The notes under the pieces were generated by a model. It was not told the origin of the DNA. It did no database searches and saw only the letters and a list, made by a program, of their open reading frames with translations. 64,000 nucleotides of DNA from Candidatus Poribacteria bacterium (lineage in GTDB: Bacteria; Poribacteria; WGA-4E; WGA-3G), in contig OZ240248.1 in the NCBI GenBank assembly GCA_965198235.1, positions 1,504,001-1,568,000 of the forward strand. The letters run 5' to 3'. Shown here piece by piece: positions 1-64,000 of this stretch. Numbering within the stretch: the first letter of the stretch is position 1; the number at the start of each line of letters is the position of its first letter. The translations under genes were made by a program, and so were the position numbers.

Positions 1-360
1 TCTCCTGCCTATACTGCGTGTCCCGACTACCACGACGGATTCAATGGTTTGAATGGGAGCAAGACTGACTATTGCTTCGGCTTGTCCCGCAGTGGTATTA
101 ATGCGTTTGCTCGAAAATCCGATTGCTGTTACAATCAGCGACTGCGCGCCTGTCACATCGCTGAACAGAGCAGCTCCGGATGCGTCGGTTTTTTGTTCTT
201 GGTTTCCGATTTGTACTTTCGCTTCTGATATAGCATTTCCATTCTGATCTTGAACGACTACCTTGAGTGTATCTGCACTGACAGCCATCGGTATCACTGA
301 TGCGATGCCGAATAAAATGGCGACAATGTATAAGAAATACCGTTTATTTGAAATTGCCAT
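1..360 (-). CDS. TonB-dependent receptor, N-terminal part (runs off the window edge; not in ORF track)
   Basis: Manual translation from ATG at 360 gives MAISNKRYFLYIVAILFGIASVIPMAVSA (signal peptide), a carboxypeptidase-regulatory-like domain (VVQDQNGNAISEAKV...TDASG...VTAIGF), then TonB-box-like IESVVVVGTRS. The frame is open to position 1. Confidence 0.75.
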   Translation of the reverse strand, partial: MAISNKRYFLYIVAILFGIASVIPMAVSADTLKVVVQDQNGNAISEAKVQIGNQEQKTDASGAALFSDVTGAQSLIVTAIGFSSKRINTTAGQAEAIVSLAPIQTIESVVVVGTRSIGRR

Positions 361-702
361 TTAGTTTTTCCTTTGCTTGTGGTTTGGAAGGGTGGAAGAT
401 TGGAAGCGTAGGCATCCCTATCCTTCCATCCTTCAATATCTGCTTTGTGCCCAAGTCCTGACAGTTTAATTATGTATTGTTTTTTCGTAAAATGCAAATT
501 AAAGTTGCGAAAATGTGGAATATCAGTTTTTTTAACCACAAACTCTGCTTTTATGCTAAAATGAATATGAATTCTAACAATTTTTGACCCTAATAGACAG
601 AATTTCTGTACAGAGTATGATTGTTTCCAGTTCCCTTGATACGTATCGAAAACCCGTTTTTGACAACGGAAAAAACGGAGCGAAAACTTAATCGTTAAAA
701 GA

Positions 703-2335
703 ATGCACGGCTTGATGATGAACTATCCATTGACGCTTGCGCAGATTTTGGAACATGCGCACCGTATACACGGCAGTAAGCGAGTTACCACACTCCTACC
801 CGATCAGACGTTCCATGGTTACAACTACTACTGAGTTGTATGAGCGCGTGAAGCGGTTGGCGAACGCTATCACGCAATTGGGTGTTATACAGCCGAGTGA
901 CAGAGTTGGGACGTACGCTTCCAATACTTATCAGCATCTGGAACTCTACTATGCGATTCCGTGCATCGGTGCTGTGCTTCATCCGCTCAATGTTCGTCTC
1001 ACTGCCGTTCAATTGGCGCAGATCGTGCACGAGGCAAAGGACAAGGTTATTTTTGTAGATGGCGCATTTGCCGAGCAGTTTGAGGAACTACGAGAGAAAA
1101 TTGAATGTAAGCAAGTTGTCCACTTTAATCCGAGTTCCACGCATTCTGGTGTTGCTTATGAGCAGCTGCTCTCTGAAATCGAGCCAGTCTATTCATGGAA
1201 TATCCGTGACGAAAACTTGGCAATGGGGCTTTGTTACACCAGTGGGACGCAAGGGGAGCCTCGCGGTGTGCTCTACACCCATCGCTCCATGTTTCTTCAC
1301 ACGCTTGCTGTGAATCAAGCCGATGTCTTCGGATTAACAGAGGCAGATGTCGTGATGCCGCTTGTCCCGATGTTCCATGCGATGGCGTGGGGACTGCCTT
1401 ATGCATCTATGTTCGCTGGTGCAGATATAGTGCTTCCCGGTGCTAAGCCCGCGTGCCTCGCAGACCTCATTGCTGAGACAGGTGTCACCGTCGCTGCAGG
1501 AATTCCAACGGTCTGGGCAAAGGTTTATCCTGAATTATGCAGAAGGAAGCGGGATGTCTCCACGTTGCGACGATTGATAGTTGGGGGTGAGGCGATGCCA
1601 CCTACACTCATTGAAGCCTACGAAAAGAATCTCGGTGTTGAGATTTGCCACGCTTGGGGAATGACCGAGATGTCGCCAACGGGTACGTTCTCGAAACTGC
1701 GTGGGGCACATCAAAATTTGTCAGATACTGAAAAATGGCGGATTAAAGCGAAGCAAGGAAGGCCAATACCGGGTGTTGAACTCCGCCTCGCAGCTGAAAC
1801 ATCTAACGGTTTCACGAAACTCCCTTGGAATGGCGAGGCAGTCGGGGAACTGCAAGTGCGGAGTCCATGGACAGCAAGCCGTTACTACAACACTGAGCCT
1901 ACTACAGAACATTTCACTGCCGACGGATGGTTACGCACGGGGGATGTTGCCACTATTGACGTAGACGGTTACATGCAGATTGTGGACCGCGCGAAAGCAC
2001 TCATCCGAAGTGGCGGAGAGTCTATTTCAAGTGTTGCCTTAGAAACTTCACTCCTAAAGCACCCGTCCGTTCTTGAGGCGGCAGTTATCGGTGTGCCTCA
2101 TGAACAGTGGGGTGAACGTCCACTCGCTGTCGTTGCACTTTCACAGCGGATAGATACGGACATCTCAGATGACCTTGAGCAACACCTCTCTGTTGAGTTC
2201 CCAAAGTTTTGGATTCCTGACCGGTTTGTCGTTGTTGATGAAATCCCGAAAACAAGCGTCGGAAAATCTGATAAGCGAGCCCTTTTGGCGCAGCTTGCAA
2301 TGCCGGGGTCCCCGCCCGTTACTGGGAAGGGGTAA
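703..2335 (+). pseudogene. Long-chain fatty acid-CoA ligase with a +1 frameshift near the 5' end (pseudogene or sequence error)
   Basis: ATG 703 gives MHGLMMNYPLTLAQILEHAHRIHG...FHGYNYY* (stop 832-834). The body (TELYERVKRLANA, YTSGTQGEPRG, WGMTE, LRTGD, PKTSVGK) continues in another frame from 830. Confidence 0.8.
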
Positions 2336-2522
2336 ACTTGCTTGAGAAGAGACAAGTGTCCGCGCCTACGTGTAAAAATTAGGGGTTACGCATTATGCAT
2401 CGCCAAAAAGTTTAATCATAACCAATGTGCTGAAACTTATCGAAAGCCCGATTTTGACAGGCTTCCCTTTATGGAAAGGGAAAATCGGAGCGAAAATCCA
2501 ATCGTTAGAACGGAGAATTCTC

Positions 2523-3560
2523 ATGAAAATGAAAGCCGCTATCTACACAGGCATTGAAGAGATTGAAATTCGTGAGGTCGAACGGAACGAACCACCTCCG
2601 GGCTTTGTACTCGTTGACACAAGACAGACCGGTATTTGTGGAAGTGACCTGCACAGTTATTTTGGGCATTGGGGACAATCGCATGAACATGCCGCAGGGC
2701 ATGAGACATGTGGCATAGTCGTGGCACTCGGCGATGGTGTAACGGAATTTGACATTGGCGACAGGGTCGCCGTGGAATGTTTTGCACACTGCGGCACCTG
2801 CAAGTATTGCGAAACCGGCCAGTACAATCTCTGCTTCAATAGAGCCGGGATCTCTCCGAGTATGCACGGCGGATTCGCTGAATACACGTCGACGCACCAT
2901 TCCGGGTTGTTTAAAATACCGAAACAGATGACGTTTGAGCAGGGAGCACTCGTTGAACCGCTCGCTGTTTCACATCGTGCTATAGCGCGGACAGGTGCCA
3001 ATTCCAGAGACACAGTCGCAATTATCGGCGGCGGTACTATCGGACAATTCTGCTTGGCGGATGCAGTTGCCGCCGGTCTGAAAGAGACGTTGATTACTGT
3101 CAAGTATGAACAACAGGCAGAACTGGCAAAAGCACTCGGCGCGGATCACGTCGTGAACATCAGCGACACCGACGCGCGAGAATACGTCAAGGATGTCACA
3201 AACGGTATCGGTTTTGATGCAGTGGTTGAAACAGTAGGAGGGGCAGAGAATTTCGACACTGCCATGACTATCGTTAGAAAACAAGGGGCTGTTGTCCTCG
3301 TTGCAGGATACTACAAACCGCTTGAGGTGAATCTCTCTACTATCGTCTGGTCGGAGGCAACCATTACGGGTTCTAACTGCTACGGTTATAGTGGGATGGA
3401 GACCGACTTTGAGGCGGCAATTGAGTTGATTGACTCCGGCAAGGTCGATGCTACAAAATTGGTGACACACTACTATCCGCTTGAAGAGATTGCTGAAGCG
3501 TTCCGGGTGTCTGCCGATAAGACCTCCGGCGCAGTTAAAGTGCATGTCTCTCAGGAATAG
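2523..3560 (+). CDS. Zn-dependent (MDR) alcohol/polyol dehydrogenase
   Basis: GICGSDLH, GHE, structural Zn site CGTCKYC...C, GGGTIG. GGAG precedes ATG 2523. Confidence 0.9.
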   Translation: MKMKAAIYTGIEEIEIREVERNEPPPGFVLVDTRQTGICGSDLHSYFGHWGQSHEHAAGHETCGIVVALGDGVTEFDIGDRVAVECFAHCGTCKYCETGQYNLCFNRAGISPSMHGGFAEYTSTHHSGLFKIPKQMTFEQGALVEPLAVSHRAIARTGANSRDTVAIIGGGTIGQFCLADAVAAGLKETLITVKYEQQAELAKALGADHVVNISDTDAREYVKDVTNGIGFDAVVETVGGAENFDTAMTIVRKQGAVVLVAGYYKPLEVNLSTIVWSEATITGSNCYGYSGMETDFEAAIELIDSGKVDATKLVTHYYPLEEIAEAFRVSADKTSGAVKVHVSQE

Positions 3561-3697
3561 TATCGCGTTGATTTGCTGGTGGGTTTAGAATTCCACCAGC
3601 AAAAGCGAAGGCACCCCTGGTAGGAGAGGTTTCCAACCTCACCGGTTCACAGTATATCAGTAATTGTGAAATTTACTATAAAAGGATTTTATACAAA

Positions 3698-4423
3698 ATG
3701 CAGAATGGAAATCACGCATTGAACACCGAAGAAAGGGAACAGTTTTGGCGACAGGGCTACCTCGGTCCTTACAAGCTCTGTAGTTCTCAAGAGATGCTCA
3801 ACACGCATTCGGAAATCGAGAAAGTACTTGAGACTGCGCCGCCGGATCACAACCAATTGGAGCATAACCGCCATCTTGATTCTGTATTAATTCATAATCT
3901 CGCCACGCATCCGGCTATCATCAAACGGATGGCATCTCTCTACGGGCCCGATCTTCTGCTCTGGCGAACGAACTTTTTCATCAAGGAACCCGGCGCGAGA
4001 GAGATTCCGTGGCATCAAGACTTCAACTACTGGCCCCTTGAACCACCTATTATTATTTCTGCCTGGATTGCTGTCGATTCCGCAACATTAGAAAATAGTT
4101 GTCTCCAAATCGTTCCCGGTTCACACCGTAAAGTCGTCCCGCACGTGAAAGCAACCTCGGATATGGCGTTCAATCAGATGGGTGACCTCGGGTTCATTGA
4201 TACCACCACTATTGCCAACCTTGAGATGCAACCGGGCGAATTTATCCTCTTTAATGAGCGCACCTTGCATCACTCGGAGGCAAATCGCTCTGATAAACGG
4301 CGTATCGGTTTAGCTGTTCGGGTCATCCTGCCGATTGTTAAAGTTTTCGATTGGGATGCGCCCGAGCACAAACTCATTGTCGTTCACGGTGAAGATCCCG
4401 TGCAATTTAATCACAGGGATTAA
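3698..4423 (+). CDS. Phytanoyl-CoA dioxygenase (PhyH) family Fe/2-OG oxygenase
   Basis: PWHQD, WIAVD..T.ENSCLQIVPGSH, LHHSEANRSDKRR. Confidence 0.9.
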   Translation: MQNGNHALNTEEREQFWRQGYLGPYKLCSSQEMLNTHSEIEKVLETAPPDHNQLEHNRHLDSVLIHNLATHPAIIKRMASLYGPDLLLWRTNFFIKEPGAREIPWHQDFNYWPLEPPIIISAWIAVDSATLENSCLQIVPGSHRKVVPHVKATSDMAFNQMGDLGFIDTTTIANLEMQPGEFILFNERTLHHSEANRSDKRRIGLAVRVILPIVKVFDWDAPEHKLIVVHGEDPVQFNHRD

Positions 4424-4495
4424 ACAACGCGCTTTATGCTTATTCATCTATGGAATCAAGTGTTGTATTATTGATTAAAAAGGAGAAACGTTAAA

Positions 4496-5503
4496 ATGAA
4501 TCGTCAAATTACCCTCGCTTCCCGACCCGTAGGGTACCCAAAGGAGTCGGACTTTAACTTGGTTGAGGTACCGATTCCAACACCTGAAGATGGAGAGGTG
4601 TTGGTACAGACTCTCTACCTCTCGGTTGATCCATATATGCGGGGACGGATTAATGCAGCGAAATCTTACGCCGCCAACGTGGAAATTGATGAGGTTATGA
4701 TCGGTAGTGTGATCGCTCAGGTTGTCGCATCGAAGCATCCCAATTTTGAGGTGGGTGATATCGTCAACGCGGGTATCGGATGGCAGGAATACGGTGTTGC
4801 TACCGGCGATGGCTTAAGGAAGATTGATCCGACAATCGCACCTATCTCAACGGGTGGAGGGATTCTCGGTATGCCCGGTCTAACAGCCTACTTCGGCTTG
4901 CTTGAAGTTGGGAAGCTTCAAGAACGGGAGACCGTGTTTGTCTCTGGTGCCGCTGGCGCAGTCGGTTCCGTCGTCGGACAGATCGCAAAAATTAAGGGAT
5001 GTCGGGTTGTCGGTTCCGCCGGAACCGATGAAAAAGTCGATTATATCGTCGATGAACTCGGATTTGATGAGGCTTTTAATTATAAAGAGGTTACCGATTA
5101 TCACGAAGAACTCCAAAGACTTCTTCCTGATGGCATTGATGTCTATTTTGATAACGTCGGTGGAGTTATCACGGATGCCGTTTTCCCCAATTTAAGAATC
5201 AAAGGACGCGTCGTCATCTGTGGGCAGATTTCACAGTATAACTTAGAGAAACCGGAGACAGGACCCCGTTTCCTCTGGAATATGATCACCAAACGCGCGA
5301 GAATCGAAGGTTTCCTCGTCTCTGAGTTCGCTGATCGGCACGCAAAAGCACTCGTTGAGATGGCAGAGTGGTTACGACAGGGCAAGTTGAAATACCATGA
5401 GACGATTGAAGAAGGTGGAATCGAAAGCGCACCCGCGGCGTTCATTAGCATGCTCAAAGGCGGCAATATTGGAAAGCAACTCGTTAAAATCGCTGATTTT
5501 TAA
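4496..5503 (+). CDS. NADP-dependent oxidoreductase (prostaglandin reductase/CurA-like)
   Basis: LSVDPYMRG, GMPGLTAYFGL, SGAAGAVGS, DVYFDNVGG, CGQISQYN. Confidence 0.92.
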   Translation: MNRQITLASRPVGYPKESDFNLVEVPIPTPEDGEVLVQTLYLSVDPYMRGRINAAKSYAANVEIDEVMIGSVIAQVVASKHPNFEVGDIVNAGIGWQEYGVATGDGLRKIDPTIAPISTGGGILGMPGLTAYFGLLEVGKLQERETVFVSGAAGAVGSVVGQIAKIKGCRVVGSAGTDEKVDYIVDELGFDEAFNYKEVTDYHEELQRLLPDGIDVYFDNVGGVITDAVFPNLRIKGRVVICGQISQYNLEKPETGPRFLWNMITKRARIEGFLVSEFADRHAKALVEMAEWLRQGKLKYHETIEEGGIESAPAAFISMLKGGNIGKQLVKIADF

Positions 5504-5651
5504 TTTATGGGCTCCTGGGCACCGCTCCATTCCATTACGCGGTGGTTTTCGGTGAATTAAAAAACCTGATTTAGATTGGAAATGGTTTCTTAACGATTGG
5601 AAATCTGCCCGTAATGGAATGGAGGGTAGCTCAGAAATAATCAATTAAAAA

Positions 5652-6596
5652 TTAATATCCTTTTTCCTTATCAATCACACTCAGAAGCGGTTTCCCAACG
5701 AGGAGCCGTTCCAGATTATCACAGAAAAGCTCAACACTCCGGTCCAAACGGATCGGTGAGCCACCCGCAACGTGTGGTGTAATAATTACGTTCGGCAGAT
5801 CCCATAACGGGCTGTCGGCAGGCAATGGCTCTTCAGGCGTGACATCCAACCCCGCACCGCCGATACTTCCTGAAGTGAGCGCACGGAGCAGTGCCGGTCC
5901 GTCCACAATCTTACCGCGCGTGACGTTAATAAGCAGCGCATGCGATTTCATCTGTTCAAACGCCGCATCATCGAACATACCCTGCGTCTCTGGGGTCAAT
6001 GGTGCACAGATGGCAACGATGTCTGATGCCGCCAGGAGTTCATGGAATCGATCCATCTTCCAGACTTTATGAACAAACGAGGGTGCCTCAACGGTCTCTG
6101 GATCCACAGCGATGACGCGCATATCGAACCCTTGTGCGCGGCGCGCAACGTCAATCCCCGTGCCACCGAGTCCGACAATCCCTAACGTCTGTTCGCTTAA
6201 CTCCCACGTCGCCAGACGGATCGACATCCGATTATCCCACGTCCGCTCGCGGACCGAACGTCCGACACCTCGGAGGAGACCGAGGAGTAAAGCCCATGTC
6301 TGATCTGCCAGATGTGGACCAACAAACCCTTTCGCGCTCGTTAGGATAACATCGCTTTCAACAAACTCCGGAAACAGCAAGCCATCAACACCAGCCGAAA
6401 GCACTTGTACCCATTTCAGTTGTTTCGCATTTTCAAAAAGTGAGCGATTGAACCCACCGAGCACAATGTCGGTATCCACAATTTCGCGCAGTGCCGCTTC
6501 TGAATTCTGTGGGGGCACAAGCGAAAGGTCGTTAGAAACCGATTCGATCTGCTGCTGTTGTTCGGGCGTAATATCGGTGTTAATCAAAATTTTCAT
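5652..6596 (-). CDS. D-isomer-specific 2-hydroxyacid dehydrogenase
   Basis: GIVGLGGTG, INVTRG, AGLDV..EEPL, ITPHVAG. Confidence 0.92.
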   Translation of the reverse strand: MKILINTDITPEQQQQIESVSNDLSLVPPQNSEAALREIVDTDIVLGGFNRSLFENAKQLKWVQVLSAGVDGLLFPEFVESDVILTSAKGFVGPHLADQTWALLLGLLRGVGRSVRERTWDNRMSIRLATWELSEQTLGIVGLGGTGIDVARRAQGFDMRVIAVDPETVEAPSFVHKVWKMDRFHELLAASDIVAICAPLTPETQGMFDDAAFEQMKSHALLINVTRGKIVDGPALLRALTSGSIGGAGLDVTPEEPLPADSPLWDLPNVIITPHVAGGSPIRLDRSVELFCDNLERLLVGKPLLSVIDKEKGY

Positions 6597-6690
6597 TTGA
6601 CATCTCTCCTGTATCGTGGTATTCTATATACAATACAAAACAACGAGATTCCTACTAAAAACACATTTCTCAAAAAAGGAGAATCCTGTC

Positions 6691-7236
6691 GTGATTGCTT
6701 CATCTTTTATACATACGCGTAAAAGATACGTACATTCCGTTTCTATTCCTATCTTCGCCATGAGTCTCTTTCTCACTGCGATCTTCATTGCCAGTTGCGG
6801 CGACGAAGGCGACATCACTGAAGACACCGCCGGTATGACGGATGTCCTCCAACCCACTACAACGCCTCCTACTGCTCAGACACCGGTACCTCCAGGAGAA
6901 CCGGGGGGTGTTGAGCAACCAGTCATCGAAGAGCCTGTTGTTCCAGATCTACCGAAAACTTCCTTCAAGGATGACATTCAGCCTATACTCGCTGAACGCT
7001 GTGCCATTGCAGGGTGCCACGCCGCACCCGGTGCCGCGGGGCTTGACCTCAGCAAATACGATACCTTCAAGAAGGGTGGCGCGAACGGTCCCGCATTCGT
7101 CGCTGGCAATGGTAACGGAAGTCTTGTCGTCAAACGCATTGATGGCGGTGGCATGCCCCTCATTCCCCCACCTTTAAACGCTGACCAGGTCCAACTTTTC
7201 ATTGATTGGATTGATGAAGGTGCCGGGAATAATTAA
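6691..7236 (+). CDS. Lipoprotein with C-terminal c-type cytochrome domain (planctomycete cytochrome c-like)
   Basis: AAGGAG before GTG 6691. Lipobox IASC, Pro/Thr-rich linker, SF.DDIQPILAERCAIAGCH (CX4CH), GGMP, WIDEGA. Confidence 0.8.
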   Translation: MIASSFIHTRKRYVHSVSIPIFAMSLFLTAIFIASCGDEGDITEDTAGMTDVLQPTTTPPTAQTPVPPGEPGGVEQPVIEEPVVPDLPKTSFKDDIQPILAERCAIAGCHAAPGAAGLDLSKYDTFKKGGANGPAFVAGNGNGSLVVKRIDGGGMPLIPPPLNADQVQLFIDWIDEGAGNN

Positions 7237-7290
7237 TATTACAGTAGCATAGCATTTCTACTCCCTTCTGTCAAGTCGAAAAATGGATAT

Positions 7291-7404
7291 AGGACTTACG
7301 CAATTTTCTTATGAGGATCTACGTGCCACACGCCGCCGACGAGGTTTCTTGGGGAAACACCCCAGCAAAAACACCTCGCCAGCAAAGGACACTGCGTAAG
7401 TCCT
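7291..7404. repeat. MITE-like element with 12-bp terminal inverted repeats
   Basis: AGGACTTACGCA...TGCGTAAGTCCT. Confidence 0.75.
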
Positions 7405-7634
7405 GTGGATATTAGGGTCATTTCAGAGGCATTCAGTTCCCCTGAAACGCTCTTGTGGGAGGGGTTTGTAACCCCGATTTTCCCGTAGATGGGGCACGAG
7501 GGTTCCCCAAAAATCCGAAATCCGTGTCATCCGCGATAATCCACGATCAGATCTCGCTGTTGCCGGAAACGTCCTCTATATCGGCACAGAACACCGTGGG
7601 CTCCTACGTTTATCGCTGCACAGCCTTTAATTTC

Positions 7635-7748
7635 AGGACTTACGCACAACGCGAATATTGAAGGATGGAAGGATGGGGACTTCCTCACGCTTCCAATCTT
7701 CCAGTCTTCTGATCCCGGAAGTAAACGAACGGATTTTGCGTAAGTCCT
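7635..7748. repeat. MITE-like element, same terminal inverted repeats, different interior
   Basis: AGGACTTACGCA...TGCGTAAGTCCT. The interior is an inverted relative of 386-440. Confidence 0.75.
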
Positions 7749-7816
7749 ATTGATGTTTTTTAGAACTGAATGCGGATTACCCTACCACCGAAGTTAATGT
7801 TCCCAATTTATTTTTA

Positions 7817-7845
7817 TTGACAGAAATATGCATTTTTGCTATATT
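7817..7845 (+). promoter_or_regulatory. Sigma70-type promoter for the 7965 gene
   Basis: TTGACA-17 nt-TATATT, with TG before the -10 box. Confidence 0.7.
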
Positions 7846-7964
7846 TTAGACAACGATTTCGCCAGAAATCGTCCTATTTGTGGAAGTCTGTCTTTGCAAG
7901 ACGGAAATGAATGTGGCACAGACGACTTAACTTGCGGAAAATCAACCAATAAAGGAGTAAAATA

Positions 7965-8789
7965 ATGACAAGAACCCACCTTATGGTGTTCATCGCGCTT
8001 TTTTCAATCATGCTGATTAGCCACGCGAGCGCACAGATAATTTTCTATGCTGATTTTGAAGTAAGCGGCTCTAAAGCAATCCCGGATGTCAGCGTTAATG
8101 ACCCAGGAAATTGGGAATCAGAAAACGCTGGAACCATTTGGGCGACATCAGATGAGTTCCCTGATGGCAGTGGTGCCTTGCATCAAACTGCCGAAGGATG
8201 CGGCATCTCTGGTAATACACCTTTACCCGGTGTCGACAACTTCTCCGACGGTATCATCCAAGCAGTTTTTTCATGGCAAGATGATGACGGCGTTGGTTTC
8301 CAACTCCGGCGTGTCGGCGACGACAGCGGCTATCTCGTCGCGTTCGGCTATAACGAAACACCCCAAATTATCATCGGAAGCCTCGCTGATGGATGCTGTC
8401 CTTCCGGAGAATGTCTCGACCAATGCACCTGCGAAAACGGCGGAAATGAACTCGTCGGGGTTGACCATGGCTTAGGGGGAGACCTCTCTCAAGACAACAG
8501 TGTCGCATATTTTGCACGCGTTGAAGTCACTGGAAGCCTCATCCAGGTCTGGTATATGGAACTTGACGATGCACCCGGTCTCTTTGTGGCATCTGATGAA
8601 CTCGGTGACCCCGTCGCTGAATACGACGGCGCAGATGATTTGGGACCCGGCACCGTCGGTGTCTGGCACGAAAGTTGGGGCAATGGAAGAGTCGGTAGCG
8701 TTCTCGTCACCGGTCCAGGCGGCACCACTGATGTCGACCCACACGCCAAACTCTCCACGACGTGGGGCGACGTTAAAAGCAGCTATTAG
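7965..8789 (+). CDS. Secreted Cys-rich beta-sandwich protein with KLSTTWGDVK tail (paralog 1)
   Basis: AAGGAG RBS, signal peptide ending ASA, DDD motif, GCCPSGECLDQCTC, terminal KLSTTWGDVK. Confidence 0.85.
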   Translation: MTRTHLMVFIALFSIMLISHASAQIIFYADFEVSGSKAIPDVSVNDPGNWESENAGTIWATSDEFPDGSGALHQTAEGCGISGNTPLPGVDNFSDGIIQAVFSWQDDDGVGFQLRRVGDDSGYLVAFGYNETPQIIIGSLADGCCPSGECLDQCTCENGGNELVGVDHGLGGDLSQDNSVAYFARVEVTGSLIQVWYMELDDAPGLFVASDELGDPVAEYDGADDLGPGTVGVWHESWGNGRVGSVLVTGPGGTTDVDPHAKLSTTWGDVKSSY

Positions 8790-9045
8790 TCTCCTTCCTT
8801 GATATAGACTGATACCGTAAAATCAACCTGCGTTGCAGGGCGAGGTTACCGTACCTCAGTCTCCCTGCACCGCACTACTCATCTTTGTCGGGTGAGGTCA
8901 ATGCCTCACCCAACACCACTTTAGTTTTACGATGAGGCATCTTTGGTGATACAGGTACCTAAGCAATACCCTATAGCCTCGTCACTATGCTGTTGCTTGC
9001 GAATAAACGGCAACACAACCCTTTATGAAAGCGGAGGAGACATTC

Positions 9046-9873
9046 ATGAAGACACGTTTTTTTCTCTTGATCCTTGTTTTGGGTCTACTTGTTTCATTTC
9101 ACGCCAGCGGGCAAGTTGTGTTTTATGCCGATTTTGAGCCGGGCTCCAAGGAGGCAAAACCGGATGCGGGTGTGAACGATGTCAAAAAATATAAACCGGA
9201 AAACGCCGGCACCATCTGGGGTGAGGCGGATTTCAACGGTGGCAAAATCGGTGGTAAAGGAGCGATGGCGCAAACCGCTGAGGGATGCGGCATCTCCGGT
9301 AACACAGCACTCCCTGGCGTGAAAAACTTTACCGACGGTATCATCCAAGTCGTCTTCTCGTTTGGTGATGATGATAGTTTCGGTGTGCAGTTCCGCAGAA
9401 AAGGGGACGATAAAGGGTATCTCGTCGTCTTCGGCTATAATGAGACTGCGTCCGTCCTTATCATGAGTCTGGAAGACGGGTGCTGCCCCTCTGGACAATG
9501 CCTCGATCAGTGTGGTTGTGAGAATGGCGGTAAAGAAATAGACAGTGTCCCACACGGCTTAGGCGGTGGACTCGACCAGACGAATGCTGTCGCTTATTTC
9601 GGACGCGTTGAGGTCCAAGGCAACAACGTTAAAGTCTGGTACATGAAACTTGAAGAAGTCAAAGATCTGTTCGCACCTTCCGAGGACCTCGGGGACCCAA
9701 TACTTGAATCTGACAAAGCCACTACCAAAGGGGCGGGCTCTGTTGGTGTTTGGCACGAAAGTTGGGGAATGGGCAGAATCGACAGTATTCTCGTTACAAA
9801 TGCCAACGGTTTTGATATCGATGTCAAAAACAAACTCACAACTTTATGGGGCGAGATTAAAGTCGCGTATTAG
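9046..9873 (+). CDS. Secreted Cys-rich beta-sandwich protein with KLTTLWGEIK tail (paralog 2)
   Basis: GGAGG RBS. Colinear with the 7965 protein (QTAEGCGISGN, GCCPSGQCLDQCGC, VGVWHESWG). Confidence 0.85.
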   Translation: MKTRFFLLILVLGLLVSFHASGQVVFYADFEPGSKEAKPDAGVNDVKKYKPENAGTIWGEADFNGGKIGGKGAMAQTAEGCGISGNTALPGVKNFTDGIIQVVFSFGDDDSFGVQFRRKGDDKGYLVVFGYNETASVLIMSLEDGCCPSGQCLDQCGCENGGKEIDSVPHGLGGGLDQTNAVAYFGRVEVQGNNVKVWYMKLEEVKDLFAPSEDLGDPILESDKATTKGAGSVGVWHESWGMGRIDSILVTNANGFDIDVKNKLTTLWGEIKVAY

Positions 9874-9881
9874 TATATAAT

Positions 9882-9921
9882 AGGGCGAGGGAGAAGGTTT
9901 TATCCAATCCCTCGCCCTTTT
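9882..9921 (+). terminator. Hairpin (REP-like) followed by a T-run after paralog 2; possible terminator
   Basis: AGGGCGAGGGA...TCCCTCGCCCT followed by TTTT. Confidence 0.45.
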
Positions 9922-10060
9922 CAATTCTTACGAATTTCATGCGGAGTCTCTGCGCATCACCAGAGCCGTTCAGTTCTTCTGTAGGAGCGATCTCCCGATC
10001 GCGACGCTTATCCACCGCCGCTGGCGAGGTTTCCTAACCTCGCCGATAAGGAGTCTATCC

Positions 10061-11332
10061 ATGAAAGTCACGAACGTTGAACGTGTAATTGTAGATGTCC
10101 CCTTCACCCCGCGCCAACAACAGATTACGACGCAAAGTGTATCAACCGTTTACAACTGGTCGCTCCTTGAATTGTGCAAGGTCACAACCGATACTGGGCA
10201 TGTCGGTTGGGGTGAAACCGTCGTTCATTATACCTATTCCCGGGTCAGCGATGCCAGCGTCGAACGTGTGCTTGGACGAAGTCCTGCCGAACTCATGAAT
10301 GATGATTCACTTGGTGCAGGTTTACAGATGGCACTCTTCGATGTCGTCGGCAAAATTTTAGAGGTCCCGGTCTACCAACTCCTCGGCATGCAGTGTCGCG
10401 AGGCCGTTCCAATTTCGTGGTGGTGTATCGATGCCTCTCCTGAGAACTGGGCTGCGGAAGCCGCAGATGCCGTGGAAAACGGTTATACCAGTTTCAAAAA
10501 CAAGCCGCGTCCGTGGTGGGATATCACCGCACAGGTAGAGACGGTCGCGGAAGTCGTACCATCGGACTTCAAACTCGATCTCGATCCAAACAGTTCTTGG
10601 CGCGACGCAGAAACGGCTATCCCGATCCTGCAGAAACTCGCTACACACCCAAACGTGGCGATGTTTGAGACCCCCATTCCGCAGAGCGATGTTGACGGAA
10701 ACAAGCAGATTCGCCAAGATGTCGGTTGTCAGGTCGCTATGCATTTCGGATCACCACCCTATACCACCTGTGTGCGGGAGGACGTATGCACTGGGTTTGT
10801 CATCGGTGGTGGCAAGGCGCAGGTGATGCGTGAGGGACAACTCAGCGCAGCAGCGGATATGCCGTTTTGGCTTCAAATCGTTGGAAACGGCTTGACAACA
10901 ACTTGGGCAGGACATCTCGGAAGTGTCCTAACACATGCGACATGGCCCGCAATCACCTGTATTAATCTCTACAGCGACCATCTGCTCACACAACCGATAC
11001 AAGTCACAGATGGATGCCACAAGATCCCTGATGCCCCTGGATTAGGCGTTGAAGTCGATGAAGATGCAGTTGAACGCTTCCGCGTGCCTGATAATAAGTT
11101 AGATGCTGACGGCTACACAATTCATCCTGTCCCGCGCATCATCAAAACCGCTGTTTATCCTGATGGGAGTTGCATCCACATGTCTGGTGATGGTTTGAGT
11201 TATTTTAATGCCGGCAACGGTGAGGCACAGGTGGAAGGTGCGCGTCTGGAGCTAACCTTCGACGACGGCACTGCTGAATGGGCAGACCTCTTCGAGAAAG
11301 CACGCGAGACCCCTGTGCATGGAAAGTCGTAA
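10061..11332 (+). CDS. Mandelate racemase/muconate lactonizing enzyme (enolase superfamily)
   Basis: GWGE, MALFD.VGK...VPVYQLLG, FKNK, LDPN, FETP, PDAPGLGVEVD. Confidence 0.88.
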   Translation: MKVTNVERVIVDVPFTPRQQQITTQSVSTVYNWSLLELCKVTTDTGHVGWGETVVHYTYSRVSDASVERVLGRSPAELMNDDSLGAGLQMALFDVVGKILEVPVYQLLGMQCREAVPISWWCIDASPENWAAEAADAVENGYTSFKNKPRPWWDITAQVETVAEVVPSDFKLDLDPNSSWRDAETAIPILQKLATHPNVAMFETPIPQSDVDGNKQIRQDVGCQVAMHFGSPPYTTCVREDVCTGFVIGGGKAQVMREGQLSAAADMPFWLQIVGNGLTTTWAGHLGSVLTHATWPAITCINLYSDHLLTQPIQVTDGCHKIPDAPGLGVEVDEDAVERFRVPDNKLDADGYTIHPVPRIIKTAVYPDGSCIHMSGDGLSYFNAGNGEAQVEGARLELTFDDGTAEWADLFEKARETPVHGKS

Positions 11333-11549
11333 ATCTTTAGCCGTTCAAAAAAAGTAGGTGCGATTCTCTTTAAAACGGTAGGCGAGGTTTATAACCTCGC
11401 CGAGGTCACCGCCCGTTACAAAAAAGGAGTTTGTAAACCCAACTTTTCTCGAATATCCTTGCCGCATTCTCACAATTCACTTGCGTGTACGCTGCGTGTC
11501 TGCTACAATCAAGGGGACATCCTACGGATTTGACAGAGGCGGATTAACA

Positions 11550-13472
11550 TTGACTTCTCTCCCCCAACAGCGTGCCTTGACATGGCGCGTCCTATGCATC
11601 TTCGCCATTAGCGCACCGATCAACTGCTATTTTCTCATCCAGATGGAACTCGTGCGCTATACCTTTCCGACCTGGGTAGTCCCGCTGTCCAATGTCATTT
11701 TCATCCTCACCGCAGTGATGCTGATTAACGGTGTCATCCGCCTTCTAAACAGCAATGTTGCCCTTGGACAAGGCGAATTGCTGTTTTTGTATGTGACACT
11801 TAGTTTCGCCACGAGCTTGGCTGGATGCGATGTCTTTCAGGCGATCCTCTCTGTCCTTGGACATAGTTTCTGGTTTGCAACCGAAGAGAACGAGTGGCGC
11901 ACCCTATTTTGGCACCACCTCCCGGAATGGCTCACTGTTTCAGATAGAGACGCGCTCCGCGGCTATTACCTTGGGGAATCGAGCCTATATCGTCCCCTTC
12001 ACTTACGGGTTTGGGTGCCGGTGGTGGGGGCATGGTTATTGCTGTTTTCGGTGATAGCGTTCATCTTTCTCTGCCTCAACACGATCCTCCGTCGTCAATG
12101 GGCACAGCGAGAGCGTCTCACCTTCCCGATTATTCAACTCCCGCTTGCAATGACGAATCCCACGTCCGGTTTCTTCCGAAACAAGCGGATGTGGATCGGC
12201 TTCGCGATCGCCGCTGGTATTAGTCTTTTCAATGGATTGAGCCATCTCTATCCTGTAATTCCGCATATTCCGGTGACACGCCGTTTTTTCTCGTTTCACG
12301 AACCACCTTTGAGCCTCTACGGCACCATCATCACCGCCTTTTACCCGTTTGCCATCGGCATTATGTTCCTTATGCCGTTAGATGTCCTCTTTTCGACAAC
12401 CCTCTTCTATTTTCTCTATCGAAACGAAGTCGCTTTAGCGAAGGCGGTTGGGTGGAGTAGCATCCCGCGTTTTCCTTATCTTAACGAACAGACCATCGGT
12501 GCTTTCGTGGGACTCTGTTTTTTCTTCGGTTGGACAGGCAAACGGCATTTCACAGCCGTTTTGAGAAGCGCGCTACCGTCGCGCGGACGAGAGCCGCCAA
12601 TCCAGCAGCACGACGAACCGATGTCCTATCGGGTGGCTGTCTGGGGCTTTGTGATCGGTACCCTGCTGTTTGCGTTTCTCCTCTATAAAGCAGGTATGGC
12701 GGTCTGGCTTGCGCTCACCTTCGCTGTCCTGTTTCTCATAACGCCGTTGGTGACAACACGCATCCGCGCCGAGTCCGGCATTTTTGTCCACGCCTACCAC
12801 TGGCAGGCACCCCGATACATCTTAAACACTATCTTAGGAACGCACCATCTCGGCGCACGGAACTTAACGGCACTCTCCGTCTGCTTTTTCAACCGAGATT
12901 ACCGTCCACAGCAGATGCCGCATCAGTTGGAGGCTTTTAAAATCGCCGAACTCGCCAATATTAACCAACGCCGGATGCTCTTGACAGTTATCATCGCCAC
13001 TATTTTCGGTGTGATTGTCGCTTTCTGGGTGCAACTGCATTTCTATTACAAATTCGGTGCAGATTCCGGCTACTTTGGACCGTGGGCACTCGGTTACGGG
13101 AGAGAATACTTCGGACGGTTGACGAACTGGATTACCTATCCGCTCAGCACGGACTGGCTTGGCGTGATATTCATGGGTATCGGATTTTCTGTGATGATGG
13201 TGCTTACATATCTTCGTGTCAAGTTTTTTTGGCTCCCGCTGCATCCTCTCGGTTATGTGATGGCGAGCAACCAAGAGATGTCCGACCTCTGGATTCCGTT
13301 GCTGATTGCCTTGACATTAAAATGGCTTATCCTCCGGCACGGCGGTATCCAAAGTTATCGGCGCGCCATCCCCTTCTTTTTGGGGTTAGTCCTCGGCGAT
13401 TACCTCATGGGGAGCACGTGGAGCCTCCTAAACATTCTTCTGAACACCACGATGTATCAGTTCTACCCATAA
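11550..13472 (+). CDS. Polytopic membrane protein, DUF6785/DUF6784 (OPT-transporter-related) type
   Basis: Many TM segments, RRQW...ERLTFPI.QLP, RIRAESG, PLHPLGY, PFFLGLVLGD. TTG 11550 chosen because TTG 11481 looks like a -35 box (TTGCGT-17-TACAAT). Confidence 0.75.
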   Translation: MTSLPQQRALTWRVLCIFAISAPINCYFLIQMELVRYTFPTWVVPLSNVIFILTAVMLINGVIRLLNSNVALGQGELLFLYVTLSFATSLAGCDVFQAILSVLGHSFWFATEENEWRTLFWHHLPEWLTVSDRDALRGYYLGESSLYRPLHLRVWVPVVGAWLLLFSVIAFIFLCLNTILRRQWAQRERLTFPIIQLPLAMTNPTSGFFRNKRMWIGFAIAAGISLFNGLSHLYPVIPHIPVTRRFFSFHEPPLSLYGTIITAFYPFAIGIMFLMPLDVLFSTTLFYFLYRNEVALAKAVGWSSIPRFPYLNEQTIGAFVGLCFFFGWTGKRHFTAVLRSALPSRGREPPIQQHDEPMSYRVAVWGFVIGTLLFAFLLYKAGMAVWLALTFAVLFLITPLVTTRIRAESGIFVHAYHWQAPRYILNTILGTHHLGARNLTALSVCFFNRDYRPQQMPHQLEAFKIAELANINQRRMLLTVIIATIFGVIVAFWVQLHFYYKFGADSGYFGPWALGYGREYFGRLTNWITYPLSTDWLGVIFMGIGFSVMMVLTYLRVKFFWLPLHPLGYVMASNQEMSDLWIPLLIALTLKWLILRHGGIQSYRRAIPFFLGLVLGDYLMGSTWSLLNILLNTTMYQFYP

Positions 13473-13652
13473 CCTAAGTTACTACTAATAAATTTTGGTG
13501 TTTTTGCTTGGGTGTTTCCCTGCGGATTTCGGCAAGGTTTTCAGGCACTTTCCCCACCCCGTAGGGGTGCTATGTCTGTAGAGAACGGTGTATTCAAGCG
13601 ACTGCACCCCGCAGGGGTGCTATGTCTATAAATAGGTGGCAATTTGCGTTAT
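13471..13652. repeat. REP-doublet element (second copy at about 20740-20895)
   Basis: Two CACCCCG(T/C)AGGGGTGCTATGT units bracketed by TAACC.AAGTT...AA.TTGCGTTA. Confidence 0.75.
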
Positions 13653-13662
13653 CCATAGATTA

Positions 13663-14082
13663 TCAGAGATCGAAAATAACCTGAGCAAACCAACTGTTAT
13701 CATTCCTTTGCACAACCTGTAGTTGATGATACGTGACGCTCTTAATTTCAGTATAAACCTCGTGTTTATCGAAATTTGCCGGTTCACCGTAAACCGTCGC
13801 TAATACCTCCGTTTCGCTGCACCGCTGGATGTCGGCGCGTTTAAAGAAGGTTTCTTTTGTCTCGTGCTGAAAGATGAGTTCATCGAGCCACGCCACAAAT
13901 AGGTCTTCCACAGACTCAGCAGTAAGGTGGATCTCGACCAAGTCTGTTTCATCGACAGTATCCACGACCGCTATCGTTTCGAAGAGTCCCTGTGCCGCGT
14001 TTTTCAGAAGCTCGGACAAACTTTTCCCCCTAACCAGCAGTCCCATATCAGCCGTATGTTCAAGGTATTCATAAGGTTTCAT
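13663..14082 (-). CDS. Archease (RtcB cofactor family)
   Basis: YEYLEHTAD at the N-terminus, EIKSVTYH...VIFDL at the C-terminus. GGAG precedes ATG 14082. Confidence 0.92.
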   Translation of the reverse strand: MKPYEYLEHTADMGLLVRGKSLSELLKNAAQGLFETIAVVDTVDETDLVEIHLTAESVEDLFVAWLDELIFQHETKETFFKRADIQRCSETEVLATVYGEPANFDKHEVYTEIKSVTYHQLQVVQRNDNSWFAQVIFDL

Positions 14083-14396
14083 GCAATTCTCCATCGTCAC
14101 GGTTTTTTTCCTCATCTCCGTAACATCATACCCCGAAAATCCGAACCTGTCAATTCTCAAATCTTCCTGTAGGAGCGACTTTTCCCAGAACCCACGCCCT
14201 ATCTAAACACTGATTCCTGTAGGAGGGGGGAAATTGAGGAAACGCCCTATCAATACGCAGAAATACCCAAGCAAAAACACTCCGATTCCTGACTGACTTC
14301 TGTGACATTTTTCCCTTGACTTTACATCCATTGTAGGCTATGCTATAATGTGGACTCTCTCGTAAAAAAAAGGCGTTTACCCTATAAAAAATAAAT

Positions 14397-14425
14397 TTGA
14401 CTTTGGACGCAAAATATAGTATACT
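14397..14425 (+). promoter_or_regulatory. Sigma70-type promoter
   Basis: TTGACT-17 nt-TATACT. Confidence 0.65.
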
Positions 14426-14544
14426 ATGTATAAAATAATCTACATATCATAACATATTATGGTATAGGTTCCATCTCGGCGCACTCCGAAAGTATCTGCC
14501 GTGGTAATGTGCTATGACCGGGACAACGAATTTGAGGTTATCCG

Positions 14545-14736
14545 ATGAAACGCAGATTGGAAATGGAATTAGACTTTGTAACAGATCTATCACCCTTGGA
14601 GTTTGCCTCGAAGATTACGCCGCTTATGCGAGAGGCTATTGAGGCGATGAAACAGGCACTCGGGTCGGAATTGAAGTTCGATATTTTCCTCGTACTGGAT
14701 GGACACGAGGTTCGCCTTCTGATGGAGCCAGTGTGA
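14545..14736 (+). CDS. Small hypothetical protein (63 aa)
   Basis: GAGGT RBS, upstream promoter, protein-like composition. Confidence 0.55.
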   Translation: MKRRLEMELDFVTDLSPLEFASKITPLMREAIEAMKQALGSELKFDIFLVLDGHEVRLLMEPV

Positions 14737-14959
14737 CGCACAGTAACATTGTATTTCACGTTTTATGGATAGAGGGACGAAGTAAAATGTTACACTTTCC
14801 ACCAAATTATTTTTTCTCAGCGAGAAATCGGAAAACAAAAGCCTATAAACCCTTACAGTCACTGGGTTCTACCCGATAATCTCTGCACACCTAATGTTAC
14901 ACCAGTGTAACATTTTTAAGACTCGCTGGTTGCTGAGGACTGACCGCTGATAGCCAATT

Positions 14960-15070
14960 ATGAACAAACTCTACTTCGGTGACAACCTCGAAATCCTCCG
15001 CGAAATGCACAACGAACGCGTCCACCTCATCTGCCCTAATCCTCAAAATAAAGCGCGAATATGCTTATGA
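14960..15070 (+). pseudogene. 5' remnant of a DNA methyltransferase gene
   Basis: MNKLYFGDNLEILREMHNERVHLIC, near-identical to the start of the 16026 ORF. The stop overlaps the next ATG (ATGA). Confidence 0.7.
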
Positions 15071-15720
15071 ATAACCAATATGAATATGCTGAAAAGTCTC
15101 TCACACCGAAAATAGCGCAACATCTCATCCAGGAACTATTTGCAGGACAGACTGTTCAAAAACAGGAAATGATGCGTATTGTAGATGAAACGCATCGTGA
15201 ACGGGGTGGGTTGCTATCACGTGCTCAATTTAACAACCCTGTCACGCTTGCACTGTACAACATGAAGCGAGAGGGGCAAGCAAGCAATTCTGGTCAAGGT
15301 AATGATTGGTTGATCTCTTCAAGTACTCAGGACGACGACAGCGTGGATGCCGAACCTAACAATTTAGAACCCGAAAAGATCATCGGTTCTGGCAAACAAT
15401 CAGTCTATCTTTATTATTACCCGGTGTATCGACGTTTAGCTGAATTGCAGAGTAAGGAGGTATGGGCATGCAAGATCGGCAAGGCTAGAAACGATCCTCT
15501 CATCAGAATTAGTTCGCAAACGCGCACAGCACTCCCAGAATACCCCAAAGTCGGCCTCATTATTAAAACAGACGAATTCGCGTTGATGGAGACAACAATA
15601 CAGAATATTCTAAAACTTCGAGGCAAGCACATGCAGAATGCACCTGGAACAGAGTGGTTCCTTACTTCTCCCAGCGAAGTTGAAACGGTGTCCGAAAACA
15701 ATTTTGGGAATTTCGAGTGA
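15067..15720 (+). CDS. GIY-YIG/T5orf172-like domain protein
   Basis: SVYLYY...CKIG...P..RI...T.LPE...E..I...L...GTEWF pattern. Confidence 0.7.
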   Translation: MNNQYEYAEKSLTPKIAQHLIQELFAGQTVQKQEMMRIVDETHRERGGLLSRAQFNNPVTLALYNMKREGQASNSGQGNDWLISSSTQDDDSVDAEPNNLEPEKIIGSGKQSVYLYYYPVYRRLAELQSKEVWACKIGKARNDPLIRISSQTRTALPEYPKVGLIIKTDEFALMETTIQNILKLRGKHMQNAPGTEWFLTSPSEVETVSENNFGNFE

Positions 15721-15795
15721 ACAAACTCTGTATTTCACATATAAAGGTAGGTCTCGGTGTCTGCCGGACATCACAAATAGCCATGAAGGAGAACA

Positions 15796-16029
15796 ATGAT
15801 GTACATCGTGACGGATGACTTGGAAATCATAAACTTCTATCAGTACCAAAATTTGAGTGTAGAAGGGGAGGACCCTGGCAAAGGTCAACTCGTCTTAACA
15901 GCTCAGGATGGATCCAAACGCGTCATTGCTGAATTTGCTGAATTTGAGAAAGCATACAATCTCTTTGCGGACATCCGTGATGCCCTCGCTGCAGGGGAGA
16001 CATACTATAGTCTAGAGGCAAGTCAATGA
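15796..16029 (+). CDS. Small hypothetical protein (77 aa)
   Basis: AAGGAG RBS and ATGA overlap with the next ORF. Confidence 0.65.
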   Translation: MMYIVTDDLEIINFYQYQNLSVEGEDPGKGQLVLTAQDGSKRVIAEFAEFEKAYNLFADIRDALAAGETYYSLEASQ

Positions 16030-16391
16030 ATAGACTCTATTTCGGGGACAACCTCGAAATCCTACGCGAAATGGACGACGAACGCGTCCACCTCATCTGT
16101 ACCGACCCACCCTTCAATAGCGGACGCGACTACAACGCCTTCATCGGGGGCTCCCTTAACAAAGGCGACATCGTTCTCGATCCCTTCTGCGGCTGCGGCA
16201 CGACGATTGATGCGGCACAAACCCTCAACCGACAATGGATGGGGATAGACATAACAATCCTCGCCTTGGATCCCATGCGTCAACGGTTGGCAGACCGACA
16301 CGGATTACAGCCGTCTGTTGACTACCAGATTGAAGGCTATCCGACGAACATGCAGGAGGTCCGCAGACTGCTGATTGCTATTCTTCTGTAG
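16026..16391 (+). pseudogene. Internally deleted and truncated N4/N6 DNA methyltransferase (beta class)
   Basis: Motif IV DPPF lies only about 20 aa before motif I DPFCGCGTT, so the target-recognition region is absent. The stop codon is supplied by a GTAG repeat. Confidence 0.75.
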
Positions 16392-16739
16392 GAGCGAGTG
16401 TTTTTGCTTGGGTGTTTCCCCATGCTCACGACTCCTTTCTCACTTGTGGAATTTCATAGCAACCTTCCAAGAATCCCCCTACAAAAATCGCCAAAAACCC
16501 AGTCGTAGCGCGGATTTACAACCCTTTTAATAATCTATCACTTTTCGGGTTTTGCTATGAAAACTGTGAAAATATTAGTAAAATCTGAAGATATATAGGC
16601 ACCTCGCGAAAAAAGACCCTGCCCCAAACTCACTACTGAAGTTTCCGATACCCAACACCCTTTCCTCCTACAACTAAAAACTGACAACTGATAACTGTTA
16701 ACTCATAAACCGAATACCTCCATCCAAAACACAAATCCG

Positions 16740-16768
16740 TTGACAGAAAAGGATTTTTAGGGTATAAT
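16740..16768 (+). promoter_or_regulatory. Consensus sigma70 promoter for the aldolase gene
   Basis: TTGACA-17 nt-TATAAT. Confidence 0.8.
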
Positions 16769-16895
16769 TATCAAATGCCTTGGTTTCGGAATAGCACCTG
16801 CTATGCCGTTTACATTACAAAACTGAACCCACGCGCACCGCAGACAGTATTGAACAGCAGATTTTGATTTGCAAGCTGCGCTAAAAAAATGAGGG

Positions 16896-17609
16896 ATGAC
16901 AATGTCAGCAGCAAATTTGAAACAACGGATACATAACGGAGAACTCATCTATGGCGCCAACGTCTCTATGGCAGCATCTGCCGACGCGCTCGTCGCCAAA
17001 ATCGAAGAGGACGGCTACGATTTCGTCGCCGTGGATAGCCAACATTCTCCATACAACGAGGACCGGCTCGTCGCCTTCTGTAATATGGCGAATGAACTGG
17101 GGATTCTGGTCAACTTTCGGATTAAGCATACCCGAAACGCATATCTCATCGGCAACTACCTTGATTTAGGTCCCTCTGGCATTGAGGTGCCACAGGTCGA
17201 ATTAGACGAAACCGTAAACGAAGCAGTCGCTGCTTTCTACTACCCGCAACAGGGGATCCGGAGTTGGGGCGGTGTCGCCCGAGTGAATTCCGAAGGCAAA
17301 GAACGGCTTGAGTACGCCGATTGGTGGAACTCCAATGGTATCCTTTGGATGCAAATCGAGTCCATAGAAGCCGTCACACATGCGCGATATCTCGCCAAGC
17401 CGGGTGTTGACTGTCTCTCCTTTGGTCCTGCTGATCTGACATTCAGCATTGAGGGCCACCCGAATCATGCACTCCAAACCGTGGATGCCTGTGTGGAATA
17501 CGTCGCAAGAGCTTTGGAGGGAACCACAACCGCTGTCTGCTTTAGGAACGGCAACCCCAGCACCCGTCAAAAGTATGCCGACATGGGCGTTACCGTCTTT
17601 TTAGAATAG
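16896..17609 (+). CDS. HpcH/HpaI aldolase/citrate lyase family protein
   Basis: YDFVAVDSQH, LDLG..GI.VPQV, YPQQG.RSWG, QIES, FGPADL. Confidence 0.88.
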   Translation: MTMSAANLKQRIHNGELIYGANVSMAASADALVAKIEEDGYDFVAVDSQHSPYNEDRLVAFCNMANELGILVNFRIKHTRNAYLIGNYLDLGPSGIEVPQVELDETVNEAVAAFYYPQQGIRSWGGVARVNSEGKERLEYADWWNSNGILWMQIESIEAVTHARYLAKPGVDCLSFGPADLTFSIEGHPNHALQTVDACVEYVARALEGTTTAVCFRNGNPSTRQKYADMGVTVFLE

Positions 17610-17885
17610 TCCGAGCTAACTGCTATTAAAAAAATTGTTAGGTTACCTGCTCAATTGAAGAGGTGGTGGTCGGGCATTGTGGCAGTAGTCCAAATTATAA
17701 TTGTGACAATTCAGAGCGGTGTCAAGGTTAACAAAGTCTTCTTAAAACCGCACAGATCCCCAATTGTGCCGGAATTAACCGAAAACCCGCTCGTAATGAA
17801 ATTATGCCTTAAATGGCATAATTTTGCTTCGCAGTGAGAATGCTTTACATTTGGAGGGCGGCCCCGAGGCCCATAGTTAAAAGAG

Positions 17886-19238
17886 TTGAATTATGGATTG
17901 GTAAGCACAGCAATAGCGGAAGATCGGGAGCGACTACTTGAGGGTGTCCGACTGTTAGCAGGAATCGCGCACAAACACGGTATACCCATAACATGGGCAA
18001 TCGATACCAAATCTGCTCCAGTCGTCGCGAAATTGCTCACAACATTCCGCACAGAGAGCGATGACGCTCCTTTGTTGATCCTCGACATCAGACAGATATG
18101 GGAAACAAATTGGGAGGCGGAAAGAAACGCAAATCCAGGTGCCAGCACAGAAGCCATGGCATCGCACCTCGTCAAGATGCGAGAGAAGTTGCCGGAATAC
18201 ATAACCAAGGAGCGGGAAAGACTCACGCGCGCAATGCCTTGGGCGGAACTCAACATCGCAGGGGCAGTTTTCAAAAATGATGCTTTCCTACGGGCACTTG
18301 AACAGACTGGGTTCCGGGGACTTTGGGGTTACCACTGGAATCCGCAGGATGTTAATGATACAGACCCGAACGTTCCCGAAATTGAAGCCGACCGCGGCGG
18401 TTTTGGATGTTTTTATCCGCTTGAGGCTTCAGCGTCTCTTGATGCTATTGTCGCACGAGGGACCCCTGATACAGATCTTGCAGAATCATTTGAGAAGATT
18501 GTTGGTGTCCCCTACCATACCGCTGGTCACCTCACCGAAGACACACATAATCTCCGCGCAGCACTCTTAAACGGAACAGCGCAACAGCATTATGATGTCT
18601 ATGTAGAAAGCACAGCGTGGAATCAGTGGCTGGGTTATGTGGAACATATCGACCCGCTTACCGTTGTGCACCTCGGGCAAGAGGGGTTGGAACGACTGGA
18701 TGCATACTTCGCACACGTTGTTAGTATTGAAAACACAAAACCGCTGCTCCTTTCTCAAATGGTTGACGATTACATAAAACATTGCCAGAAAACCGAACCG
18801 ACAGCTGTTGTAGGGGCAAGTACGGAGATTCAAGGGGAAACTACGAAGCCGAAGTCTACGTTAAAAATGTATTATTACGACGCGGCATGCGAATTCACTT
18901 TTGTTGAAGGTGTTATGGATCCCGTTGAAATCAAAAACTATACCGGGGTCCCCGCCCGTTACTGGGGAGGGGGCGAACGGGTGTTACAATCCGAGGCGAA
19001 TAAGCCTGTCTTAACGGGCTTTTTACCAACGCGACACCGAATGCAACTACACATCGCTATTGTGGTAGAGTCAACGAGGGCGATGCCTTACGGGATAGTA
19101 GTCTGGGGTGACCACGAAGGTTTACAATTAACCGAGTCCAACGTCGATGATGTCAGATGGATAGGGGAACATTCGCTTTTTATTCGCCTCACATTACAAT
19201 CCGGAAAGAACGAATTTAGCGTTAAGTTGACAATCTAA
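17886..19238 (+). CDS. Hypothetical protein (possible polysaccharide-deacetylase-like barrel)
   Basis: 450-aa ORF. IAHKHGIPITWAID resembles NodB-like domains, but family is not recognised. Start uncertain. Confidence 0.65.
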   Translation: MNYGLVSTAIAEDRERLLEGVRLLAGIAHKHGIPITWAIDTKSAPVVAKLLTTFRTESDDAPLLILDIRQIWETNWEAERNANPGASTEAMASHLVKMREKLPEYITKERERLTRAMPWAELNIAGAVFKNDAFLRALEQTGFRGLWGYHWNPQDVNDTDPNVPEIEADRGGFGCFYPLEASASLDAIVARGTPDTDLAESFEKIVGVPYHTAGHLTEDTHNLRAALLNGTAQQHYDVYVESTAWNQWLGYVEHIDPLTVVHLGQEGLERLDAYFAHVVSIENTKPLLLSQMVDDYIKHCQKTEPTAVVGASTEIQGETTKPKSTLKMYYYDAACEFTFVEGVMDPVEIKNYTGVPARYWGGGERVLQSEANKPVLTGFLPTRHRMQLHIAIVVESTRAMPYGIVVWGDHEGLQLTESNVDDVRWIGEHSLFIRLTLQSGKNEFSVKLTI

Positions 19239-19503
19239 TCATTTAACGATCACCTCCGCTGGCGGGGTTTTTAACCCCGCCAATCTTTTGGTGTATAAGT
19301 GATTGTGGATTGGCAATAAACGGGGACAGACTGAAAATTTTTGAAACCCCTTAATCTACTCTAGGGCGTTCAAATTCATTGAAAACTCGATTTTTTATCA
19401 CCACCTCGATGCCAAACATAATAGAGAAAGGCATGAGTTGCGGGTCAAACGGAAAAATTGACGTGGAAACCCAATTGTAAAAAAATTGAAAAGGAAGAAA
19501 GCA

Positions 19504-20736
19504 ATGGAAAAAGTATTAGGGCTCAAATGCCGCGAATGTGGTGAGAAGTATCCCAAAGAACCTCTTCACGTTTGCGAATTCTGTTTCGGGCCCCTGGAAG
19601 TAGACTATAACTATAAAGAGATACAAAAATCTATTTCAAGGCATTCAATAGAAAACGGGCCAGAAAGTATGTGGCGTTATGCAGATCTCCTGCCGGTCGA
19701 TGGTGAGCCCACAGATGGCACCAACACTGGATTTACACCTCTCATTCGAGCTAAAAATCTCGGAGACGCGATCGGAGTCAAGCAACTCTATATCAAAGAT
19801 GACACTGTCTGCCATCCGACGTTTTCTTTCAAAGATCGGGTGGTAGCAGTCGCCTTGAGCAAAGCAAAAGAATTCGATTTTGACACCGTTTCTTGTGCCT
19901 CCACCGGCAACCTCGCCAATGCTGTCGCCGCACAGGCTGCCATCGCGAAACTGAATTGCTTCATTTTCATCCCCGCAGATCTCGAAGTTGGCAAGGTCGT
20001 CGCATCCCTCGTTTATGGGCCTACAGTCGTCGGTATCACCGGCAATTATGACGATGTCAACCGACTCTGCAGTGAAATTGGCGGGGTCTATCCGTGGGCA
20101 TTTGTTAACATCAACATCCGTCCTTTCTACGCTGAAGGCTCGAAAACCCTCTGCTTCGAACTGATCGAACAACTCGGTTGGAAGGCACCCGCACATATCG
20201 TCGCACCCGCCGCCGGTGGTTCTCTCATCACAAAGATTGGCAAAGCTTTAAAAGAATTTCACATTTTGGGATTAATAGATAAACCGAACACTAAAATCCA
20301 TGTCGCCCAAGCGGAAGGCTGCGGTCCCATCGTCAATACATACAAAGAGAATGGCGATTTTGTAAAGCCTGTTAGACCCAACACAATCGCTAAATCCCTC
20401 GCTATTGGAAATCCTGCAGATGGCATCTATGCTGTTGATACAGTCCGGAACTCCGGCGGTGTCGGCGAGCACGCCACCGATATTGAGATCGTGGACGCCA
20501 TCAAACTCCTCGCTTCCACTGAAGGTATTTTCACCGAAACCGCTGGTGGGGTCACACTCGCCGCCGCGAAAAAATTGATAGAGAGCGGACACATCGGACC
20601 CAATGAGCCAACGGTTCTTGCCATCACAGGCAACGGACTCAAGACCGTTGAAGCACTTGAGAACAAAACGGATACATCACATATCATTGCCCCGCAACTC
20701 AACGCTTTCCGGAAACTGATGAACGAAATTGAATAA
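19504..20736 (+). CDS. thrC: Threonine synthase (Zn-ribbon type)
   Basis: CRECG..CEFCFGPL, PTFSFKDR (PLP Lys), CASTGNLANA, SLAIGNPADG, TGNGLK. Confidence 0.92.
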   Translation: MEKVLGLKCRECGEKYPKEPLHVCEFCFGPLEVDYNYKEIQKSISRHSIENGPESMWRYADLLPVDGEPTDGTNTGFTPLIRAKNLGDAIGVKQLYIKDDTVCHPTFSFKDRVVAVALSKAKEFDFDTVSCASTGNLANAVAAQAAIAKLNCFIFIPADLEVGKVVASLVYGPTVVGITGNYDDVNRLCSEIGGVYPWAFVNINIRPFYAEGSKTLCFELIEQLGWKAPAHIVAPAAGGSLITKIGKALKEFHILGLIDKPNTKIHVAQAEGCGPIVNTYKENGDFVKPVRPNTIAKSLAIGNPADGIYAVDTVRNSGGVGEHATDIEIVDAIKLLASTEGIFTETAGGVTLAAAKKLIESGHIGPNEPTVLAITGNGLKTVEALENKTDTSHIIAPQLNAFRKLMNEIE

Positions 20737-20994
20737 ATTAACCCAAGTTGTTACATAACGGGTTATAGATGTTTGAATAAGTCTTCAGACCCTTTCATCA
20801 CCCCGTAGGGGTGCTATGTCTATAGAGAAACGGTTTTTCAATCCTCCGCACCCCGTAGGGGTGCTATGTTGATAAAAAGGTGGAAACTTGCGTTAAATTA
20901 CTACGCATCGACGGGTGGTTGACCTTTCCCTTCAAACATCTTTCGGCTTTAGTCAGGACAGGGTAACCTCGCCCTATATGGGGGGATTAAAAGC

Positions 20995-21564
20995 ATGAAG
21001 CTACAAGAAATCCACGAAGTTGAGCAAGGAATACGTCCGCCAGAAAGTGTCAAGATGACGTTAGAGGAGTTTCTCGAGCATGATATAGAGGGATATGAAT
21101 ATGTTAAGGGAGAATTAGTACCAATGGCACCACCGTCGAGAGAACACGGTGAAATTAGTATCAATGTTATTAGATACCTGGATGCGCATGTGTATCAGAA
21201 TAAAGTGGGTCGTTTGTACACTGCGGAGACCACGTTTCAGGTTGCGGAACGTATAATGAAACCTGATGTCGCATTTGTTTCGACTGCACAGTTGACGGGC
21301 GACAGAACAAAGGGGTTTCCTATACCACCCGATCTGGCAGTTGAAGTTGTTTCTCCCTCGGATGTCCAATCTCGTATTGCCGAGAAGGCACTTGCATATT
21401 TGAACGCGGGAACCCGCCTCGTCTGGGTGCTTGAACCTGTTTCCCAAACCGTGACGGTATATCGTTCTGAGACGAATATTGAGACGCTCACGCGTGATGA
21501 TACACTCACTGGTGAGAATGTCATACCGGGTTTTACCTGCCCAGTCGCGCACCTATTTGAGTAG
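20995..21564 (+). CDS. Uma2 family (DUF820) endonuclease-like protein
   Basis: YEYVKGEL, PDVAFV, PPDLAVEVVSPS, YL.AGTRLVWV, IPGF. Confidence 0.92.
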   Translation: MKLQEIHEVEQGIRPPESVKMTLEEFLEHDIEGYEYVKGELVPMAPPSREHGEISINVIRYLDAHVYQNKVGRLYTAETTFQVAERIMKPDVAFVSTAQLTGDRTKGFPIPPDLAVEVVSPSDVQSRIAEKALAYLNAGTRLVWVLEPVSQTVTVYRSETNIETLTRDDTLTGENVIPGFTCPVAHLFE

Positions 21565-21696
21565 TTCGATCTATTTATCGTCTTAAAAACTTAGCCAGAG
21601 ACGGCAGCCTATAGCCGAAGGCGAAAGGCGGATTTTTGGAAATTGCCGTCCAATGCCAATGTGTCCCGACAGCTCCCGTTAGGGCTAAATTAAAAA

Positions 21697-24135
21697 ATGG
21701 AAACGCTACAGGGTATACTTGAACGCATCGTCTATGAACACCCTGACACCGGCTATACAGTCGGAAGACTTTCCGCGCGCGACCATGCCGAACTCATCAC
21801 TGTTGTCGGCAATTTGGCATCTATTAACCCGGGTGAGAGCCTTCTCCTACAGGGACAGTGGGTAGATAACGCCAAATACGGCAGACAGTTCCAAATCGAG
21901 AAGTATGAAACCATCCTCCCCGCAAATGTAGTCGGATTAAGAAAATATCTCGGCTCAGGTCTCATCAAAGGCATCGGGCCCAAGATGGCGACACTCATCG
22001 TCCGTAAGTTCGGGATGGACACGATGGATGTCATTGAAAACGAGCCTGAAAAATTAGCACGCGTCCCCGGTATTGGGCGGAAGCGGGTACAAATCATCAA
22101 AGAAGCGTGGGAAGCGCAACGCGAAATAAAAAACGTCATGCTCTTCCTGCAATCGCACGATGTAAGCACGGCGCACGCCGCAAAAATTTACAAAACCTAT
22201 GGAAACGACGCAATCCCGATCGTCACAGAAGACCCGTATCGTCTCGCAGATGACATTTACGGTATCGGCTTTGTAACGGCAGACACAATCGCACAGAAGC
22301 TTGGTATTGATAAGGATGCCCCGCAGCGGGTACAAGCCGGTATCAAATATGTTCTCAGCCAGAAGGCAGATGATGGACACGTCTTCCAACGCCGTGCGGA
22401 ACTTATTGAGGCGTGCCAAACCATACTTGAGCAGGAAACGGAAGCGGTTGAACAAGGTATCTCCGTCCTCGTCGAAGAAAAGGAAATTATTAACCCCAGT
22501 TTTACAGACTTAGCGAGTTCCGACGAACAGACAAGTGTGAGTGAGGCACAGGATGCATACGAGATTAGCAATCAGCAACCAGCAGCCAGTAAGGAAAAAG
22601 GAATTTCCGATGCACATCAGGAACCTCCTTTAACTGACAACCGACAACCGATAACTAATAACCATTCCGCCATCTATCTCGCACCCTTTTACTACGCCGA
22701 ACTCGGAGTCGCAAACCAGTTTTTGAGGCTCTTGGCGTCCGATCAAGGGAAACCAAGCACCGTTCCGCTGTTACCTAACAGTACGCCGTCCCTCACCCAA
22801 TTGGAGCGCGAGATGGGTATCCGTTTCGCGCTCCAACAACGCGAGGCGATCCATACCGCCATGACGACACGCGCACTGATCCTTACTGGCGGACCCGGCA
22901 CCGGTAAAACGACGACTGTTGTCGGCATGATTCGTCTGTTTGGAGCAGAAGGCAGACGCATCACCCTGACAGCACCCACCGGACGAGCGGTAAAACGTCT
23001 CAGTGAGACAACAGGCAGCGAAGCCAAAACCATTCATCGGCTCCTTGAATTCTCGCCACAAATCAACGGATTTAAGCGGAATCGACAGAACCCTTTAGAC
23101 ACAGATGTCGTCATTGTTGATGAAACATCTATGGTGGACCTCGTCCTGATGAACCGTTTGATGCAGGCAATCCGTCCGACGACGACTGTCATCCTCATCG
23201 GAGACACCGATCAGCTTCCCTCTGTCGGCGCAGGCAATGTCCTCAGAGAACTCATTGATTCCCAAAGGATATCCGTCATTCAACTCACCGAGATATTCCG
23301 CCAAGCGCAGGAGAGTATGATCGTCACCAATGCCCATCGCATTAATAAGGGCGATTTTCCAGAACTCACTGGCGACACAGATCGGAACTTTTTCTTCATG
23401 GAGGAGGAAGACCCCGAAGCAATTACCGAATTAATATGTTCCATCATTGCTGATCGGTTACCACGGCACTACGATTACCATCCAGTAGACGATATCCAAC
23501 TCCTATGCCCGATGCGACGCGGGACACTCGGCACTGAAAACCTCAACAAACGCCTCCAGGAGGTGTTGAACCCGGAATATGCTGCTCCAGTATCCCATCC
23601 CTTAGAAAAATCGAGGTTCTCGGAAGCACGCCATCATGATGATCGTGATCGCGTGACTTCCGAAGGCGTTCGGACTTACAAACGGATGTCAGAGCCCGCT
23701 GATCGATCTCAGACCGCAGGTGGGTTCCGCATCGGTGATAAGGTGATGCAAGTCCGCAACAACTACGACTATGACGTGTTCAACGGCGATATCGGAAGAG
23801 TCGTTGCAATTGAGCACATTGACAAAAAGGTGTACATCCAGTTCCCGGATAAACAGGTCGCTTACGATACAGCAGACCTTGGGGAGCTTGTTTTGGCTTA
23901 CGCTACGACTATCCATAAAGCACAAGGCAGCGAATATCCCGCCGTTGTTATTCCCTTACACACACAACACTATCTCATGTTACAACGGAATCTGCTTTAC
24001 ACCGGCATCACCCGTGCGAAGGAGCGCGTCGTGATAGTCGGGACCAAACGCGCACTCGGAATTTGTATCCGTAACAATCAAGTTATGCAACGCAACAGCT
24101 ACCTCGCCGAACGCCTTCAAGAGAGTGGAAATTAA
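21697..24135 (+). CDS. recD2: ATP-dependent RecD-like DNA helicase
   Basis: YLGSGLIKGIG, HhH repeats, GGPGTGKTT, VDETSM, QLPSVGAG, TIHKAQGSEY, LLYTGITRA. Confidence 0.95.
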   Translation: METLQGILERIVYEHPDTGYTVGRLSARDHAELITVVGNLASINPGESLLLQGQWVDNAKYGRQFQIEKYETILPANVVGLRKYLGSGLIKGIGPKMATLIVRKFGMDTMDVIENEPEKLARVPGIGRKRVQIIKEAWEAQREIKNVMLFLQSHDVSTAHAAKIYKTYGNDAIPIVTEDPYRLADDIYGIGFVTADTIAQKLGIDKDAPQRVQAGIKYVLSQKADDGHVFQRRAELIEACQTILEQETEAVEQGISVLVEEKEIINPSFTDLASSDEQTSVSEAQDAYEISNQQPAASKEKGISDAHQEPPLTDNRQPITNNHSAIYLAPFYYAELGVANQFLRLLASDQGKPSTVPLLPNSTPSLTQLEREMGIRFALQQREAIHTAMTTRALILTGGPGTGKTTTVVGMIRLFGAEGRRITLTAPTGRAVKRLSETTGSEAKTIHRLLEFSPQINGFKRNRQNPLDTDVVIVDETSMVDLVLMNRLMQAIRPTTTVILIGDTDQLPSVGAGNVLRELIDSQRISVIQLTEIFRQAQESMIVTNAHRINKGDFPELTGDTDRNFFFMEEEDPEAITELICSIIADRLPRHYDYHPVDDIQLLCPMRRGTLGTENLNKRLQEVLNPEYAAPVSHPLEKSRFSEARHHDDRDRVTSEGVRTYKRMSEPADRSQTAGGFRIGDKVMQVRNNYDYDVFNGDIGRVVAIEHIDKKVYIQFPDKQVAYDTADLGELVLAYATTIHKAQGSEYPAVVIPLHTQHYLMLQRNLLYTGITRAKERVVIVGTKRALGICIRNNQVMQRNSYLAERLQESGN

Positions 24136-24422
24136 CGCATCCTTGCTAAGGCGATCACTTTAGCGATACTGTCATGAAAGGAATTACTAAAGTTTGAACA
24201 ATTTGTATGTTATCATGGGGTACTCTCAAGAAGATGCCCAGTTCTTGTTGAGGATCTGGTTAATGTTCTGTAGTTTCGTTTTTTCAAGAGAATTCTTAGA
24301 AAAGGAACATTTCGGTATCAGTATACAGCAGCCCCAGCGGGGCGAAATGTGTGTAGAACTTGCGTGCCACCGCACTTGAAGCCCCAGCGGGGCGAAATGT
24401 GTTAGTTTAGAGAGACTATTCT

Positions 24423-27400
24423 ATGCAATTTAAACACCTATTTTTTACGATAACGTTTTTATTAAATCTTTTACTCACCAGTTTCGCACAGGAACCAACG
24501 CTTCTTGACCATGGCGGTGGTGTGCGAACGGTAGTATTTTCCCCTGTGAATAGCCAACTTATTGCGAGTGCTGGTGAAAGCAACGTTATCAAGTTATGGA
24601 ATCTGCAGAACGATACCGTGCAGACACTCAGAGGACACACAGGTATCGTCAATTCGATAGCATTTTCCCCGAATGGACGGTTACTTGCGAGCGTAAGCGA
24701 CGACAGAACCATCAAACTCTGGAACGTCCACAATCAACAAAATATTACGACGTTACAAGACGGGACACCCTATCGCTCCATTGCCTTTTCTCCGAATGGG
24801 CAACTGCTCGCCACAGGCGGCTGGATACATGTAAAGTTATGGGACGTGCGTCGCCGAGCGGAGATAGCGACACTTCAGCACGACGAGTCGGTTCAGACGG
24901 TAGCCTTCTCACATAACGGTCAACTCCTTGCTGCTGGAGATGCCTCCAGAGACGGTCCCGGTACAGTGAAGGTGTGGGATGTTCAGAATCGGCAAGTTAT
25001 CGCTACACTAAAAGACGATCTGGTGGTTGTCCGGGCTGTCACATTTTCGTCAGATGACCGATACTTAGCGAGCTCCCATTACAATGGGGAAGTCAAGGTG
25101 TGGGATGTATTGACTTGGGAACTTCTGCACACAATTCCACAGGCGGGGGACTATGATATTGCGTTTTCTCCCGATGGGAAAATGATCGCTGGCACAGGTA
25201 ACGGGTACGTAAATCTCTGGTGGGTTGAAGACGGAACAAAAGTTGCCCAGTTGCCAGGACCTACTGATTGGATGCATCCTGTTGATTTTTCGCACGATGG
25301 AACCTTTCTTGCTGTTGGTGCTGAAGATGGATTTGTTCGTCTCTATAATATTGAAGATATTGAGGAAGATATCGAGAGTCGTTCGCAAGCATTACAGCAA
25401 CCAGAAATGGTACGTCTTATCTACTTTTTGCCGAGTGACCGCCCTGCCCGGCCAGACAGAGTAACAGCACTCCGTCAGTTGGTTAGAGACACCCAACAGT
25501 TTCACGCCGACGAGATGGAACGCCACGGATTCGGCAGAAAAACCTTTCGTGTTGAAACCGATGAAGCGGGTGAGGTTCTGGTGCATCATATTGTTAGCGA
25601 GTTCAACGAGCAATATTATCATAAACAACCTTCTCGCGAAGTCTGGAATGAAATCGTCTGGGATAAAATCCGTGAACAATTTTACGCACCACAGCACGTC
25701 TATCTTGTTGCAATAGATGTCAATCACCAACTTATTGAATGGTGTGGGGGAGGTGACCCCGTTTGGATAGATGGTGGACTAGAGATAATCATGCCTGCGT
25801 CGGGGCACTGTTTTAACATTGGTCTCGTTGCTCATGAGCTCGGACACAGTTTTGGATTGGCGCATGATTTTCGTGACGATGCCCACGTTATGTCCTACGG
25901 AGCTATCCGGAACGAATTATCGTCTTGTGCTGCTGAATGGTTGAATGCCAGTCGCTTCCTCAACGCGAGCCAGAGCGTTTCCAATACTCCTATTCAAATC
26001 AACAATAACACAACGGTTAAGATGCTTCCACCGATCGAAACTCCACCGAATGCGATGCGTCTGCGTTTTGAAGTGAAGGATCCAGATGGACTGCATCAAG
26101 CACAGTTATATATCCCAACAACTGCTAAAGACCCTGTAGAAGGATCGGGTTTTAAATTACATAGTTGTAGGTCTTTAAGTCGCGAAGCCAAGACACTGGA
26201 GTTTATTACAACCGAGTTACCGAAGGAAAATGCATTCGCGCGCCTCCGAGTTATGGATGTACGAGGAAACTTCAGATGGTGGGAACACTATTTTCCGATT
26301 CAAGCGACTGACATCTTACGAAAGTCTGCCAACCGTGTTGGAGCGATTGATGCGGCAGGCAGTGTCCCAGAGACGTTGCAGAAAATCTCAGGGAATAAAC
26401 AACGCGGTTTCCTAAACAAGCGTCTCGCGAACCCATTCGTAGTTTCAGTCCGAGATGCTGACAACGAACCTGTTGCAGGAGTTCAGGTCATGTTTCGGGT
26501 GACTGTAGGCGGCGGGAGCCTTTCTGTCACAAAGCCTTGGACTGATTCTAACGGACGTGCTGAGACTTTTCTAACTCTTGGGCGTTCGCTGATAAATAGT
26601 GTTGAGGCAAATGTTTCTGGTGTGTCTGACCGAGTAACTTTTAGCACCTATTCGGAGCCACAAGTGCTAGTCGCTCGGTCTCAGCGTCCTCCCATGTATT
26701 GGATAGACACAAATGTAGGTACGCTCCACCGCCTTGTCGGTGCAAAAGTGGAAACCCTTGTGCCGGGCGTACAGAATGCCACCAGTCTCGCTGTTGATAT
26801 GATGAGTGAAAAACTATACTGGACCGAGAAGTCAAGTGATAGAACTGGCAAAATCCGCCGCGCAAACCTTGATGGCACGAACGTGCAACTCGTCAAGAAC
26901 TTAACAAGCGTCTCTCACAGTATTGCTATTGACACTACCAATGACAAACTCTATTTAACAAACGCTTGGGGTAAAATCCAACGGATCAATTTCGATGGAT
27001 CAAACTTTGAACCCAATCTTATCACAGGTTTGGATGTGCCAAAGCATTTTGCCTTGGATGTGGTAGAAGGTAAACTTTACTGGACGGAAACAGCAGGGCG
27101 AATCCAGCGAGCAAATCTTAACGGCTCAAACACCGAAACACTCGCAACTGACTTAGGAACACTCGGCGGTATCGCTATCGCTGATGGTAAACTCTACTGG
27201 ACAGAGCAGACTGGTGAGAGTATAGGTAGGATCCAATGTGCTAACCTTGATGGCACAAATATTCAAACGCTCACCTCATTACAGAGCGTACCTCTTGGAA
27301 TTGCCGTTGACGCTACGGGACGTAAGTTGTACTGGACAAACTCGCGTGGAAAAATCCAGCGTGCTGACCTCAATGGATCAAGCGTCCAAAATCTTGTTGC

Positions 27401-28634
27401 TGATTTAAATTCTCCTACTGGCATTACCTTGGGCATCGCACGAGATGACGTCGCCGTTACTGAAACATCTCTGGAGAAGATTACCGGTCCGTGGCTCTGG
27501 ATGATTGCCCCAACCGAAGCCGGCCAAGGTGGCGCAAAATCCAACAATGTTGATTCGCTTGCCGCTGCTAGTGGTGGAAGTGTGACGGAAGCGGACGTTG
27601 CAGCAAACGGTGCCAGAGAAGGTGACGCAGTTGGCAATTATGTGTGGACCTTTGGGGAGATTGCTGAAACCGGTGGTAATAATGTCAATGACCTCCTGAA
27701 TAAAATCGGCTTGGGCAGAGGCGATGTGGATGACCATTCGTCTTACGCACTCATCACACTTGAGTCCGCGATCGCTCAGTCAGGTGTGACAATGCGAACC
27801 GGTAGTGATGACGCTATCAAGATATGGCTCAACGGTAAAGTCGTCCATAACAACTCTATTGACCGCGGGGCGGAGGATTATCAGGACAGGTTCAAAGTTG
27901 ATTTGAAACAGGGTGATAACCTCTTACTGGTGAAAGTATCTGAACGAAGGGGTTGGTGGAGCATGTTCGTCGGTATCGATGCCGATGTCAACGCCGTCTA
28001 TAAACGTCCACCAGCACCGGTAGTGTCTTCAGATGTCAATGGCGACGGTATCGTGAATATCTTGGATCTGGTATCGGTATCGGTAAACTTTGGGAAGACT
28101 GGGCAGAGTCCGGCTGATGTCAATGGCGATGGGATCGTCAATATTATAGACCTCGTCAAAGTTGCCGGTGAGATGGGTGCTGGTGCCGCCGCTCCTTCAG
28201 CACATCCGCAGACGCTGGAGATCCTTACTGCCGCAGACGTACAACACTGGCTCACCCAAGCACAGCATTTGGGACTTACGGATGCGACCTCTCAGCGCGG
28301 TATTCTGAGGCTTCAGCTGCTGCTGGCGGCACTCATCCCAAAAGAAACCTCTCTCTTACCGAACTACCCGAATCCGTTTAACCCTGAGACGTGGATACCC
28401 TATCACTTGGCGAAACCGGCAGAGGTGACTTTATACATCTATGGGGTAGACGGTTCGTTGATTTGGAGACTCACATTGGGGCATCAGCCCGCGGGAATGT
28501 ATCATAGCAAAAGCCGCGCGGTATATTGGGATGGGAAAAATGAAGCCGGTGAGGCTGTTGCAAGTGGTATATATTTTTATACTTTTTCCGCGGGCGACTT
28601 CACGTCGACGCGTAAGATGTTAATTCTGAAGTAA
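24423..28634 (+). CDS. Large secreted multidomain protein: WD40 propeller, metzincin peptidase, Ig-like domain, YWTD propeller, dockerin-like pair, C-terminal sorting-like domain
   Basis: Signal peptide, about 7 WD40 repeats, HELGHSFGLAH, repeated KLYWT..GKIQRANLDG, 2x DVNGDGIVNI.DLV, LLPNYPNPFNPETWIPY...YWDG.N..GE.VASG. Confidence 0.88.
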   Translation: MQFKHLFFTITFLLNLLLTSFAQEPTLLDHGGGVRTVVFSPVNSQLIASAGESNVIKLWNLQNDTVQTLRGHTGIVNSIAFSPNGRLLASVSDDRTIKLWNVHNQQNITTLQDGTPYRSIAFSPNGQLLATGGWIHVKLWDVRRRAEIATLQHDESVQTVAFSHNGQLLAAGDASRDGPGTVKVWDVQNRQVIATLKDDLVVVRAVTFSSDDRYLASSHYNGEVKVWDVLTWELLHTIPQAGDYDIAFSPDGKMIAGTGNGYVNLWWVEDGTKVAQLPGPTDWMHPVDFSHDGTFLAVGAEDGFVRLYNIEDIEEDIESRSQALQQPEMVRLIYFLPSDRPARPDRVTALRQLVRDTQQFHADEMERHGFGRKTFRVETDEAGEVLVHHIVSEFNEQYYHKQPSREVWNEIVWDKIREQFYAPQHVYLVAIDVNHQLIEWCGGGDPVWIDGGLEIIMPASGHCFNIGLVAHELGHSFGLAHDFRDDAHVMSYGAIRNELSSCAAEWLNASRFLNASQSVSNTPIQINNNTTVKMLPPIETPPNAMRLRFEVKDPDGLHQAQLYIPTTAKDPVEGSGFKLHSCRSLSREAKTLEFITTELPKENAFARLRVMDVRGNFRWWEHYFPIQATDILRKSANRVGAIDAAGSVPETLQKISGNKQRGFLNKRLANPFVVSVRDADNEPVAGVQVMFRVTVGGGSLSVTKPWTDSNGRAETFLTLGRSLINSVEANVSGVSDRVTFSTYSEPQVLVARSQRPPMYWIDTNVGTLHRLVGAKVETLVPGVQNATSLAVDMMSEKLYWTEKSSDRTGKIRRANLDGTNVQLVKNLTSVSHSIAIDTTNDKLYLTNAWGKIQRINFDGSNFEPNLITGLDVPKHFALDVVEGKLYWTETAGRIQRANLNGSNTETLATDLGTLGGIAIADGKLYWTEQTGESIGRIQCANLDGTNIQTLTSLQSVPLGIAVDATGRKLYWTNSRGKIQRADLNGSSVQNLVADLNSPTGITLGIARDDVAVTETSLEKITGPWLWMIAPTEAGQGGAKSNNVDSLAAASGGSVTEADVAANGAREGDAVGNYVWTFGEIAETGGNNVNDLLNKIGLGRGDVDDHSSYALITLESAIAQSGVTMRTGSDDAIKIWLNGKVVHNNSIDRGAEDYQDRFKVDLKQGDNLLLVKVSERRGWWSMFVGIDADVNAVYKRPPAPVVSSDVNGDGIVNILDLVSVSVNFGKTGQSPADVNGDGIVNIIDLVKVAGEMGAGAAAPSAHPQTLEILTAADVQHWLTQAQHLGLTDATSQRGILRLQLLLAALIPKETSLLPNYPNPFNPETWIPYHLAKPAEVTLYIYGVDGSLIWRLTLGHQPAGMYHSKSRAVYWDGKNEAGEAVASGIYFYTFSAGDFTSTRKMLILK

Positions 28635-28742
28635 AAACGGGCTGTAGCGTAAACTGTTAATTTGCGCAAAGTAGACACAAACTAACAGTTTATGCTACGA
28701 GACCCTTTTGTCAAATTCACCTCAATTACAAGGAGCAACGAT

Positions 28743-30284
28743 ATGAAGCGATTAATGCTATTTTTTATCGGTTTCCTATTACTCTTCACACAACCCCTCG
28801 TGCATGCCGAGGTTACATTGCCGCGTGTCATCGGTAGTAACATGGTGTTACAACGCGATATGCAAGTCCCCATCTGGGGCTGGGCATCCGCAGACGAGAA
28901 AATCACGATAACCCTCAGTACCGAAGACGAAGGTGCCGAACTGCTTTTCTCGACTACTGGAGTTGCTGACTCGGAAGGCAACTGGCGAATCAAACTCCCC
29001 GCGCAGCAAGCCGATGGTCCCTATACGCTTCGTGTCACTGGAAATAATGCACTTGAACTCACGAACGTCCTCTTCGGGGAGGTTTGGGTCTGCTCCGGAC
29101 AATCAAATATGGAATGGTCGGTCCGTGCCTCGAAAGACAGCGATACAGAAATCGCTGCAGCAGACTATCCAACAATCCGACTGTTTGACATTCCGCACAT
29201 ACCATCGGGACTGCTTCAGCAAGACGTAGAAGCCGACTGGTCCGAAACCACCCCAAAAACAATCGAGAATTTCTCTGCTGTTGCCTACTATTTCGGGAGA
29301 AAACTCTACAAAAATCTCAATGTACCGATTGGATTAATAAGTACCAATTGGGGCGGCACCCGTATTGAACCGTGGACACCGCCTATCGGTTTCGCAACCG
29401 TCCCTGCCCTTGAATCCATATCTAAAGAGATTCAAGAAGCCGACGCGAACTATCGCGAGCAACTTCCGCAAAAAATGAAAGAGATTGAAGCGTGGATAGC
29501 GGAAACGCGGGAGACGTTAGAAACCGACGCTCGCCTTACACAGATACCTGAAAATAGACACCCTTTGAGGCATCACGCTAGACCAACCGGGCTCTACAAC
29601 GGCATGGTACATCCGATCGTCCCTTATGCTGTCCGTGGAGCAATCTGGTACCAAGGCGAGTCGAATCTTCAGGACGGAATGCTCTACCATGAAAAGATGA
29701 AGGCACTTATCAGTGGATGGCGCGAGGTTTGGGGACAGGGAGATTTTCCCTTCTATTTCGTGCAACTTGCCCCGTTTAACTACGGTTGGGGAGCCAGCCC
29801 ATTTTTTCTACCGGCAATTTGGGAAGCACAAGCTGCGACGTTATCCGTGCCACATACCGGTATGGCTGTAACAACAGATGTCGGTAACCTCAAGGACATC
29901 CATCCTCGAAATAAGCAGGAGGTTGGCAGACGGCTTGCCTTGTTGGCACTTGCGAAAACGTACGGCAGAGAGGATGTAACCTACTCCGGTCCGCTTTACA
30001 AGTCGATGTCGATAGAAGGGAACACAGTCCGACTGAATTTTGACTTTGTCGGTAGTGGCTTGATGGCACGAGACGGACAACCGCTGACATGGTTTGAAAT
30101 CGCAGGCGAGGACAAGCAATTCGTTGAGGCGGAAGCAACAGTTAATGGCGATACAATCGTCGTCTCCAGCGATGCCGTTGCGAATCCGGTCGCAGTTCGA
30201 TTTGGTTGGCATCAAAGTGCGGAACCGAATCTCGTGAACAAGGAAGGGTTACCTGCATCACCGTTTCGTACACATCCGTGGTAA
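28743..30284 (+). CDS. Sialate O-acetylesterase (SASA, CE6-like)
   Basis: MVLQR, GEVWVCSGQSNME, WGGTRIE, WYQGESN, DIHPRNK, GLPASPFRT. Confidence 0.92.
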   Translation: MKRLMLFFIGFLLLFTQPLVHAEVTLPRVIGSNMVLQRDMQVPIWGWASADEKITITLSTEDEGAELLFSTTGVADSEGNWRIKLPAQQADGPYTLRVTGNNALELTNVLFGEVWVCSGQSNMEWSVRASKDSDTEIAAADYPTIRLFDIPHIPSGLLQQDVEADWSETTPKTIENFSAVAYYFGRKLYKNLNVPIGLISTNWGGTRIEPWTPPIGFATVPALESISKEIQEADANYREQLPQKMKEIEAWIAETRETLETDARLTQIPENRHPLRHHARPTGLYNGMVHPIVPYAVRGAIWYQGESNLQDGMLYHEKMKALISGWREVWGQGDFPFYFVQLAPFNYGWGASPFFLPAIWEAQAATLSVPHTGMAVTTDVGNLKDIHPRNKQEVGRRLALLALAKTYGREDVTYSGPLYKSMSIEGNTVRLNFDFVGSGLMARDGQPLTWFEIAGEDKQFVEAEATVNGDTIVVSSDAVANPVAVRFGWHQSAEPNLVNKEGLPASPFRTHPW

Positions 30285-30372
30285 GGAAGAGCAATCAGCC
30301 TTCAGCGTAATAGACATCGGCAAAGAGCAGTTTGCGGCGGAAATGAAGTAAGTAACTGCCGCACGCCCTACT

Positions 30373-30469
30373 GAAAACTATTCCGCACAAGTTCCAAAGC
30401 CCATGTGAATTAACCAAAAACCTGCCCGAAACGAAGTGGAGGGCAGAGCGGAGGCCCATAGGTAAAAAT
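30373..30469 (+). repeat. Representative copy of the polar GNA-triloop interspersed repeat (about 20 copies in window)
   Basis: AATTAACC.AAAACC-stem-GAAACGAAGTGGA-stem-GCCCATAG.TAAAAA. Other copies near 5497, 5600, 35450, 38150, 39400, 43555, 44641, 46302, 48515, 51860, 52916, 53284, 56479, 56578, 56668, 60933. Confidence 0.85.
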
Positions 30470-31612
30470 ATGAAAATCACCGCGATCAAAACCTTTATGG
30501 CACAATTTGGCAATCGACCCCGCGGCCTCATCAAAGTCGAAACAGACGAAGGGCTTTACGGATGGGGCGAAGCCTATTCCACAGGTCCCGACCTCTCTGT
30601 TGAACCAATTGCTGACTACATCTTTGAAATGATTCAAGGGGACGATCCGAGGCGAATTGAATATATAATGATGAAACTGCATCAGCAGTTCCGTTTCCCG
30701 GCGGGCGGTGCCGGACTTGCTGTCATTTCCGCTGTCGATCATGCCCTCTGGGATATCAGTGGAAAAGCAGCGGGCTTACCGGTGTACATGCTCCTCGGTG
30801 GGCACGCTCGGGACCGCATCCGTGTCTACCGTGGCATCGGCGGCAGGGATGGCATTGAAGCTGCGGATCAGGCGCACAAACTTCACGAAGATTGGGGATT
30901 CACCGCTTTCAAAACGAGTCCCTACCAGCTCGATCCCGATGTAAGTCGCTGGGGACGCGTCTGCGATGCAGCCGCTACCTATTTTGAGCAAATTCGGGAT
31001 AGCACACCCTCGGAATGGGAGTTCGCCTTCGATCCGCACGCCAAAATCTTCGAGCCGATTCGTGCACTCCAACTCGCAAATGCCCTCGCTCCCTACGATC
31101 CGTATTTCTACGAGGAACCGCTCCGACCCGAGCACATGCCAGCGTGGGCACGTCTACGCGCCCAAATGCAAGTGCCACTCGCAACGGGGGAATCCCTCTA
31201 TACACGCTTTGAGTTTCTGGATGTTATTGCGGCACAAGGTGCTGACATCATTCAACCGGACATTTGTGTCTGTGGCGGACTGCTGGAGATGCGGAAGATC
31301 GCTGCAATCGCCGAAGCGCACTACGTCAGTATCGCACCCCATAACCCGATGGGACCCCTCGCGACGGCTGTTAATGTCCACTTCGCCGCCGCAACCGCGA
31401 ATTTCAAAATCCTTGAGTATCTCCTACCCACCGAGACAGAATGGAACGCGTGGGTAGACGAACCTTATCTACCAAAAGACGGTTATCTGGAATTGCGAGA
31501 CCGTCCGGGTTTAGGTGTAGAGGTGAACGAATCCGCAATCACCGACAATGAATACATCCATTGGCAGCGCACCTGTCCCATCCGACCCGATGGCTCAACA
31601 GGATATATTTAA
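30470..31612 (+). CDS. Acid-sugar dehydratase (galactonate dehydratase-like, MR/MLE family)
   Basis: ISAVDHALWDISGK, DPH, YEEP, ATGE, IQPD..CGG, APHNP, PGLG. Confidence 0.88.
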   Translation: MKITAIKTFMAQFGNRPRGLIKVETDEGLYGWGEAYSTGPDLSVEPIADYIFEMIQGDDPRRIEYIMMKLHQQFRFPAGGAGLAVISAVDHALWDISGKAAGLPVYMLLGGHARDRIRVYRGIGGRDGIEAADQAHKLHEDWGFTAFKTSPYQLDPDVSRWGRVCDAAATYFEQIRDSTPSEWEFAFDPHAKIFEPIRALQLANALAPYDPYFYEEPLRPEHMPAWARLRAQMQVPLATGESLYTRFEFLDVIAAQGADIIQPDICVCGGLLEMRKIAAIAEAHYVSIAPHNPMGPLATAVNVHFAAATANFKILEYLLPTETEWNAWVDEPYLPKDGYLELRDRPGLGVEVNESAITDNEYIHWQRTCPIRPDGSTGYI

Positions 31613-31619
31613 TTGGCTT

Positions 31620-32140
31620 TCAGTTGTTGACTTTCAGTAGGACATAGGTTGGGTTGAGCGTCTGTGAAACCTATAGGTGTCAATTTGAGAAAGGACTTCA
31701 TCGTAGGTTGGGTTGAACGGGTATTATTGACACCCTAATAAGTCAGAGAAAATGATTTTTCATCCATACCCATTCCATCGCGGAGATACGGAGTGAAACC
31801 CAACACTCAAAACACGTCCATTTGCTCCGTAGGAGCGGCATGTCTATAGTTACCACGATAGGTGTGAGGCTATGTTTCTCCGTTTGTAGTAGGGCGATTC
31901 ATCGCCCGTTGCGAGGCACAAACGCGCAATGAATTGCGCTACTACAAACAAAATTATGTCTCATCCTCATTTATGGTGAATTATAGAAATAACTCTCACT
32001 GCGAGGCAATTTCAAGAGGAGCGAAAACTCAACACCCCGCTGGCGAGGTTTCCTAACCTCGCCTTACACTGTCTACGTAATTGTATATTTCACCATAGTT
32101 GATTTTCAGTTGTCAGAGGGAGGGAATTTGAATAAACAGA
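31620..32140. repeat. Intergenic pile-up of several REP-like palindromes between convergent genes
   Basis: TAGGTTGGGTTGA x2, AACCCAAC, GTAGTAGGGCGATTCATCGCCC, GCGCAATGAATTGCGCTACTAC (also at 63472), GGCGAGGTTTCCTAACCTCGCC (also at 10023). Confidence 0.75.
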
Positions 32141-32149
32141 AACTCTCTT

Positions 32150-33622
32150 CTACTGATTGCTGACTGCTATATACGCCTGCAAGTGCTTTAACGCGCTTCC
32201 ATCGTTCATCACCAATTGTGCGCGGACGAGCGCATCTTTAGGTTCTGGACAAATCCCTAACAGGTAATCTACCATCGCTGTATTTAGGAGAATCCTGTCG
32301 TAGATATGCCCTTTTTCACCGGATAGTGCCGCCACGCCAACTTCCGCAAATGCCGCTGCACTTACAACCTCTGGACGTGGGCTTCTCATATAGTCAAATC
32401 CATAAATCTCCGGATCTATATCCAACGCGAAATCTTCACGGGCACCCTTTACACGACGGAAGCCTTGAGAATAGTTGATTGCCATCCTATCGCTCGTAGA
32501 AGGCTTCCCGAGTCGGAGCGCGTAATGGCTTGTTCCTTCCTCTCCTTTCACAGCAACCGCGGCATTAAACCCGCGCTCCCATGCCAATTGCAGAAGCGGT
32601 TTCTCATAACCGATATGATAATAACCAAGCACCATGTAGTTTGCCTCTCGTGCTGAAAAAAACTGTTGTGCTTTTTCAGTCGCTGCCCAAGGCGGGCGTT
32701 TCTTGATATGCACCCGCAGTTCGCGCAGGTCATAGGCAGCCGGACAATACTCGCGCTGGCTGATATACCCGAAACCCACCGATTCGTCTGTAATCAGTGA
32801 AGCCGTCTGTGCAAGCGATAGTTGCGTGTTCGCGCCGAGTGCCTTCAGGATAGTTTCCTCTGTTACACCATTTTTCGGGGGCATTGCATCTACACTGTGG
32901 AGGAGTGATGTTTCACCGAGAGCAGCACGTACTGCAGCAACGAATAGGGTCGGACGGAAATAGCGTGTTGCGCCGTCGTAGGGTTGCCCAAAATGCGTTA
33001 ACGTTGCAACATTGATCGGTTGGACCTCTTCCGGTCCGAAAAACGCGTCAAGATAACCTCGCACCTCCTGATAAGTTTCACGATTCATTCTTTGTCCAAT
33101 AAGCGCAGCACCTTTGAAAGCAAGTTTCACATCGTCGCTAAGGATGGCTTTACACATCTCACGAGTTTCGGTATAGCCTAAATGTTTTGCCCGTAGAATC
33201 TTTTCTAACGTGTTCACGACAATTGCTTCTGTCGGATTCGCCGGTACGTAGCCACGCTCAGGGTTCATGAGGTATTGAATTTCCGGTGGCAGCTGTTCTG
33301 TCAGTGCTGAATTGTATTTACGGAACGCTGCTTGCTCTGCGGGACTCCACTGTGTCGCTTTTGGGAAATAGGCGCGGAGCGTCATCGCCGCAAAGAACGC
33401 ACCCATCTGCGCGTCTGAAGCTGCCTCCGATTTCGGGAGTTCGCCCCGTAGGGATTTCAGGAGCGTTTGAAGGAGTGGCTCCGGTTGAGGGAAATCTGAA
33501 GGGTTTATGCCTAATGGGCGTGTCTGATGCGGTCCCGTGCAGACTCGCGCTTGTGCCTCAAGCAGATCGTCGTTCGGGCCTGGGTATACCGGTGTATATG
33601 CGTGAGAATCAAAATCCGCCAT
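32150..33622 (-). CDS. Anthranilate phosphoribosyltransferase-like (TrpD2/YbiB-like) protein
   Basis: AQMGAFF, HFGQPYDG, MPPKNGVT, LR..IKKRP..ATEK, VKGEEG. Canonical TrpD GTGGD is absent. Confidence 0.7.
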   Translation of the reverse strand: MADFDSHAYTPVYPGPNDDLLEAQARVCTGPHQTRPLGINPSDFPQPEPLLQTLLKSLRGELPKSEAASDAQMGAFFAAMTLRAYFPKATQWSPAEQAAFRKYNSALTEQLPPEIQYLMNPERGYVPANPTEAIVVNTLEKILRAKHLGYTETREMCKAILSDDVKLAFKGAALIGQRMNRETYQEVRGYLDAFFGPEEVQPINVATLTHFGQPYDGATRYFRPTLFVAAVRAALGETSLLHSVDAMPPKNGVTEETILKALGANTQLSLAQTASLITDESVGFGYISQREYCPAAYDLRELRVHIKKRPPWAATEKAQQFFSAREANYMVLGYYHIGYEKPLLQLAWERGFNAAVAVKGEEGTSHYALRLGKPSTSDRMAINYSQGFRRVKGAREDFALDIDPEIYGFDYMRSPRPEVVSAAAFAEVGVAALSGEKGHIYDRILLNTAMVDYLLGICPEPKDALVRAQLVMNDGSALKHLQAYIAVSNQ

Positions 33623-33711
33623 TTTACAATATCTCCGAAGTCCAGTTGTTGACCGAAGTCTCCGTGTCTCGGTCTAATGTCCTATGTTATAAACCAGAGC
33701 AATTCCCTCTT

Positions 33712-33792
33712 ATTATACTGCATTTTGGCGTTTAAAACAAATTTTGCGGATGCGTCAAAAAACTTGACGAGGCTTGGAAGAGAAGATATAAT
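33712..33792. promoter_or_regulatory. Back-to-back sigma70 promoters (TrpD-like gene and hen1-pnkp)
   Basis: Plus strand: TTGACG-17-TATAAT (33764-33792). Minus strand: TTGTTT-17-TATAAT (33740-33712). Confidence 0.7.
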
Positions 33793-33976
33793 GTAATGTA
33801 TGCAGACTTAATGGACTGATTTTGTATCGTCCAATGCTTGCACCGCCGAGGTATACTCGGGGAAACGCAAACTGGAGGGCATTGGGCAATTGAATTTTTC
33901 AATTGATGGAGCCTTCAAGTTATCGTAGGGTAGCGTAATATTTTTTTCGATTTGCTGTATTTCTTGGCACATTACT

Positions 33977-35392
33977 ATGCTATTGACAATATCAACTACA
34001 TATTCTCCTGCGACAGACCTCGGTTATCTGTTGCATAAACATCCAGCGCGAATTCAATCCTTTACGCTTACCTTTGGTCAGGCGCATGTCTTTTATCCGG
34101 AAGCACGTCCCGAAAAATGCACAGTAGCACTGCTTCTCGACGTTGATTCGGTTGGGCTTATCCGCCGTCCTCACGGGCAATTTGCAGAAAATTTCGCACT
34201 GGCACAATACGTCAGTGATCGCCCTTACGTCGCTTCATCGTTTTTGAGTGTAGCAATATCGAGAGTGTTTAGCAGCGCGTTGTCCGGTAAATGCAAAGAG
34301 CGCCCAGAACTCGTGAAGACTGAGATTCCTCTAAGCGCGAGGTTATCCATTCTGCCGTGTCGCGGCGGAGAGAAATTGTTGCGACGGCTTTTCGAGCCGC
34401 TCGGTTATGCAGTCAGAGCAGAACGACACGCGCTAAACACACGATTCCCGGATTGGGGCGAAAGTCGTTATTTCACGGTAACACTCGAAAAGACCTCTTC
34501 CTTGAGTGAACTCCTCACGCACCTTTACGTTTTGATTCCTGTGCTTGACGATGAGAAGCACTACTGGGTTGGCGACGCAGAGATCGAAAAACTGTTAAAG
34601 CATGGTAATAACTGGCTCGCCACTCATCCAGAACAAGAATCTATCGTCCGTCGTTACTTGAAACACCAACAGAAACTCACTCATGAGGCACTCGCCCAAT
34701 TGCGCGAAGAGGATGTTCAAGAGACCGACGAGATAATTCAAGCACAAGAAGAACAGGTTGAAGAACGTATCGGTCTGAACGAAACCCGTTTGGCTACGGT
34801 CACTGAAGTCCTTAAAGAGTGTGGCGCGAAACGCGTTCTTGATTTGGGGTGTGGTGAGGGAAAACTTCTCCGTAAGTTGTTGGCTGAAAAACAGTTTGAA
34901 GAGATCGTCGGAATGGACGTTTCACACCGCATACTAAAAATCGCGCAAGAACGGCTTCATTACGACCGGTTGCCCGAGAAGCAGAAAGAACGGCTTCGCT
35001 TGTTCCAAGGGTCTCTGGGCTACCGAGATGAACGTCTGGCTGGATACGATGCAGCTGCGGTTATAGAGGTGATCGAACACTTAGATTTGCCGCGACTTGC
35101 GGCTTTTGAGCGGGTGATCTTTGAGTTTGCTTGTCCCCGGACTGTTGTGTTAACAACACCGAACATAGAATACAACGTCCAATTTGAGAACCTGCAGGCT
35201 GGAAACTTTCGGCACAAAGACCACCGTTTCGAGTGGACACGGAATGAGTTTCAGTCTTGGGCAGTAGGTATTTCTAAACGCTTCGGTTACGCCGTTGTAT
35301 TTCACCCAATTGGACCAGAAGTTGAAGGCGTTGGTCCACCGACGCAAATGGCGGTCTTTACCCGAGAAGATTGTCAAGAGGTGATGATGTGA
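33977..35392 (+). CDS. hen1: 3'-terminal RNA ribose 2'-O-methyltransferase Hen1
   Basis: MLLTISTT...DLGYLLHKHP, QYVSDRPYVASS, PVLDDEKHYW, DLGCGEG, EVIEH, TTPN.EYN, FRH.DHRFEW. Confidence 0.95.
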   Translation: MLLTISTTYSPATDLGYLLHKHPARIQSFTLTFGQAHVFYPEARPEKCTVALLLDVDSVGLIRRPHGQFAENFALAQYVSDRPYVASSFLSVAISRVFSSALSGKCKERPELVKTEIPLSARLSILPCRGGEKLLRRLFEPLGYAVRAERHALNTRFPDWGESRYFTVTLEKTSSLSELLTHLYVLIPVLDDEKHYWVGDAEIEKLLKHGNNWLATHPEQESIVRRYLKHQQKLTHEALAQLREEDVQETDEIIQAQEEQVEERIGLNETRLATVTEVLKECGAKRVLDLGCGEGKLLRKLLAEKQFEEIVGMDVSHRILKIAQERLHYDRLPEKQKERLRLFQGSLGYRDERLAGYDAAAVIEVIEHLDLPRLAAFERVIFEFACPRTVVLTTPNIEYNVQFENLQAGNFRHKDHRFEWTRNEFQSWAVGISKRFGYAVVFHPIGPEVEGVGPPTQMAVFTREDCQEVMM

Positions 35393-38067
35393 AAACGTGC
35401 GAAGATGGGCAAAAGAAAACCGATCAAATTCCCAAAACCAGTCGCGACTTAACCAGAAACCTGACCGAAACGAAGTGGAGGGAAGAGCAGAAGCCCATAA
35501 TTAAAAAAGTGAAAATTCCTGAACCTTCACTTGTACTCCTCATTGGACCCTCAGGTTCCGGCAAATCTACCTTTGCTCGTAAGCATTTCAAGCCGACTGA
35601 GATTCTTTCGTCGGATTTCTGCCGAGGACTTGTTTCGGACGATGAAACCGACCAGACTGCAACAAACGATGCATTTGAAGTGCTGCGTTTCATCACCTCA
35701 AAACGGCTCGCTGCTGGGAAATTAACAGTCATTGATGCAACAAACGTCCAGCCAGAAGCGCGAAAACCTTTACTGGCACTCGCACGCGAATACCACTACT
35801 TAACAGTTGCCGTTGTGTTTAACATGTCTACAAAAATTTGTCAGGAAAGAAACGAGGCACGTCCCGACCGTAATTTAAAACCGCATGTCATTCGCCAGCA
35901 GAGCCAGCAACTTCGTCGATCACTGCGTAATCTCAAACGCGAGGGTTTTCAGCGCTTCGTCTATGTAATGTCCACGCCCGAAACTGTTGAAGCCATCCGT
36001 GTGGAACGACAGCCATTGTGGACGAACCGCACGGACGAGCAGGGACCGTTTGACATCATTGGTGATGTTCACGGCTGTTTTGATGAACTTGTTGAATTGC
36101 TCAAAGAACTCCGTTATGAAATCTCAACGCAACCAAACGGTGAAACTGTTGTTGAACCACCACAAAACAGGAAAGCAATTTTCGTCGGGGATTTTGTTGA
36201 CCGGGGTCCAAAGGTTGCCGAAGTGTTACGCTTGATTATGCGGATGCAAAAGACTGGCGCGGCTATCTGTGTGCCCGGGAATCATGACGTAAAACTCGTT
36301 CGTGCCCTACGCGGCAAAAATGTAAAGCCGACGCATGGACTGGCGGAATCGCTCTCTCAATTGGAGAAAACATCAACCCAATTTAAGACGCAAGTCGCAG
36401 AATTCCTGGATGGTTTGGTGAGCCACTACGTACTTGACAACGGAAAGCTGGTCGTCGCACATGCTGGAATGAAGGCAGAATTACAAGGCAGAGCATCGGG
36501 GCGCGTCCGAGAATTCGCACTCTATGGCGAAACGACTGGAGAAATCGATGAGTTTGGTTTGCCGATTCGGAGCAATTGGGCTGACGAGTATCGTGGTGAT
36601 GCGATGGTCGTCTATGGACACACGCCAGTTGTTGAACCGCAATGGGTAAACCGAACAATCAACATTGATACCGGATGTGTTTTTGGCGGTAAACTGACTG
36701 CGTTGCGATACCCTGAAAAAGAACTCGTGTCTGTCCGCGCACATCAGACCTATTATGAACCGACTAAGCCTCTTCTTGATGAAGTAGACAAACTACCTTC
36801 TGTCAAAACGCAGCCGTCCGGTGATATCCTAAACGTCAATGATGTGTTAGGAAAGCGCGTTATCAGCACCCGGTTACATCACAACGTAACAATCCGTGAA
36901 GAGAATGCAATAACCGCGCTTGAGGTGATGAGTCGTTTTGCTATAGACCCAAAATGGCTTATATACCTTCCACCGACAATGTCCCCAACCGAGACGACAA
37001 ACAGACTTGGTTTGCTTGAACATCCAACGGAGGCGTTCACTTATTATCGCAGACAGGGCGTATCCAACGTCATCTGGGAAGAAAAACACATGGGATCACG
37101 CGCTGTCGTTGTTGTTTGCCGAGATCCAGAAACCGCAAAAAAGCGGTTCGGTGTTACGGACAACACCCTTGGTGTCTGTTACACACGGACTGGCAGACGT
37201 TTCTTTGGCGATACTGCTATTGAAACCGAGCTGTTGAGACAGGTGAAAACTGCAGTAGACAGAGTCGGTTATTGGGAGACTCTCAATACAGATTGGATAT
37301 GTTTTGACTGTGAGCTAATGCCTTGGTCGGTTAAGGCTCAGCAGTTGTTACAGCAACAATATGCACCCGTGGGGGCATCGGCTCGTGTCGCTTTGCGAGA
37401 AGCGGTTGCATCCTTGGAAACCGCTGCTGAACGAGGTATTGAAGTAAATTCTATATTGAATGACTATCGTCAACGCACAGAAGCAGTGGACGAATACATC
37501 AACGCTTATCAGCAATACTGCTGGCAGGTCCAATCTATCGCGGACCTGAAACTGGCTCCGTTTCACCTACTCGCTACGGAAGGTACCGTGTACTTCAACA
37601 AAGACCATCTGTGGCACATGGAAATGCTTACGAAACTTTGTCAAAGTTCTCAGGACAACCTGTTGCTCGCAACTTCCTACGGGGTAGTTGATTTGACCGA
37701 TGACACAAACCAAGCTGAAGCAATCTGTCGATGGGAAGAACTCACTGAGCAAGGCGGTGAAGGCATAGTCATCAAGCCTCTGGATTTTATCGTTCAAGGC
37801 AAGCGAGGATTGATCCAGCCCGCTATAAAGTGTCGGGGTCGCGAATACCTGCGGATAATCTATGGACCTGAATATACATTGCCTCAAAACTTAGAACGCC
37901 TGCGTTCCCGTGGACTCTCTCACAAACGTTCCCTTGCACTTCGAGAGTTTGCATTGGGTGTTGAGGCACTTGAGCGTTTTGTACGTCGTGAACCGTTGTC
38001 TCGTGTTCACGAATGCACTTTTGGAATTCTGGCACTCGAAAGTGAGGCGGTTGATCCAAGGCTCTGA
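35389..38067 (+). CDS. pnkp: Polynucleotide kinase-phosphatase-ligase Pnkp
   Basis: Kinase GPSGSGKST; phosphoesterase DVHG/GDFVDRG/GNHD; ligase EEKHMGSRA, EGIVIKP, KCRGREYLR. GTG 35389 overlaps the hen1 stop (alternative start GTG 35509). Confidence 0.95.
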   Translation: MKTCEDGQKKTDQIPKTSRDLTRNLTETKWREEQKPIIKKVKIPEPSLVLLIGPSGSGKSTFARKHFKPTEILSSDFCRGLVSDDETDQTATNDAFEVLRFITSKRLAAGKLTVIDATNVQPEARKPLLALAREYHYLTVAVVFNMSTKICQERNEARPDRNLKPHVIRQQSQQLRRSLRNLKREGFQRFVYVMSTPETVEAIRVERQPLWTNRTDEQGPFDIIGDVHGCFDELVELLKELRYEISTQPNGETVVEPPQNRKAIFVGDFVDRGPKVAEVLRLIMRMQKTGAAICVPGNHDVKLVRALRGKNVKPTHGLAESLSQLEKTSTQFKTQVAEFLDGLVSHYVLDNGKLVVAHAGMKAELQGRASGRVREFALYGETTGEIDEFGLPIRSNWADEYRGDAMVVYGHTPVVEPQWVNRTINIDTGCVFGGKLTALRYPEKELVSVRAHQTYYEPTKPLLDEVDKLPSVKTQPSGDILNVNDVLGKRVISTRLHHNVTIREENAITALEVMSRFAIDPKWLIYLPPTMSPTETTNRLGLLEHPTEAFTYYRRQGVSNVIWEEKHMGSRAVVVVCRDPETAKKRFGVTDNTLGVCYTRTGRRFFGDTAIETELLRQVKTAVDRVGYWETLNTDWICFDCELMPWSVKAQQLLQQQYAPVGASARVALREAVASLETAAERGIEVNSILNDYRQRTEAVDEYINAYQQYCWQVQSIADLKLAPFHLLATEGTVYFNKDHLWHMEMLTKLCQSSQDNLLLATSYGVVDLTDDTNQAEAICRWEELTEQGGEGIVIKPLDFIVQGKRGLIQPAIKCRGREYLRIIYGPEYTLPQNLERLRSRGLSHKRSLALREFALGVEALERFVRREPLSRVHECTFGILALESEAVDPRL

Positions 38068-38430
38068 ACGTTCCCTTCCCGCTGATGAGGTGTTTTTGCT
38101 GGGGTGTTTCCCTTAGAGACCTCGCCCTCTGATGGCTACACATAATCCAATTAACCGAAAACCGGGGTCCCCACCCGTTACTGGGGAGGGGGTTTTTGCT
38201 TGGGGGTTTCTTTGATGGAACGAAGTGGAACGATTTAACCATCAACTCGACTCCGTTATAAATGTTAAAGCACGAGTTGATGGTTAACAGATTTAATAGT
38301 TAAAAAACCTTCGCATCCAAATTTTTTGATGAAAATCTCCGTAAACTGCAACAAATCCTACGAAATAGCGTTTTTTATACAACCAAGATCAAGCGATTAG
38401 GATGATAGATTGGAACCGCACATACGAGAA

Positions 38431-39345
38431 ATGAAAATTCAACACTTAAGATATTGCCTCCTGATTTTCTATCTTAGCTTAGCGGTAGGTGTAGGCTGTA
38501 CGACACAAGAAACCCCTAACCCCGTAGCTCCTGAAGATAACACCGAGGTTGTTCTTAAAGACCATCGACTCACTGAGAATGAAACGTGGGATCCCGAAAA
38601 GACGTATATTGTACATGGTACATTGGAGATTCCAAAAGATATAATCCTCAACGTCCCACCCGGCACGACTGTTAAATTTGGACAAGATGCCCTTCTCACA
38701 GTGAGAGGCATTCTAAAGATCGGAACACCTTTACATCAAGACCAAGTGACTCGACTCGTGCATCTCACATCGGACAATGTCGGACCCACACCCGGCGATT
38801 GGAATGGTATCCTCTTCGATCACACGCACGATTTAGAGAGTTTTGTCAGAGGGGCGGTTATAGAGCATGCCACAGTCGCTCTCGACATTAAAACGACATC
38901 GCCAACTGTTGCAGAATCTACCCTTCGTCAAAATAAAACTGCTATCGCTTTAGACGGGAGCGACGCTCGCATTCAACACAACGACATTCTTGACAATCAT
39001 ATCGGGATCAACACTATTGGACGCCAGACACGTCCAAAAATTGAGAGAAACAATATCACCAAAAACGAGACCGGTATCTTCTGTGAAAATGTCCAGTCTA
39101 TTATTCAAAACAACAATCTCAACGCGAATATCTTCGCACTCCGTTTGAATGTAAAATTTGACTTGGTGGTAACCAACAATTGGTGGGGAAATTCAGATAC
39201 TACTGAGATAGCGAATGTAATTGTAGATGCCGCTGATCCCGTCCTGAATACCAAACAGATAGGCACAGTCTATTATGAACCGTTCGCGAATACTCGGATC
39301 GCCGATGCAGGCTTTCCATATCCAGCACTTCTCACCGATCTATAG
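38431..39345 (+). CDS. Lipoprotein with right-handed beta-helix (NosD/pectin-lyase-like)
   Basis: Lipobox GVGC, L...PGT.VKF, PGDWNGI, repeated N.I..N..GI, NNWWG. Confidence 0.8.
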   Translation: MKIQHLRYCLLIFYLSLAVGVGCTTQETPNPVAPEDNTEVVLKDHRLTENETWDPEKTYIVHGTLEIPKDIILNVPPGTTVKFGQDALLTVRGILKIGTPLHQDQVTRLVHLTSDNVGPTPGDWNGILFDHTHDLESFVRGAVIEHATVALDIKTTSPTVAESTLRQNKTAIALDGSDARIQHNDILDNHIGINTIGRQTRPKIERNNITKNETGIFCENVQSIIQNNNLNANIFALRLNVKFDLVVTNNWWGNSDTTEIANVIVDAADPVLNTKQIGTVYYEPFANTRIADAGFPYPALLTDL

Positions 39346-39363
39346 CGGGAGTATTTCTAAAAA

Positions 39364-40701
39364 ATGAAAAACGAGCCGATCCCCAGTCACAGTCGCGACT
39401 TAACCAGAAACCTGCAAGTTAACCATCCACTCGACTCCGATACAAGACAGCAAAGCACGAGTGGATGGTTAAAACGGACGCAGCAGCCCAGAAGCGATCA
39501 ATTAAAAATTCTGAATGTCTCACAAAATCACTATGTCCGCGGCGGTTCTGATCGGTACTTTTTTACCCTCGCCGAGTTGTTGCAAAAACACGGACATGGA
39601 GTCATTCCGTTTACAGCGGCAGACCCTAATAATGAACCGTCTGAATGGGAACACTATTTCCCACGCAGTGCCGACTTCGAGCATCCCGGAGCAGGAGACT
39701 TATTGCGCTTTTTATATTCACACGATGCTGTTAAATCAATCCAACGGTTATTGAAAGACACAGACATCGACCTCGCGCATTTCCATATCTACTACGGTAA
39801 ACTCACTGCTTCAATCTTGGAAGTACTGAAAAAAGATGGAATTCCGCTCATCCAGACATTACACGAGTACAAGTTGACCTGCCCGGTTTATAGCCATCTC
39901 TCAAACGATGAGATTTGTGAGGCGTGTGAAGGTAAACACTTTTGGCGCGCGCTCCCGAAACGGTGCAACAGAGGTTCACTCGCACGTACCGCGTTGAGCG
40001 TTACGGAGTCTTATATATCACGCATGCTCGGGGCTGTTAAGAAATTCGACCATTTCATTTCTGTCTCTCATTTCCTTCGGAAAAAGATGATCTCGCACGG
40101 CATCCCGGAAGATAAAATCTCAACCGTTCATAACTTTGTTGATGTTTCTGACATCACACCGAGTTTCGACATGGGAGATTATGTCCTCTATTTTGGACGA
40201 GTGCATCAGAGCAAAGGGATTTTGACGTTGATGGAGGCAGCAGCACCGCTCAAACAAGTCCCGCTCTATATCGTCGGTGATGGTGAAGCGATGCCCGAAG
40301 TTCAACGGATAATCGAAGAAAACGAATGTGATCATATTCGCCTCCTCGGCTTTAAACAGGGTGATGAACTCCGAGAACTGATTCTGAATAGCATCTGTAC
40401 GGTCTTGCCGTCGGAGTGGTATGAAAACTGTCCGATGTCGATTTTAGAATCCTATGCTTACGGTAAACCGGTCATCGGTGCGGATATAGGTGGGATTCCA
40501 GAACTCATCGTAGACGGCGTTGATGGATTTCTCGTTCCGTCAGGCGGACAAGAGGCACTTCGAGAGCGTCTCCTATGGATTTCTGAACATAGGAACGAGG
40601 CTATAGAGATGGGGCGCATTGGTCGCCAGAAGATGGAAACAGAGTTTAATGCCGACATTCATTATGAAAGGATTATGAATGTCTATCAACAATTTTTGTA
40701 G
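39364..40701 (+). CDS. GT4 glycosyltransferase (repeat-derived N-terminal insert)
   Basis: YVRGGSDRY, TLHEYKL.CP, YFGR...KG, PSEWYENCPMSILE, GGIPE. Confidence 0.9.
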   Translation: MKNEPIPSHSRDLTRNLQVNHPLDSDTRQQSTSGWLKRTQQPRSDQLKILNVSQNHYVRGGSDRYFFTLAELLQKHGHGVIPFTAADPNNEPSEWEHYFPRSADFEHPGAGDLLRFLYSHDAVKSIQRLLKDTDIDLAHFHIYYGKLTASILEVLKKDGIPLIQTLHEYKLTCPVYSHLSNDEICEACEGKHFWRALPKRCNRGSLARTALSVTESYISRMLGAVKKFDHFISVSHFLRKKMISHGIPEDKISTVHNFVDVSDITPSFDMGDYVLYFGRVHQSKGILTLMEAAAPLKQVPLYIVGDGEAMPEVQRIIEENECDHIRLLGFKQGDELRELILNSICTVLPSEWYENCPMSILESYAYGKPVIGADIGGIPELIVDGVDGFLVPSGGQEALRERLLWISEHRNEAIEMGRIGRQKMETEFNADIHYERIMNVYQQFL

Positions 40702-40752
40702 TATTGAGATCCAAGAATCTCGGTTGTGTGCCGCAATTTTGAAGGAAAAGAA

Positions 40753-43371
40753 ATGCGAATTTTAATACTGCTGTCTATTTTCTGCTTTCTATCCCCTGCG
40801 TCGGGTGACATTCAATTTGAAGATGTGTCACAGCAGGCGGGGATTACACGCATTGGTGAAAGTTGGGGCAATGCCTGGGGCGATTTTGATGCGGATGGTT
40901 ATCTGGATTTATGGGCTACCAATCATAAGCACAAACCGAGTCTCTATCGCAACAATGGCGATGGGACTTTCACGGACATCATCGACGAAGTTTGGGACGC
41001 AAACCCATTTGCAGATACACACGGCGTGGCGTGGGCAGATTTTGATAACGATGGCGACCAAGATTTGATTGTATTATCGGGGAGTGGCGGTGGAACCAAC
41101 CCTACAAACGCTAAACATGATAATCATTTCTATGTCAATGAAAATGGGATGCTCATTGAGCGCGCCACTGAATTCGGAATTGATTTTCCATTGTTGCGTG
41201 GTAGAGCTCCGCTTTGGTTAGATTGGAACCGGGACGGCTTACTCGACCTTATTCTCACTGGAAGAGTCCGACCCAGTAGGACCGGAGAATTGATAACATC
41301 GACTTTATTTCAACAAACTGGACACGGCTTTGAAAATGTAAATAGTATCTCAGGATTCCATGTTGAAAAAGACGCATCGTTAGCGCAACTTACCAATTTG
41401 ACTGGAGATAGGACCCTGGAGGTAGTTGTCAGCGGGGGCCCTTATCCAAATGCGATGTATGATATGTCGTCAACTCCATTTAAGTCATTAGTAGGGACGC
41501 TTGATTTTCCGAAAATTTATAATGTCCAAGATACAGTGTTTGCTGATTTCAACGGTGATCTCTTGCCTGATGTGTTCTGCGCGCGAGGGATATATCGTTC
41601 CTATATTGACACAGAAGCACCAGGACAAATAAAAGTACAGATGCAAACAAATCTCGGAGAAAAAGGGCTAAACTTTAAAACGGAGGGCAGGGTCCGTTTT
41701 GAAATCCATTCAACGTGGGCGACACGGCTCCATCATCTATCTATTGGTGCTGATGGACATACCTTGGAGGTGTTTGGTGGAGAACATATTCCATCCGATC
41801 CTGTCCGAAATGTCGCCTCTTTCAAATTTGAACTTTCCCCAGATGATCCAAGGGTTAAAGGTTTGAAGCCACGACCTGCTGTCGAGAATTACGGGATTTA
41901 TGTAGGGTATGACGAAAGGCAGAAAATGTGGATTTTGTTATACCACACAAGGCCTCGAATTGAGACGAATTGGACTGGATTGGAGGCTCTTATTGAATCG
42001 GCGCATCTGATGGCTGAAGTAAATCCTATTAATTTTACAGGATTTGATCTACGCGCGGATCCACAATCGGTACTTTTAATCAATAAAGGGAACCGGTTTA
42101 TACGGTCAGAGACTTTTTTAGCAGGGCGCTCCGTCGTCGCAGGTGATTTTGATAGCGATATGGACCTTGACCTCTATGTTGTCCGTTCAACCAGTGCTGG
42201 TAATCTTCCTAATCATCTCTATGAAAATTTGGGAGATGGTACTTTTGTTCAATTACCAGGGGCAGGTGGTGCAGAGGGAAGCACACAAGGTAGAGGACAA
42301 AGCGCTACGATGGCTGACTATGATCGGGATGGGTACCTTGATTTTTTTCTTACCAACGGCAGAGGACCTTATCCCTTTAACGAAGGTCCCGATCAGCTTT
42401 TCCGTAACATCGTCAGTGGTAATAACTGGCTTCAGATTGATTTAGAAGGAACCGTTTCTAATCGGGACGGTATTGGCGCAAGACTTTTCGTAACTACGCC
42501 TGACGGAAAAACCCAGTTGCGGGAAAATGGAGGCGGTATTCATTGGTCTCAACAAGACCAGAAACGTATCCACTTTGGACTTGCACAGAACCAAACGGTC
42601 AGTGAACTGGTCATCCAGTGGCCCAGCGGTACTATTCAAAAATTGAAGGATGTACCCGTGAACCAAGTATTACGGGTTATTGAGTCTGATGAACAAGCGA
42701 CTCTCTCGGTTTCCGATGTCAATCAGGATGGGCAGGTGAATATACTTGATTTTGTTTTTATCATCAAGCATTTCGGGGAGAGTCCACCTACAAATCCTCG
42801 GACGGATGTCAACAAAGATGGTGAAGTAAATATCTTAGATCTCGTTCAGACTGTCAAAGCTGCTGAGGGAAACCGGGGAATAGTAGCGGCACCGTATCGT
42901 CAGCACTTAACTGGTGGAAACACCAAGGATATATCAAGTCCAATCCACCTTTCAGATACTGACATTGCGTTACTCCATTCCTTTTACAAAAAGATTGAAG
43001 AAATAGCAGCAAGCTCCGCACATAAAGAATTAGTCAGACGTTTCTTAGAGGCACTGTTGATATCTGTTGAAGAACCCTTGGACACAAAACTCCATGCCAA
43101 CTACCCAAATCCGTTTAATCCAGAAACCTGGATTCCATACCAACTCGCGAAAGATAGCGACATCACGATACGCATTTATGATGCATCAGGACGTGTTGTG
43201 CGGACACTCTTCACTGGACATCAAATTGCTGGACACTACCTGAGCCGCAATGAAGCAGCATATTGGGATGGCAAAAACGAGTTAGGAGAACAGGTGGCGA
43301 GCGGAGTCTATATCTACGAGCTAGCCACTCCGACTTTCAAACAGACAAGACGGCTCGTAATACTAAAATAA
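40753..43371 (+). CDS. CRTAC1-type FG-GAP + ASPIC/UnbV protein with dockerin-like pair and C-terminal sorting-like domain
   Basis: WGDFDADGYLDL, LYRNNGDGTF, SNRDGIGAR, IHFGL, IQWPSG, DVNQDGQVNILD, NYPNPFNPETWIPY. Confidence 0.88.
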   Translation: MRILILLSIFCFLSPASGDIQFEDVSQQAGITRIGESWGNAWGDFDADGYLDLWATNHKHKPSLYRNNGDGTFTDIIDEVWDANPFADTHGVAWADFDNDGDQDLIVLSGSGGGTNPTNAKHDNHFYVNENGMLIERATEFGIDFPLLRGRAPLWLDWNRDGLLDLILTGRVRPSRTGELITSTLFQQTGHGFENVNSISGFHVEKDASLAQLTNLTGDRTLEVVVSGGPYPNAMYDMSSTPFKSLVGTLDFPKIYNVQDTVFADFNGDLLPDVFCARGIYRSYIDTEAPGQIKVQMQTNLGEKGLNFKTEGRVRFEIHSTWATRLHHLSIGADGHTLEVFGGEHIPSDPVRNVASFKFELSPDDPRVKGLKPRPAVENYGIYVGYDERQKMWILLYHTRPRIETNWTGLEALIESAHLMAEVNPINFTGFDLRADPQSVLLINKGNRFIRSETFLAGRSVVAGDFDSDMDLDLYVVRSTSAGNLPNHLYENLGDGTFVQLPGAGGAEGSTQGRGQSATMADYDRDGYLDFFLTNGRGPYPFNEGPDQLFRNIVSGNNWLQIDLEGTVSNRDGIGARLFVTTPDGKTQLRENGGGIHWSQQDQKRIHFGLAQNQTVSELVIQWPSGTIQKLKDVPVNQVLRVIESDEQATLSVSDVNQDGQVNILDFVFIIKHFGESPPTNPRTDVNKDGEVNILDLVQTVKAAEGNRGIVAAPYRQHLTGGNTKDISSPIHLSDTDIALLHSFYKKIEEIAASSAHKELVRRFLEALLISVEEPLDTKLHANYPNPFNPETWIPYQLAKDSDITIRIYDASGRVVRTLFTGHQIAGHYLSRNEAAYWDGKNELGEQVASGVYIYELATPTFKQTRRLVILK

Positions 43372-43378
43372 TTAACAT

Positions 43379-43509
43379 AGGACTTACGCATTTCCTCTTA
43401 AAGTCCCCCTGATAAGGGGGATTTAGGGGGTTAAATACAACGAAGTACTCTCACTGCAAGGCATTTTCAGCAAAATATGCCGATTCTCTGTTCAATTTGC
43501 GTAAGTCCT
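43379..43509. repeat. MITE-like element, same terminal inverted repeats, third interior
   Basis: AGGACTTACGCA...TGCGTAAGTCCT around TCCCCCTGATAAGGGGGA. Confidence 0.75.
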
Positions 43510-43617
43510 ATAACAGTTGAAAAAACAATTCTATACCGGTTCCAAACCCCGTTGGAATTCACCAAACACCATCGTGGAACGTAGTGGAACGATGCCCAGG
43601 AGCCAATAGTTTAAAAA

Positions 43618-44613
43618 ATGAAAAGTAAGGCATTAATCACAGGCGGTGCGGGCTTTATGGGCGCGCACGTAGTTGATGAACTTCTTCGTCATGGGAACAC
43701 AGACGTTGTTGTCCTTGATGACTTGAGCGGCGGCTTCCGTGAGAATCTGAACTCTACCGTAACGTTTGTTGAAGGAAGCATCCTTGATGTTTCGCTAATA
43801 AATCAACTCTGTGAGCAGTATCAATTCGACTATATCTATCACCTTGCCGCGTATGCAGCGGAGGGGCTCAGTCACTTCATCAAACGGTTTAACTATCAGA
43901 ACAACCTCATCGGGAGTGTAAACCTCATCAATGCGGCGGTAAACTATAATGTCAAACGGTTTGTATTCACCTCTTCCATCGCTGTTTACGGTGCGAACCA
44001 GCTCCCGATGCATGAAGCACTTATCCCGATGCCCGAAGATTCCTACGGTATCGCCAAATACGCCGTTGAACAGGAACTTGTCGCCGCAAAACGACTCTTC
44101 GATTTGGATTATACCATTTTCCGTCCCCACAACGTCTATGGTGAACTCCAGAATATCGGGGACAAGTATCGAAACGTCATTGGTATTTTCATGAATAATA
44201 TTATGCAGGCGGAACCGTTAGTTATCTTTGGGGATGGCGAGCAGACACGCGCCTTCACACATATTGCCGATGTCGCTCCGCATATCGCCCGCTCTGTGGA
44301 CGTACCCGAGGCATCAGGAGAGATTTTTAACGTCGGTTCGGATAAACATGTATCTGTCAACGAATTGGCAGACTTGGTGATGACGGCGATGGGAAAGGAA
44401 GTCCGTGTTATCAACATGCGTGCGAGGGAAGAGGTTAAACATGCCTATTGCACACACGAAAAATTCCACGGGGTCTTCGGCACGACATCACAGGTCGCGC
44501 TTCCGGAAGGTTTAGAGAGAATGGCGGCGTGGGCGAAGTCCGTTGGACCACGAGCTTCCGCGCTGTTTACTGACATCGAAATTCGCAAAAATCTGCCCGA
44601 AAGCTGGAAATAA
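43618..44613 (+). CDS. NAD-dependent nucleotide-sugar epimerase/dehydratase (GalE-like)
   Basis: ITGGAGFMG, HLAA, FTSS.AVYG, YGIAK, FGDGEQTR. Confidence 0.92.
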   Translation: MKSKALITGGAGFMGAHVVDELLRHGNTDVVVLDDLSGGFRENLNSTVTFVEGSILDVSLINQLCEQYQFDYIYHLAAYAAEGLSHFIKRFNYQNNLIGSVNLINAAVNYNVKRFVFTSSIAVYGANQLPMHEALIPMPEDSYGIAKYAVEQELVAAKRLFDLDYTIFRPHNVYGELQNIGDKYRNVIGIFMNNIMQAEPLVIFGDGEQTRAFTHIADVAPHIARSVDVPEASGEIFNVGSDKHVSVNELADLVMTAMGKEVRVINMRAREEVKHAYCTHEKFHGVFGTTSQVALPEGLERMAAWAKSVGPRASALFTDIEIRKNLPESWK

Positions 44614-44810
44614 GTTTTAAACTATTGAATCTGGTCACCGTTTTTTAATTTATTGGCTCCTGGGCGTTGTTCCACTACGTTTCACAACGGTTTTTGGTTA
44701 GGATAGGCACAAGACCCACTGCTACGCCCCCTTTCAACATTAAGAGGGCGTTTAACTTTACCGAAAACCGGGGTTCCCACCCGTTACTGGGAAGGGATAC
44801 TGGGGAGCGG

Positions 44811-44967
44811 GTTTTTGCTTGGGGTGTTTTTGCTTGGGGTTTTTGATAGGGTGTTTCCCTGCGTATTGATAGGGGTTTTTGCTTGGGTGTTTCTGTGGAT
44901 TTCTGTGGATTTCTGTGGATTTCTGCGTATTTCTGCGTATTGATAGGGTATTTCTTCGGATTTTTTC
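44811..44967 (+). repeat. Longest G/T-rich modular 'stutter' tract
   Basis: Units GTTTTTGCTTGGG, TTGATAGGG, TTTCTGTGGA x3, TTTCTGCGTA x2. Confidence 0.85.
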
Positions 44968-44986
44968 GATGGAACGAAGTGGAACG

Positions 44987-46300
44987 ATGAGCAAAAACTT
45001 AATAGGTAAAAAAACGTTTTGGGTGATGATGATTACCCTTGTTGGAATGGGGTTGAGTCTTCTCGTCCGGGTCCTATTGATTCCAAAACGCTTCGGATTC
45101 AGCGATACAGCGGACGCACTCACTACCGCATTGACGGTCGTGCTGTTAGTAGATACGATTGTCCGAGAGGGTGCTAAATTCAGTCTTGTTCCAGTCTTCG
45201 TCACACGCCAGAAGGAGATGACTCGCACGGAATACCAACGTTTCATGAATGGGCTCCTAATTTTGTTGCTTAGTGTTGGCTTCGGGATTTTCATTCTGAT
45301 TGAACTTTTCGCACCGTGGATAGCAGGCGGGTTGTTATGGAAATCGACTGTTGATGTACAGAGGGCTACGACACTGTTGCGATTTTGTGCCCCGCTCCTT
45401 ATCTTCGGATGTGGTAGCACGGTCCTGGGTGCTTTCCTAAACAGCCAGCAGCGCTTTAAAACGGTTGCACTCCGAAACGCTCTACCCGCTGGCACCGCGG
45501 CGTTTATATTTCTGCTCTTATGGAATACACAGAGCCTCGAAAACTGGGTGGCGATGGCATACGCGGGGGGCTTTATCGCGTACTTTGGATGGTTGTGCAT
45601 CGGGGTATATCGGACGGGGCACCGGTATGAACTTACAGGCGTTTCTGTGGACACGCTGCGTTCTTTGAAAAACACGGTTACCCTACCAACTCTCGGCTTC
45701 GGAATACGGCAAATCGTAAACCGCTTACTGGTTGAGGTGTACCTTGTCTCACAACTTGGAAGTGGCGCTATTACGCTCTATAAATCTGCCTTCCAAATCT
45801 TTTCAGCACTACAGACACTCATCGGGATCAGTATCGCAACAACCGGCTTGCCCGATATGGCGATCCACGACGCGGCAAACGATAAAATAGAATTAGGGCG
45901 TACACTCAACCGAAACGCACGCACGGCTATAATCATCGGATTCCCGGTAACCCTGGTCCTGTTGATATTTCACGGAAGAATCAGTTGGCTCTTGTATGGG
46001 AAAGGGACAATCGATCAAACGTCAGTTGAGTTGATAGGACAACTCCTCTTTTGGCTCAGCACGGGAATGATATTCTCCTGTCTGATACCTGTGTTGAATG
46101 CTGGACTCTACGCCCAAAAGGCGTACCGCGCTGTTTTCGCAAATATGGTCACGATGGCAGCCCTTAATTTTCTACTGGCGTACGGATTAATCGAAACATG
46201 GTGGCTTCTATCTGTCGCGTTGTCTGTATCAATCACCGCGCTTCTGGCTGTTGGGAACCTGACGTATCTCCTCCGAAGAACACAGGTGTCTTGGTTTTAG
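44987..46300 (+). CDS. MurJ/MviN-like (MOP superfamily) flippase
   Basis: About 12-13 TM segments, FG.S..ADA, VPVF, FAPW, LNSQQRF, SQLGSGAI. The start codon lies within a repeat. Confidence 0.8.
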   Translation: MSKNLIGKKTFWVMMITLVGMGLSLLVRVLLIPKRFGFSDTADALTTALTVVLLVDTIVREGAKFSLVPVFVTRQKEMTRTEYQRFMNGLLILLLSVGFGIFILIELFAPWIAGGLLWKSTVDVQRATTLLRFCAPLLIFGCGSTVLGAFLNSQQRFKTVALRNALPAGTAAFIFLLLWNTQSLENWVAMAYAGGFIAYFGWLCIGVYRTGHRYELTGVSVDTLRSLKNTVTLPTLGFGIRQIVNRLLVEVYLVSQLGSGAITLYKSAFQIFSALQTLIGISIATTGLPDMAIHDAANDKIELGRTLNRNARTAIIIGFPVTLVLLIFHGRISWLLYGKGTIDQTSVELIGQLLFWLSTGMIFSCLIPVLNAGLYAQKAYRAVFANMVTMAALNFLLAYGLIETWWLLSVALSVSITALLAVGNLTYLLRRTQVSWF

Positions 46301-46427
46301 TTTTTTAATTATGGGCCTTTGATCGGCTTTCCATTTCATTCCAAGCCGGTTTTTAGTGAAGTCAGAAACCTTTGAACCCTTGAAGCGGGTTGGAATTAAC
46401 CAAAAACCACTGCGGAATGAAATTAGG

Positions 46428-46583
46428 TTTCCTTAAATGGCATAATTTTGCTTCGCATTGTCCCGCAAGCCTCTATAGGCTTGCGCAGAATGCTTTACAT
46501 TTGGAGCAGTTTAACCATCAACTCGACTCCGTTATAAATGTTAAAGTACGAGTTGATGGTTAACAGAGTTAATAGTTTAAAAA
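46428..46583 (+). repeat. Composite palindromic repeat; near-identical inverted copy at about 60715-60868, partial copies at 17806, 38235, 39419
   Basis: CCTTAAATGGCATAATTTTGCTTCGCA...AGAATGCTTTACATTTGGAG plus TTAACCATCAACTCG...CGAGTTGATGGTTAA. Confidence 0.8.
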
Positions 46584-47543
46584 ATGCACAGATTCAATCG
46601 TTTAAAAAGTGTCGCGGACTATCGCTATCTCATTGTAGGGGGCACGACAAAGGCGGCAACAACGTCCCTGTTCACCTACTTAGCGGATCATCCTGCTATT
46701 TGTGCTGCCACCTACAAAGAGACTCGGTTTTTTCTCAGCAGCAACTATCCGCTCCCATCGAAATACCGATATAAAGGTGATGTCGAAGAATACAACCTTT
46801 TGTTTTCTGATGCTGATGAAACGCAGTTTCGGATGGAATCGACGCCTGACTATCTGTATTGTGAGGAAGCCTGTGAGCGGATTGCCACATTGCTACCCTA
46901 TGCAAAGTTAGTCTTCAGTCTCCGTGAACCGATTTCAAGGTTAATCTCTTGGTATCGATTTGCAAAGCAAATTGGCAAATTACCACAAACTTTGAGTTTC
47001 GACGCGTATGTTGAATCGCTTTTTGCCGCTATGAATCGCCATGAAGAGACAGAAGAACAGCACTTGCAAACACTCCAGCAGGGGTGTTATACTATCTATC
47101 TGGAGCATTATTTTAACCGATTCAGTCCAGAGCGTATCCATACCCTCTTTTATGAGGAACTCGCGACACAACCGGCGGATACTATGGCAAAATTGTGTGA
47201 CTTCGCTGGCATTGATGCCGGTTTTTATGGCGATTACGGGTTTAAAGTAACGAATCGTACCCAACAGATGCGAAATTCTGAGTTACATCGGAAGTATAGA
47301 GACTTTCGATTTCGATTGCGACAATGGACACATAACAAGCCGATTATTCATATCCCATTGCGGGCAATCAAACGAACAATTGAGCCGCTCTATCTCCGAT
47401 TGAACGCGCAGACGGATGAGAAGACTCAGATGTCAGAAGAGACGAGGCACCGTTTAATCGATTATTACACGCCGGATGTTCAGGCTCTCGGCGAATTGAT
47501 TGGGAAACCGATACCATGGAAAACTTGGGGAAAATCCAGTTGA
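46584..47543 (+). CDS. PAPS-dependent sulfotransferase (heparan-sulfate-ST-like)
   Basis: 5'-PSB IVGGTTKAATT, KETRFF, ESTPDY, 3'-PB LREPISRLISWY. Confidence 0.9.
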   Translation: MHRFNRLKSVADYRYLIVGGTTKAATTSLFTYLADHPAICAATYKETRFFLSSNYPLPSKYRYKGDVEEYNLLFSDADETQFRMESTPDYLYCEEACERIATLLPYAKLVFSLREPISRLISWYRFAKQIGKLPQTLSFDAYVESLFAAMNRHEETEEQHLQTLQQGCYTIYLEHYFNRFSPERIHTLFYEELATQPADTMAKLCDFAGIDAGFYGDYGFKVTNRTQQMRNSELHRKYRDFRFRLRQWTHNKPIIHIPLRAIKRTIEPLYLRLNAQTDEKTQMSEETRHRLIDYYTPDVQALGELIGKPIPWKTWGKSS

Positions 47544-48466
47544 TGATTGTTGGCGCACAGAAGGCGGGAACCTCTTCGCTCCTCCGCTACTTGGCGCAGC
47601 ATCCCGATATCCACACGCATGCACAACCAGAGATGACGTTCTTCCTGCAGGCGCGTGAATACACGCGGGGATATGAATGGGCGTTTGTGAAGTACTTTAC
47701 TGGAGAGAATACCCACAGCGATATTAAGGATAAACACCTTATCGCGAAGAATGCGATGGTGATGCATACACCGGAAGTCATGCAACGGATTTATGAACAC
47801 AATCCTGAGATACACCTCGTTGTTCTTCTGCGTGAGCCTGTGGCACGGGCGTATTCTGCCTATTGGTGGGCTCGGCGGATAGGTTGGGAGAACATCAAAA
47901 CTTATGAAGAGGCACTTGCTGCCGAGGAAGCACGTCTGAGCGAAGACTGGTTTAAATGGCGACAATGTGCCTATCAGTACAACGGCATCTATTATCCACA
48001 TGTCAAAAATTTGATAACCCAATTTGGTGTGAGTCACGTGCATTGCGTCTTAACTGAGGATTTAAAGGATAACGCTGAAGCTGTCTGTCAGCAACTCTTT
48101 GATCGTATAGGTGTCAGCACCGATTTCAGTCCGACAATAGGTGAACGGCATAACCAAGCCACGCTGCCGCGTTCCGAAAAATTCAACTTTCTCTTTACAC
48201 AATTTCTGGCATCTCACAATCCGCTGAGAAAAGTCATTCGGAAATTGCTGCCGGATGCCACCGCTTATAAGTTGAGAAAAGCCGTTCTGGATTGGAACGA
48301 CAAGCCCAAGGAGAATATGGATTTGAAGAAACGCCCAAGCAAAAACACCCCGCCTCCGCTCAATCCGCAGACGCGTGAGCACCAGATGGCGTATTTTAAG
48401 CCATTTAACGAACAATTGGCTGAATTATTAGGCAGAGATCTCTCTTCATGGAATAGCGGTTTTTAA
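47516..48466 (+). CDS. PAPS-dependent sulfotransferase (heparan-sulfate-ST-like)
   Basis: IVGAQKAGTSSL...HPDI, EMTFF, LREPVARAYSAY, YFKPFNEQLAELLG. Confidence 0.92.
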   Translation: MENLGKIQLMIVGAQKAGTSSLLRYLAQHPDIHTHAQPEMTFFLQAREYTRGYEWAFVKYFTGENTHSDIKDKHLIAKNAMVMHTPEVMQRIYEHNPEIHLVVLLREPVARAYSAYWWARRIGWENIKTYEEALAAEEARLSEDWFKWRQCAYQYNGIYYPHVKNLITQFGVSHVHCVLTEDLKDNAEAVCQQLFDRIGVSTDFSPTIGERHNQATLPRSEKFNFLFTQFLASHNPLRKVIRKLLPDATAYKLRKAVLDWNDKPKENMDLKKRPSKNTPPPLNPQTREHQMAYFKPFNEQLAELLGRDLSSWNSGF

Positions 48467-48580
48467 ACGATTGGCGATTGCGTGTCGTTCCACGATGGAT
48501 CTTGACAAAGTTCGGTGAAATTTATCAGAAACCTGCCTGAAACGAAGTGGAAGGCAGCGCGAAGGCCGATCATTAAAAAT

Positions 48581-49960
48581 ATGGTTTACTTTTTGACAGG
48601 ATACGTTGCTTTTGAAGAGTTTATACTGAAGTTTTTACCGGTTAGCGATGCTGTCTACTCCTATTTAAGATTCTTCGGCGAAATAATCATCTATACCGCT
48701 TTTGGAAGACTCGTTATCCATAAACTCCACAGAGGCATTCCCTTTGTCAAAACAGCGATCGACTTGCCAGTTATTGGTTTTTACAGCGTTGTCCTACTTT
48801 CAATGCTTATAAACAGGTCACCCTTGATAGGCAGCCTATACAACATCCGACCATTTGCTCGATATATTGTCCTTTTCTATCTCATCGCGAACTCTGCTCT
48901 ATCGGAGCGGCGAATTACAACCCTTTTACGCATAATTCTTGTTGTTGGGGTATTCCAACTTGTCGCCGGTATCGTTCAGTGGGTAGGCGGACCCGCCGCG
49001 TTCGATTTCTTCCTGCCTCGCGAATCAACACTCACCATCGGTGGGTTTACCAAAGAGTACAGATTGCTCGAACTCGGTAGAGAGATTGGCAGCGTCTATG
49101 GTACTTTGGGAGATACCGTGATTTACGGTGTCTTTATGATTCTTGTCCTTGTTATCTACCTTTCCCGTATTAGGCGACTGGAGTATCTGAATCTGCTCGG
49201 TGCAGCGATACTGTTTTTCTTTATAGCACGTTCATATTCACGCGCCGCAACCTTCTCCGCCCTTCTCGCGGGGGGTGCATGGTTCTTCTTCCACCACGGG
49301 TGGAAAAAAACCCTTCGCTTAGCATTAGCAACTGTCCTCATCTTCGGACTTCTATTGATAGTGGTGAACCCGTTCAACCTTGAATACATAAACCCGCGTA
49401 AAGCAAGGGTTGGGCTCGTCGGCAACGTAACAGGCGTATTTTCCGGGTCCTATGTCCGTGTCGCGCAGAAGCAGCGGCTGGGGGCGTTGATCGGAAATGT
49501 TCCAACAGTCCTTGTTAACAAACCAATCTTAGGTTATGGTGCCGACCAGAACAGCACGATTGAAAGACTTAATATGAGCAAACGCTCATTCCTCCTCAAA
49601 GTCCTCAGTAAGAGCGGCTTCAAGGATGTGTATTGGGTAGCAATCCTCTGTTTCTACGGCATATTGGGACTGGGCTTCTTCGCTCTGATATTTTACCAAC
49701 TCTTTCGCGCTGCGCTGCGGCTTTACAGAAGGTCTATCAGTTCATCATCTGCTATAGAGAGGAGTACCCCTATCTCAGGCGTGACACAACGTATCGCAAT
49801 TATCATGCTCTGCCTCGTCGCCGTTACTGTATTTCTACTTTTCTTTAGTCGAACCCTTGAATTTCGAGGCTATGGATTCTACTTCTGGCTCTGTGCCGGT
49901 CTCATGTTTGCGAGTGATAGATCGCTTCCAACCTATAGACCTCTGAGGATAACATTATGA
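48581..49960 (+). CDS. O-antigen ligase/Wzy-like polymerase
   Basis: Polytopic, GTLGD, SYSRAA, periplasmic loop with PILGYG, YGILG; polysaccharide-locus context. Confidence 0.75.
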   Translation: MVYFLTGYVAFEEFILKFLPVSDAVYSYLRFFGEIIIYTAFGRLVIHKLHRGIPFVKTAIDLPVIGFYSVVLLSMLINRSPLIGSLYNIRPFARYIVLFYLIANSALSERRITTLLRIILVVGVFQLVAGIVQWVGGPAAFDFFLPRESTLTIGGFTKEYRLLELGREIGSVYGTLGDTVIYGVFMILVLVIYLSRIRRLEYLNLLGAAILFFFIARSYSRAATFSALLAGGAWFFFHHGWKKTLRLALATVLIFGLLLIVVNPFNLEYINPRKARVGLVGNVTGVFSGSYVRVAQKQRLGALIGNVPTVLVNKPILGYGADQNSTIERLNMSKRSFLLKVLSKSGFKDVYWVAILCFYGILGLGFFALIFYQLFRAALRLYRRSISSSSAIERSTPISGVTQRIAIIMLCLVAVTVFLLFFSRTLEFRGYGFYFWLCAGLMFASDRSLPTYRPLRITL

Positions 49961-51738
49961 ATAGCAGTCAGCAGTCAGCAGTCAGCACAGACTCGGCCAC
50001 GCCTACTGATACAAAGCTTTTGAAGCGCGTGGGAGAGTCTGAGCAAGAGGGGGTAGGTTCACCAGAAAACCTCTTTGCTGATGGCTTCCGGCAGCCGATA
50101 GTTTCCGATAGCCAATTTGTGCAAGGCGTAAATACACATTTTCAGTTTGTGAGTGCTTATCGCACTTTTAGAGAGTTTTGTCGAAAGTATTGTCTCGGAT
50201 TGCTGGGGGTGATAATACTGCTTCTGGCAATCGGTTGTCGAACTCAAAAATCGCTTCCTGATACACTGTATTTTGAAATTGACACGCGTAATGGACAACC
50301 GCTCCGTCAGGCACTCTACGGCTTCAATTCAAACATGATGAGCGGCGATTACGGTTATCTTGATGACGATTTTGTCGCCTTGACTAAGGCTCTCGCACCA
50401 AAGACCTTACGATTTCCCGGCGGGACAGTTGGGAACTTCTATCATTGGGAACCTGGCGGCTTTTTTGAGAACGAAATGGCATCAACCCTCAATACGAAAC
50501 TTAATAAACGAAATAAGGGAAATTACGTTAAACTTCAAAGAAGGCGAAAGGGTAAAATCGTTTTCGACGACTTTATGCAACTATGCAACACGCTGAATAT
50601 AACGCCTGTTATTGTGGTAAACTTATGGACAGGCAGTCCAGAGGAGAGCGCGGCGTGGGTCCGCTATGCTAAGGACAAAGGATATCAGGTTACGCATTGG
50701 GAACTCGGTAACGAATACTATCTGCCACATTACCTCAACAAATACCCAACCGCTGCAGCTTACATAGCGGAAGCCAAGAAACATGCTGCAGCGATGAAGG
50801 CCGTCAACCCAGATATAAAGGTATCCGTCTGTGCTACTCCGATCGCCTTCCACAAAGAGGGCTGGTTGGTAAAAATACAGCAACGGAAATGGGATAAGGA
50901 CCTCGCAGCCGATACCAGTTTTTACGATGCTTATACCGTTCATGTCTATGCCTACAAAGCTGTCCGGAAAAAAAAGATGGAGGAGATGCGAGGCTACCTC
51001 ATGGGATGGATTCACTTCGATGTCGCAGAGGCAATTGACTACTATGAAAAATTGTTTCCAAATAAGGAGATGTGGATAACCGAGTGGAACATCGCCAACC
51101 CCGCAAACCGAGTCGCGAATACACAACTCCATGCAATGTACGTAGGTGATTTTTTTCTGAAAATATTAGCGATCCGGAACGTCACGCAAGCGAATTTTCA
51201 CGTCATCGCCGGTCCCGGCAAAGGATTTCCAGTGTTTTCACCTATAACACCTGCGACACCCGGAACGTTCTGGAAATATGGGGGTGAACCAGAATCCGAT
51301 TTCGGTGGTACTATTCAGCGTGCTGTCTATCCTGCTTTTCAACTCATCGGTGAAGCATTCACCGAGACAGACACACAGTTCACCCTTTCAATTCAGAACC
51401 AGCCCCTTCTGGCAGGAGCCATGGAATACGGAGAAAAACAGATGCCTGGTATTCAGGCGCAAGCCATCGGCGGGAAGGCTGCAGAACATCTGACTATCCT
51501 CGTCAGCAATCGCACAGGTGAGCAATACGAACCGCAACTCCTAATTGACGGTAAACGGTACAAGGGCAGTATCAACTACCGTTATGTTGCTGATGAAAGG
51601 CTCAATGCAACGAACGGTGGGAACGCCGAAATGGAGGGATCTGGCAAAATTGAAGTCCGTATCCAAAAATGGCGTGGGAAGTCAACGAAACTCGTCATCC
51701 CTAAAAATAGTTTTGGCATTCTCAAGATAAAGAGATAG
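49957..51738 (+). CDS. Clan GH-A glycoside hydrolase lipoprotein (GH79/GH51-like)
   Basis: Lipobox AIGC, LRFPGG, WELGNE (acid/base), WITEWN (nucleophile). The first ~55 codons look repeat-derived, so the start may be later. Confidence 0.75.
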   Translation: MNSSQQSAVSTDSATPTDTKLLKRVGESEQEGVGSPENLFADGFRQPIVSDSQFVQGVNTHFQFVSAYRTFREFCRKYCLGLLGVIILLLAIGCRTQKSLPDTLYFEIDTRNGQPLRQALYGFNSNMMSGDYGYLDDDFVALTKALAPKTLRFPGGTVGNFYHWEPGGFFENEMASTLNTKLNKRNKGNYVKLQRRRKGKIVFDDFMQLCNTLNITPVIVVNLWTGSPEESAAWVRYAKDKGYQVTHWELGNEYYLPHYLNKYPTAAAYIAEAKKHAAAMKAVNPDIKVSVCATPIAFHKEGWLVKIQQRKWDKDLAADTSFYDAYTVHVYAYKAVRKKKMEEMRGYLMGWIHFDVAEAIDYYEKLFPNKEMWITEWNIANPANRVANTQLHAMYVGDFFLKILAIRNVTQANFHVIAGPGKGFPVFSPITPATPGTFWKYGGEPESDFGGTIQRAVYPAFQLIGEAFTETDTQFTLSIQNQPLLAGAMEYGEKQMPGIQAQAIGGKAAEHLTILVSNRTGEQYEPQLLIDGKRYKGSINYRYVADERLNATNGGNAEMEGSGKIEVRIQKWRGKSTKLVIPKNSFGILKIKR

Positions 51739-51912
51739 TCGCGGATAGTAGGGGTTTGCTTGGGGTTTTTGCTTGGGGTTTTTGATAGGGTGTTTCTGCG
51801 GATTTCTCCGGGTCTTGTGCCTACCCTCTTAAAAACCGTACATCTTCCCAGTCGCGTCGAAATTCACCTCACACCATAGTGGAACGATGCCCAAGTTTTA
51901 ATAGTTAAAAGA

Positions 51913-52929
51913 ATGATATTTGTTGTAGGTAATAGTCGCAGTGGAACAACGATGATGGGTCGGATTTTGGGAAAACACCCAAGTGTTTATACCTTTGGTG
52001 AGCTTCACTTCTTTGGTCAGTTGTGTGCACCCCCGTTTTCATCGGAATCGCGTAAGGAGGAGATAGAAAAACTCGCGTCACAGTTACATTGTATTCAGCG
52101 AGAGGGGTATCGCACGCATGGCAACCCACGCCGTTTCTTAAGCGAGGCACAGGCGTTTCTTGAAAGTCTAACCACTTACCCTGAAACGCAAGCCACACTC
52201 TTTGAAGCTTTTCTCCATCATATTGCTGCTGAAAACGGTGGAACCATCCCTTGTGACCAAACACCGCGTAATGTCTTTTATATTGCGGATATCCTTCAAC
52301 TTTATCCGAAAGCACGGGTTGTTAACATGATCCGCGACCCACGCGATGTGCTATTGTCCCAAAAAAGGAAGTGGAAACGCCGATTTCTCGGTGGGAGCGA
52401 TATGCCGATAAAAGAAACGTTCCGCGATTGGGTGAACTATCACCCGATAACCATCAGTTACATCTGGCGAACCGCTGTCACCGCTGCTGAGCAGTTTCTA
52501 CAACACGAACGAGTTACCTCCATCTATTTTGAGGAACTCCTCGCGCACCCTGAAGCAACTGTCAAACGTCTCTGTGATTTTGTCGGTATCACCTACACGC
52601 ATGCAATGCTCCAAGTTCCACAAGTTGGCTCTTCTGTTGAGGATGACCAGCCGCAGCAACTCGGCATAAATCCACACCGAGCGCACAGTTGGCACAGTGA
52701 AACAACTGAGGGAGAACTCAGTTCCGCTGAGATTTACCTTAACCAAACTATAACTGCAACGCTCATGAAAATACATAACTATAGCCCTGTGTCGGTCCGT
52801 CCGAATATCGCAAATTTGGCATTACACCTATTGACGTTCCCTGTGAAATTAGCCGGGGCATTCCTTTTTAATATTGATCGGATGAAGAGCATCCATCAAA
52901 CACTAAAAAGACGTCTTTTTAATTATTAA
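51913..52929 (+). CDS. Sulfotransferase (Sulfotransfer_3-like)
   Basis: IFVVGNSRSGTT, DQTP, IRDPRDVLLS, FEELL.HPE. Confidence 0.9.
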   Translation: MIFVVGNSRSGTTMMGRILGKHPSVYTFGELHFFGQLCAPPFSSESRKEEIEKLASQLHCIQREGYRTHGNPRRFLSEAQAFLESLTTYPETQATLFEAFLHHIAAENGGTIPCDQTPRNVFYIADILQLYPKARVVNMIRDPRDVLLSQKRKWKRRFLGGSDMPIKETFRDWVNYHPITISYIWRTAVTAAEQFLQHERVTSIYFEELLAHPEATVKRLCDFVGITYTHAMLQVPQVGSSVEDDQPQQLGINPHRAHSWHSETTEGELSSAEIYLNQTITATLMKIHNYSPVSVRPNIANLALHLLTFPVKLAGAFLFNIDRMKSIHQTLKRRLFNY

Positions 52930-53343
52930 CTCTGGTCACCGTTCCACTACGTTTCACGGTGGGATCTGGTTAATTCCAACGCGATTGCGGAGATGTACGG
53001 TTTTTATAGTAAAGCCCGAAAATATGTTGACATTTCAATGAGCAACAATCCCGCATACTTCCTCGCTGGCGAGGTTTCCTTGGGGAAATCTGCAGAAATA
53101 CCGGATTTAGTCTGGGAATAGACGAAATCCGTTCCTTGTATTACATTGCAAAGACCCCTATCAAAAACACCTCGCCAATGTATAGATAATTGTGGGCTTT
53201 ACTATAAAAGGGTAGGAAAACCCAAGACCTGAGAAACACCCAAGCAAAACCCCTACTACCGCTCATAATTCAGAGGCGGTTAGACTTAACCGAAAACCAT
53301 CGTGGAACGTAGTGGAACGATGCTCATATTCAATAAATAAAAA

Positions 53344-54345
53344 ATGATTGCACAAATAGATCCGCTCTACATCAAAACACGCCCGACGAAAGTCCTAACA
53401 CGCCTCATGAGTTATGCCCTCTTCGAGGGGCGTCCTGTAACCACAAAGGGTCGCTGGATAAATCCGCTCGTCTTTTCTCTTTTGAAGAGGTTCGCTGCGA
53501 ACAATAACAGATATGAATCTGTTGAAAAACCGATCTTCATCTTGGGGACCGGACGCAGTGGCACTACGATACTCGGTATTGTGCTGTCTATGCACAGGGA
53601 AATCGGTTACCTTAACGAACCGAAGGCTATGTGGCACCTCATCCATCCGCATGAAGACATTATCGGTAACTACAGCCAAGCCGATGCAAAATATCGTCTC
53701 ACCGCCGAAGATGCGACAAACGAAATGCGTCAACGCGCTTCCCAGATGTTCGGTGCTTATTTGACGGCAACCCGCTCAAAGCGCCTTGTCGATAAGTATC
53801 CGGAACTCATCTTCAGGGTAGATTTCGTTCGTGCACTGTTTCCTGATGCTCGTTTCATCTTTCTCGTCCGCAATGGGTGGGATACGTGCCATTCAATTGC
53901 GACATGGTCGAAGCGACTCGGTGCCCAGATCAATAGCGAGAAGCACGATTGGTGGGGTGTAGATGACCGAAAGTGGAGGCTCTTAGTTGAACAGCTCGTT
54001 AAAACAGATCCTATTTTCTCTCAGACCGTTGATGAGGTTAAACATATCGATCGACATCTCGATAGAGCAGCCGTGGAGTGGATAATCACTATGCGGGAGG
54101 GGCTTCATTTAATGCGAACCTCACCTGACTATGTTCATCTCGTCCGTTTTGAGGATCTGACATCACATCCGGACGAAACGCTCTCGGCTTTATGTGCCTT
54201 CTGTGAACTTCCAAAGGACACAACATTCCAAGAGTATGCTCGACAGACCTTGCATCCAGTCCCTACTAAAGAATCTTTTGATGTGCATCCAAAAATCGCT
54301 CCTCTTTTCCATGATACCATGAGAGAAATGGGGTATAATACTTAG
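53344..54345 (+). CDS. Sulfotransferase (Sulfotransfer_3-like)
   Basis: PIFILGTGRSGTT, LNEP, VDKYP, FPDARFIFLVRNG.D..S, RFEDL. Confidence 0.9.
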   Translation: MIAQIDPLYIKTRPTKVLTRLMSYALFEGRPVTTKGRWINPLVFSLLKRFAANNNRYESVEKPIFILGTGRSGTTILGIVLSMHREIGYLNEPKAMWHLIHPHEDIIGNYSQADAKYRLTAEDATNEMRQRASQMFGAYLTATRSKRLVDKYPELIFRVDFVRALFPDARFIFLVRNGWDTCHSIATWSKRLGAQINSEKHDWWGVDDRKWRLLVEQLVKTDPIFSQTVDEVKHIDRHLDRAAVEWIITMREGLHLMRTSPDYVHLVRFEDLTSHPDETLSALCAFCELPKDTTFQEYARQTLHPVPTKESFDVHPKIAPLFHDTMREMGYNT

Positions 54346-54377
54346 ATAGACTTTTAGAGATCGGACTCATTCGCGTA

Positions 54378-56465
54378 ATGCACAAAAACCCAGTTAGACA
54401 AACACAAAGACATTCCTTAGCAACACATCCTTTTACCCGGCGGGACTTTCTCTCAACCAGTTTGAAAGCAGGCGCAACTGCCTTCACGACTGGACTATTA
54501 CCGAAATGGAATGCTGATGCGCAAGGGCAGTACAACGTGTTATTCATCGTTGTGGATGACTTGCGACCTTTGCTTGGATGTTATGGGCATCCAGAGATAC
54601 ACACTCCTAACATTGATAGGCTCGCCGGACGAGGAACAGTTTTCAACCGGGCATATTGTCAGTATCCGCTCTGTAGTCCGTCCCGGGCTTCGATACTAAC
54701 AGGGTTACGGACAGAAACAACAGGTGTGCTGAATAATTCACAGGATTTTCGAAAAAAATTGCCTGATGCGATTACACTTCCTCAGCATTTCAAAGCACAA
54801 GGGTATCATACCCAATCCGTGGGTAGAATCGCACACCTCCCGCGACTTCAGGATGATGGAAATTCATGGAGTGTTGCATCATGGAGACCGATATGGGTGC
54901 CTTTCGATATAGAAGCTACCCCGTCTTGGCAAGCACTTGATGTTGAGGATGATGATCTCAGAGATGGTAAAACTGCAAGACGAGCAGTTCGGGTACTCAA
55001 ACAAATTAAGGACCAACAATTTTTCCTTGCTGTCGGATTTTACAAACCGCATTTGCCCTTTAAGGCACCGCGGAAATATTTTGAGTTATACGATACCCAA
55101 ACTTTTGACTTGCCTGCTTCGTCTATACCACCTAAAGATGCACCTGCTAAAGCACTCACTAATTGGAATGAGATTAGAGCTTATCAAGATCTCCCTTCCG
55201 GAAACTCATCGCTCTCTGATGCTAAGACTTTAGAGTTAATTCGCGCGTACGCCGCAGCCACGAGTTATACGGATGCACAAATTGGTCGTGTATTAACACA
55301 GTTGGATGTTCTCGGTCTCGCTGAGAATACTGTGATCGTTTTTTGTGGTGACCATGGGCATCATCTTGGTGAACACGGAATATGGGGAAAGCAAACCCTT
55401 TTTGAGGTTTCTCTCAGATCTCCTTTGATTGTCAGCATCCCGCAGCAACAACGTTCAGAGACTGAAGCTTTGGCTGAACTCGTTGACGTTTATCCGACGT
55501 TATGTGACGCTTGTCAACTTTCAACACCACCACAGTTAGAAGGCATAAGTCTGATGCCGGTCATTGAGCAACCGACTCGCCCGTGGAAAACTGCCGTTTT
55601 TAGCCAATTCGGTGGGGGTGCGCATGGTGGTATCTCTATCCGGACGGAACGGTATAGATATACTGAATGGGGACAAAACAGTAGTCATGGTGTGGAACTC
55701 TACGATTATGAAGCTGATCCAGATGAGACCTTTAATATCGCGAGTCTACCAGAAAACGCAGAACTCCTTGCCCATCTCAGCGAACGACTTCACGCGGGAT
55801 GGCAAGCGGCTTTGCCGGACACGCATCAGCGGATTCCTGTTCCGCAAACATTACCTTGGGATATAAATAATGATGGGATTGTTGACATCCGAGATCTCGT
55901 CCTAATTTCAAGCAGTTTTGGTGTGGAAACGCCAGGACATCCAAAAGTTGATGTAAACAAGGATGGTAAAGTTAACATTCTTGACTTGATTCTGGTTGCT
56001 GCGCATTTCGGTGAATCCAGCACTCCTGCTGCTCCGTCGACACACGTTAGCATGGAACATTTTGACTTAGTGGAACAATGGCTTACTGAAGCACGTCTCG
56101 CGAATGATGGTTCTCTTGCCTTTCAGCAAGGCATTCTTGCTTTAGAACGTCTAATGAATACGACGATCCCCATGGAAACGGTGCTTCTGGCGAACTATCC
56201 GAATCCTTTTAATCCGGAGACGTGGATACCTTACGATTTGGCTGAAGATGCGGAGGTCAAGATCCACATCTATAACGTGAAAGGTGAATCTATCCGCCAG
56301 TTATCGTTGGGTTTTCAAAGTGCTGGTGCCTATCGGAATCGGTCTCGTGCAGCGTATTGGGATGGTCGAAATGCCATAGGTGAATCTGTAGCAAGTGGGG
56401 TCTACTTTTATACGCTCCGTGCAGGACAAACTAAAGCCACACGCCAGATGGTAGTTTTCAAATAA
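54378..56465 (+). CDS. Tat-exported sulfatase (iduronate-2-sulfatase-like) with dockerin-like pair and C-terminal sorting-like domain
   Basis: TRRDFL twin-Arg, NVLFIVVDDLRP, CSPSRASILTG, FFLAVGFYKPHLPF, DHG, NYPNPFNPETWIPY. Confidence 0.9.
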   Translation: MHKNPVRQTQRHSLATHPFTRRDFLSTSLKAGATAFTTGLLPKWNADAQGQYNVLFIVVDDLRPLLGCYGHPEIHTPNIDRLAGRGTVFNRAYCQYPLCSPSRASILTGLRTETTGVLNNSQDFRKKLPDAITLPQHFKAQGYHTQSVGRIAHLPRLQDDGNSWSVASWRPIWVPFDIEATPSWQALDVEDDDLRDGKTARRAVRVLKQIKDQQFFLAVGFYKPHLPFKAPRKYFELYDTQTFDLPASSIPPKDAPAKALTNWNEIRAYQDLPSGNSSLSDAKTLELIRAYAAATSYTDAQIGRVLTQLDVLGLAENTVIVFCGDHGHHLGEHGIWGKQTLFEVSLRSPLIVSIPQQQRSETEALAELVDVYPTLCDACQLSTPPQLEGISLMPVIEQPTRPWKTAVFSQFGGGAHGGISIRTERYRYTEWGQNSSHGVELYDYEADPDETFNIASLPENAELLAHLSERLHAGWQAALPDTHQRIPVPQTLPWDINNDGIVDIRDLVLISSSFGVETPGHPKVDVNKDGKVNILDLILVAAHFGESSTPAAPSTHVSMEHFDLVEQWLTEARLANDGSLAFQQGILALERLMNTTIPMETVLLANYPNPFNPETWIPYDLAEDAEVKIHIYNVKGESIRQLSLGFQSAGAYRNRSRAAYWDGRNAIGESVASGVYFYTLRAGQTKATRQMVVFK

Positions 56466-56751
56466 GACAGGTTGTCAGTTTTTTAATTGTGGTCTCCTTG
56501 GCTGTGCTTCATTACATTTCGCACAGGTTTTCGGTGGATCGCATGTTCCTTTTTAGAGCGGAACTAGAGTTTCACTCTAAACCATCGTGAAACGAAGTGG
56601 AACGATGCCCAAGAGTCCATAGTTAAAAAAGGATTCTTATTCTGCTTAACAGCCACCAGAGCCGCCACAAATTAACCATAAACCTGCCTGAAACGAAGTG
56701 GAGGGGTTTTTGCTTGGGTGTTTCTTTGCCCAGGAGTCCATAGTTAAAAAA

Positions 56752-58440
56752 ATGATTTTACGTAGACTGCTAATTATCTGTATTTCAGTGTTAGTTTTAG
56801 TTTCCGCAACGGTAGAGGCTGCCTCGCTCATCAATGTTCCGCTCAATCCGGACTTGTCTGACTTTAATCGTGAAACCTATCGCTTTATTCATCGTTTACT
56901 TAACAAGCGGATTTTGCCCGGCATACGGCGCGGTTCGTTACCACTCACCCGTAAACAGGTCGTGTCTTATCTGTTAGAGGTGGATCAGAAACAGAAAGAC
57001 GACGAAATCGCATTGAGTACTATTGACCAAGAGCGACTAAGCACCCTATTGACCTTTTACCGTGAAGTTCGTGAGAATCCGAAACAGGTTATAGAAAACG
57101 ATGTAGGAGGGGTTTCTAACCCCGATACCAGAAAACAAAGCCCTGCCGGCAGACGATTGCACCTGATGACGATGACGGGCAAAGACTATCGTTTCTCCTT
57201 CGACTTGAGAGCTTCACAACGTGTTATCGCTCACCTTGTCGATAATCTGTCGGAGGAACAGCCTACTGAAGGAAACATGCATGTTACCACCTTCTATCCA
57301 CATCTCTATGGACAGGTGGGGGAAACGTTCGCCTTTACGACCGATATAGCACATAGGTTCGTCTACGGTGAATTTTTTAATGATTTCTTTCCTGACGAGA
57401 CGAAAATTAGGCAATTGGGGGGTGGACTCAAAAACCGAACTGCCATTAACGCCTATCTGAAGTTTGACTTGCCGTGGTTTGAGCTGCAGCTTGGACAGGA
57501 TACACTTCAGTGGGGACCTGGCTATCATGACAGCCTTTTAGTCTCCAAAAACCCGATCGCCATGGACATGATTAAGCTCCAAGCCTCCTATGAACCCACT
57601 ACCTTCACAGCGTTCACCGGTATACTGGAGGATATGTCAGCCGAGGTCAATCATAAGTATATTTCAGGACATAGGGTTGAGGGGTATTTCTGGGATAGGT
57701 TCGGCTTTGGTCTTTCTGAAGTCGTCGTCTACGGCAACCGTTTTGAACCCGGGTATCTGAACCCAGTCAATATCTACCTGATTAGCGAGCAACCGATTTC
57801 ACGAGCAGATGGACGCGTCCCTGGCAGTGGGGACAACGTCCTTATGAGTGTTGATATGCGGCTTCGCCTTGTGGACGATTTTGAAATTTATGGCGAACTG
57901 ATGGTTGACGATGGAAACCCCGCAGCGAATTTTAAGCATTGGGATACGAAGTTTGGTATCCTCGGCGGTATATATCTAACAGACCCTTTTGGCATCGCAG
58001 ATACCGACTTCCACGCCGAATACGCCTTTATAAACCAATACGCGTATACGCACGTAAATCCTGTAAATGTCTACAAACACTTTACCACACCTATTGGACA
58101 TCAGATCGGTTCTGATGCTGACAATCTATGGATAGAACTGCGTCGCCGGTGGACAGATAGGCTTGAAACGACTTTCGGTTACGAATTAGAACGCCATGGG
58201 TCCGGTGATATTGACAAGCAACATCCCGCTGATGCTCCAAAAGACGATGTTTGGATGCCGTTATCTGGCATCACAGAAAGTGAGCATCGTCTCTCAGTTG
58301 GGGCTAACTGGGTCGTTATTGGACATTATTCGCTCTATGCAGAGTGGGCACGCCTGTGGAGGAGAAACTTGGGAAATCGTAGAGAGGTCCGCGAAAATGC
58401 GAATGAAATTGAAGCCAAATTCCTCTACCGGTTTCCCTAA
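56752..58440 (+). CDS. Capsule assembly Wzi family outer-membrane protein
   Basis: Signal peptide, P.TR, LG.D.LQWGPG...SLLVS.N, SGHR.E, SEVV.Y, YLNP, GH..G.DAD. Confidence 0.8.
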   Translation: MILRRLLIICISVLVLVSATVEAASLINVPLNPDLSDFNRETYRFIHRLLNKRILPGIRRGSLPLTRKQVVSYLLEVDQKQKDDEIALSTIDQERLSTLLTFYREVRENPKQVIENDVGGVSNPDTRKQSPAGRRLHLMTMTGKDYRFSFDLRASQRVIAHLVDNLSEEQPTEGNMHVTTFYPHLYGQVGETFAFTTDIAHRFVYGEFFNDFFPDETKIRQLGGGLKNRTAINAYLKFDLPWFELQLGQDTLQWGPGYHDSLLVSKNPIAMDMIKLQASYEPTTFTAFTGILEDMSAEVNHKYISGHRVEGYFWDRFGFGLSEVVVYGNRFEPGYLNPVNIYLISEQPISRADGRVPGSGDNVLMSVDMRLRLVDDFEIYGELMVDDGNPAANFKHWDTKFGILGGIYLTDPFGIADTDFHAEYAFINQYAYTHVNPVNVYKHFTTPIGHQIGSDADNLWIELRRRWTDRLETTFGYELERHGSGDIDKQHPADAPKDDVWMPLSGITESEHRLSVGANWVVIGHYSLYAEWARLWRRNLGNRREVRENANEIEAKFLYRFP

Positions 58441-58521
58441 TAAAAAAATGAAGATTTGTACCGTTCCAATCATCAAAAGATACAAAGCATTGCCTGTGGA
58501 CTCCCGATCGTAAAAACAAAT

Positions 58522-58550
58522 TGGACTTTCGCGCCTAAAACGGGTATAAT
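58522..58550 (+). promoter_or_regulatory. Sigma70-type promoter for the GT4/priming transferase genes
   Basis: TGGACT-17 nt-TATAAT. Confidence 0.6.
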
Positions 58551-58764
58551 ATATATGTAAAACCCAATCTAAAACAGAGACGAACTGTGCGGTCGGCCAG
58601 AGCGTTCTCGAAAAGAAATTTTTCTGTCGTGTCCGTCCGGTGCGATGCTTGGACTACAATTGTTAGCCAAAGTGCATAGCTTGAAACGAAGTGAAAAGCG
58701 GATATACGGAATAGAACATGAATTCACAGACTCACCTCTCTGAACCGCAAGGAAAACTAGAAAA

Positions 58765-59883
58765 ATGAGGATTAGGGTGTTGGGAATACGCGGGCTCCCC
58801 GCTACCTACAGTGGACTCGAGACTATCATGAGTGAACTCGCCCCCCGCTGGGTAGAAGCCGGTCATGAAGTTATCGTCTACTGCCGGAAGGCACTTTTCA
58901 AGGAGAGACCTGCGCAATGGAACGGCATCAAGCTCGTTTATTTGCCAAGCATAGAGCATAAGATGTTCAGTACCCTGAGCCACAGTTTTCTCGCAACGCT
59001 ACACGCTTCGGTTGCCGCATCTGATGTCATTTTGACATGGAACGCCGGCAATGGTCCGTTCGGATGGTTCTTCCGTATCGCAGGCAAAACCGCTGTTATC
59101 AACGTTGATGGAATGGAATGGCTCCGCCCAAAATGGAAAGGGCTTGGTGCACTTTACTTCAAGTGGGCGGCAAAGATGGCGACAGCGGCGTTTCCAATTG
59201 TTATTACCGATGCTTCTGAAATGAAGCGTCTCTATCTTAAGGAATTAGGGGCAGAAACTACATATATCGCTTATGGTGCGAATATTGAGCCCTCGGAACA
59301 TCCAGAGGTTCTCGAGACCTATGGGCTTGAACCCCGGAATTATTATCTTATTGCCAGTCGGCTCGTTCCAGATAACAATGCCGACCTCATTTTAGAGGCG
59401 TTCGTTGCTTCAAAGAGCCAAAAGCAACTCGCTATAGCCGGGGGGGCTGATTACAAAGGCAACAAACTCGAAAACGAATTTCTATCAAAATTAAAAAGCA
59501 CTGCTAACGAGAACGTCAAGTTTCTCGGACATATTGACGATTCTGAACATATTAAAGAACTTCACCATCACTGCTTTGCCTATGTCCATGGACACCAGTT
59601 CGGCGGCATTAATCCTTCTATTCTAAAGGCGTTAGGGTTTTCCAACTGCATTCTTGCACTGAATACGCCCTTCAACGATGAAGTGCTGGAAGGTGGGCAT
59701 TATGGGGTGCTCTTTGATAAAAACGTCGCATCGCTCACGGAAAAAATTCAGATGTTGGAACAACATCCCGAACAGGTTGAAGATTTCCGGCAGCGCGCAC
59801 CAGAACAGATCCGGAAGCGATTCAATTGGGAAAACATAGCACAGCAATATCTTGATGTTTTTAAAAAGCTCCAGCAGAACTAA
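58765..59883 (+). CDS. GT4 glycosyltransferase (DUF1972/WchF-like)
   Basis: LGIRGLPATYSGLET, NVDGMEW.R.KW, IAYGA, RLVPDNN, HGHQFGGINPS. Confidence 0.88.
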   Translation: MRIRVLGIRGLPATYSGLETIMSELAPRWVEAGHEVIVYCRKALFKERPAQWNGIKLVYLPSIEHKMFSTLSHSFLATLHASVAASDVILTWNAGNGPFGWFFRIAGKTAVINVDGMEWLRPKWKGLGALYFKWAAKMATAAFPIVITDASEMKRLYLKELGAETTYIAYGANIEPSEHPEVLETYGLEPRNYYLIASRLVPDNNADLILEAFVASKSQKQLAIAGGADYKGNKLENEFLSKLKSTANENVKFLGHIDDSEHIKELHHHCFAYVHGHQFGGINPSILKALGFSNCILALNTPFNDEVLEGGHYGVLFDKNVASLTEKIQMLEQHPEQVEDFRQRAPEQIRKRFNWENIAQQYLDVFKKLQQN

Positions 59884-59996
59884 CTTTTATCGGTTGTAAG
59901 TGCCCTGAAAATTTTTTCGTCAGAGTAGTGCTATGCAAGTTAGTATAACCTCGCAAACCTACGCTTAACATTTGGATTGCGATAGAGGAATTAACC

Positions 59997-60677
59997 ATGC
60001 CATTCCTATCAAGAAGCATAGACCAGATAGGAAAAGATGCAGGCAGAACTGGCTTGCAAGCTTCGCCAAAAATATCAAAGACAGGGACTCTTGTGGAACG
60101 ACTCTCCTCTTTCTACGCAACGCGTGGCAAACATTTGTTCGATGCTATCGCCGCATTTCTCCTTATCATTATCTTTGCCCCTCTAATGGTGCTGATTGCC
60201 AGTCTAATTAAGCTCACCTCACGCGGTGCTGTCTTTTTCTCACACAAGCGGGTTGGGTTAAACAACGAACTATTTGTTATCCACAAATTTCGGAGTCTCC
60301 ATGTGGATACACCGTCCTATTCCGAGAAACCTGGTGCAATTGACGACAAACGTATTACACCAGTCGGCAAATGGCTCCGTAAGACGAGTTTAGATGAGTT
60401 GCCCCAACTTTTCAATGTGCTAAAAGGTGAAATGAGTCTGGTGGGTCCGCGTCCAGAAATGCCTTTTCTTGCTAAGCATTATGAGCCGTCGGAAAATCAA
60501 CGCCACCTCGTTCGTCCGGGAATGACAGGTCTCTGGCAGCTGAGTCCGCATCGACAAGGGGCAATCCGGGATGGCATTCCTGTTGATTTGGAGTACATTG
60601 AGAAGCTATCTTTCTGGAACGATTTTAAAATACTCCTTCGAACCTTCAAAGTCTTTTGGGATAACAACACCTATTAA
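59997..60677 (+). CDS. Priming undecaprenyl-phosphate sugar transferase (Bac_transf)
   Basis: [47 protein letters not shown]. Confidence 0.93.
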
Positions 60678-61026
60678 CGCAATCGTAAGCACAGCTCGCT
60701 CCTATGCAATGAATTTTTAACTATGGAACTCTGTTAACCATCAACTCGTGCTTTAACATTTATAACGGAGTCGAGTTGATGGTTAAACTGCTCCAAATGT
60801 AAAGCATTCTGCGCAAGCCTATAGAGGCTTGCGGGACACTGCGAAGCGAAATTATGTCATTTAAGGCATGATTTCGTTTCGCAGCGGTTTTCGGTAAATT
60901 CCAGCAGGGTGCAGTGAAGGGATGTCCCTTTTCCAGAAACCATCGTGAAACGAAGTGGAACGATGCCCAGGTGTTAATAGTTAAAAAAATGAAATGGGAC
61001 GGTGCCCAGAGGCAATAAATTAAAAA

Positions 61027-61383
61027 ATGAAAATAACGTTCAGAGACCTCGGTAGAATTCTGCGATGTAGTTTTCAACTGAAATGTCCACAGTGTGGTGA
61101 AGGCGCACTGTTTCGAACGTATCTCAGGATGTTTACCCACTGCGTAGTATGTGATTTGAAGTTTGAACGAGAATCCGGTTACTTTATCGGCGCGATGTAC
61201 CTCAATTACGGCGCGACAGTCCTCATCACTTTTCCAAGCTATTTCCTATTTGAGAAGTTTACTTCTATTCCTTTCTACGTTAATTTTAGTGTGTGGGCAC
61301 TGTTTTCCGCTATCTTCCCCGTTTTCTTCTACCGTTATTCAAAGAGTTTGTGGCTGAACTTTGATTACATCTTTTCGTCTTAG
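61027..61383 (+). CDS. DUF983-like Zn-ribbon membrane protein
   Basis: CPQCGEG.LF, C..C, E.GYFIGAMY, two TM segments. Confidence 0.8.
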   Translation: MKITFRDLGRILRCSFQLKCPQCGEGALFRTYLRMFTHCVVCDLKFERESGYFIGAMYLNYGATVLITFPSYFLFEKFTSIPFYVNFSVWALFSAIFPVFFYRYSKSLWLNFDYIFSS

Positions 61384-61526
61384 TACTGCTGGGTGGAAAT
61401 TCTTAAAATCCCCGAACTTCTACTCGGGTCGTTCAAATTCATTGAAGACTCGATTTTGACAGGGGTCCCCATAGCGATCAGCGTATGGGGCTGAAAAACC
61501 GGAGCGAAAACGCAATCGTTAAAAAA

Positions 61527-62276
61527 TCATCTCGTGAAAATCTGACCGCGAGCGTAGGAAGCTGCATCGGACGCGAGGAACGTGAGTACCCGTGCAACCC
61601 CGGCTGGATCACCAAGTGAATTGCGGGCATTAGCAACCGCCGCATCTGGATCTTGTCCATCCCGCTTTGCCGATTCTGCGATCTGTCCCAGTTTGAGTGG
61701 GGTCGCAAGTCCGCCAGGGCAGATAGTATGCATACGGATGTTCATTGACGCAACCTGATTTTCTACCGTCATTACAAGCCCATTGACACCACCCTTGCTG
61801 GAAGCGTAAGCAACCGAGGAACTTCCACCGCGAACCCCCGCACCGGAAGCGATACACAGGATAACACCGCCACCTCTTTTCATTATTGGGACAGCATGTT
61901 TGAGAGCGAAAAAAGTGCCTTTGAGATTCACGTCGATAACTGAATCAAAAGTTGCGGCTTCAAAATCATCGATGCGAACACTCGGTCCACGCAGAACACC
62001 TGCGGAAGTTACCAAGATGTCAATCCCACCGTATTCCGTATCAGCGATTCCCATCAAATCCGCTATTTCAGTTTCGACGGTGACATCGGTACGTTGAAAC
62101 TTGGCAATCCCACCTGCCTCAACAATTGTACTGAGTGTTTTTTGAGCGTCTTCTTCATTGATGTCGCCGAAGACGACTTTCGCCCCTGCTTTAGCATATT
62201 CAATTGCGGTTGCTGCACCAATACCTGTGGATGCGCCAGTGATCACAGCCACCTTATCGTTAAGTCGAATATCCAT
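61527..62276 (-). CDS. Short-chain dehydrogenase/reductase
   Basis: TGASTGIG, NLKG, YASSK. AAGGAG precedes ATG 62276. Confidence 0.92.
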   Translation of the reverse strand: MDIRLNDKVAVITGASTGIGAATAIEYAKAGAKVVFGDINEEDAQKTLSTIVEAGGIAKFQRTDVTVETEIADLMGIADTEYGGIDILVTSAGVLRGPSVRIDDFEAATFDSVIDVNLKGTFFALKHAVPIMKRGGGVILCIASGAGVRGGSSSVAYASSKGGVNGLVMTVENQVASMNIRMHTICPGGLATPLKLGQIAESAKRDGQDPDAAVANARNSLGDPAGVARVLTFLASDAASYARGQIFTR

Positions 62277-62436
62277 ATTTTGTCTCCTTGAAAATGACAG
62301 GAATAATCTCCATATCATTGGATTCAGTAGTAAAGATTATAGGCGGAATGTGTTGATAGGGCAAGTTTTTTGTCTTGACACAAGGGGAGGCGCAAGTAAG
62401 GTTTACGATGTTGGATGGGAATCACTAAGTGGATAG

Positions 62437-63237
62437 CTAACTTTTAAACTGGAAGCGGTAAGGAATACGGAGACGCTGACTGACAACCATTTTGCCCCGT
62501 TTCGCTGGCACGAATCGGGACGCTTTGAGTGCCGTAATTGCTGCTTCTTCACACCCTAACCCACTAACCTCGATCACCTTGATAACTTTGATGTTTCTCG
62601 CTATGCCATCTGTACCGATTGTCGCTTCAAGCACAACGAGTCCCTCCTTGTGGGAAAGGCGAGCAGATTCAGGGTATATCGGATCGATTTTGCGGAAGAA
62701 CCGGGCATCTTGTGTTGGTTCATCCTGCAGTGCCGGAACTGATGGAAGTTCGGAGACTTCAGCACTCGCAATAACAGTTGGTGTCAATGTCCACTCTGGA
62801 CGTGGTATCCGTTTAGGTGTCAGACGTATCCGTTGTGAGCCACGATCCGGTGACCGGAGAGGTAAGCTGCGCTGAAGTATTTTCCCACCGTCTATTCCAA
62901 TGTCTGTCGGAGTTGTCTGATAAACAGTCGAAACCGGAAGCGTATCAACGACGAGTTGCGTCTGGCTTTGTGGTGTGTGGACGACGTTTGAAATCGTCCG
63001 AATACGCTGTGGCTGTGAGCGAATGAAATCTGGCTGTGTTAATGCTGGCACTTTGGGTTTCCGACGTGGCTCGAGCATAGGTTTTGTCTCCGAGAGCGAG
63101 ACAAATTCAGCGACAATCGCATCGCCATGTTTATCTACTGTCCCGACGATAGATAGAGCTGCGACCGCAACGCCTATCAAGTGAACGCAGATAGATAAAG
63201 ATACAGACTTGTTCAGAAATTGGATAGACTTGTTCAT
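62437..63237 (-). CDS. TonB family energy transducer
   Basis: N-terminal TM with S...H motif, Pro-rich linker, PIYPESAR...EG.V.L..I..DG, F.PA. Confidence 0.88.
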   Translation of the reverse strand: MNKSIQFLNKSVSLSICVHLIGVAVAALSIVGTVDKHGDAIVAEFVSLSETKPMLEPRRKPKVPALTQPDFIRSQPQRIRTISNVVHTPQSQTQLVVDTLPVSTVYQTTPTDIGIDGGKILQRSLPLRSPDRGSQRIRLTPKRIPRPEWTLTPTVIASAEVSELPSVPALQDEPTQDARFFRKIDPIYPESARLSHKEGLVVLEATIGTDGIARNIKVIKVIEVSGLGCEEAAITALKASRFVPAKRGKMVVSQRLRIPYRFQFKS

Positions 63238-63387
63238 AATTTAAACACTTGTTTACTGACTTCGTATCGGTGAGTTACGTTCAGTACAGTGGTGGTGTAT
63301 ACTTTACAACTTCGTTTCTGCAAACGGAGCGAGTGTTTACACTAAATGTAGCAAAATCCGTGCCAATCTTCTGAGTTAATAAATAAC

Positions 63388-63416
63388 TTGACAAACTTCT
63401 AAAAGTAGAGTATAAT
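63388..63416 (+). promoter_or_regulatory. Consensus sigma70 promoter
   Basis: TTGACA-17 nt-TATAAT. Confidence 0.8.
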
Positions 63417-63555
63417 ATGATTGGACTGGTCGCTTCAATATAGTTTATGCTAATCCAATAATGGACAGAATGCGCAATAAATTGCGCTACTACGAACCTC
63501 ACCGTGAAAAAGACAGGTAATGCTGAATTTCATGTAAATCTGTCCGTCTAAATTT

Positions 63556-63677
63556 CTATGCAGTCAGGGCAGTGTCTGCTGCAGGAGACTGTGTAAGACT
63601 TTCCGTATGAAAGCAACAGTTGTTGATCGCAAGAAAGCTTCTTCGGAAGCCTCCTGCTTTAGCAGGGGGTCTGTCAC
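63556..63677 (+). mobile_element. Orphan IS200/IS605-type right end (TnpB omegaRNA-like remnant), no tnpA/tnpB in window
   Basis: GGAGA..GTAAGAC...GCAA...TTGA..CAAGAA...GAAGC, hairpin CTCCTGCT-TT-AGCAGGGG, terminal GTCAC. Confidence 0.55.
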
Positions 63678-63739
63678 AATAGGCGATTGAATTCATCGTG
63701 ATAGGCAATGTCAGAATTAAACGAGGAGGGATAATATCC

Positions 63740-63973
63740 ATGGAAGTGAAAATTGAATACTGCACCGCTTGAAACTACCAACCACGGGCAGCCAGTTTGG
63801 CAGATGCCTTGAAACAGAAATATGGTACGGCGGTTAAAACAGTCGATCTGATCTCCGGTAGTGGTGGGGCTTTTGAAGTCTCCTTGAACGGAACACTGCT
63901 CTATTCGAAGTTAGAAACCGGACAGTTTCCGACGACAGAGCAGATAACAACCGCAATGGACGCGGCGGCATAA
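63740..63973 (+). CDS. SelW/SelT/Rdx family selenoprotein (CxxU), in-frame TGA at 63770-63772
   Basis: GAGGAGG RBS; MEVKIEYCTA-U-NYQPRAASLA...GSGGAFEV..NG.LLYSK..G.FP; downstream hairpin GGCA-GCCA-GTT-TGGC-AGA-TGCC. Confidence 0.9.
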
Positions 63974-64000
63974 CCAGCGTCTCTGGAAGGGCGGAGGTGG

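Follow-up and report, generated by a model that had tools for sequence, protein, structure and literature searches.

The question raised by this locus is what the G/T-rich tracts are that interrupt unrelated palindromic repeats in a 64,000-nt stretch of a Candidatus Poribacteria genome (hereafter the window; its genome is G000), and how they are made. The 12 tracts of the initial annotation were all found at the coordinates and on the strands given there, and the list is complete, since a k-mer-chain scan seeded by coordinates only returned the identical 12 loci, next to two short intervals that lack a head unit and are due to chance. The tracts and the empty host copies are as follows.

7351..7372, minus strand: basic tract, made up of one head and one tail unit, within the loop of the GGCGAGGT..ACCTCG hairpin repeat (host H1)
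10023..10044, unstranded: empty H1 hairpin, GGCGAGGTTTCCTAACCTCGCC
13500..13530, plus strand: tract of a head, a short tail and one CCTGCGGATTTC tail unit
14227..14278, minus strand: compound tract of head, tail, TGCGTATTGATAGGG re-entry unit, tail and CTCAATTTC, in host repeat H4 (GGAATCGGAG..CCCTCCTACAG)
16400..16421, plus strand: basic tract occupying the hairpin loop of a GTAG-type REP (H2), GTAGGAGCGAG..CTCACGA
32042..32063, unstranded: empty H1 hairpin, likewise GGCGAGGTTTCCTAACCTCGCC
38092..38112, plus strand: basic tract in an H1-type hairpin
38192..38213, plus strand: basic tract in host repeat H10, between CCCGTTACTGGGGAGG and GATGGAACGAAGTGGAACGAT
44701..44725, minus strand: GTAG..GGGTCTTGTGCCTA host repeat in its empty form
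44811..44967, plus strand: compound tract of 157 nt (6 GGG-ending and 8 TTTC-ending units) in a second H10 copy, positioned as in the copy at 38192
48325..48346, minus strand: basic tract within a sulfotransferase ORF (47516-48466), adding 21 nt in frame
51754..51808, plus strand: compound tract of three heads, a tail and TGCGGATTTC, in a host repeat between GTAGGG and GGTCTTGTGCCTACCC
53082..53168, minus strand: tract in an H1 hairpin, broken after GTCTTTG by a nested ~47-nt hairpin element
53232..53251, minus strand: basic tract (GGTTTTGCTTGGGTGTTTCT) in a GTAG..GGTCTTG host repeat
56706..56727, plus strand: basic tract in the gene-leader repeat H5 (~100 nt), at the main target of that repeat, between GAAGTGGAGG and GCCCAGGAG..AAAAAAATG

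All 12 tracts are preceded by a G-rich run of host bases and close with TTTC and pyrimidines, as had been described. The GTTT(TT)G start claimed for all took the form GTTTTTG-(CTT/CTG/ATA)-GGG in 10 of them; the tracts at 51754 and 53232 deviate, opening with GTTTGCTTGGGG and GGTTTTGCTTGGG, respectively. The interval 53082-53168, taken initially as plain tract, is a tract, with part of its length contributed by the nested hairpin element. Both the H1 hairpins empty at 10023 and 32042 and filled at 7340, 38086 and 53068, and the host pair 44701 (empty) and 51748 (filled), were as described. G006 and G024 share the tract in the sulfotransferase ORF in diverged form, whereas none was seen in eight further genomes compared, of which G018 carries a GTAG REP at the equivalent spot.

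We conclude that the tracts are copies of a family of very small non-coding, strand-specific insertion elements, limited, as far as searched, to one Candidatus Poribacteria genus of sponge symbionts. Allowing one mismatch at most, the core GTTTTTGCTKGGG was matched 13 times in the window against 0.37 expected (35x over chance), a count attained in 0 of 100 shuffles, and 269 times in the genome, where it belongs to the most abundant 10-mer (294 copies). G000 holds ~279 head-bearing loci, with copies of 20 to 200 bases and a composition of 33% G, 48% T, 13% C and 6% A. The tract pattern was present in 24/24 same-genus genomes and in 0/16 genomes of other families; a looser pattern gave two single, chance-like matches outside the genus. 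Core counts in closed genomes were 149 (G006), 33 (G007), 224 (G014), 179 (G018) and 225 (G024).

A minimal copy of ~20-23 nt consists of GTTTTTG, CTT or ATA, GGG, T(G/A)TTTC and 2-5 pyrimidines, often with a final purine. A host RRG(T/G) motif immediately precedes it on the 5' side, and its site is often the edge of the loop in another palindromic repeat. The tract also occurs at the foot of H6, the REP type that flanks RAYT. The flank profile of 257 tracts (G at -2 in 95%, G/A at -3 in 99%, T/G at -1 in 96%) bore out genome-wide that polarity is fixed relative to the G-run target, and the reported absence of terminal inverted repeats was confirmed; target duplications were absent from the tract sites. 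The host RRG(K) flank mimics the tract-internal GGG/GT unit junction. The 3' end is ragged, and the proposed fixed 5' start holds for the 261 of 279 tracts opening with a head unit, while 13 open with a short tail, 2 open mid-cycle and 3 were unparsed. Phase-shifted entries follow host sequences mimicking other modules, as between CTGCG and TTG in G045 and G012, and in G000 where GGCGAGGTT is followed by GCTTGGG. Insertion at nicked hairpins had been suggested; flanking inverted repeats of at least 6 bp were found at 59/279 tracts against 17 expected and most tracts are without them, so that many targets are not hairpin loops.

Empty and filled sites both exist, as had been claimed, but comparison of host families and ortholog pairs revealed replacement of 1-5 host bases rather than clean insertion. 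Extending the comparison to relatives, as the initial annotation had advised, showed orthologous sites in sister species to be empty, with three clean filled/empty pairs (G012/G045, G045/G018 and G024/G006). None of the 7 intergenic window tracts compared (6 spacers) was matched at the equivalent place in relatives with an anchorable spacer (up to 11 per spacer). In the H5 host family, 26 of 183 copies are filled at one site, and the filled and empty states require 22 changes on the host tree compared with 24.6 ± 1.1 after shuffling; the insertions are therefore largely independent.

The mosaic iteration noted initially was borne out by genome-wide unit parsing, and the recommended extraction of all tracts with counting of unit transitions revealed a strict grammar. 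Long copies are walks in strict cyclic order through four modules, L1 (G)TGTTT, R1 TTG-CTT/ATA-GGG, R2 (T)TC and L2 Y-G-Y-G-(G/T)-A, the cycle being 21 nt (TGTTTC-TGCGTA-TTGCTTGGG). GGG is followed by L1 only and TTTC by L2 or the end only, with switching located in T-runs. A head leads to another head (120 transitions) or to a short tail (254), and in 0 cases to a long tail; a short tail leads to a long tail (100), a re-entry unit (38) or the end (161), and tail-to-head transitions number only 2. Among 110 compound tracts, 104 sequences are distinct. GATTTC units show a 10-nt periodicity. The L2 module (TGCGKA) is missing from the basic element, and slippage alone therefore cannot turn a basic copy into a long form. 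Head units are exact in 84% of cases in long tracts and 82% in basic ones; length is therefore no sign of age. Adjacent long-tail variants are identical in 32/76 cases against 23 ± 3.5 by chance, which fits local duplication.

Tract orientation flips near dnaA in four closed relatives (G018, G006, G024 and G014). Pooled strand counts were 156:47 right of dnaA and 61:113 left of it (odds ratio 6.1, p = 1.6e-16), with the best switch points 0.05 to 0.45 Mb from dnaA. Individual counts were 51:1 between 1.17 and 2.9 Mb in G018, 3:26 left and 12:0 right of dnaA in G006, 8:29 and then 14:0 in G024, and 14:1 and 3:19 in G014. In these four genomes, the top strand is the G/T-rich one right of dnaA, and the bottom strand is so left of it. 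The G/T-rich strand is the lagging-strand template and has the sequence of the nascent leading strand. The H5 repeat in G006 shows a polarity of the same sense but weaker (18:27 and 20:7). The window's own genome showed no dnaA-related polarity (right 85:67, left 49:43, p = 0.69) and no link of tract strand to GC skew or gene strand. The polarity could instead reflect orientation-dependent survival. Two synteny probes revealed large inversions among these genomes.

Our tentative preference is for an origin of the tracts by single-strand, microhomology-primed copying with stutter at the replication fork. On single-stranded DNA, a host 3' end in RRG would align to the cycle by 3-4 nt of microhomology and be extended, repeated re-alignment at GGG and T-runs would give the variable length, and the new strand would rejoin the host a few bases downstream. 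The template may be another tract copy, or an RNA or ssDNA; a canonical reverse transcriptase is unlikely. Of the iterative templated synthesis proposed initially, the idea of priming from a host 3' end gains support because the RRG(K) flank mimics the internal unit junction, and because tract orientation switches near dnaA in the four closed relatives, which a single-strand process coupled to replication would predict; the part invoking a reverse transcriptase or telomerase was unsupported. Template switching by host polymerases alone does not account for the copying of this one sequence only.

That an RT- or telomerase-like enzyme repeatedly copies a dedicated template RNA onto nicked hairpins, as the strict form of the initial proposal has it, appears very improbable. 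The product is telomere-like, a CCC alignment region could base-pair with the G-run of the host and the iteration obeys a cyclic grammar; however, RVT_1 gave 0 matches in G000 (96.3% complete, 2 contigs), where Prim-Pol was not matched either, and it was found in only 19/31 genus genomes, being missing from 12 including G000. The five closed genomes G006, G007, G014, G018 and G024 are without RVT_1 yet hold 33 to 225 cores. In the window, no Rfam family attained the gathering score, and no template locus was distinguishable from ordinary tract copies. The searches made returned no responsible enzyme. Single-strand transposition by an HUH (Y1) enzyme, as in IS200/IS605 and REP/RAYT, is a possible if doubtful source: a host Y1 enzyme would cut and paste a minimal top-strand element 3' of RRG(K) on the lagging-strand template, with length variation arising after insertion. 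Strand-specific, duplication-free insertion 3' of a short motif, a polarity geometry as described for IS608 and ISDra2, the excess of hairpin-rich targets and the tract at the foot of H6 all suit this route, which is kept as a rival because Y1 genes occur in 25/25 tract-bearing genomes searched (PF01797 in 24/24 genus genomes and, with 6 genes, in G000). Against it, the element is neither palindromic nor equipped with subterminal hairpins, it has a ragged 3' end and may be entered in a shifted phase, and the tail-to-head circle junction is almost absent (2 transitions). PF01797 is also present in 12/16 tract-free genomes, the distribution of the RAYT type of G000 (18/24 genus genomes, 9/16 outside) fails to track the tracts as the initial annotation had thought it might, closed G024 with its 225 cores has only weak or interrupted Y1 matches, and the flanks of IS605 copies in G000 suggest TTA rather than a G-run as the sequence preceding the insertion.

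A model in which a few founder forms inserted in the ordinary way and then behaved as minisatellites in situ, by replication slippage (between GGG, TTTC and TT microhomologies) and ectopic gene conversion among the ~280 copies, is unlikely; polarity would then stem from stability or selection that differs with orientation. In its favour, every unit stands in tandem with direct repeats of 2-4 nt at its borders, adjacent long tails agree above chance, one position in four H10 copies holds tracts of 22, 32, 42 and 157 nt, two of them differing by one TTCGGATTTC unit, and identical compound tracts occur within co-amplified H7 host copies. Slippage, however, cannot supply L2, point changes are no more numerous in long than in short tracts, the grammar (0 head-to-long-tail, 2 tail-to-head) is far stricter than slippage at random microhomologies would give, tract-filled copies of H5 are spread over the host lineages, and the sole tract common to haplotypes C1 and C2 (99.3-100% identical) is itself identical (n = 1). 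The least credible reading, with hardly any weight, is that the tracts are not mobile DNA, being either a low-complexity assembly artefact or a functional motif, such as a protein-binding or uptake-type signal, arisen in place. The long tracts are of low complexity and the GATTTC periodicity could suit a DNA-binding protein, but the ortholog pairs with clean presence and absence and the same compound architecture in a metagenome contig and in other species assembled independently largely refute this reading; tracts are, moreover, found within repeats unrelated to one another, and in one case within a gene, in frame.

Compared with known systems, the tracts resemble IS200/IS605 elements in lying 3' of a short target motif, strand-specifically and without duplication, and in an orientation tied to the lagging-strand template, a targeting that Ton-Hoang reportedly established in 2010 for IS608/ISDra2. 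They differ in lacking subterminal hairpins and a fixed right end, in size (20 versus at least 100 nt) and in iterating internally, and Y1 genes occur in tract-bearing and tract-free genomes alike. Lagging-strand-template targeting by IS608 and ISDra2 is also stated in PMC6006769. Like REP/REPIN sequences with their RAYT (PMC3116915, PMC3733652), the tracts are short, intergenic, abundant and lineage-specific, and REP-type repeats here (GTAG-type H2, RAYT-flanking H6) host many of them; unlike REP/REPIN sequences, they have no palindrome, GTAG/CGTC tag or doublets, and do not track RAYT presence.

Telomerase repeats and the products of rolling or iterative cDNA synthesis by bacterial RTs are G/T-rich units ending in a G-run, made by re-aligning a G-ended primer. 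The tracts recall such repeated units; they differ in being chromosome-internal, in a genome (G000) where no RT was found, and in having four modules and two switch points instead of one unit. Quasipalindrome template-switch mutagenesis, said by the Lovett laboratory to be leading-strand biased in E. coli, is similarly hairpin-linked and strand-biased, a nascent 3' end copying elsewhere by microhomology; it copies the neighbouring arm of its own palindrome, whereas the tracts are one foreign family in hundreds of unrelated sites.

The small dispersed repeats SDR1-8 of Nostoc punctiforme and relatives (Elhai et al. 2008, Genome Res 18:1484) are reportedly about 20-27 nt, non-coding, high-copy, nested in other repeats or hairpins and variable at orthologous sites, and no enzyme is known for them. 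The tracts share all these features with the SDRs, and differ in phylum and apparently in sequence. To our knowledge, neither a cyclic module grammar with 20-200-nt copies nor a replication-linked polarity has been reported for SDRs. The Nostoc study is cited in PMC3116915, PMC2884548 and PMC3733652. The module grammar and the replication-linked polarity are the new elements here.

The twelve G/T-rich tracts assigned to the window by the initial annotation, each a copy of a tiny insertion element of variable length, were recovered at exactly the same coordinates, and a k-mer scan seeded with these coordinates returned the same 12 loci and no further true one. The core GTTTTTGCTKGGG gave 13 matches in the window, with 0.37 being expected, and 269 across the 5.17-Mb assembly, which has two contigs and 48% GC. 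Counted with its complement, TTTGCTTGGG was the most frequent 10-mer of this genome (G000), with 294 copies. A k-mer-chain scan of G000 yielded 577 intervals, of which 279 contained a head unit and the remainder were mostly chance matches. The basic copy measures 20–23 nt, and one head plus one tail was found in 145 of the 279 loci; tract lengths spanned 17–201 nt. The base composition of the tract strand is 33% G, 48% T, 13% C and 6% A. On the main contig, 223 of 276 loci were located outside long-ORF proxies, which span 79% of the sequence. Searching the window against Rfam gave zero families at gathering score.

For unit-transition analysis, all 279 tracts of G000 were tokenised into the following units.

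Head unit: (G)(T)GTTTTTG-CTT/ATA-GGG
Short tail unit: [TCG][GA]TTTC
Long tail unit: for example, TGCGGATTTC
Re-entry unit: TGCGTATTG-CTT/ATA-GGG

Table. Unit transitions in the tracts of G000.
After head: head 120, short tail 254, end 26, long tail 0
After short tail: long tail 100, re-entry unit 38, end 161
After long tail: long tail 67, re-entry unit 12, end 86
After re-entry unit: head 17, short tail 32
From tail to head: 2

In our reading, the grammar moves along a cycle of 21 nt, TGTTTC-TGCGTA-TTGCTTGGG, and can take either of two shortcuts, both within T-runs; the head would then correspond to the cycle without CTGCGTA and the long tail to the cycle without TTGCTTGGGTG. The 110 compound tracts, which consist of several units, fall into 104 sequence variants with 72 different orders of units, so whole-tract copy-and-paste must be rare; the few identical compound tracts were located in co-amplified copies of the host hairpin H7. 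Since the TGCGKA module is missing from the basic copy, long forms cannot be created by slippage within it. Exact heads made up 82% in basic and 84% in compound tracts, with no trend along tract length. Adjacent long-tail variants were identical in 32 of 76 pairs versus 23.0 ± 3.5, an excess that hints modestly at local duplication. Whole elements simply nested in one another were rejected as an explanation, head and tail counts being often unequal and tail-to-head transitions about zero. The fixed 5′ start initially described holds for the 261 of 279 tracts that begin with a head, yet phase-shifted entries exist. These were seen at places where the host mimics another module, in the same-genus relatives G045 and G012 as CTGCG^T-run-GCTTGGG...TGCGTA^TTG (^ marks a junction) and in G000 as GGCGAGGTT^GCTTGGG; alternatively, they could be later deletions.

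Syntenic stretches of 20 kb were taken from 11 genomes of the genus, and six spacers covering eight window tracts were excised via flanking-gene anchors. Anchoring was incomplete across relatives, the spacer of the tract at 56706 being anchorable in one relative only. The six compared spacers showed complete turnover between species. In the comparison of empty and filled alleles that had been proposed for related MAGs, 7 of 7 intergenic tracts had no counterpart at the same place in the anchorable relatives. The tract at 48325 lies within a sulfotransferase gene, where it adds 21 nt and keeps the frame; hand translation gave KPKENMDLKKRPSKNTPPPL in G000 versus KPQKSMESVPPPL in the closed genome G014. 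This tract was common to the closed genomes G006 and G024, with point changes, and was not seen in the other eight genomes compared. At the spot orthologous to window 48310–48350, the closed genome G018 (locus L031) has an in-frame GTAG-type REP hairpin instead of a tract, and the sulfotransferase loop has been struck by two different small repeats, the tract (G000, G006, G024) and the GTAG REP (G018). Three ortholog pairs differed solely by a tract.

G045 and G012: G045 empty, CTGCAACAA^CGGC^ACAGACG; G012 has 73 nt in place
G018 and G045: G018 empty, CTGCG^CCG^TTGTTGCAGG; G045 has 40 nt
G006 and G024: G006 empty, CAGG^CG^GATTT (tract orientation); G024 has 24 nt

Judged from these sequence comparisons, the tracts are insertions. 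A joint of 44807 to 44973 found in public Logan contigs was considered as an allele without the 157-nt compound tract (44811–44967) and rejected: it co-occurs with a 38176-to-44771 joint in the same contigs, and its source is therefore another host repeat copy, not an allele.

The tracts interrupt the following host repeat families.

H1: host hairpin GGCGAGGTT..AACCTCGCC
H2: host repeat GTAGGAGCGAG..CTCGCGA
H3 and H4: further host repeat families with filled and empty copies
H5/H9: gene-leader repeat of ~100 nt
H6: RAYT-type REP
H7 and H10: host hairpins

Copies filled with a tract and empty copies co-occurred within every family compared in G000, in agreement with the earlier idea of filled and empty host repeats. 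No target duplication was found upon comparing filled with empty copies in these families; in filled copies, 1–5 host bases were swapped out (T, TT, CG, GCG or a few more in hairpin loops). The 5′ flank of 257 head-first tracts revealed T or G at −1 (96%), G at −2 (95%), G or A at −3 (99%) and G or A at −4 (88%), and this RRG(K) host flank is the same as the internal unit junction GGG^G(T)GTTTTTG. On their 3′ side, tracts end raggedly, with TTTC being followed by 2–5 pyrimidines and often by A or G. The basic copy forms no hairpins, and the reported absence of terminal inverted repeats was borne out and extends to internal ones. Inverted repeats of at least 6 bp flanked 59 of the 279 tracts, whereas 20 random intergenic draws averaged 17.4 and never exceeded 26; of the nicked hairpins that had been suggested as targets, it can be said that hairpins are favoured, yet not required.

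In H5, a tract at the same position was present in 26 of 183 copies. On an H5 host tree calculated with the tract removed, a noisy tree built from some 100 nt, the filled state took 22 changes versus 24.6 ± 1.1 after shuffling, with 4.6% of shuffles at or below 22. Filled copies were scattered across several clearly distinct H5 subfamilies, and the site is judged to have been struck repeatedly, by tracts of 24 to 177 nt. Window positions 44960–45020 and 56640–56760 are examples of this leader repeat, for which the 183 genome-wide copies were counted with our own filter. Its layout is a covarying 5′ hairpin followed by ..ACGG.. and by ACCGAACCGCAAGGWAWAATTAAAAA, the latter immediately 5′ of ATG start codons, and it looks as if it supplied the ribosome-binding region.

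Several further features of the window and its relatives were recorded. At 53095–53150 (−), a hairpin element of ~47 nt, CAATGTAATACAAGGAAYGGATTT..CCCAGAC..AAATCCG, lies inside a tract directly after GT(C/T)TTTG, and at least three further copies occupy the equal position of other tracts; an element of ~35 nt, CGAATCAAC..GCATTCCGTG, was found at the same position inside tracts. Heptamer-like tandem runs (CTGACAA, CTGATAA and CAGTCAG types) fill many spacers genus-wide, for example, window 49960–50000 and loci L031–L041; their style is reminiscent of the STRR heptamers found in heterocystous cyanobacteria. Two genes are unrelated to the tracts save that tracts abut both, and their products may form an RNA-repair module.

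13663–14160 (−): archease gene
33977–38067 (+): PNKP ligase-domain protein, 898 aa, directly after a 471-aa ORF

All 24 genomes searched from the genus contained the exact 19-mer of the tract, with 6 to 106 copies each and 133 in G000, as against 0 of 16 genomes from three other families of the order; a looser pattern gave just two single matches outside the genus, spelled differently. Among the 80 records listed of at least 116 with the exact 19-mer, all were Candidatus Poribacteria MAGs except one labelled 'uncultured bacterium'. G000 encodes type-9 sorting tails, dockerins, sulfatases, and WD40 and LDL-B repeats, a content that is not cyanobacterial. Metagenome scans gave 0 matches for the unique sequence to the right of the 157-nt tract and four for a re-entry-unit 19-mer, namely one genuine compound tract and three chance matches. 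Viral contigs returned five matches, two of them genuine tracts within Poribacteria-like repeats and three from one unrelated gene. A literature search on Poribacteria repeats, MITE, REP or RAYT found no paper on Poribacteria repeats among the matches listed, which is a weak negative. The dominant tract spellings varied by species, with GGGCGTTTC tails frequent in G018 and GCTGGGG heads in the relatives G009 and G005, both being rare in G000. By rough counts, GGGC-type tails made up about one third of the G018 matches listed and CTG heads about one quarter of the G009 matches listed, each versus a few percent in G000. Such species-specific spellings may result from master templates per species or from concerted evolution.

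Of the enzyme genes that had been proposed to track the tracts, RT and RAYT did not do so. RVT_1 gave 0 matches in G000 and was present in 19 of 31 genus genomes, with G000 among the 12 without it; it was not found in the closed genomes G006, G007, G014, G018 and G024. No Prim-Pol was found in G000. The six Y1_Tnp genes of G000 comprise three of IS605 type with tnpB and three RAYTs flanked by H6-type REPs. Of the 24 genus genomes, 18 had a RAYT of the G000 type, versus 9 of 16 outside, and closed G024 gave no match at E ≤ 1e-10; the Y1 family as such was found in 24 of 24 and 12 of 16, respectively.

A plasmid-borne enzyme on the small second contig, C2 (43.9 kb; L173–L175), was rejected. C2 is a second haplotype of the main contig (C1:775,767–815,774; 99.3–100% identity, two indels) with housekeeping genes and no candidate. 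The indel unique to C1 is a 41-nt small repeat in a leader-repeat hairpin loop; the one unique to C2 is a 230-nt block with an H5 leader repeat and two tracts, and breaks a reading frame that C1 has in one piece. In a minisatellite, unit number would differ between alleles; the basic tract common to both haplotypes was identical (n = 1).

Total strand counts of tracts were lopsided in some closed relatives. Polarity was counted from fully listed searches plus dnaA positions, with symmetric replichores drawn from dnaA.

Table. Tract strand counts ('+':'−') in closed genomes of the genus.
G018 (dnaA 0.559 Mb): 51:1 across 1.17–2.9 Mb
G006 (dnaA 2.784 Mb): 3:26 over 1.08–2.76 Mb; 12:0 over 2.83–3.28 Mb
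G024 (dnaA 2.179 Mb): 8:29 to 1.81 Mb; 14:0 over 1.92–2.98 Mb; 3:14 over 2.98–3.53 Mb; 11:4 over 3.54–4.93 Mb
G014 (dnaA 2.349 Mb): 14:1 over 4.13–4.87 Mb; 3:19 from 4.96 Mb through the start to 1.33 Mb

Pooling these four genomes gave 156:47 in the right halves and 61:113 in the left (odds ratio 6.1, Fisher p = 1.6e-16), and each genome was significant alone (p 0.02 to 2e-6). The best switch from '−' to '+' was 0.05, 0.09, 0.26 and 0.45 Mb away from dnaA. The strand of dnaA is opposite among relatives yet '+ to the right' persists, and hence the polarity is not a synteny effect. With '+' to the right and '−' to the left of dnaA, the G/T-rich strand is the lagging-strand template, which is identical in sequence to the nascent leading strand. 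Lagging-strand-template geometry was reportedly described for IS608 and ISDra2 by Ton-Hoang in 2010. Genes follow replication from dnaA, and tracts do so more strictly; this replication-linked strand polarity is new here. The H5 leader repeat of G006, counted on 100 listed of 136 copies, gave 18:27 on the left and 20:7 on the right, which is the same sense as that of the tracts, but weaker.

For G000, no polarity around dnaA was found (right 85:67, left 49:43, p = 0.69), and a runs test was borderline (109 runs versus 121.8 ± 7.7). Only local strand blocks were seen (32:10 at 1.0–1.6 Mb, 10:21 at 1.6–2.3 Mb), and the window contains seven '+' and five '−' tracts. Neither local GC skew nor gene-strand majority was significantly associated with tract strand at four window sizes, and co-orientation with flanking gene proxies was weak (97 versus 69). 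Cumulative GC skew of C1 had its minimum at 0.37 Mb and its maximum at 4.05 Mb, with dnaA at 0.9987 Mb and no two-arm pattern; '+'-strand skew was weakly positive across most of the chromosome and gene-strand bias patchy (250-kb bins). A segment of G000 at 1.90 Mb is inverted in G018 and collinear with G006, and one at 3.00 Mb has the opposite orientation in G006, G014 and G018. The chromosomes of these four genomes, examined with two probes, differ by large inversions.

The analysis established the target, the grammar, the mobility and the polarity in relatives, and most of these facts could be accommodated by a copying reaction that uses single-stranded DNA at the replication fork, which is our best, albeit tentative, reading. 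A host 3′ end in RRG would pair with the CCC of a template complementary to the tract and be extended, the growing end would re-align at GGG or within a T-run any number of times, and the new strand would rejoin the host a few bases downstream. Priming, the direction of synthesis and the coupling to the fork are what we infer in this scheme. The strict cyclic grammar resembles the record of a copying reaction, and the replication-linked polarity in closed genomes suggests that single-stranded fork DNA is involved. It is unlikely that the tracts represent mobile DNA of no fixed length, in which a host 3′ end in a G-run would align by microhomology to a cyclic template of ~21 nt and be extended anew at forks, with telomerase-like re-alignment, by an enzyme other than a known reverse transcriptase, possibly a host polymerase; just as unlikely is the corollary that the 'element' would consist of the template and its grammar instead of a DNA segment with fixed bounds.

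An HUH route is doubtful. Insertion 3′ of a specific short RRG(K) target (flank scored in 257 tracts), with no duplication in the host families compared, speaks for it. A top strand on the lagging-strand template is the geometry named for IS608 and ISDra2 in PMC6006769; here, the evidence on orientation is mixed, being tied to replication in G006, G014, G018 and G024 (pooled p = 1.6e-16) and not in G000 (p = 0.69). Against the route, the basic copy has no subterminal hairpins, and the ragged 3′ end and variable entry phase are at odds with two defined cleavage sites. A bounded two-ended transposon fits poorly because the 3′ end is ragged, entries are shifted and long copies are almost all unique. 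Insertion with subsequent instability in situ is improbable, as slippage would not create the missing module and a grammar so strict would not be expected from it. Genomic support for a strict reverse transcriptase model is absent (RVT_1 0 in G000), making this model very improbable, and set beside the three ortholog pairs, lack of mobility or an artefact is extremely unlikely. Derivation from a larger MITE or IS by nested deletion was rejected: no element bounded by tract halves was found, and split heads held only other tiny hairpin elements.

To our knowledge, the mechanism of cyanobacterial mobile repeats of about 20 nt has been open since 2008. The tract family gives three handles on the mechanism of tiny repeats, namely the RRG(K) target rule, the cyclic grammar and the strand polarity. 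If primed, stuttering synthesis rather than cut-and-paste were true, it would constitute a new route of genome-wide DNA spread without a dedicated transposase. Together with their host repeats, tracts remodel nearly all intergenic spacers from one sister species to the next in an uncultured sponge symbiont, occasionally add amino acids to proteins, and will confuse genome assembly and annotation.

Compared with known systems, MITEs derived from DDE elements have terminal inverted repeats and target-site duplications, whereas the tracts have neither. A REP/REPIN is an imperfect palindrome of 20–40 nt that carries GTAG or CGTC as a tag, whereas the tract is without an internal inverted repeat, and the co-distribution with a cognate RAYT that marks the REP/REPIN-RAYT system is not seen (18/24 versus 9/16). 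For repeats templated by an RT or telomerase, an RT would be expected in every carrier genome, whereas 19 of 31 genus genomes have RVT_1 and G000 is among those without it; a dedicated template RNA gene would be indistinguishable from an ordinary tract copy. The tracts can be set beside the small dispersed repeats (SDR; Elhai 2008), of which SDR1–8 belong to heterocyst-forming cyanobacteria and not to Poribacteria, being likewise short (20–23 nt versus about 21–27 nt), dispersed, non-coding and high in copy number. The likeness extends to tracts lying within other repeats and to orthologous sites that may either carry a copy or lack one.
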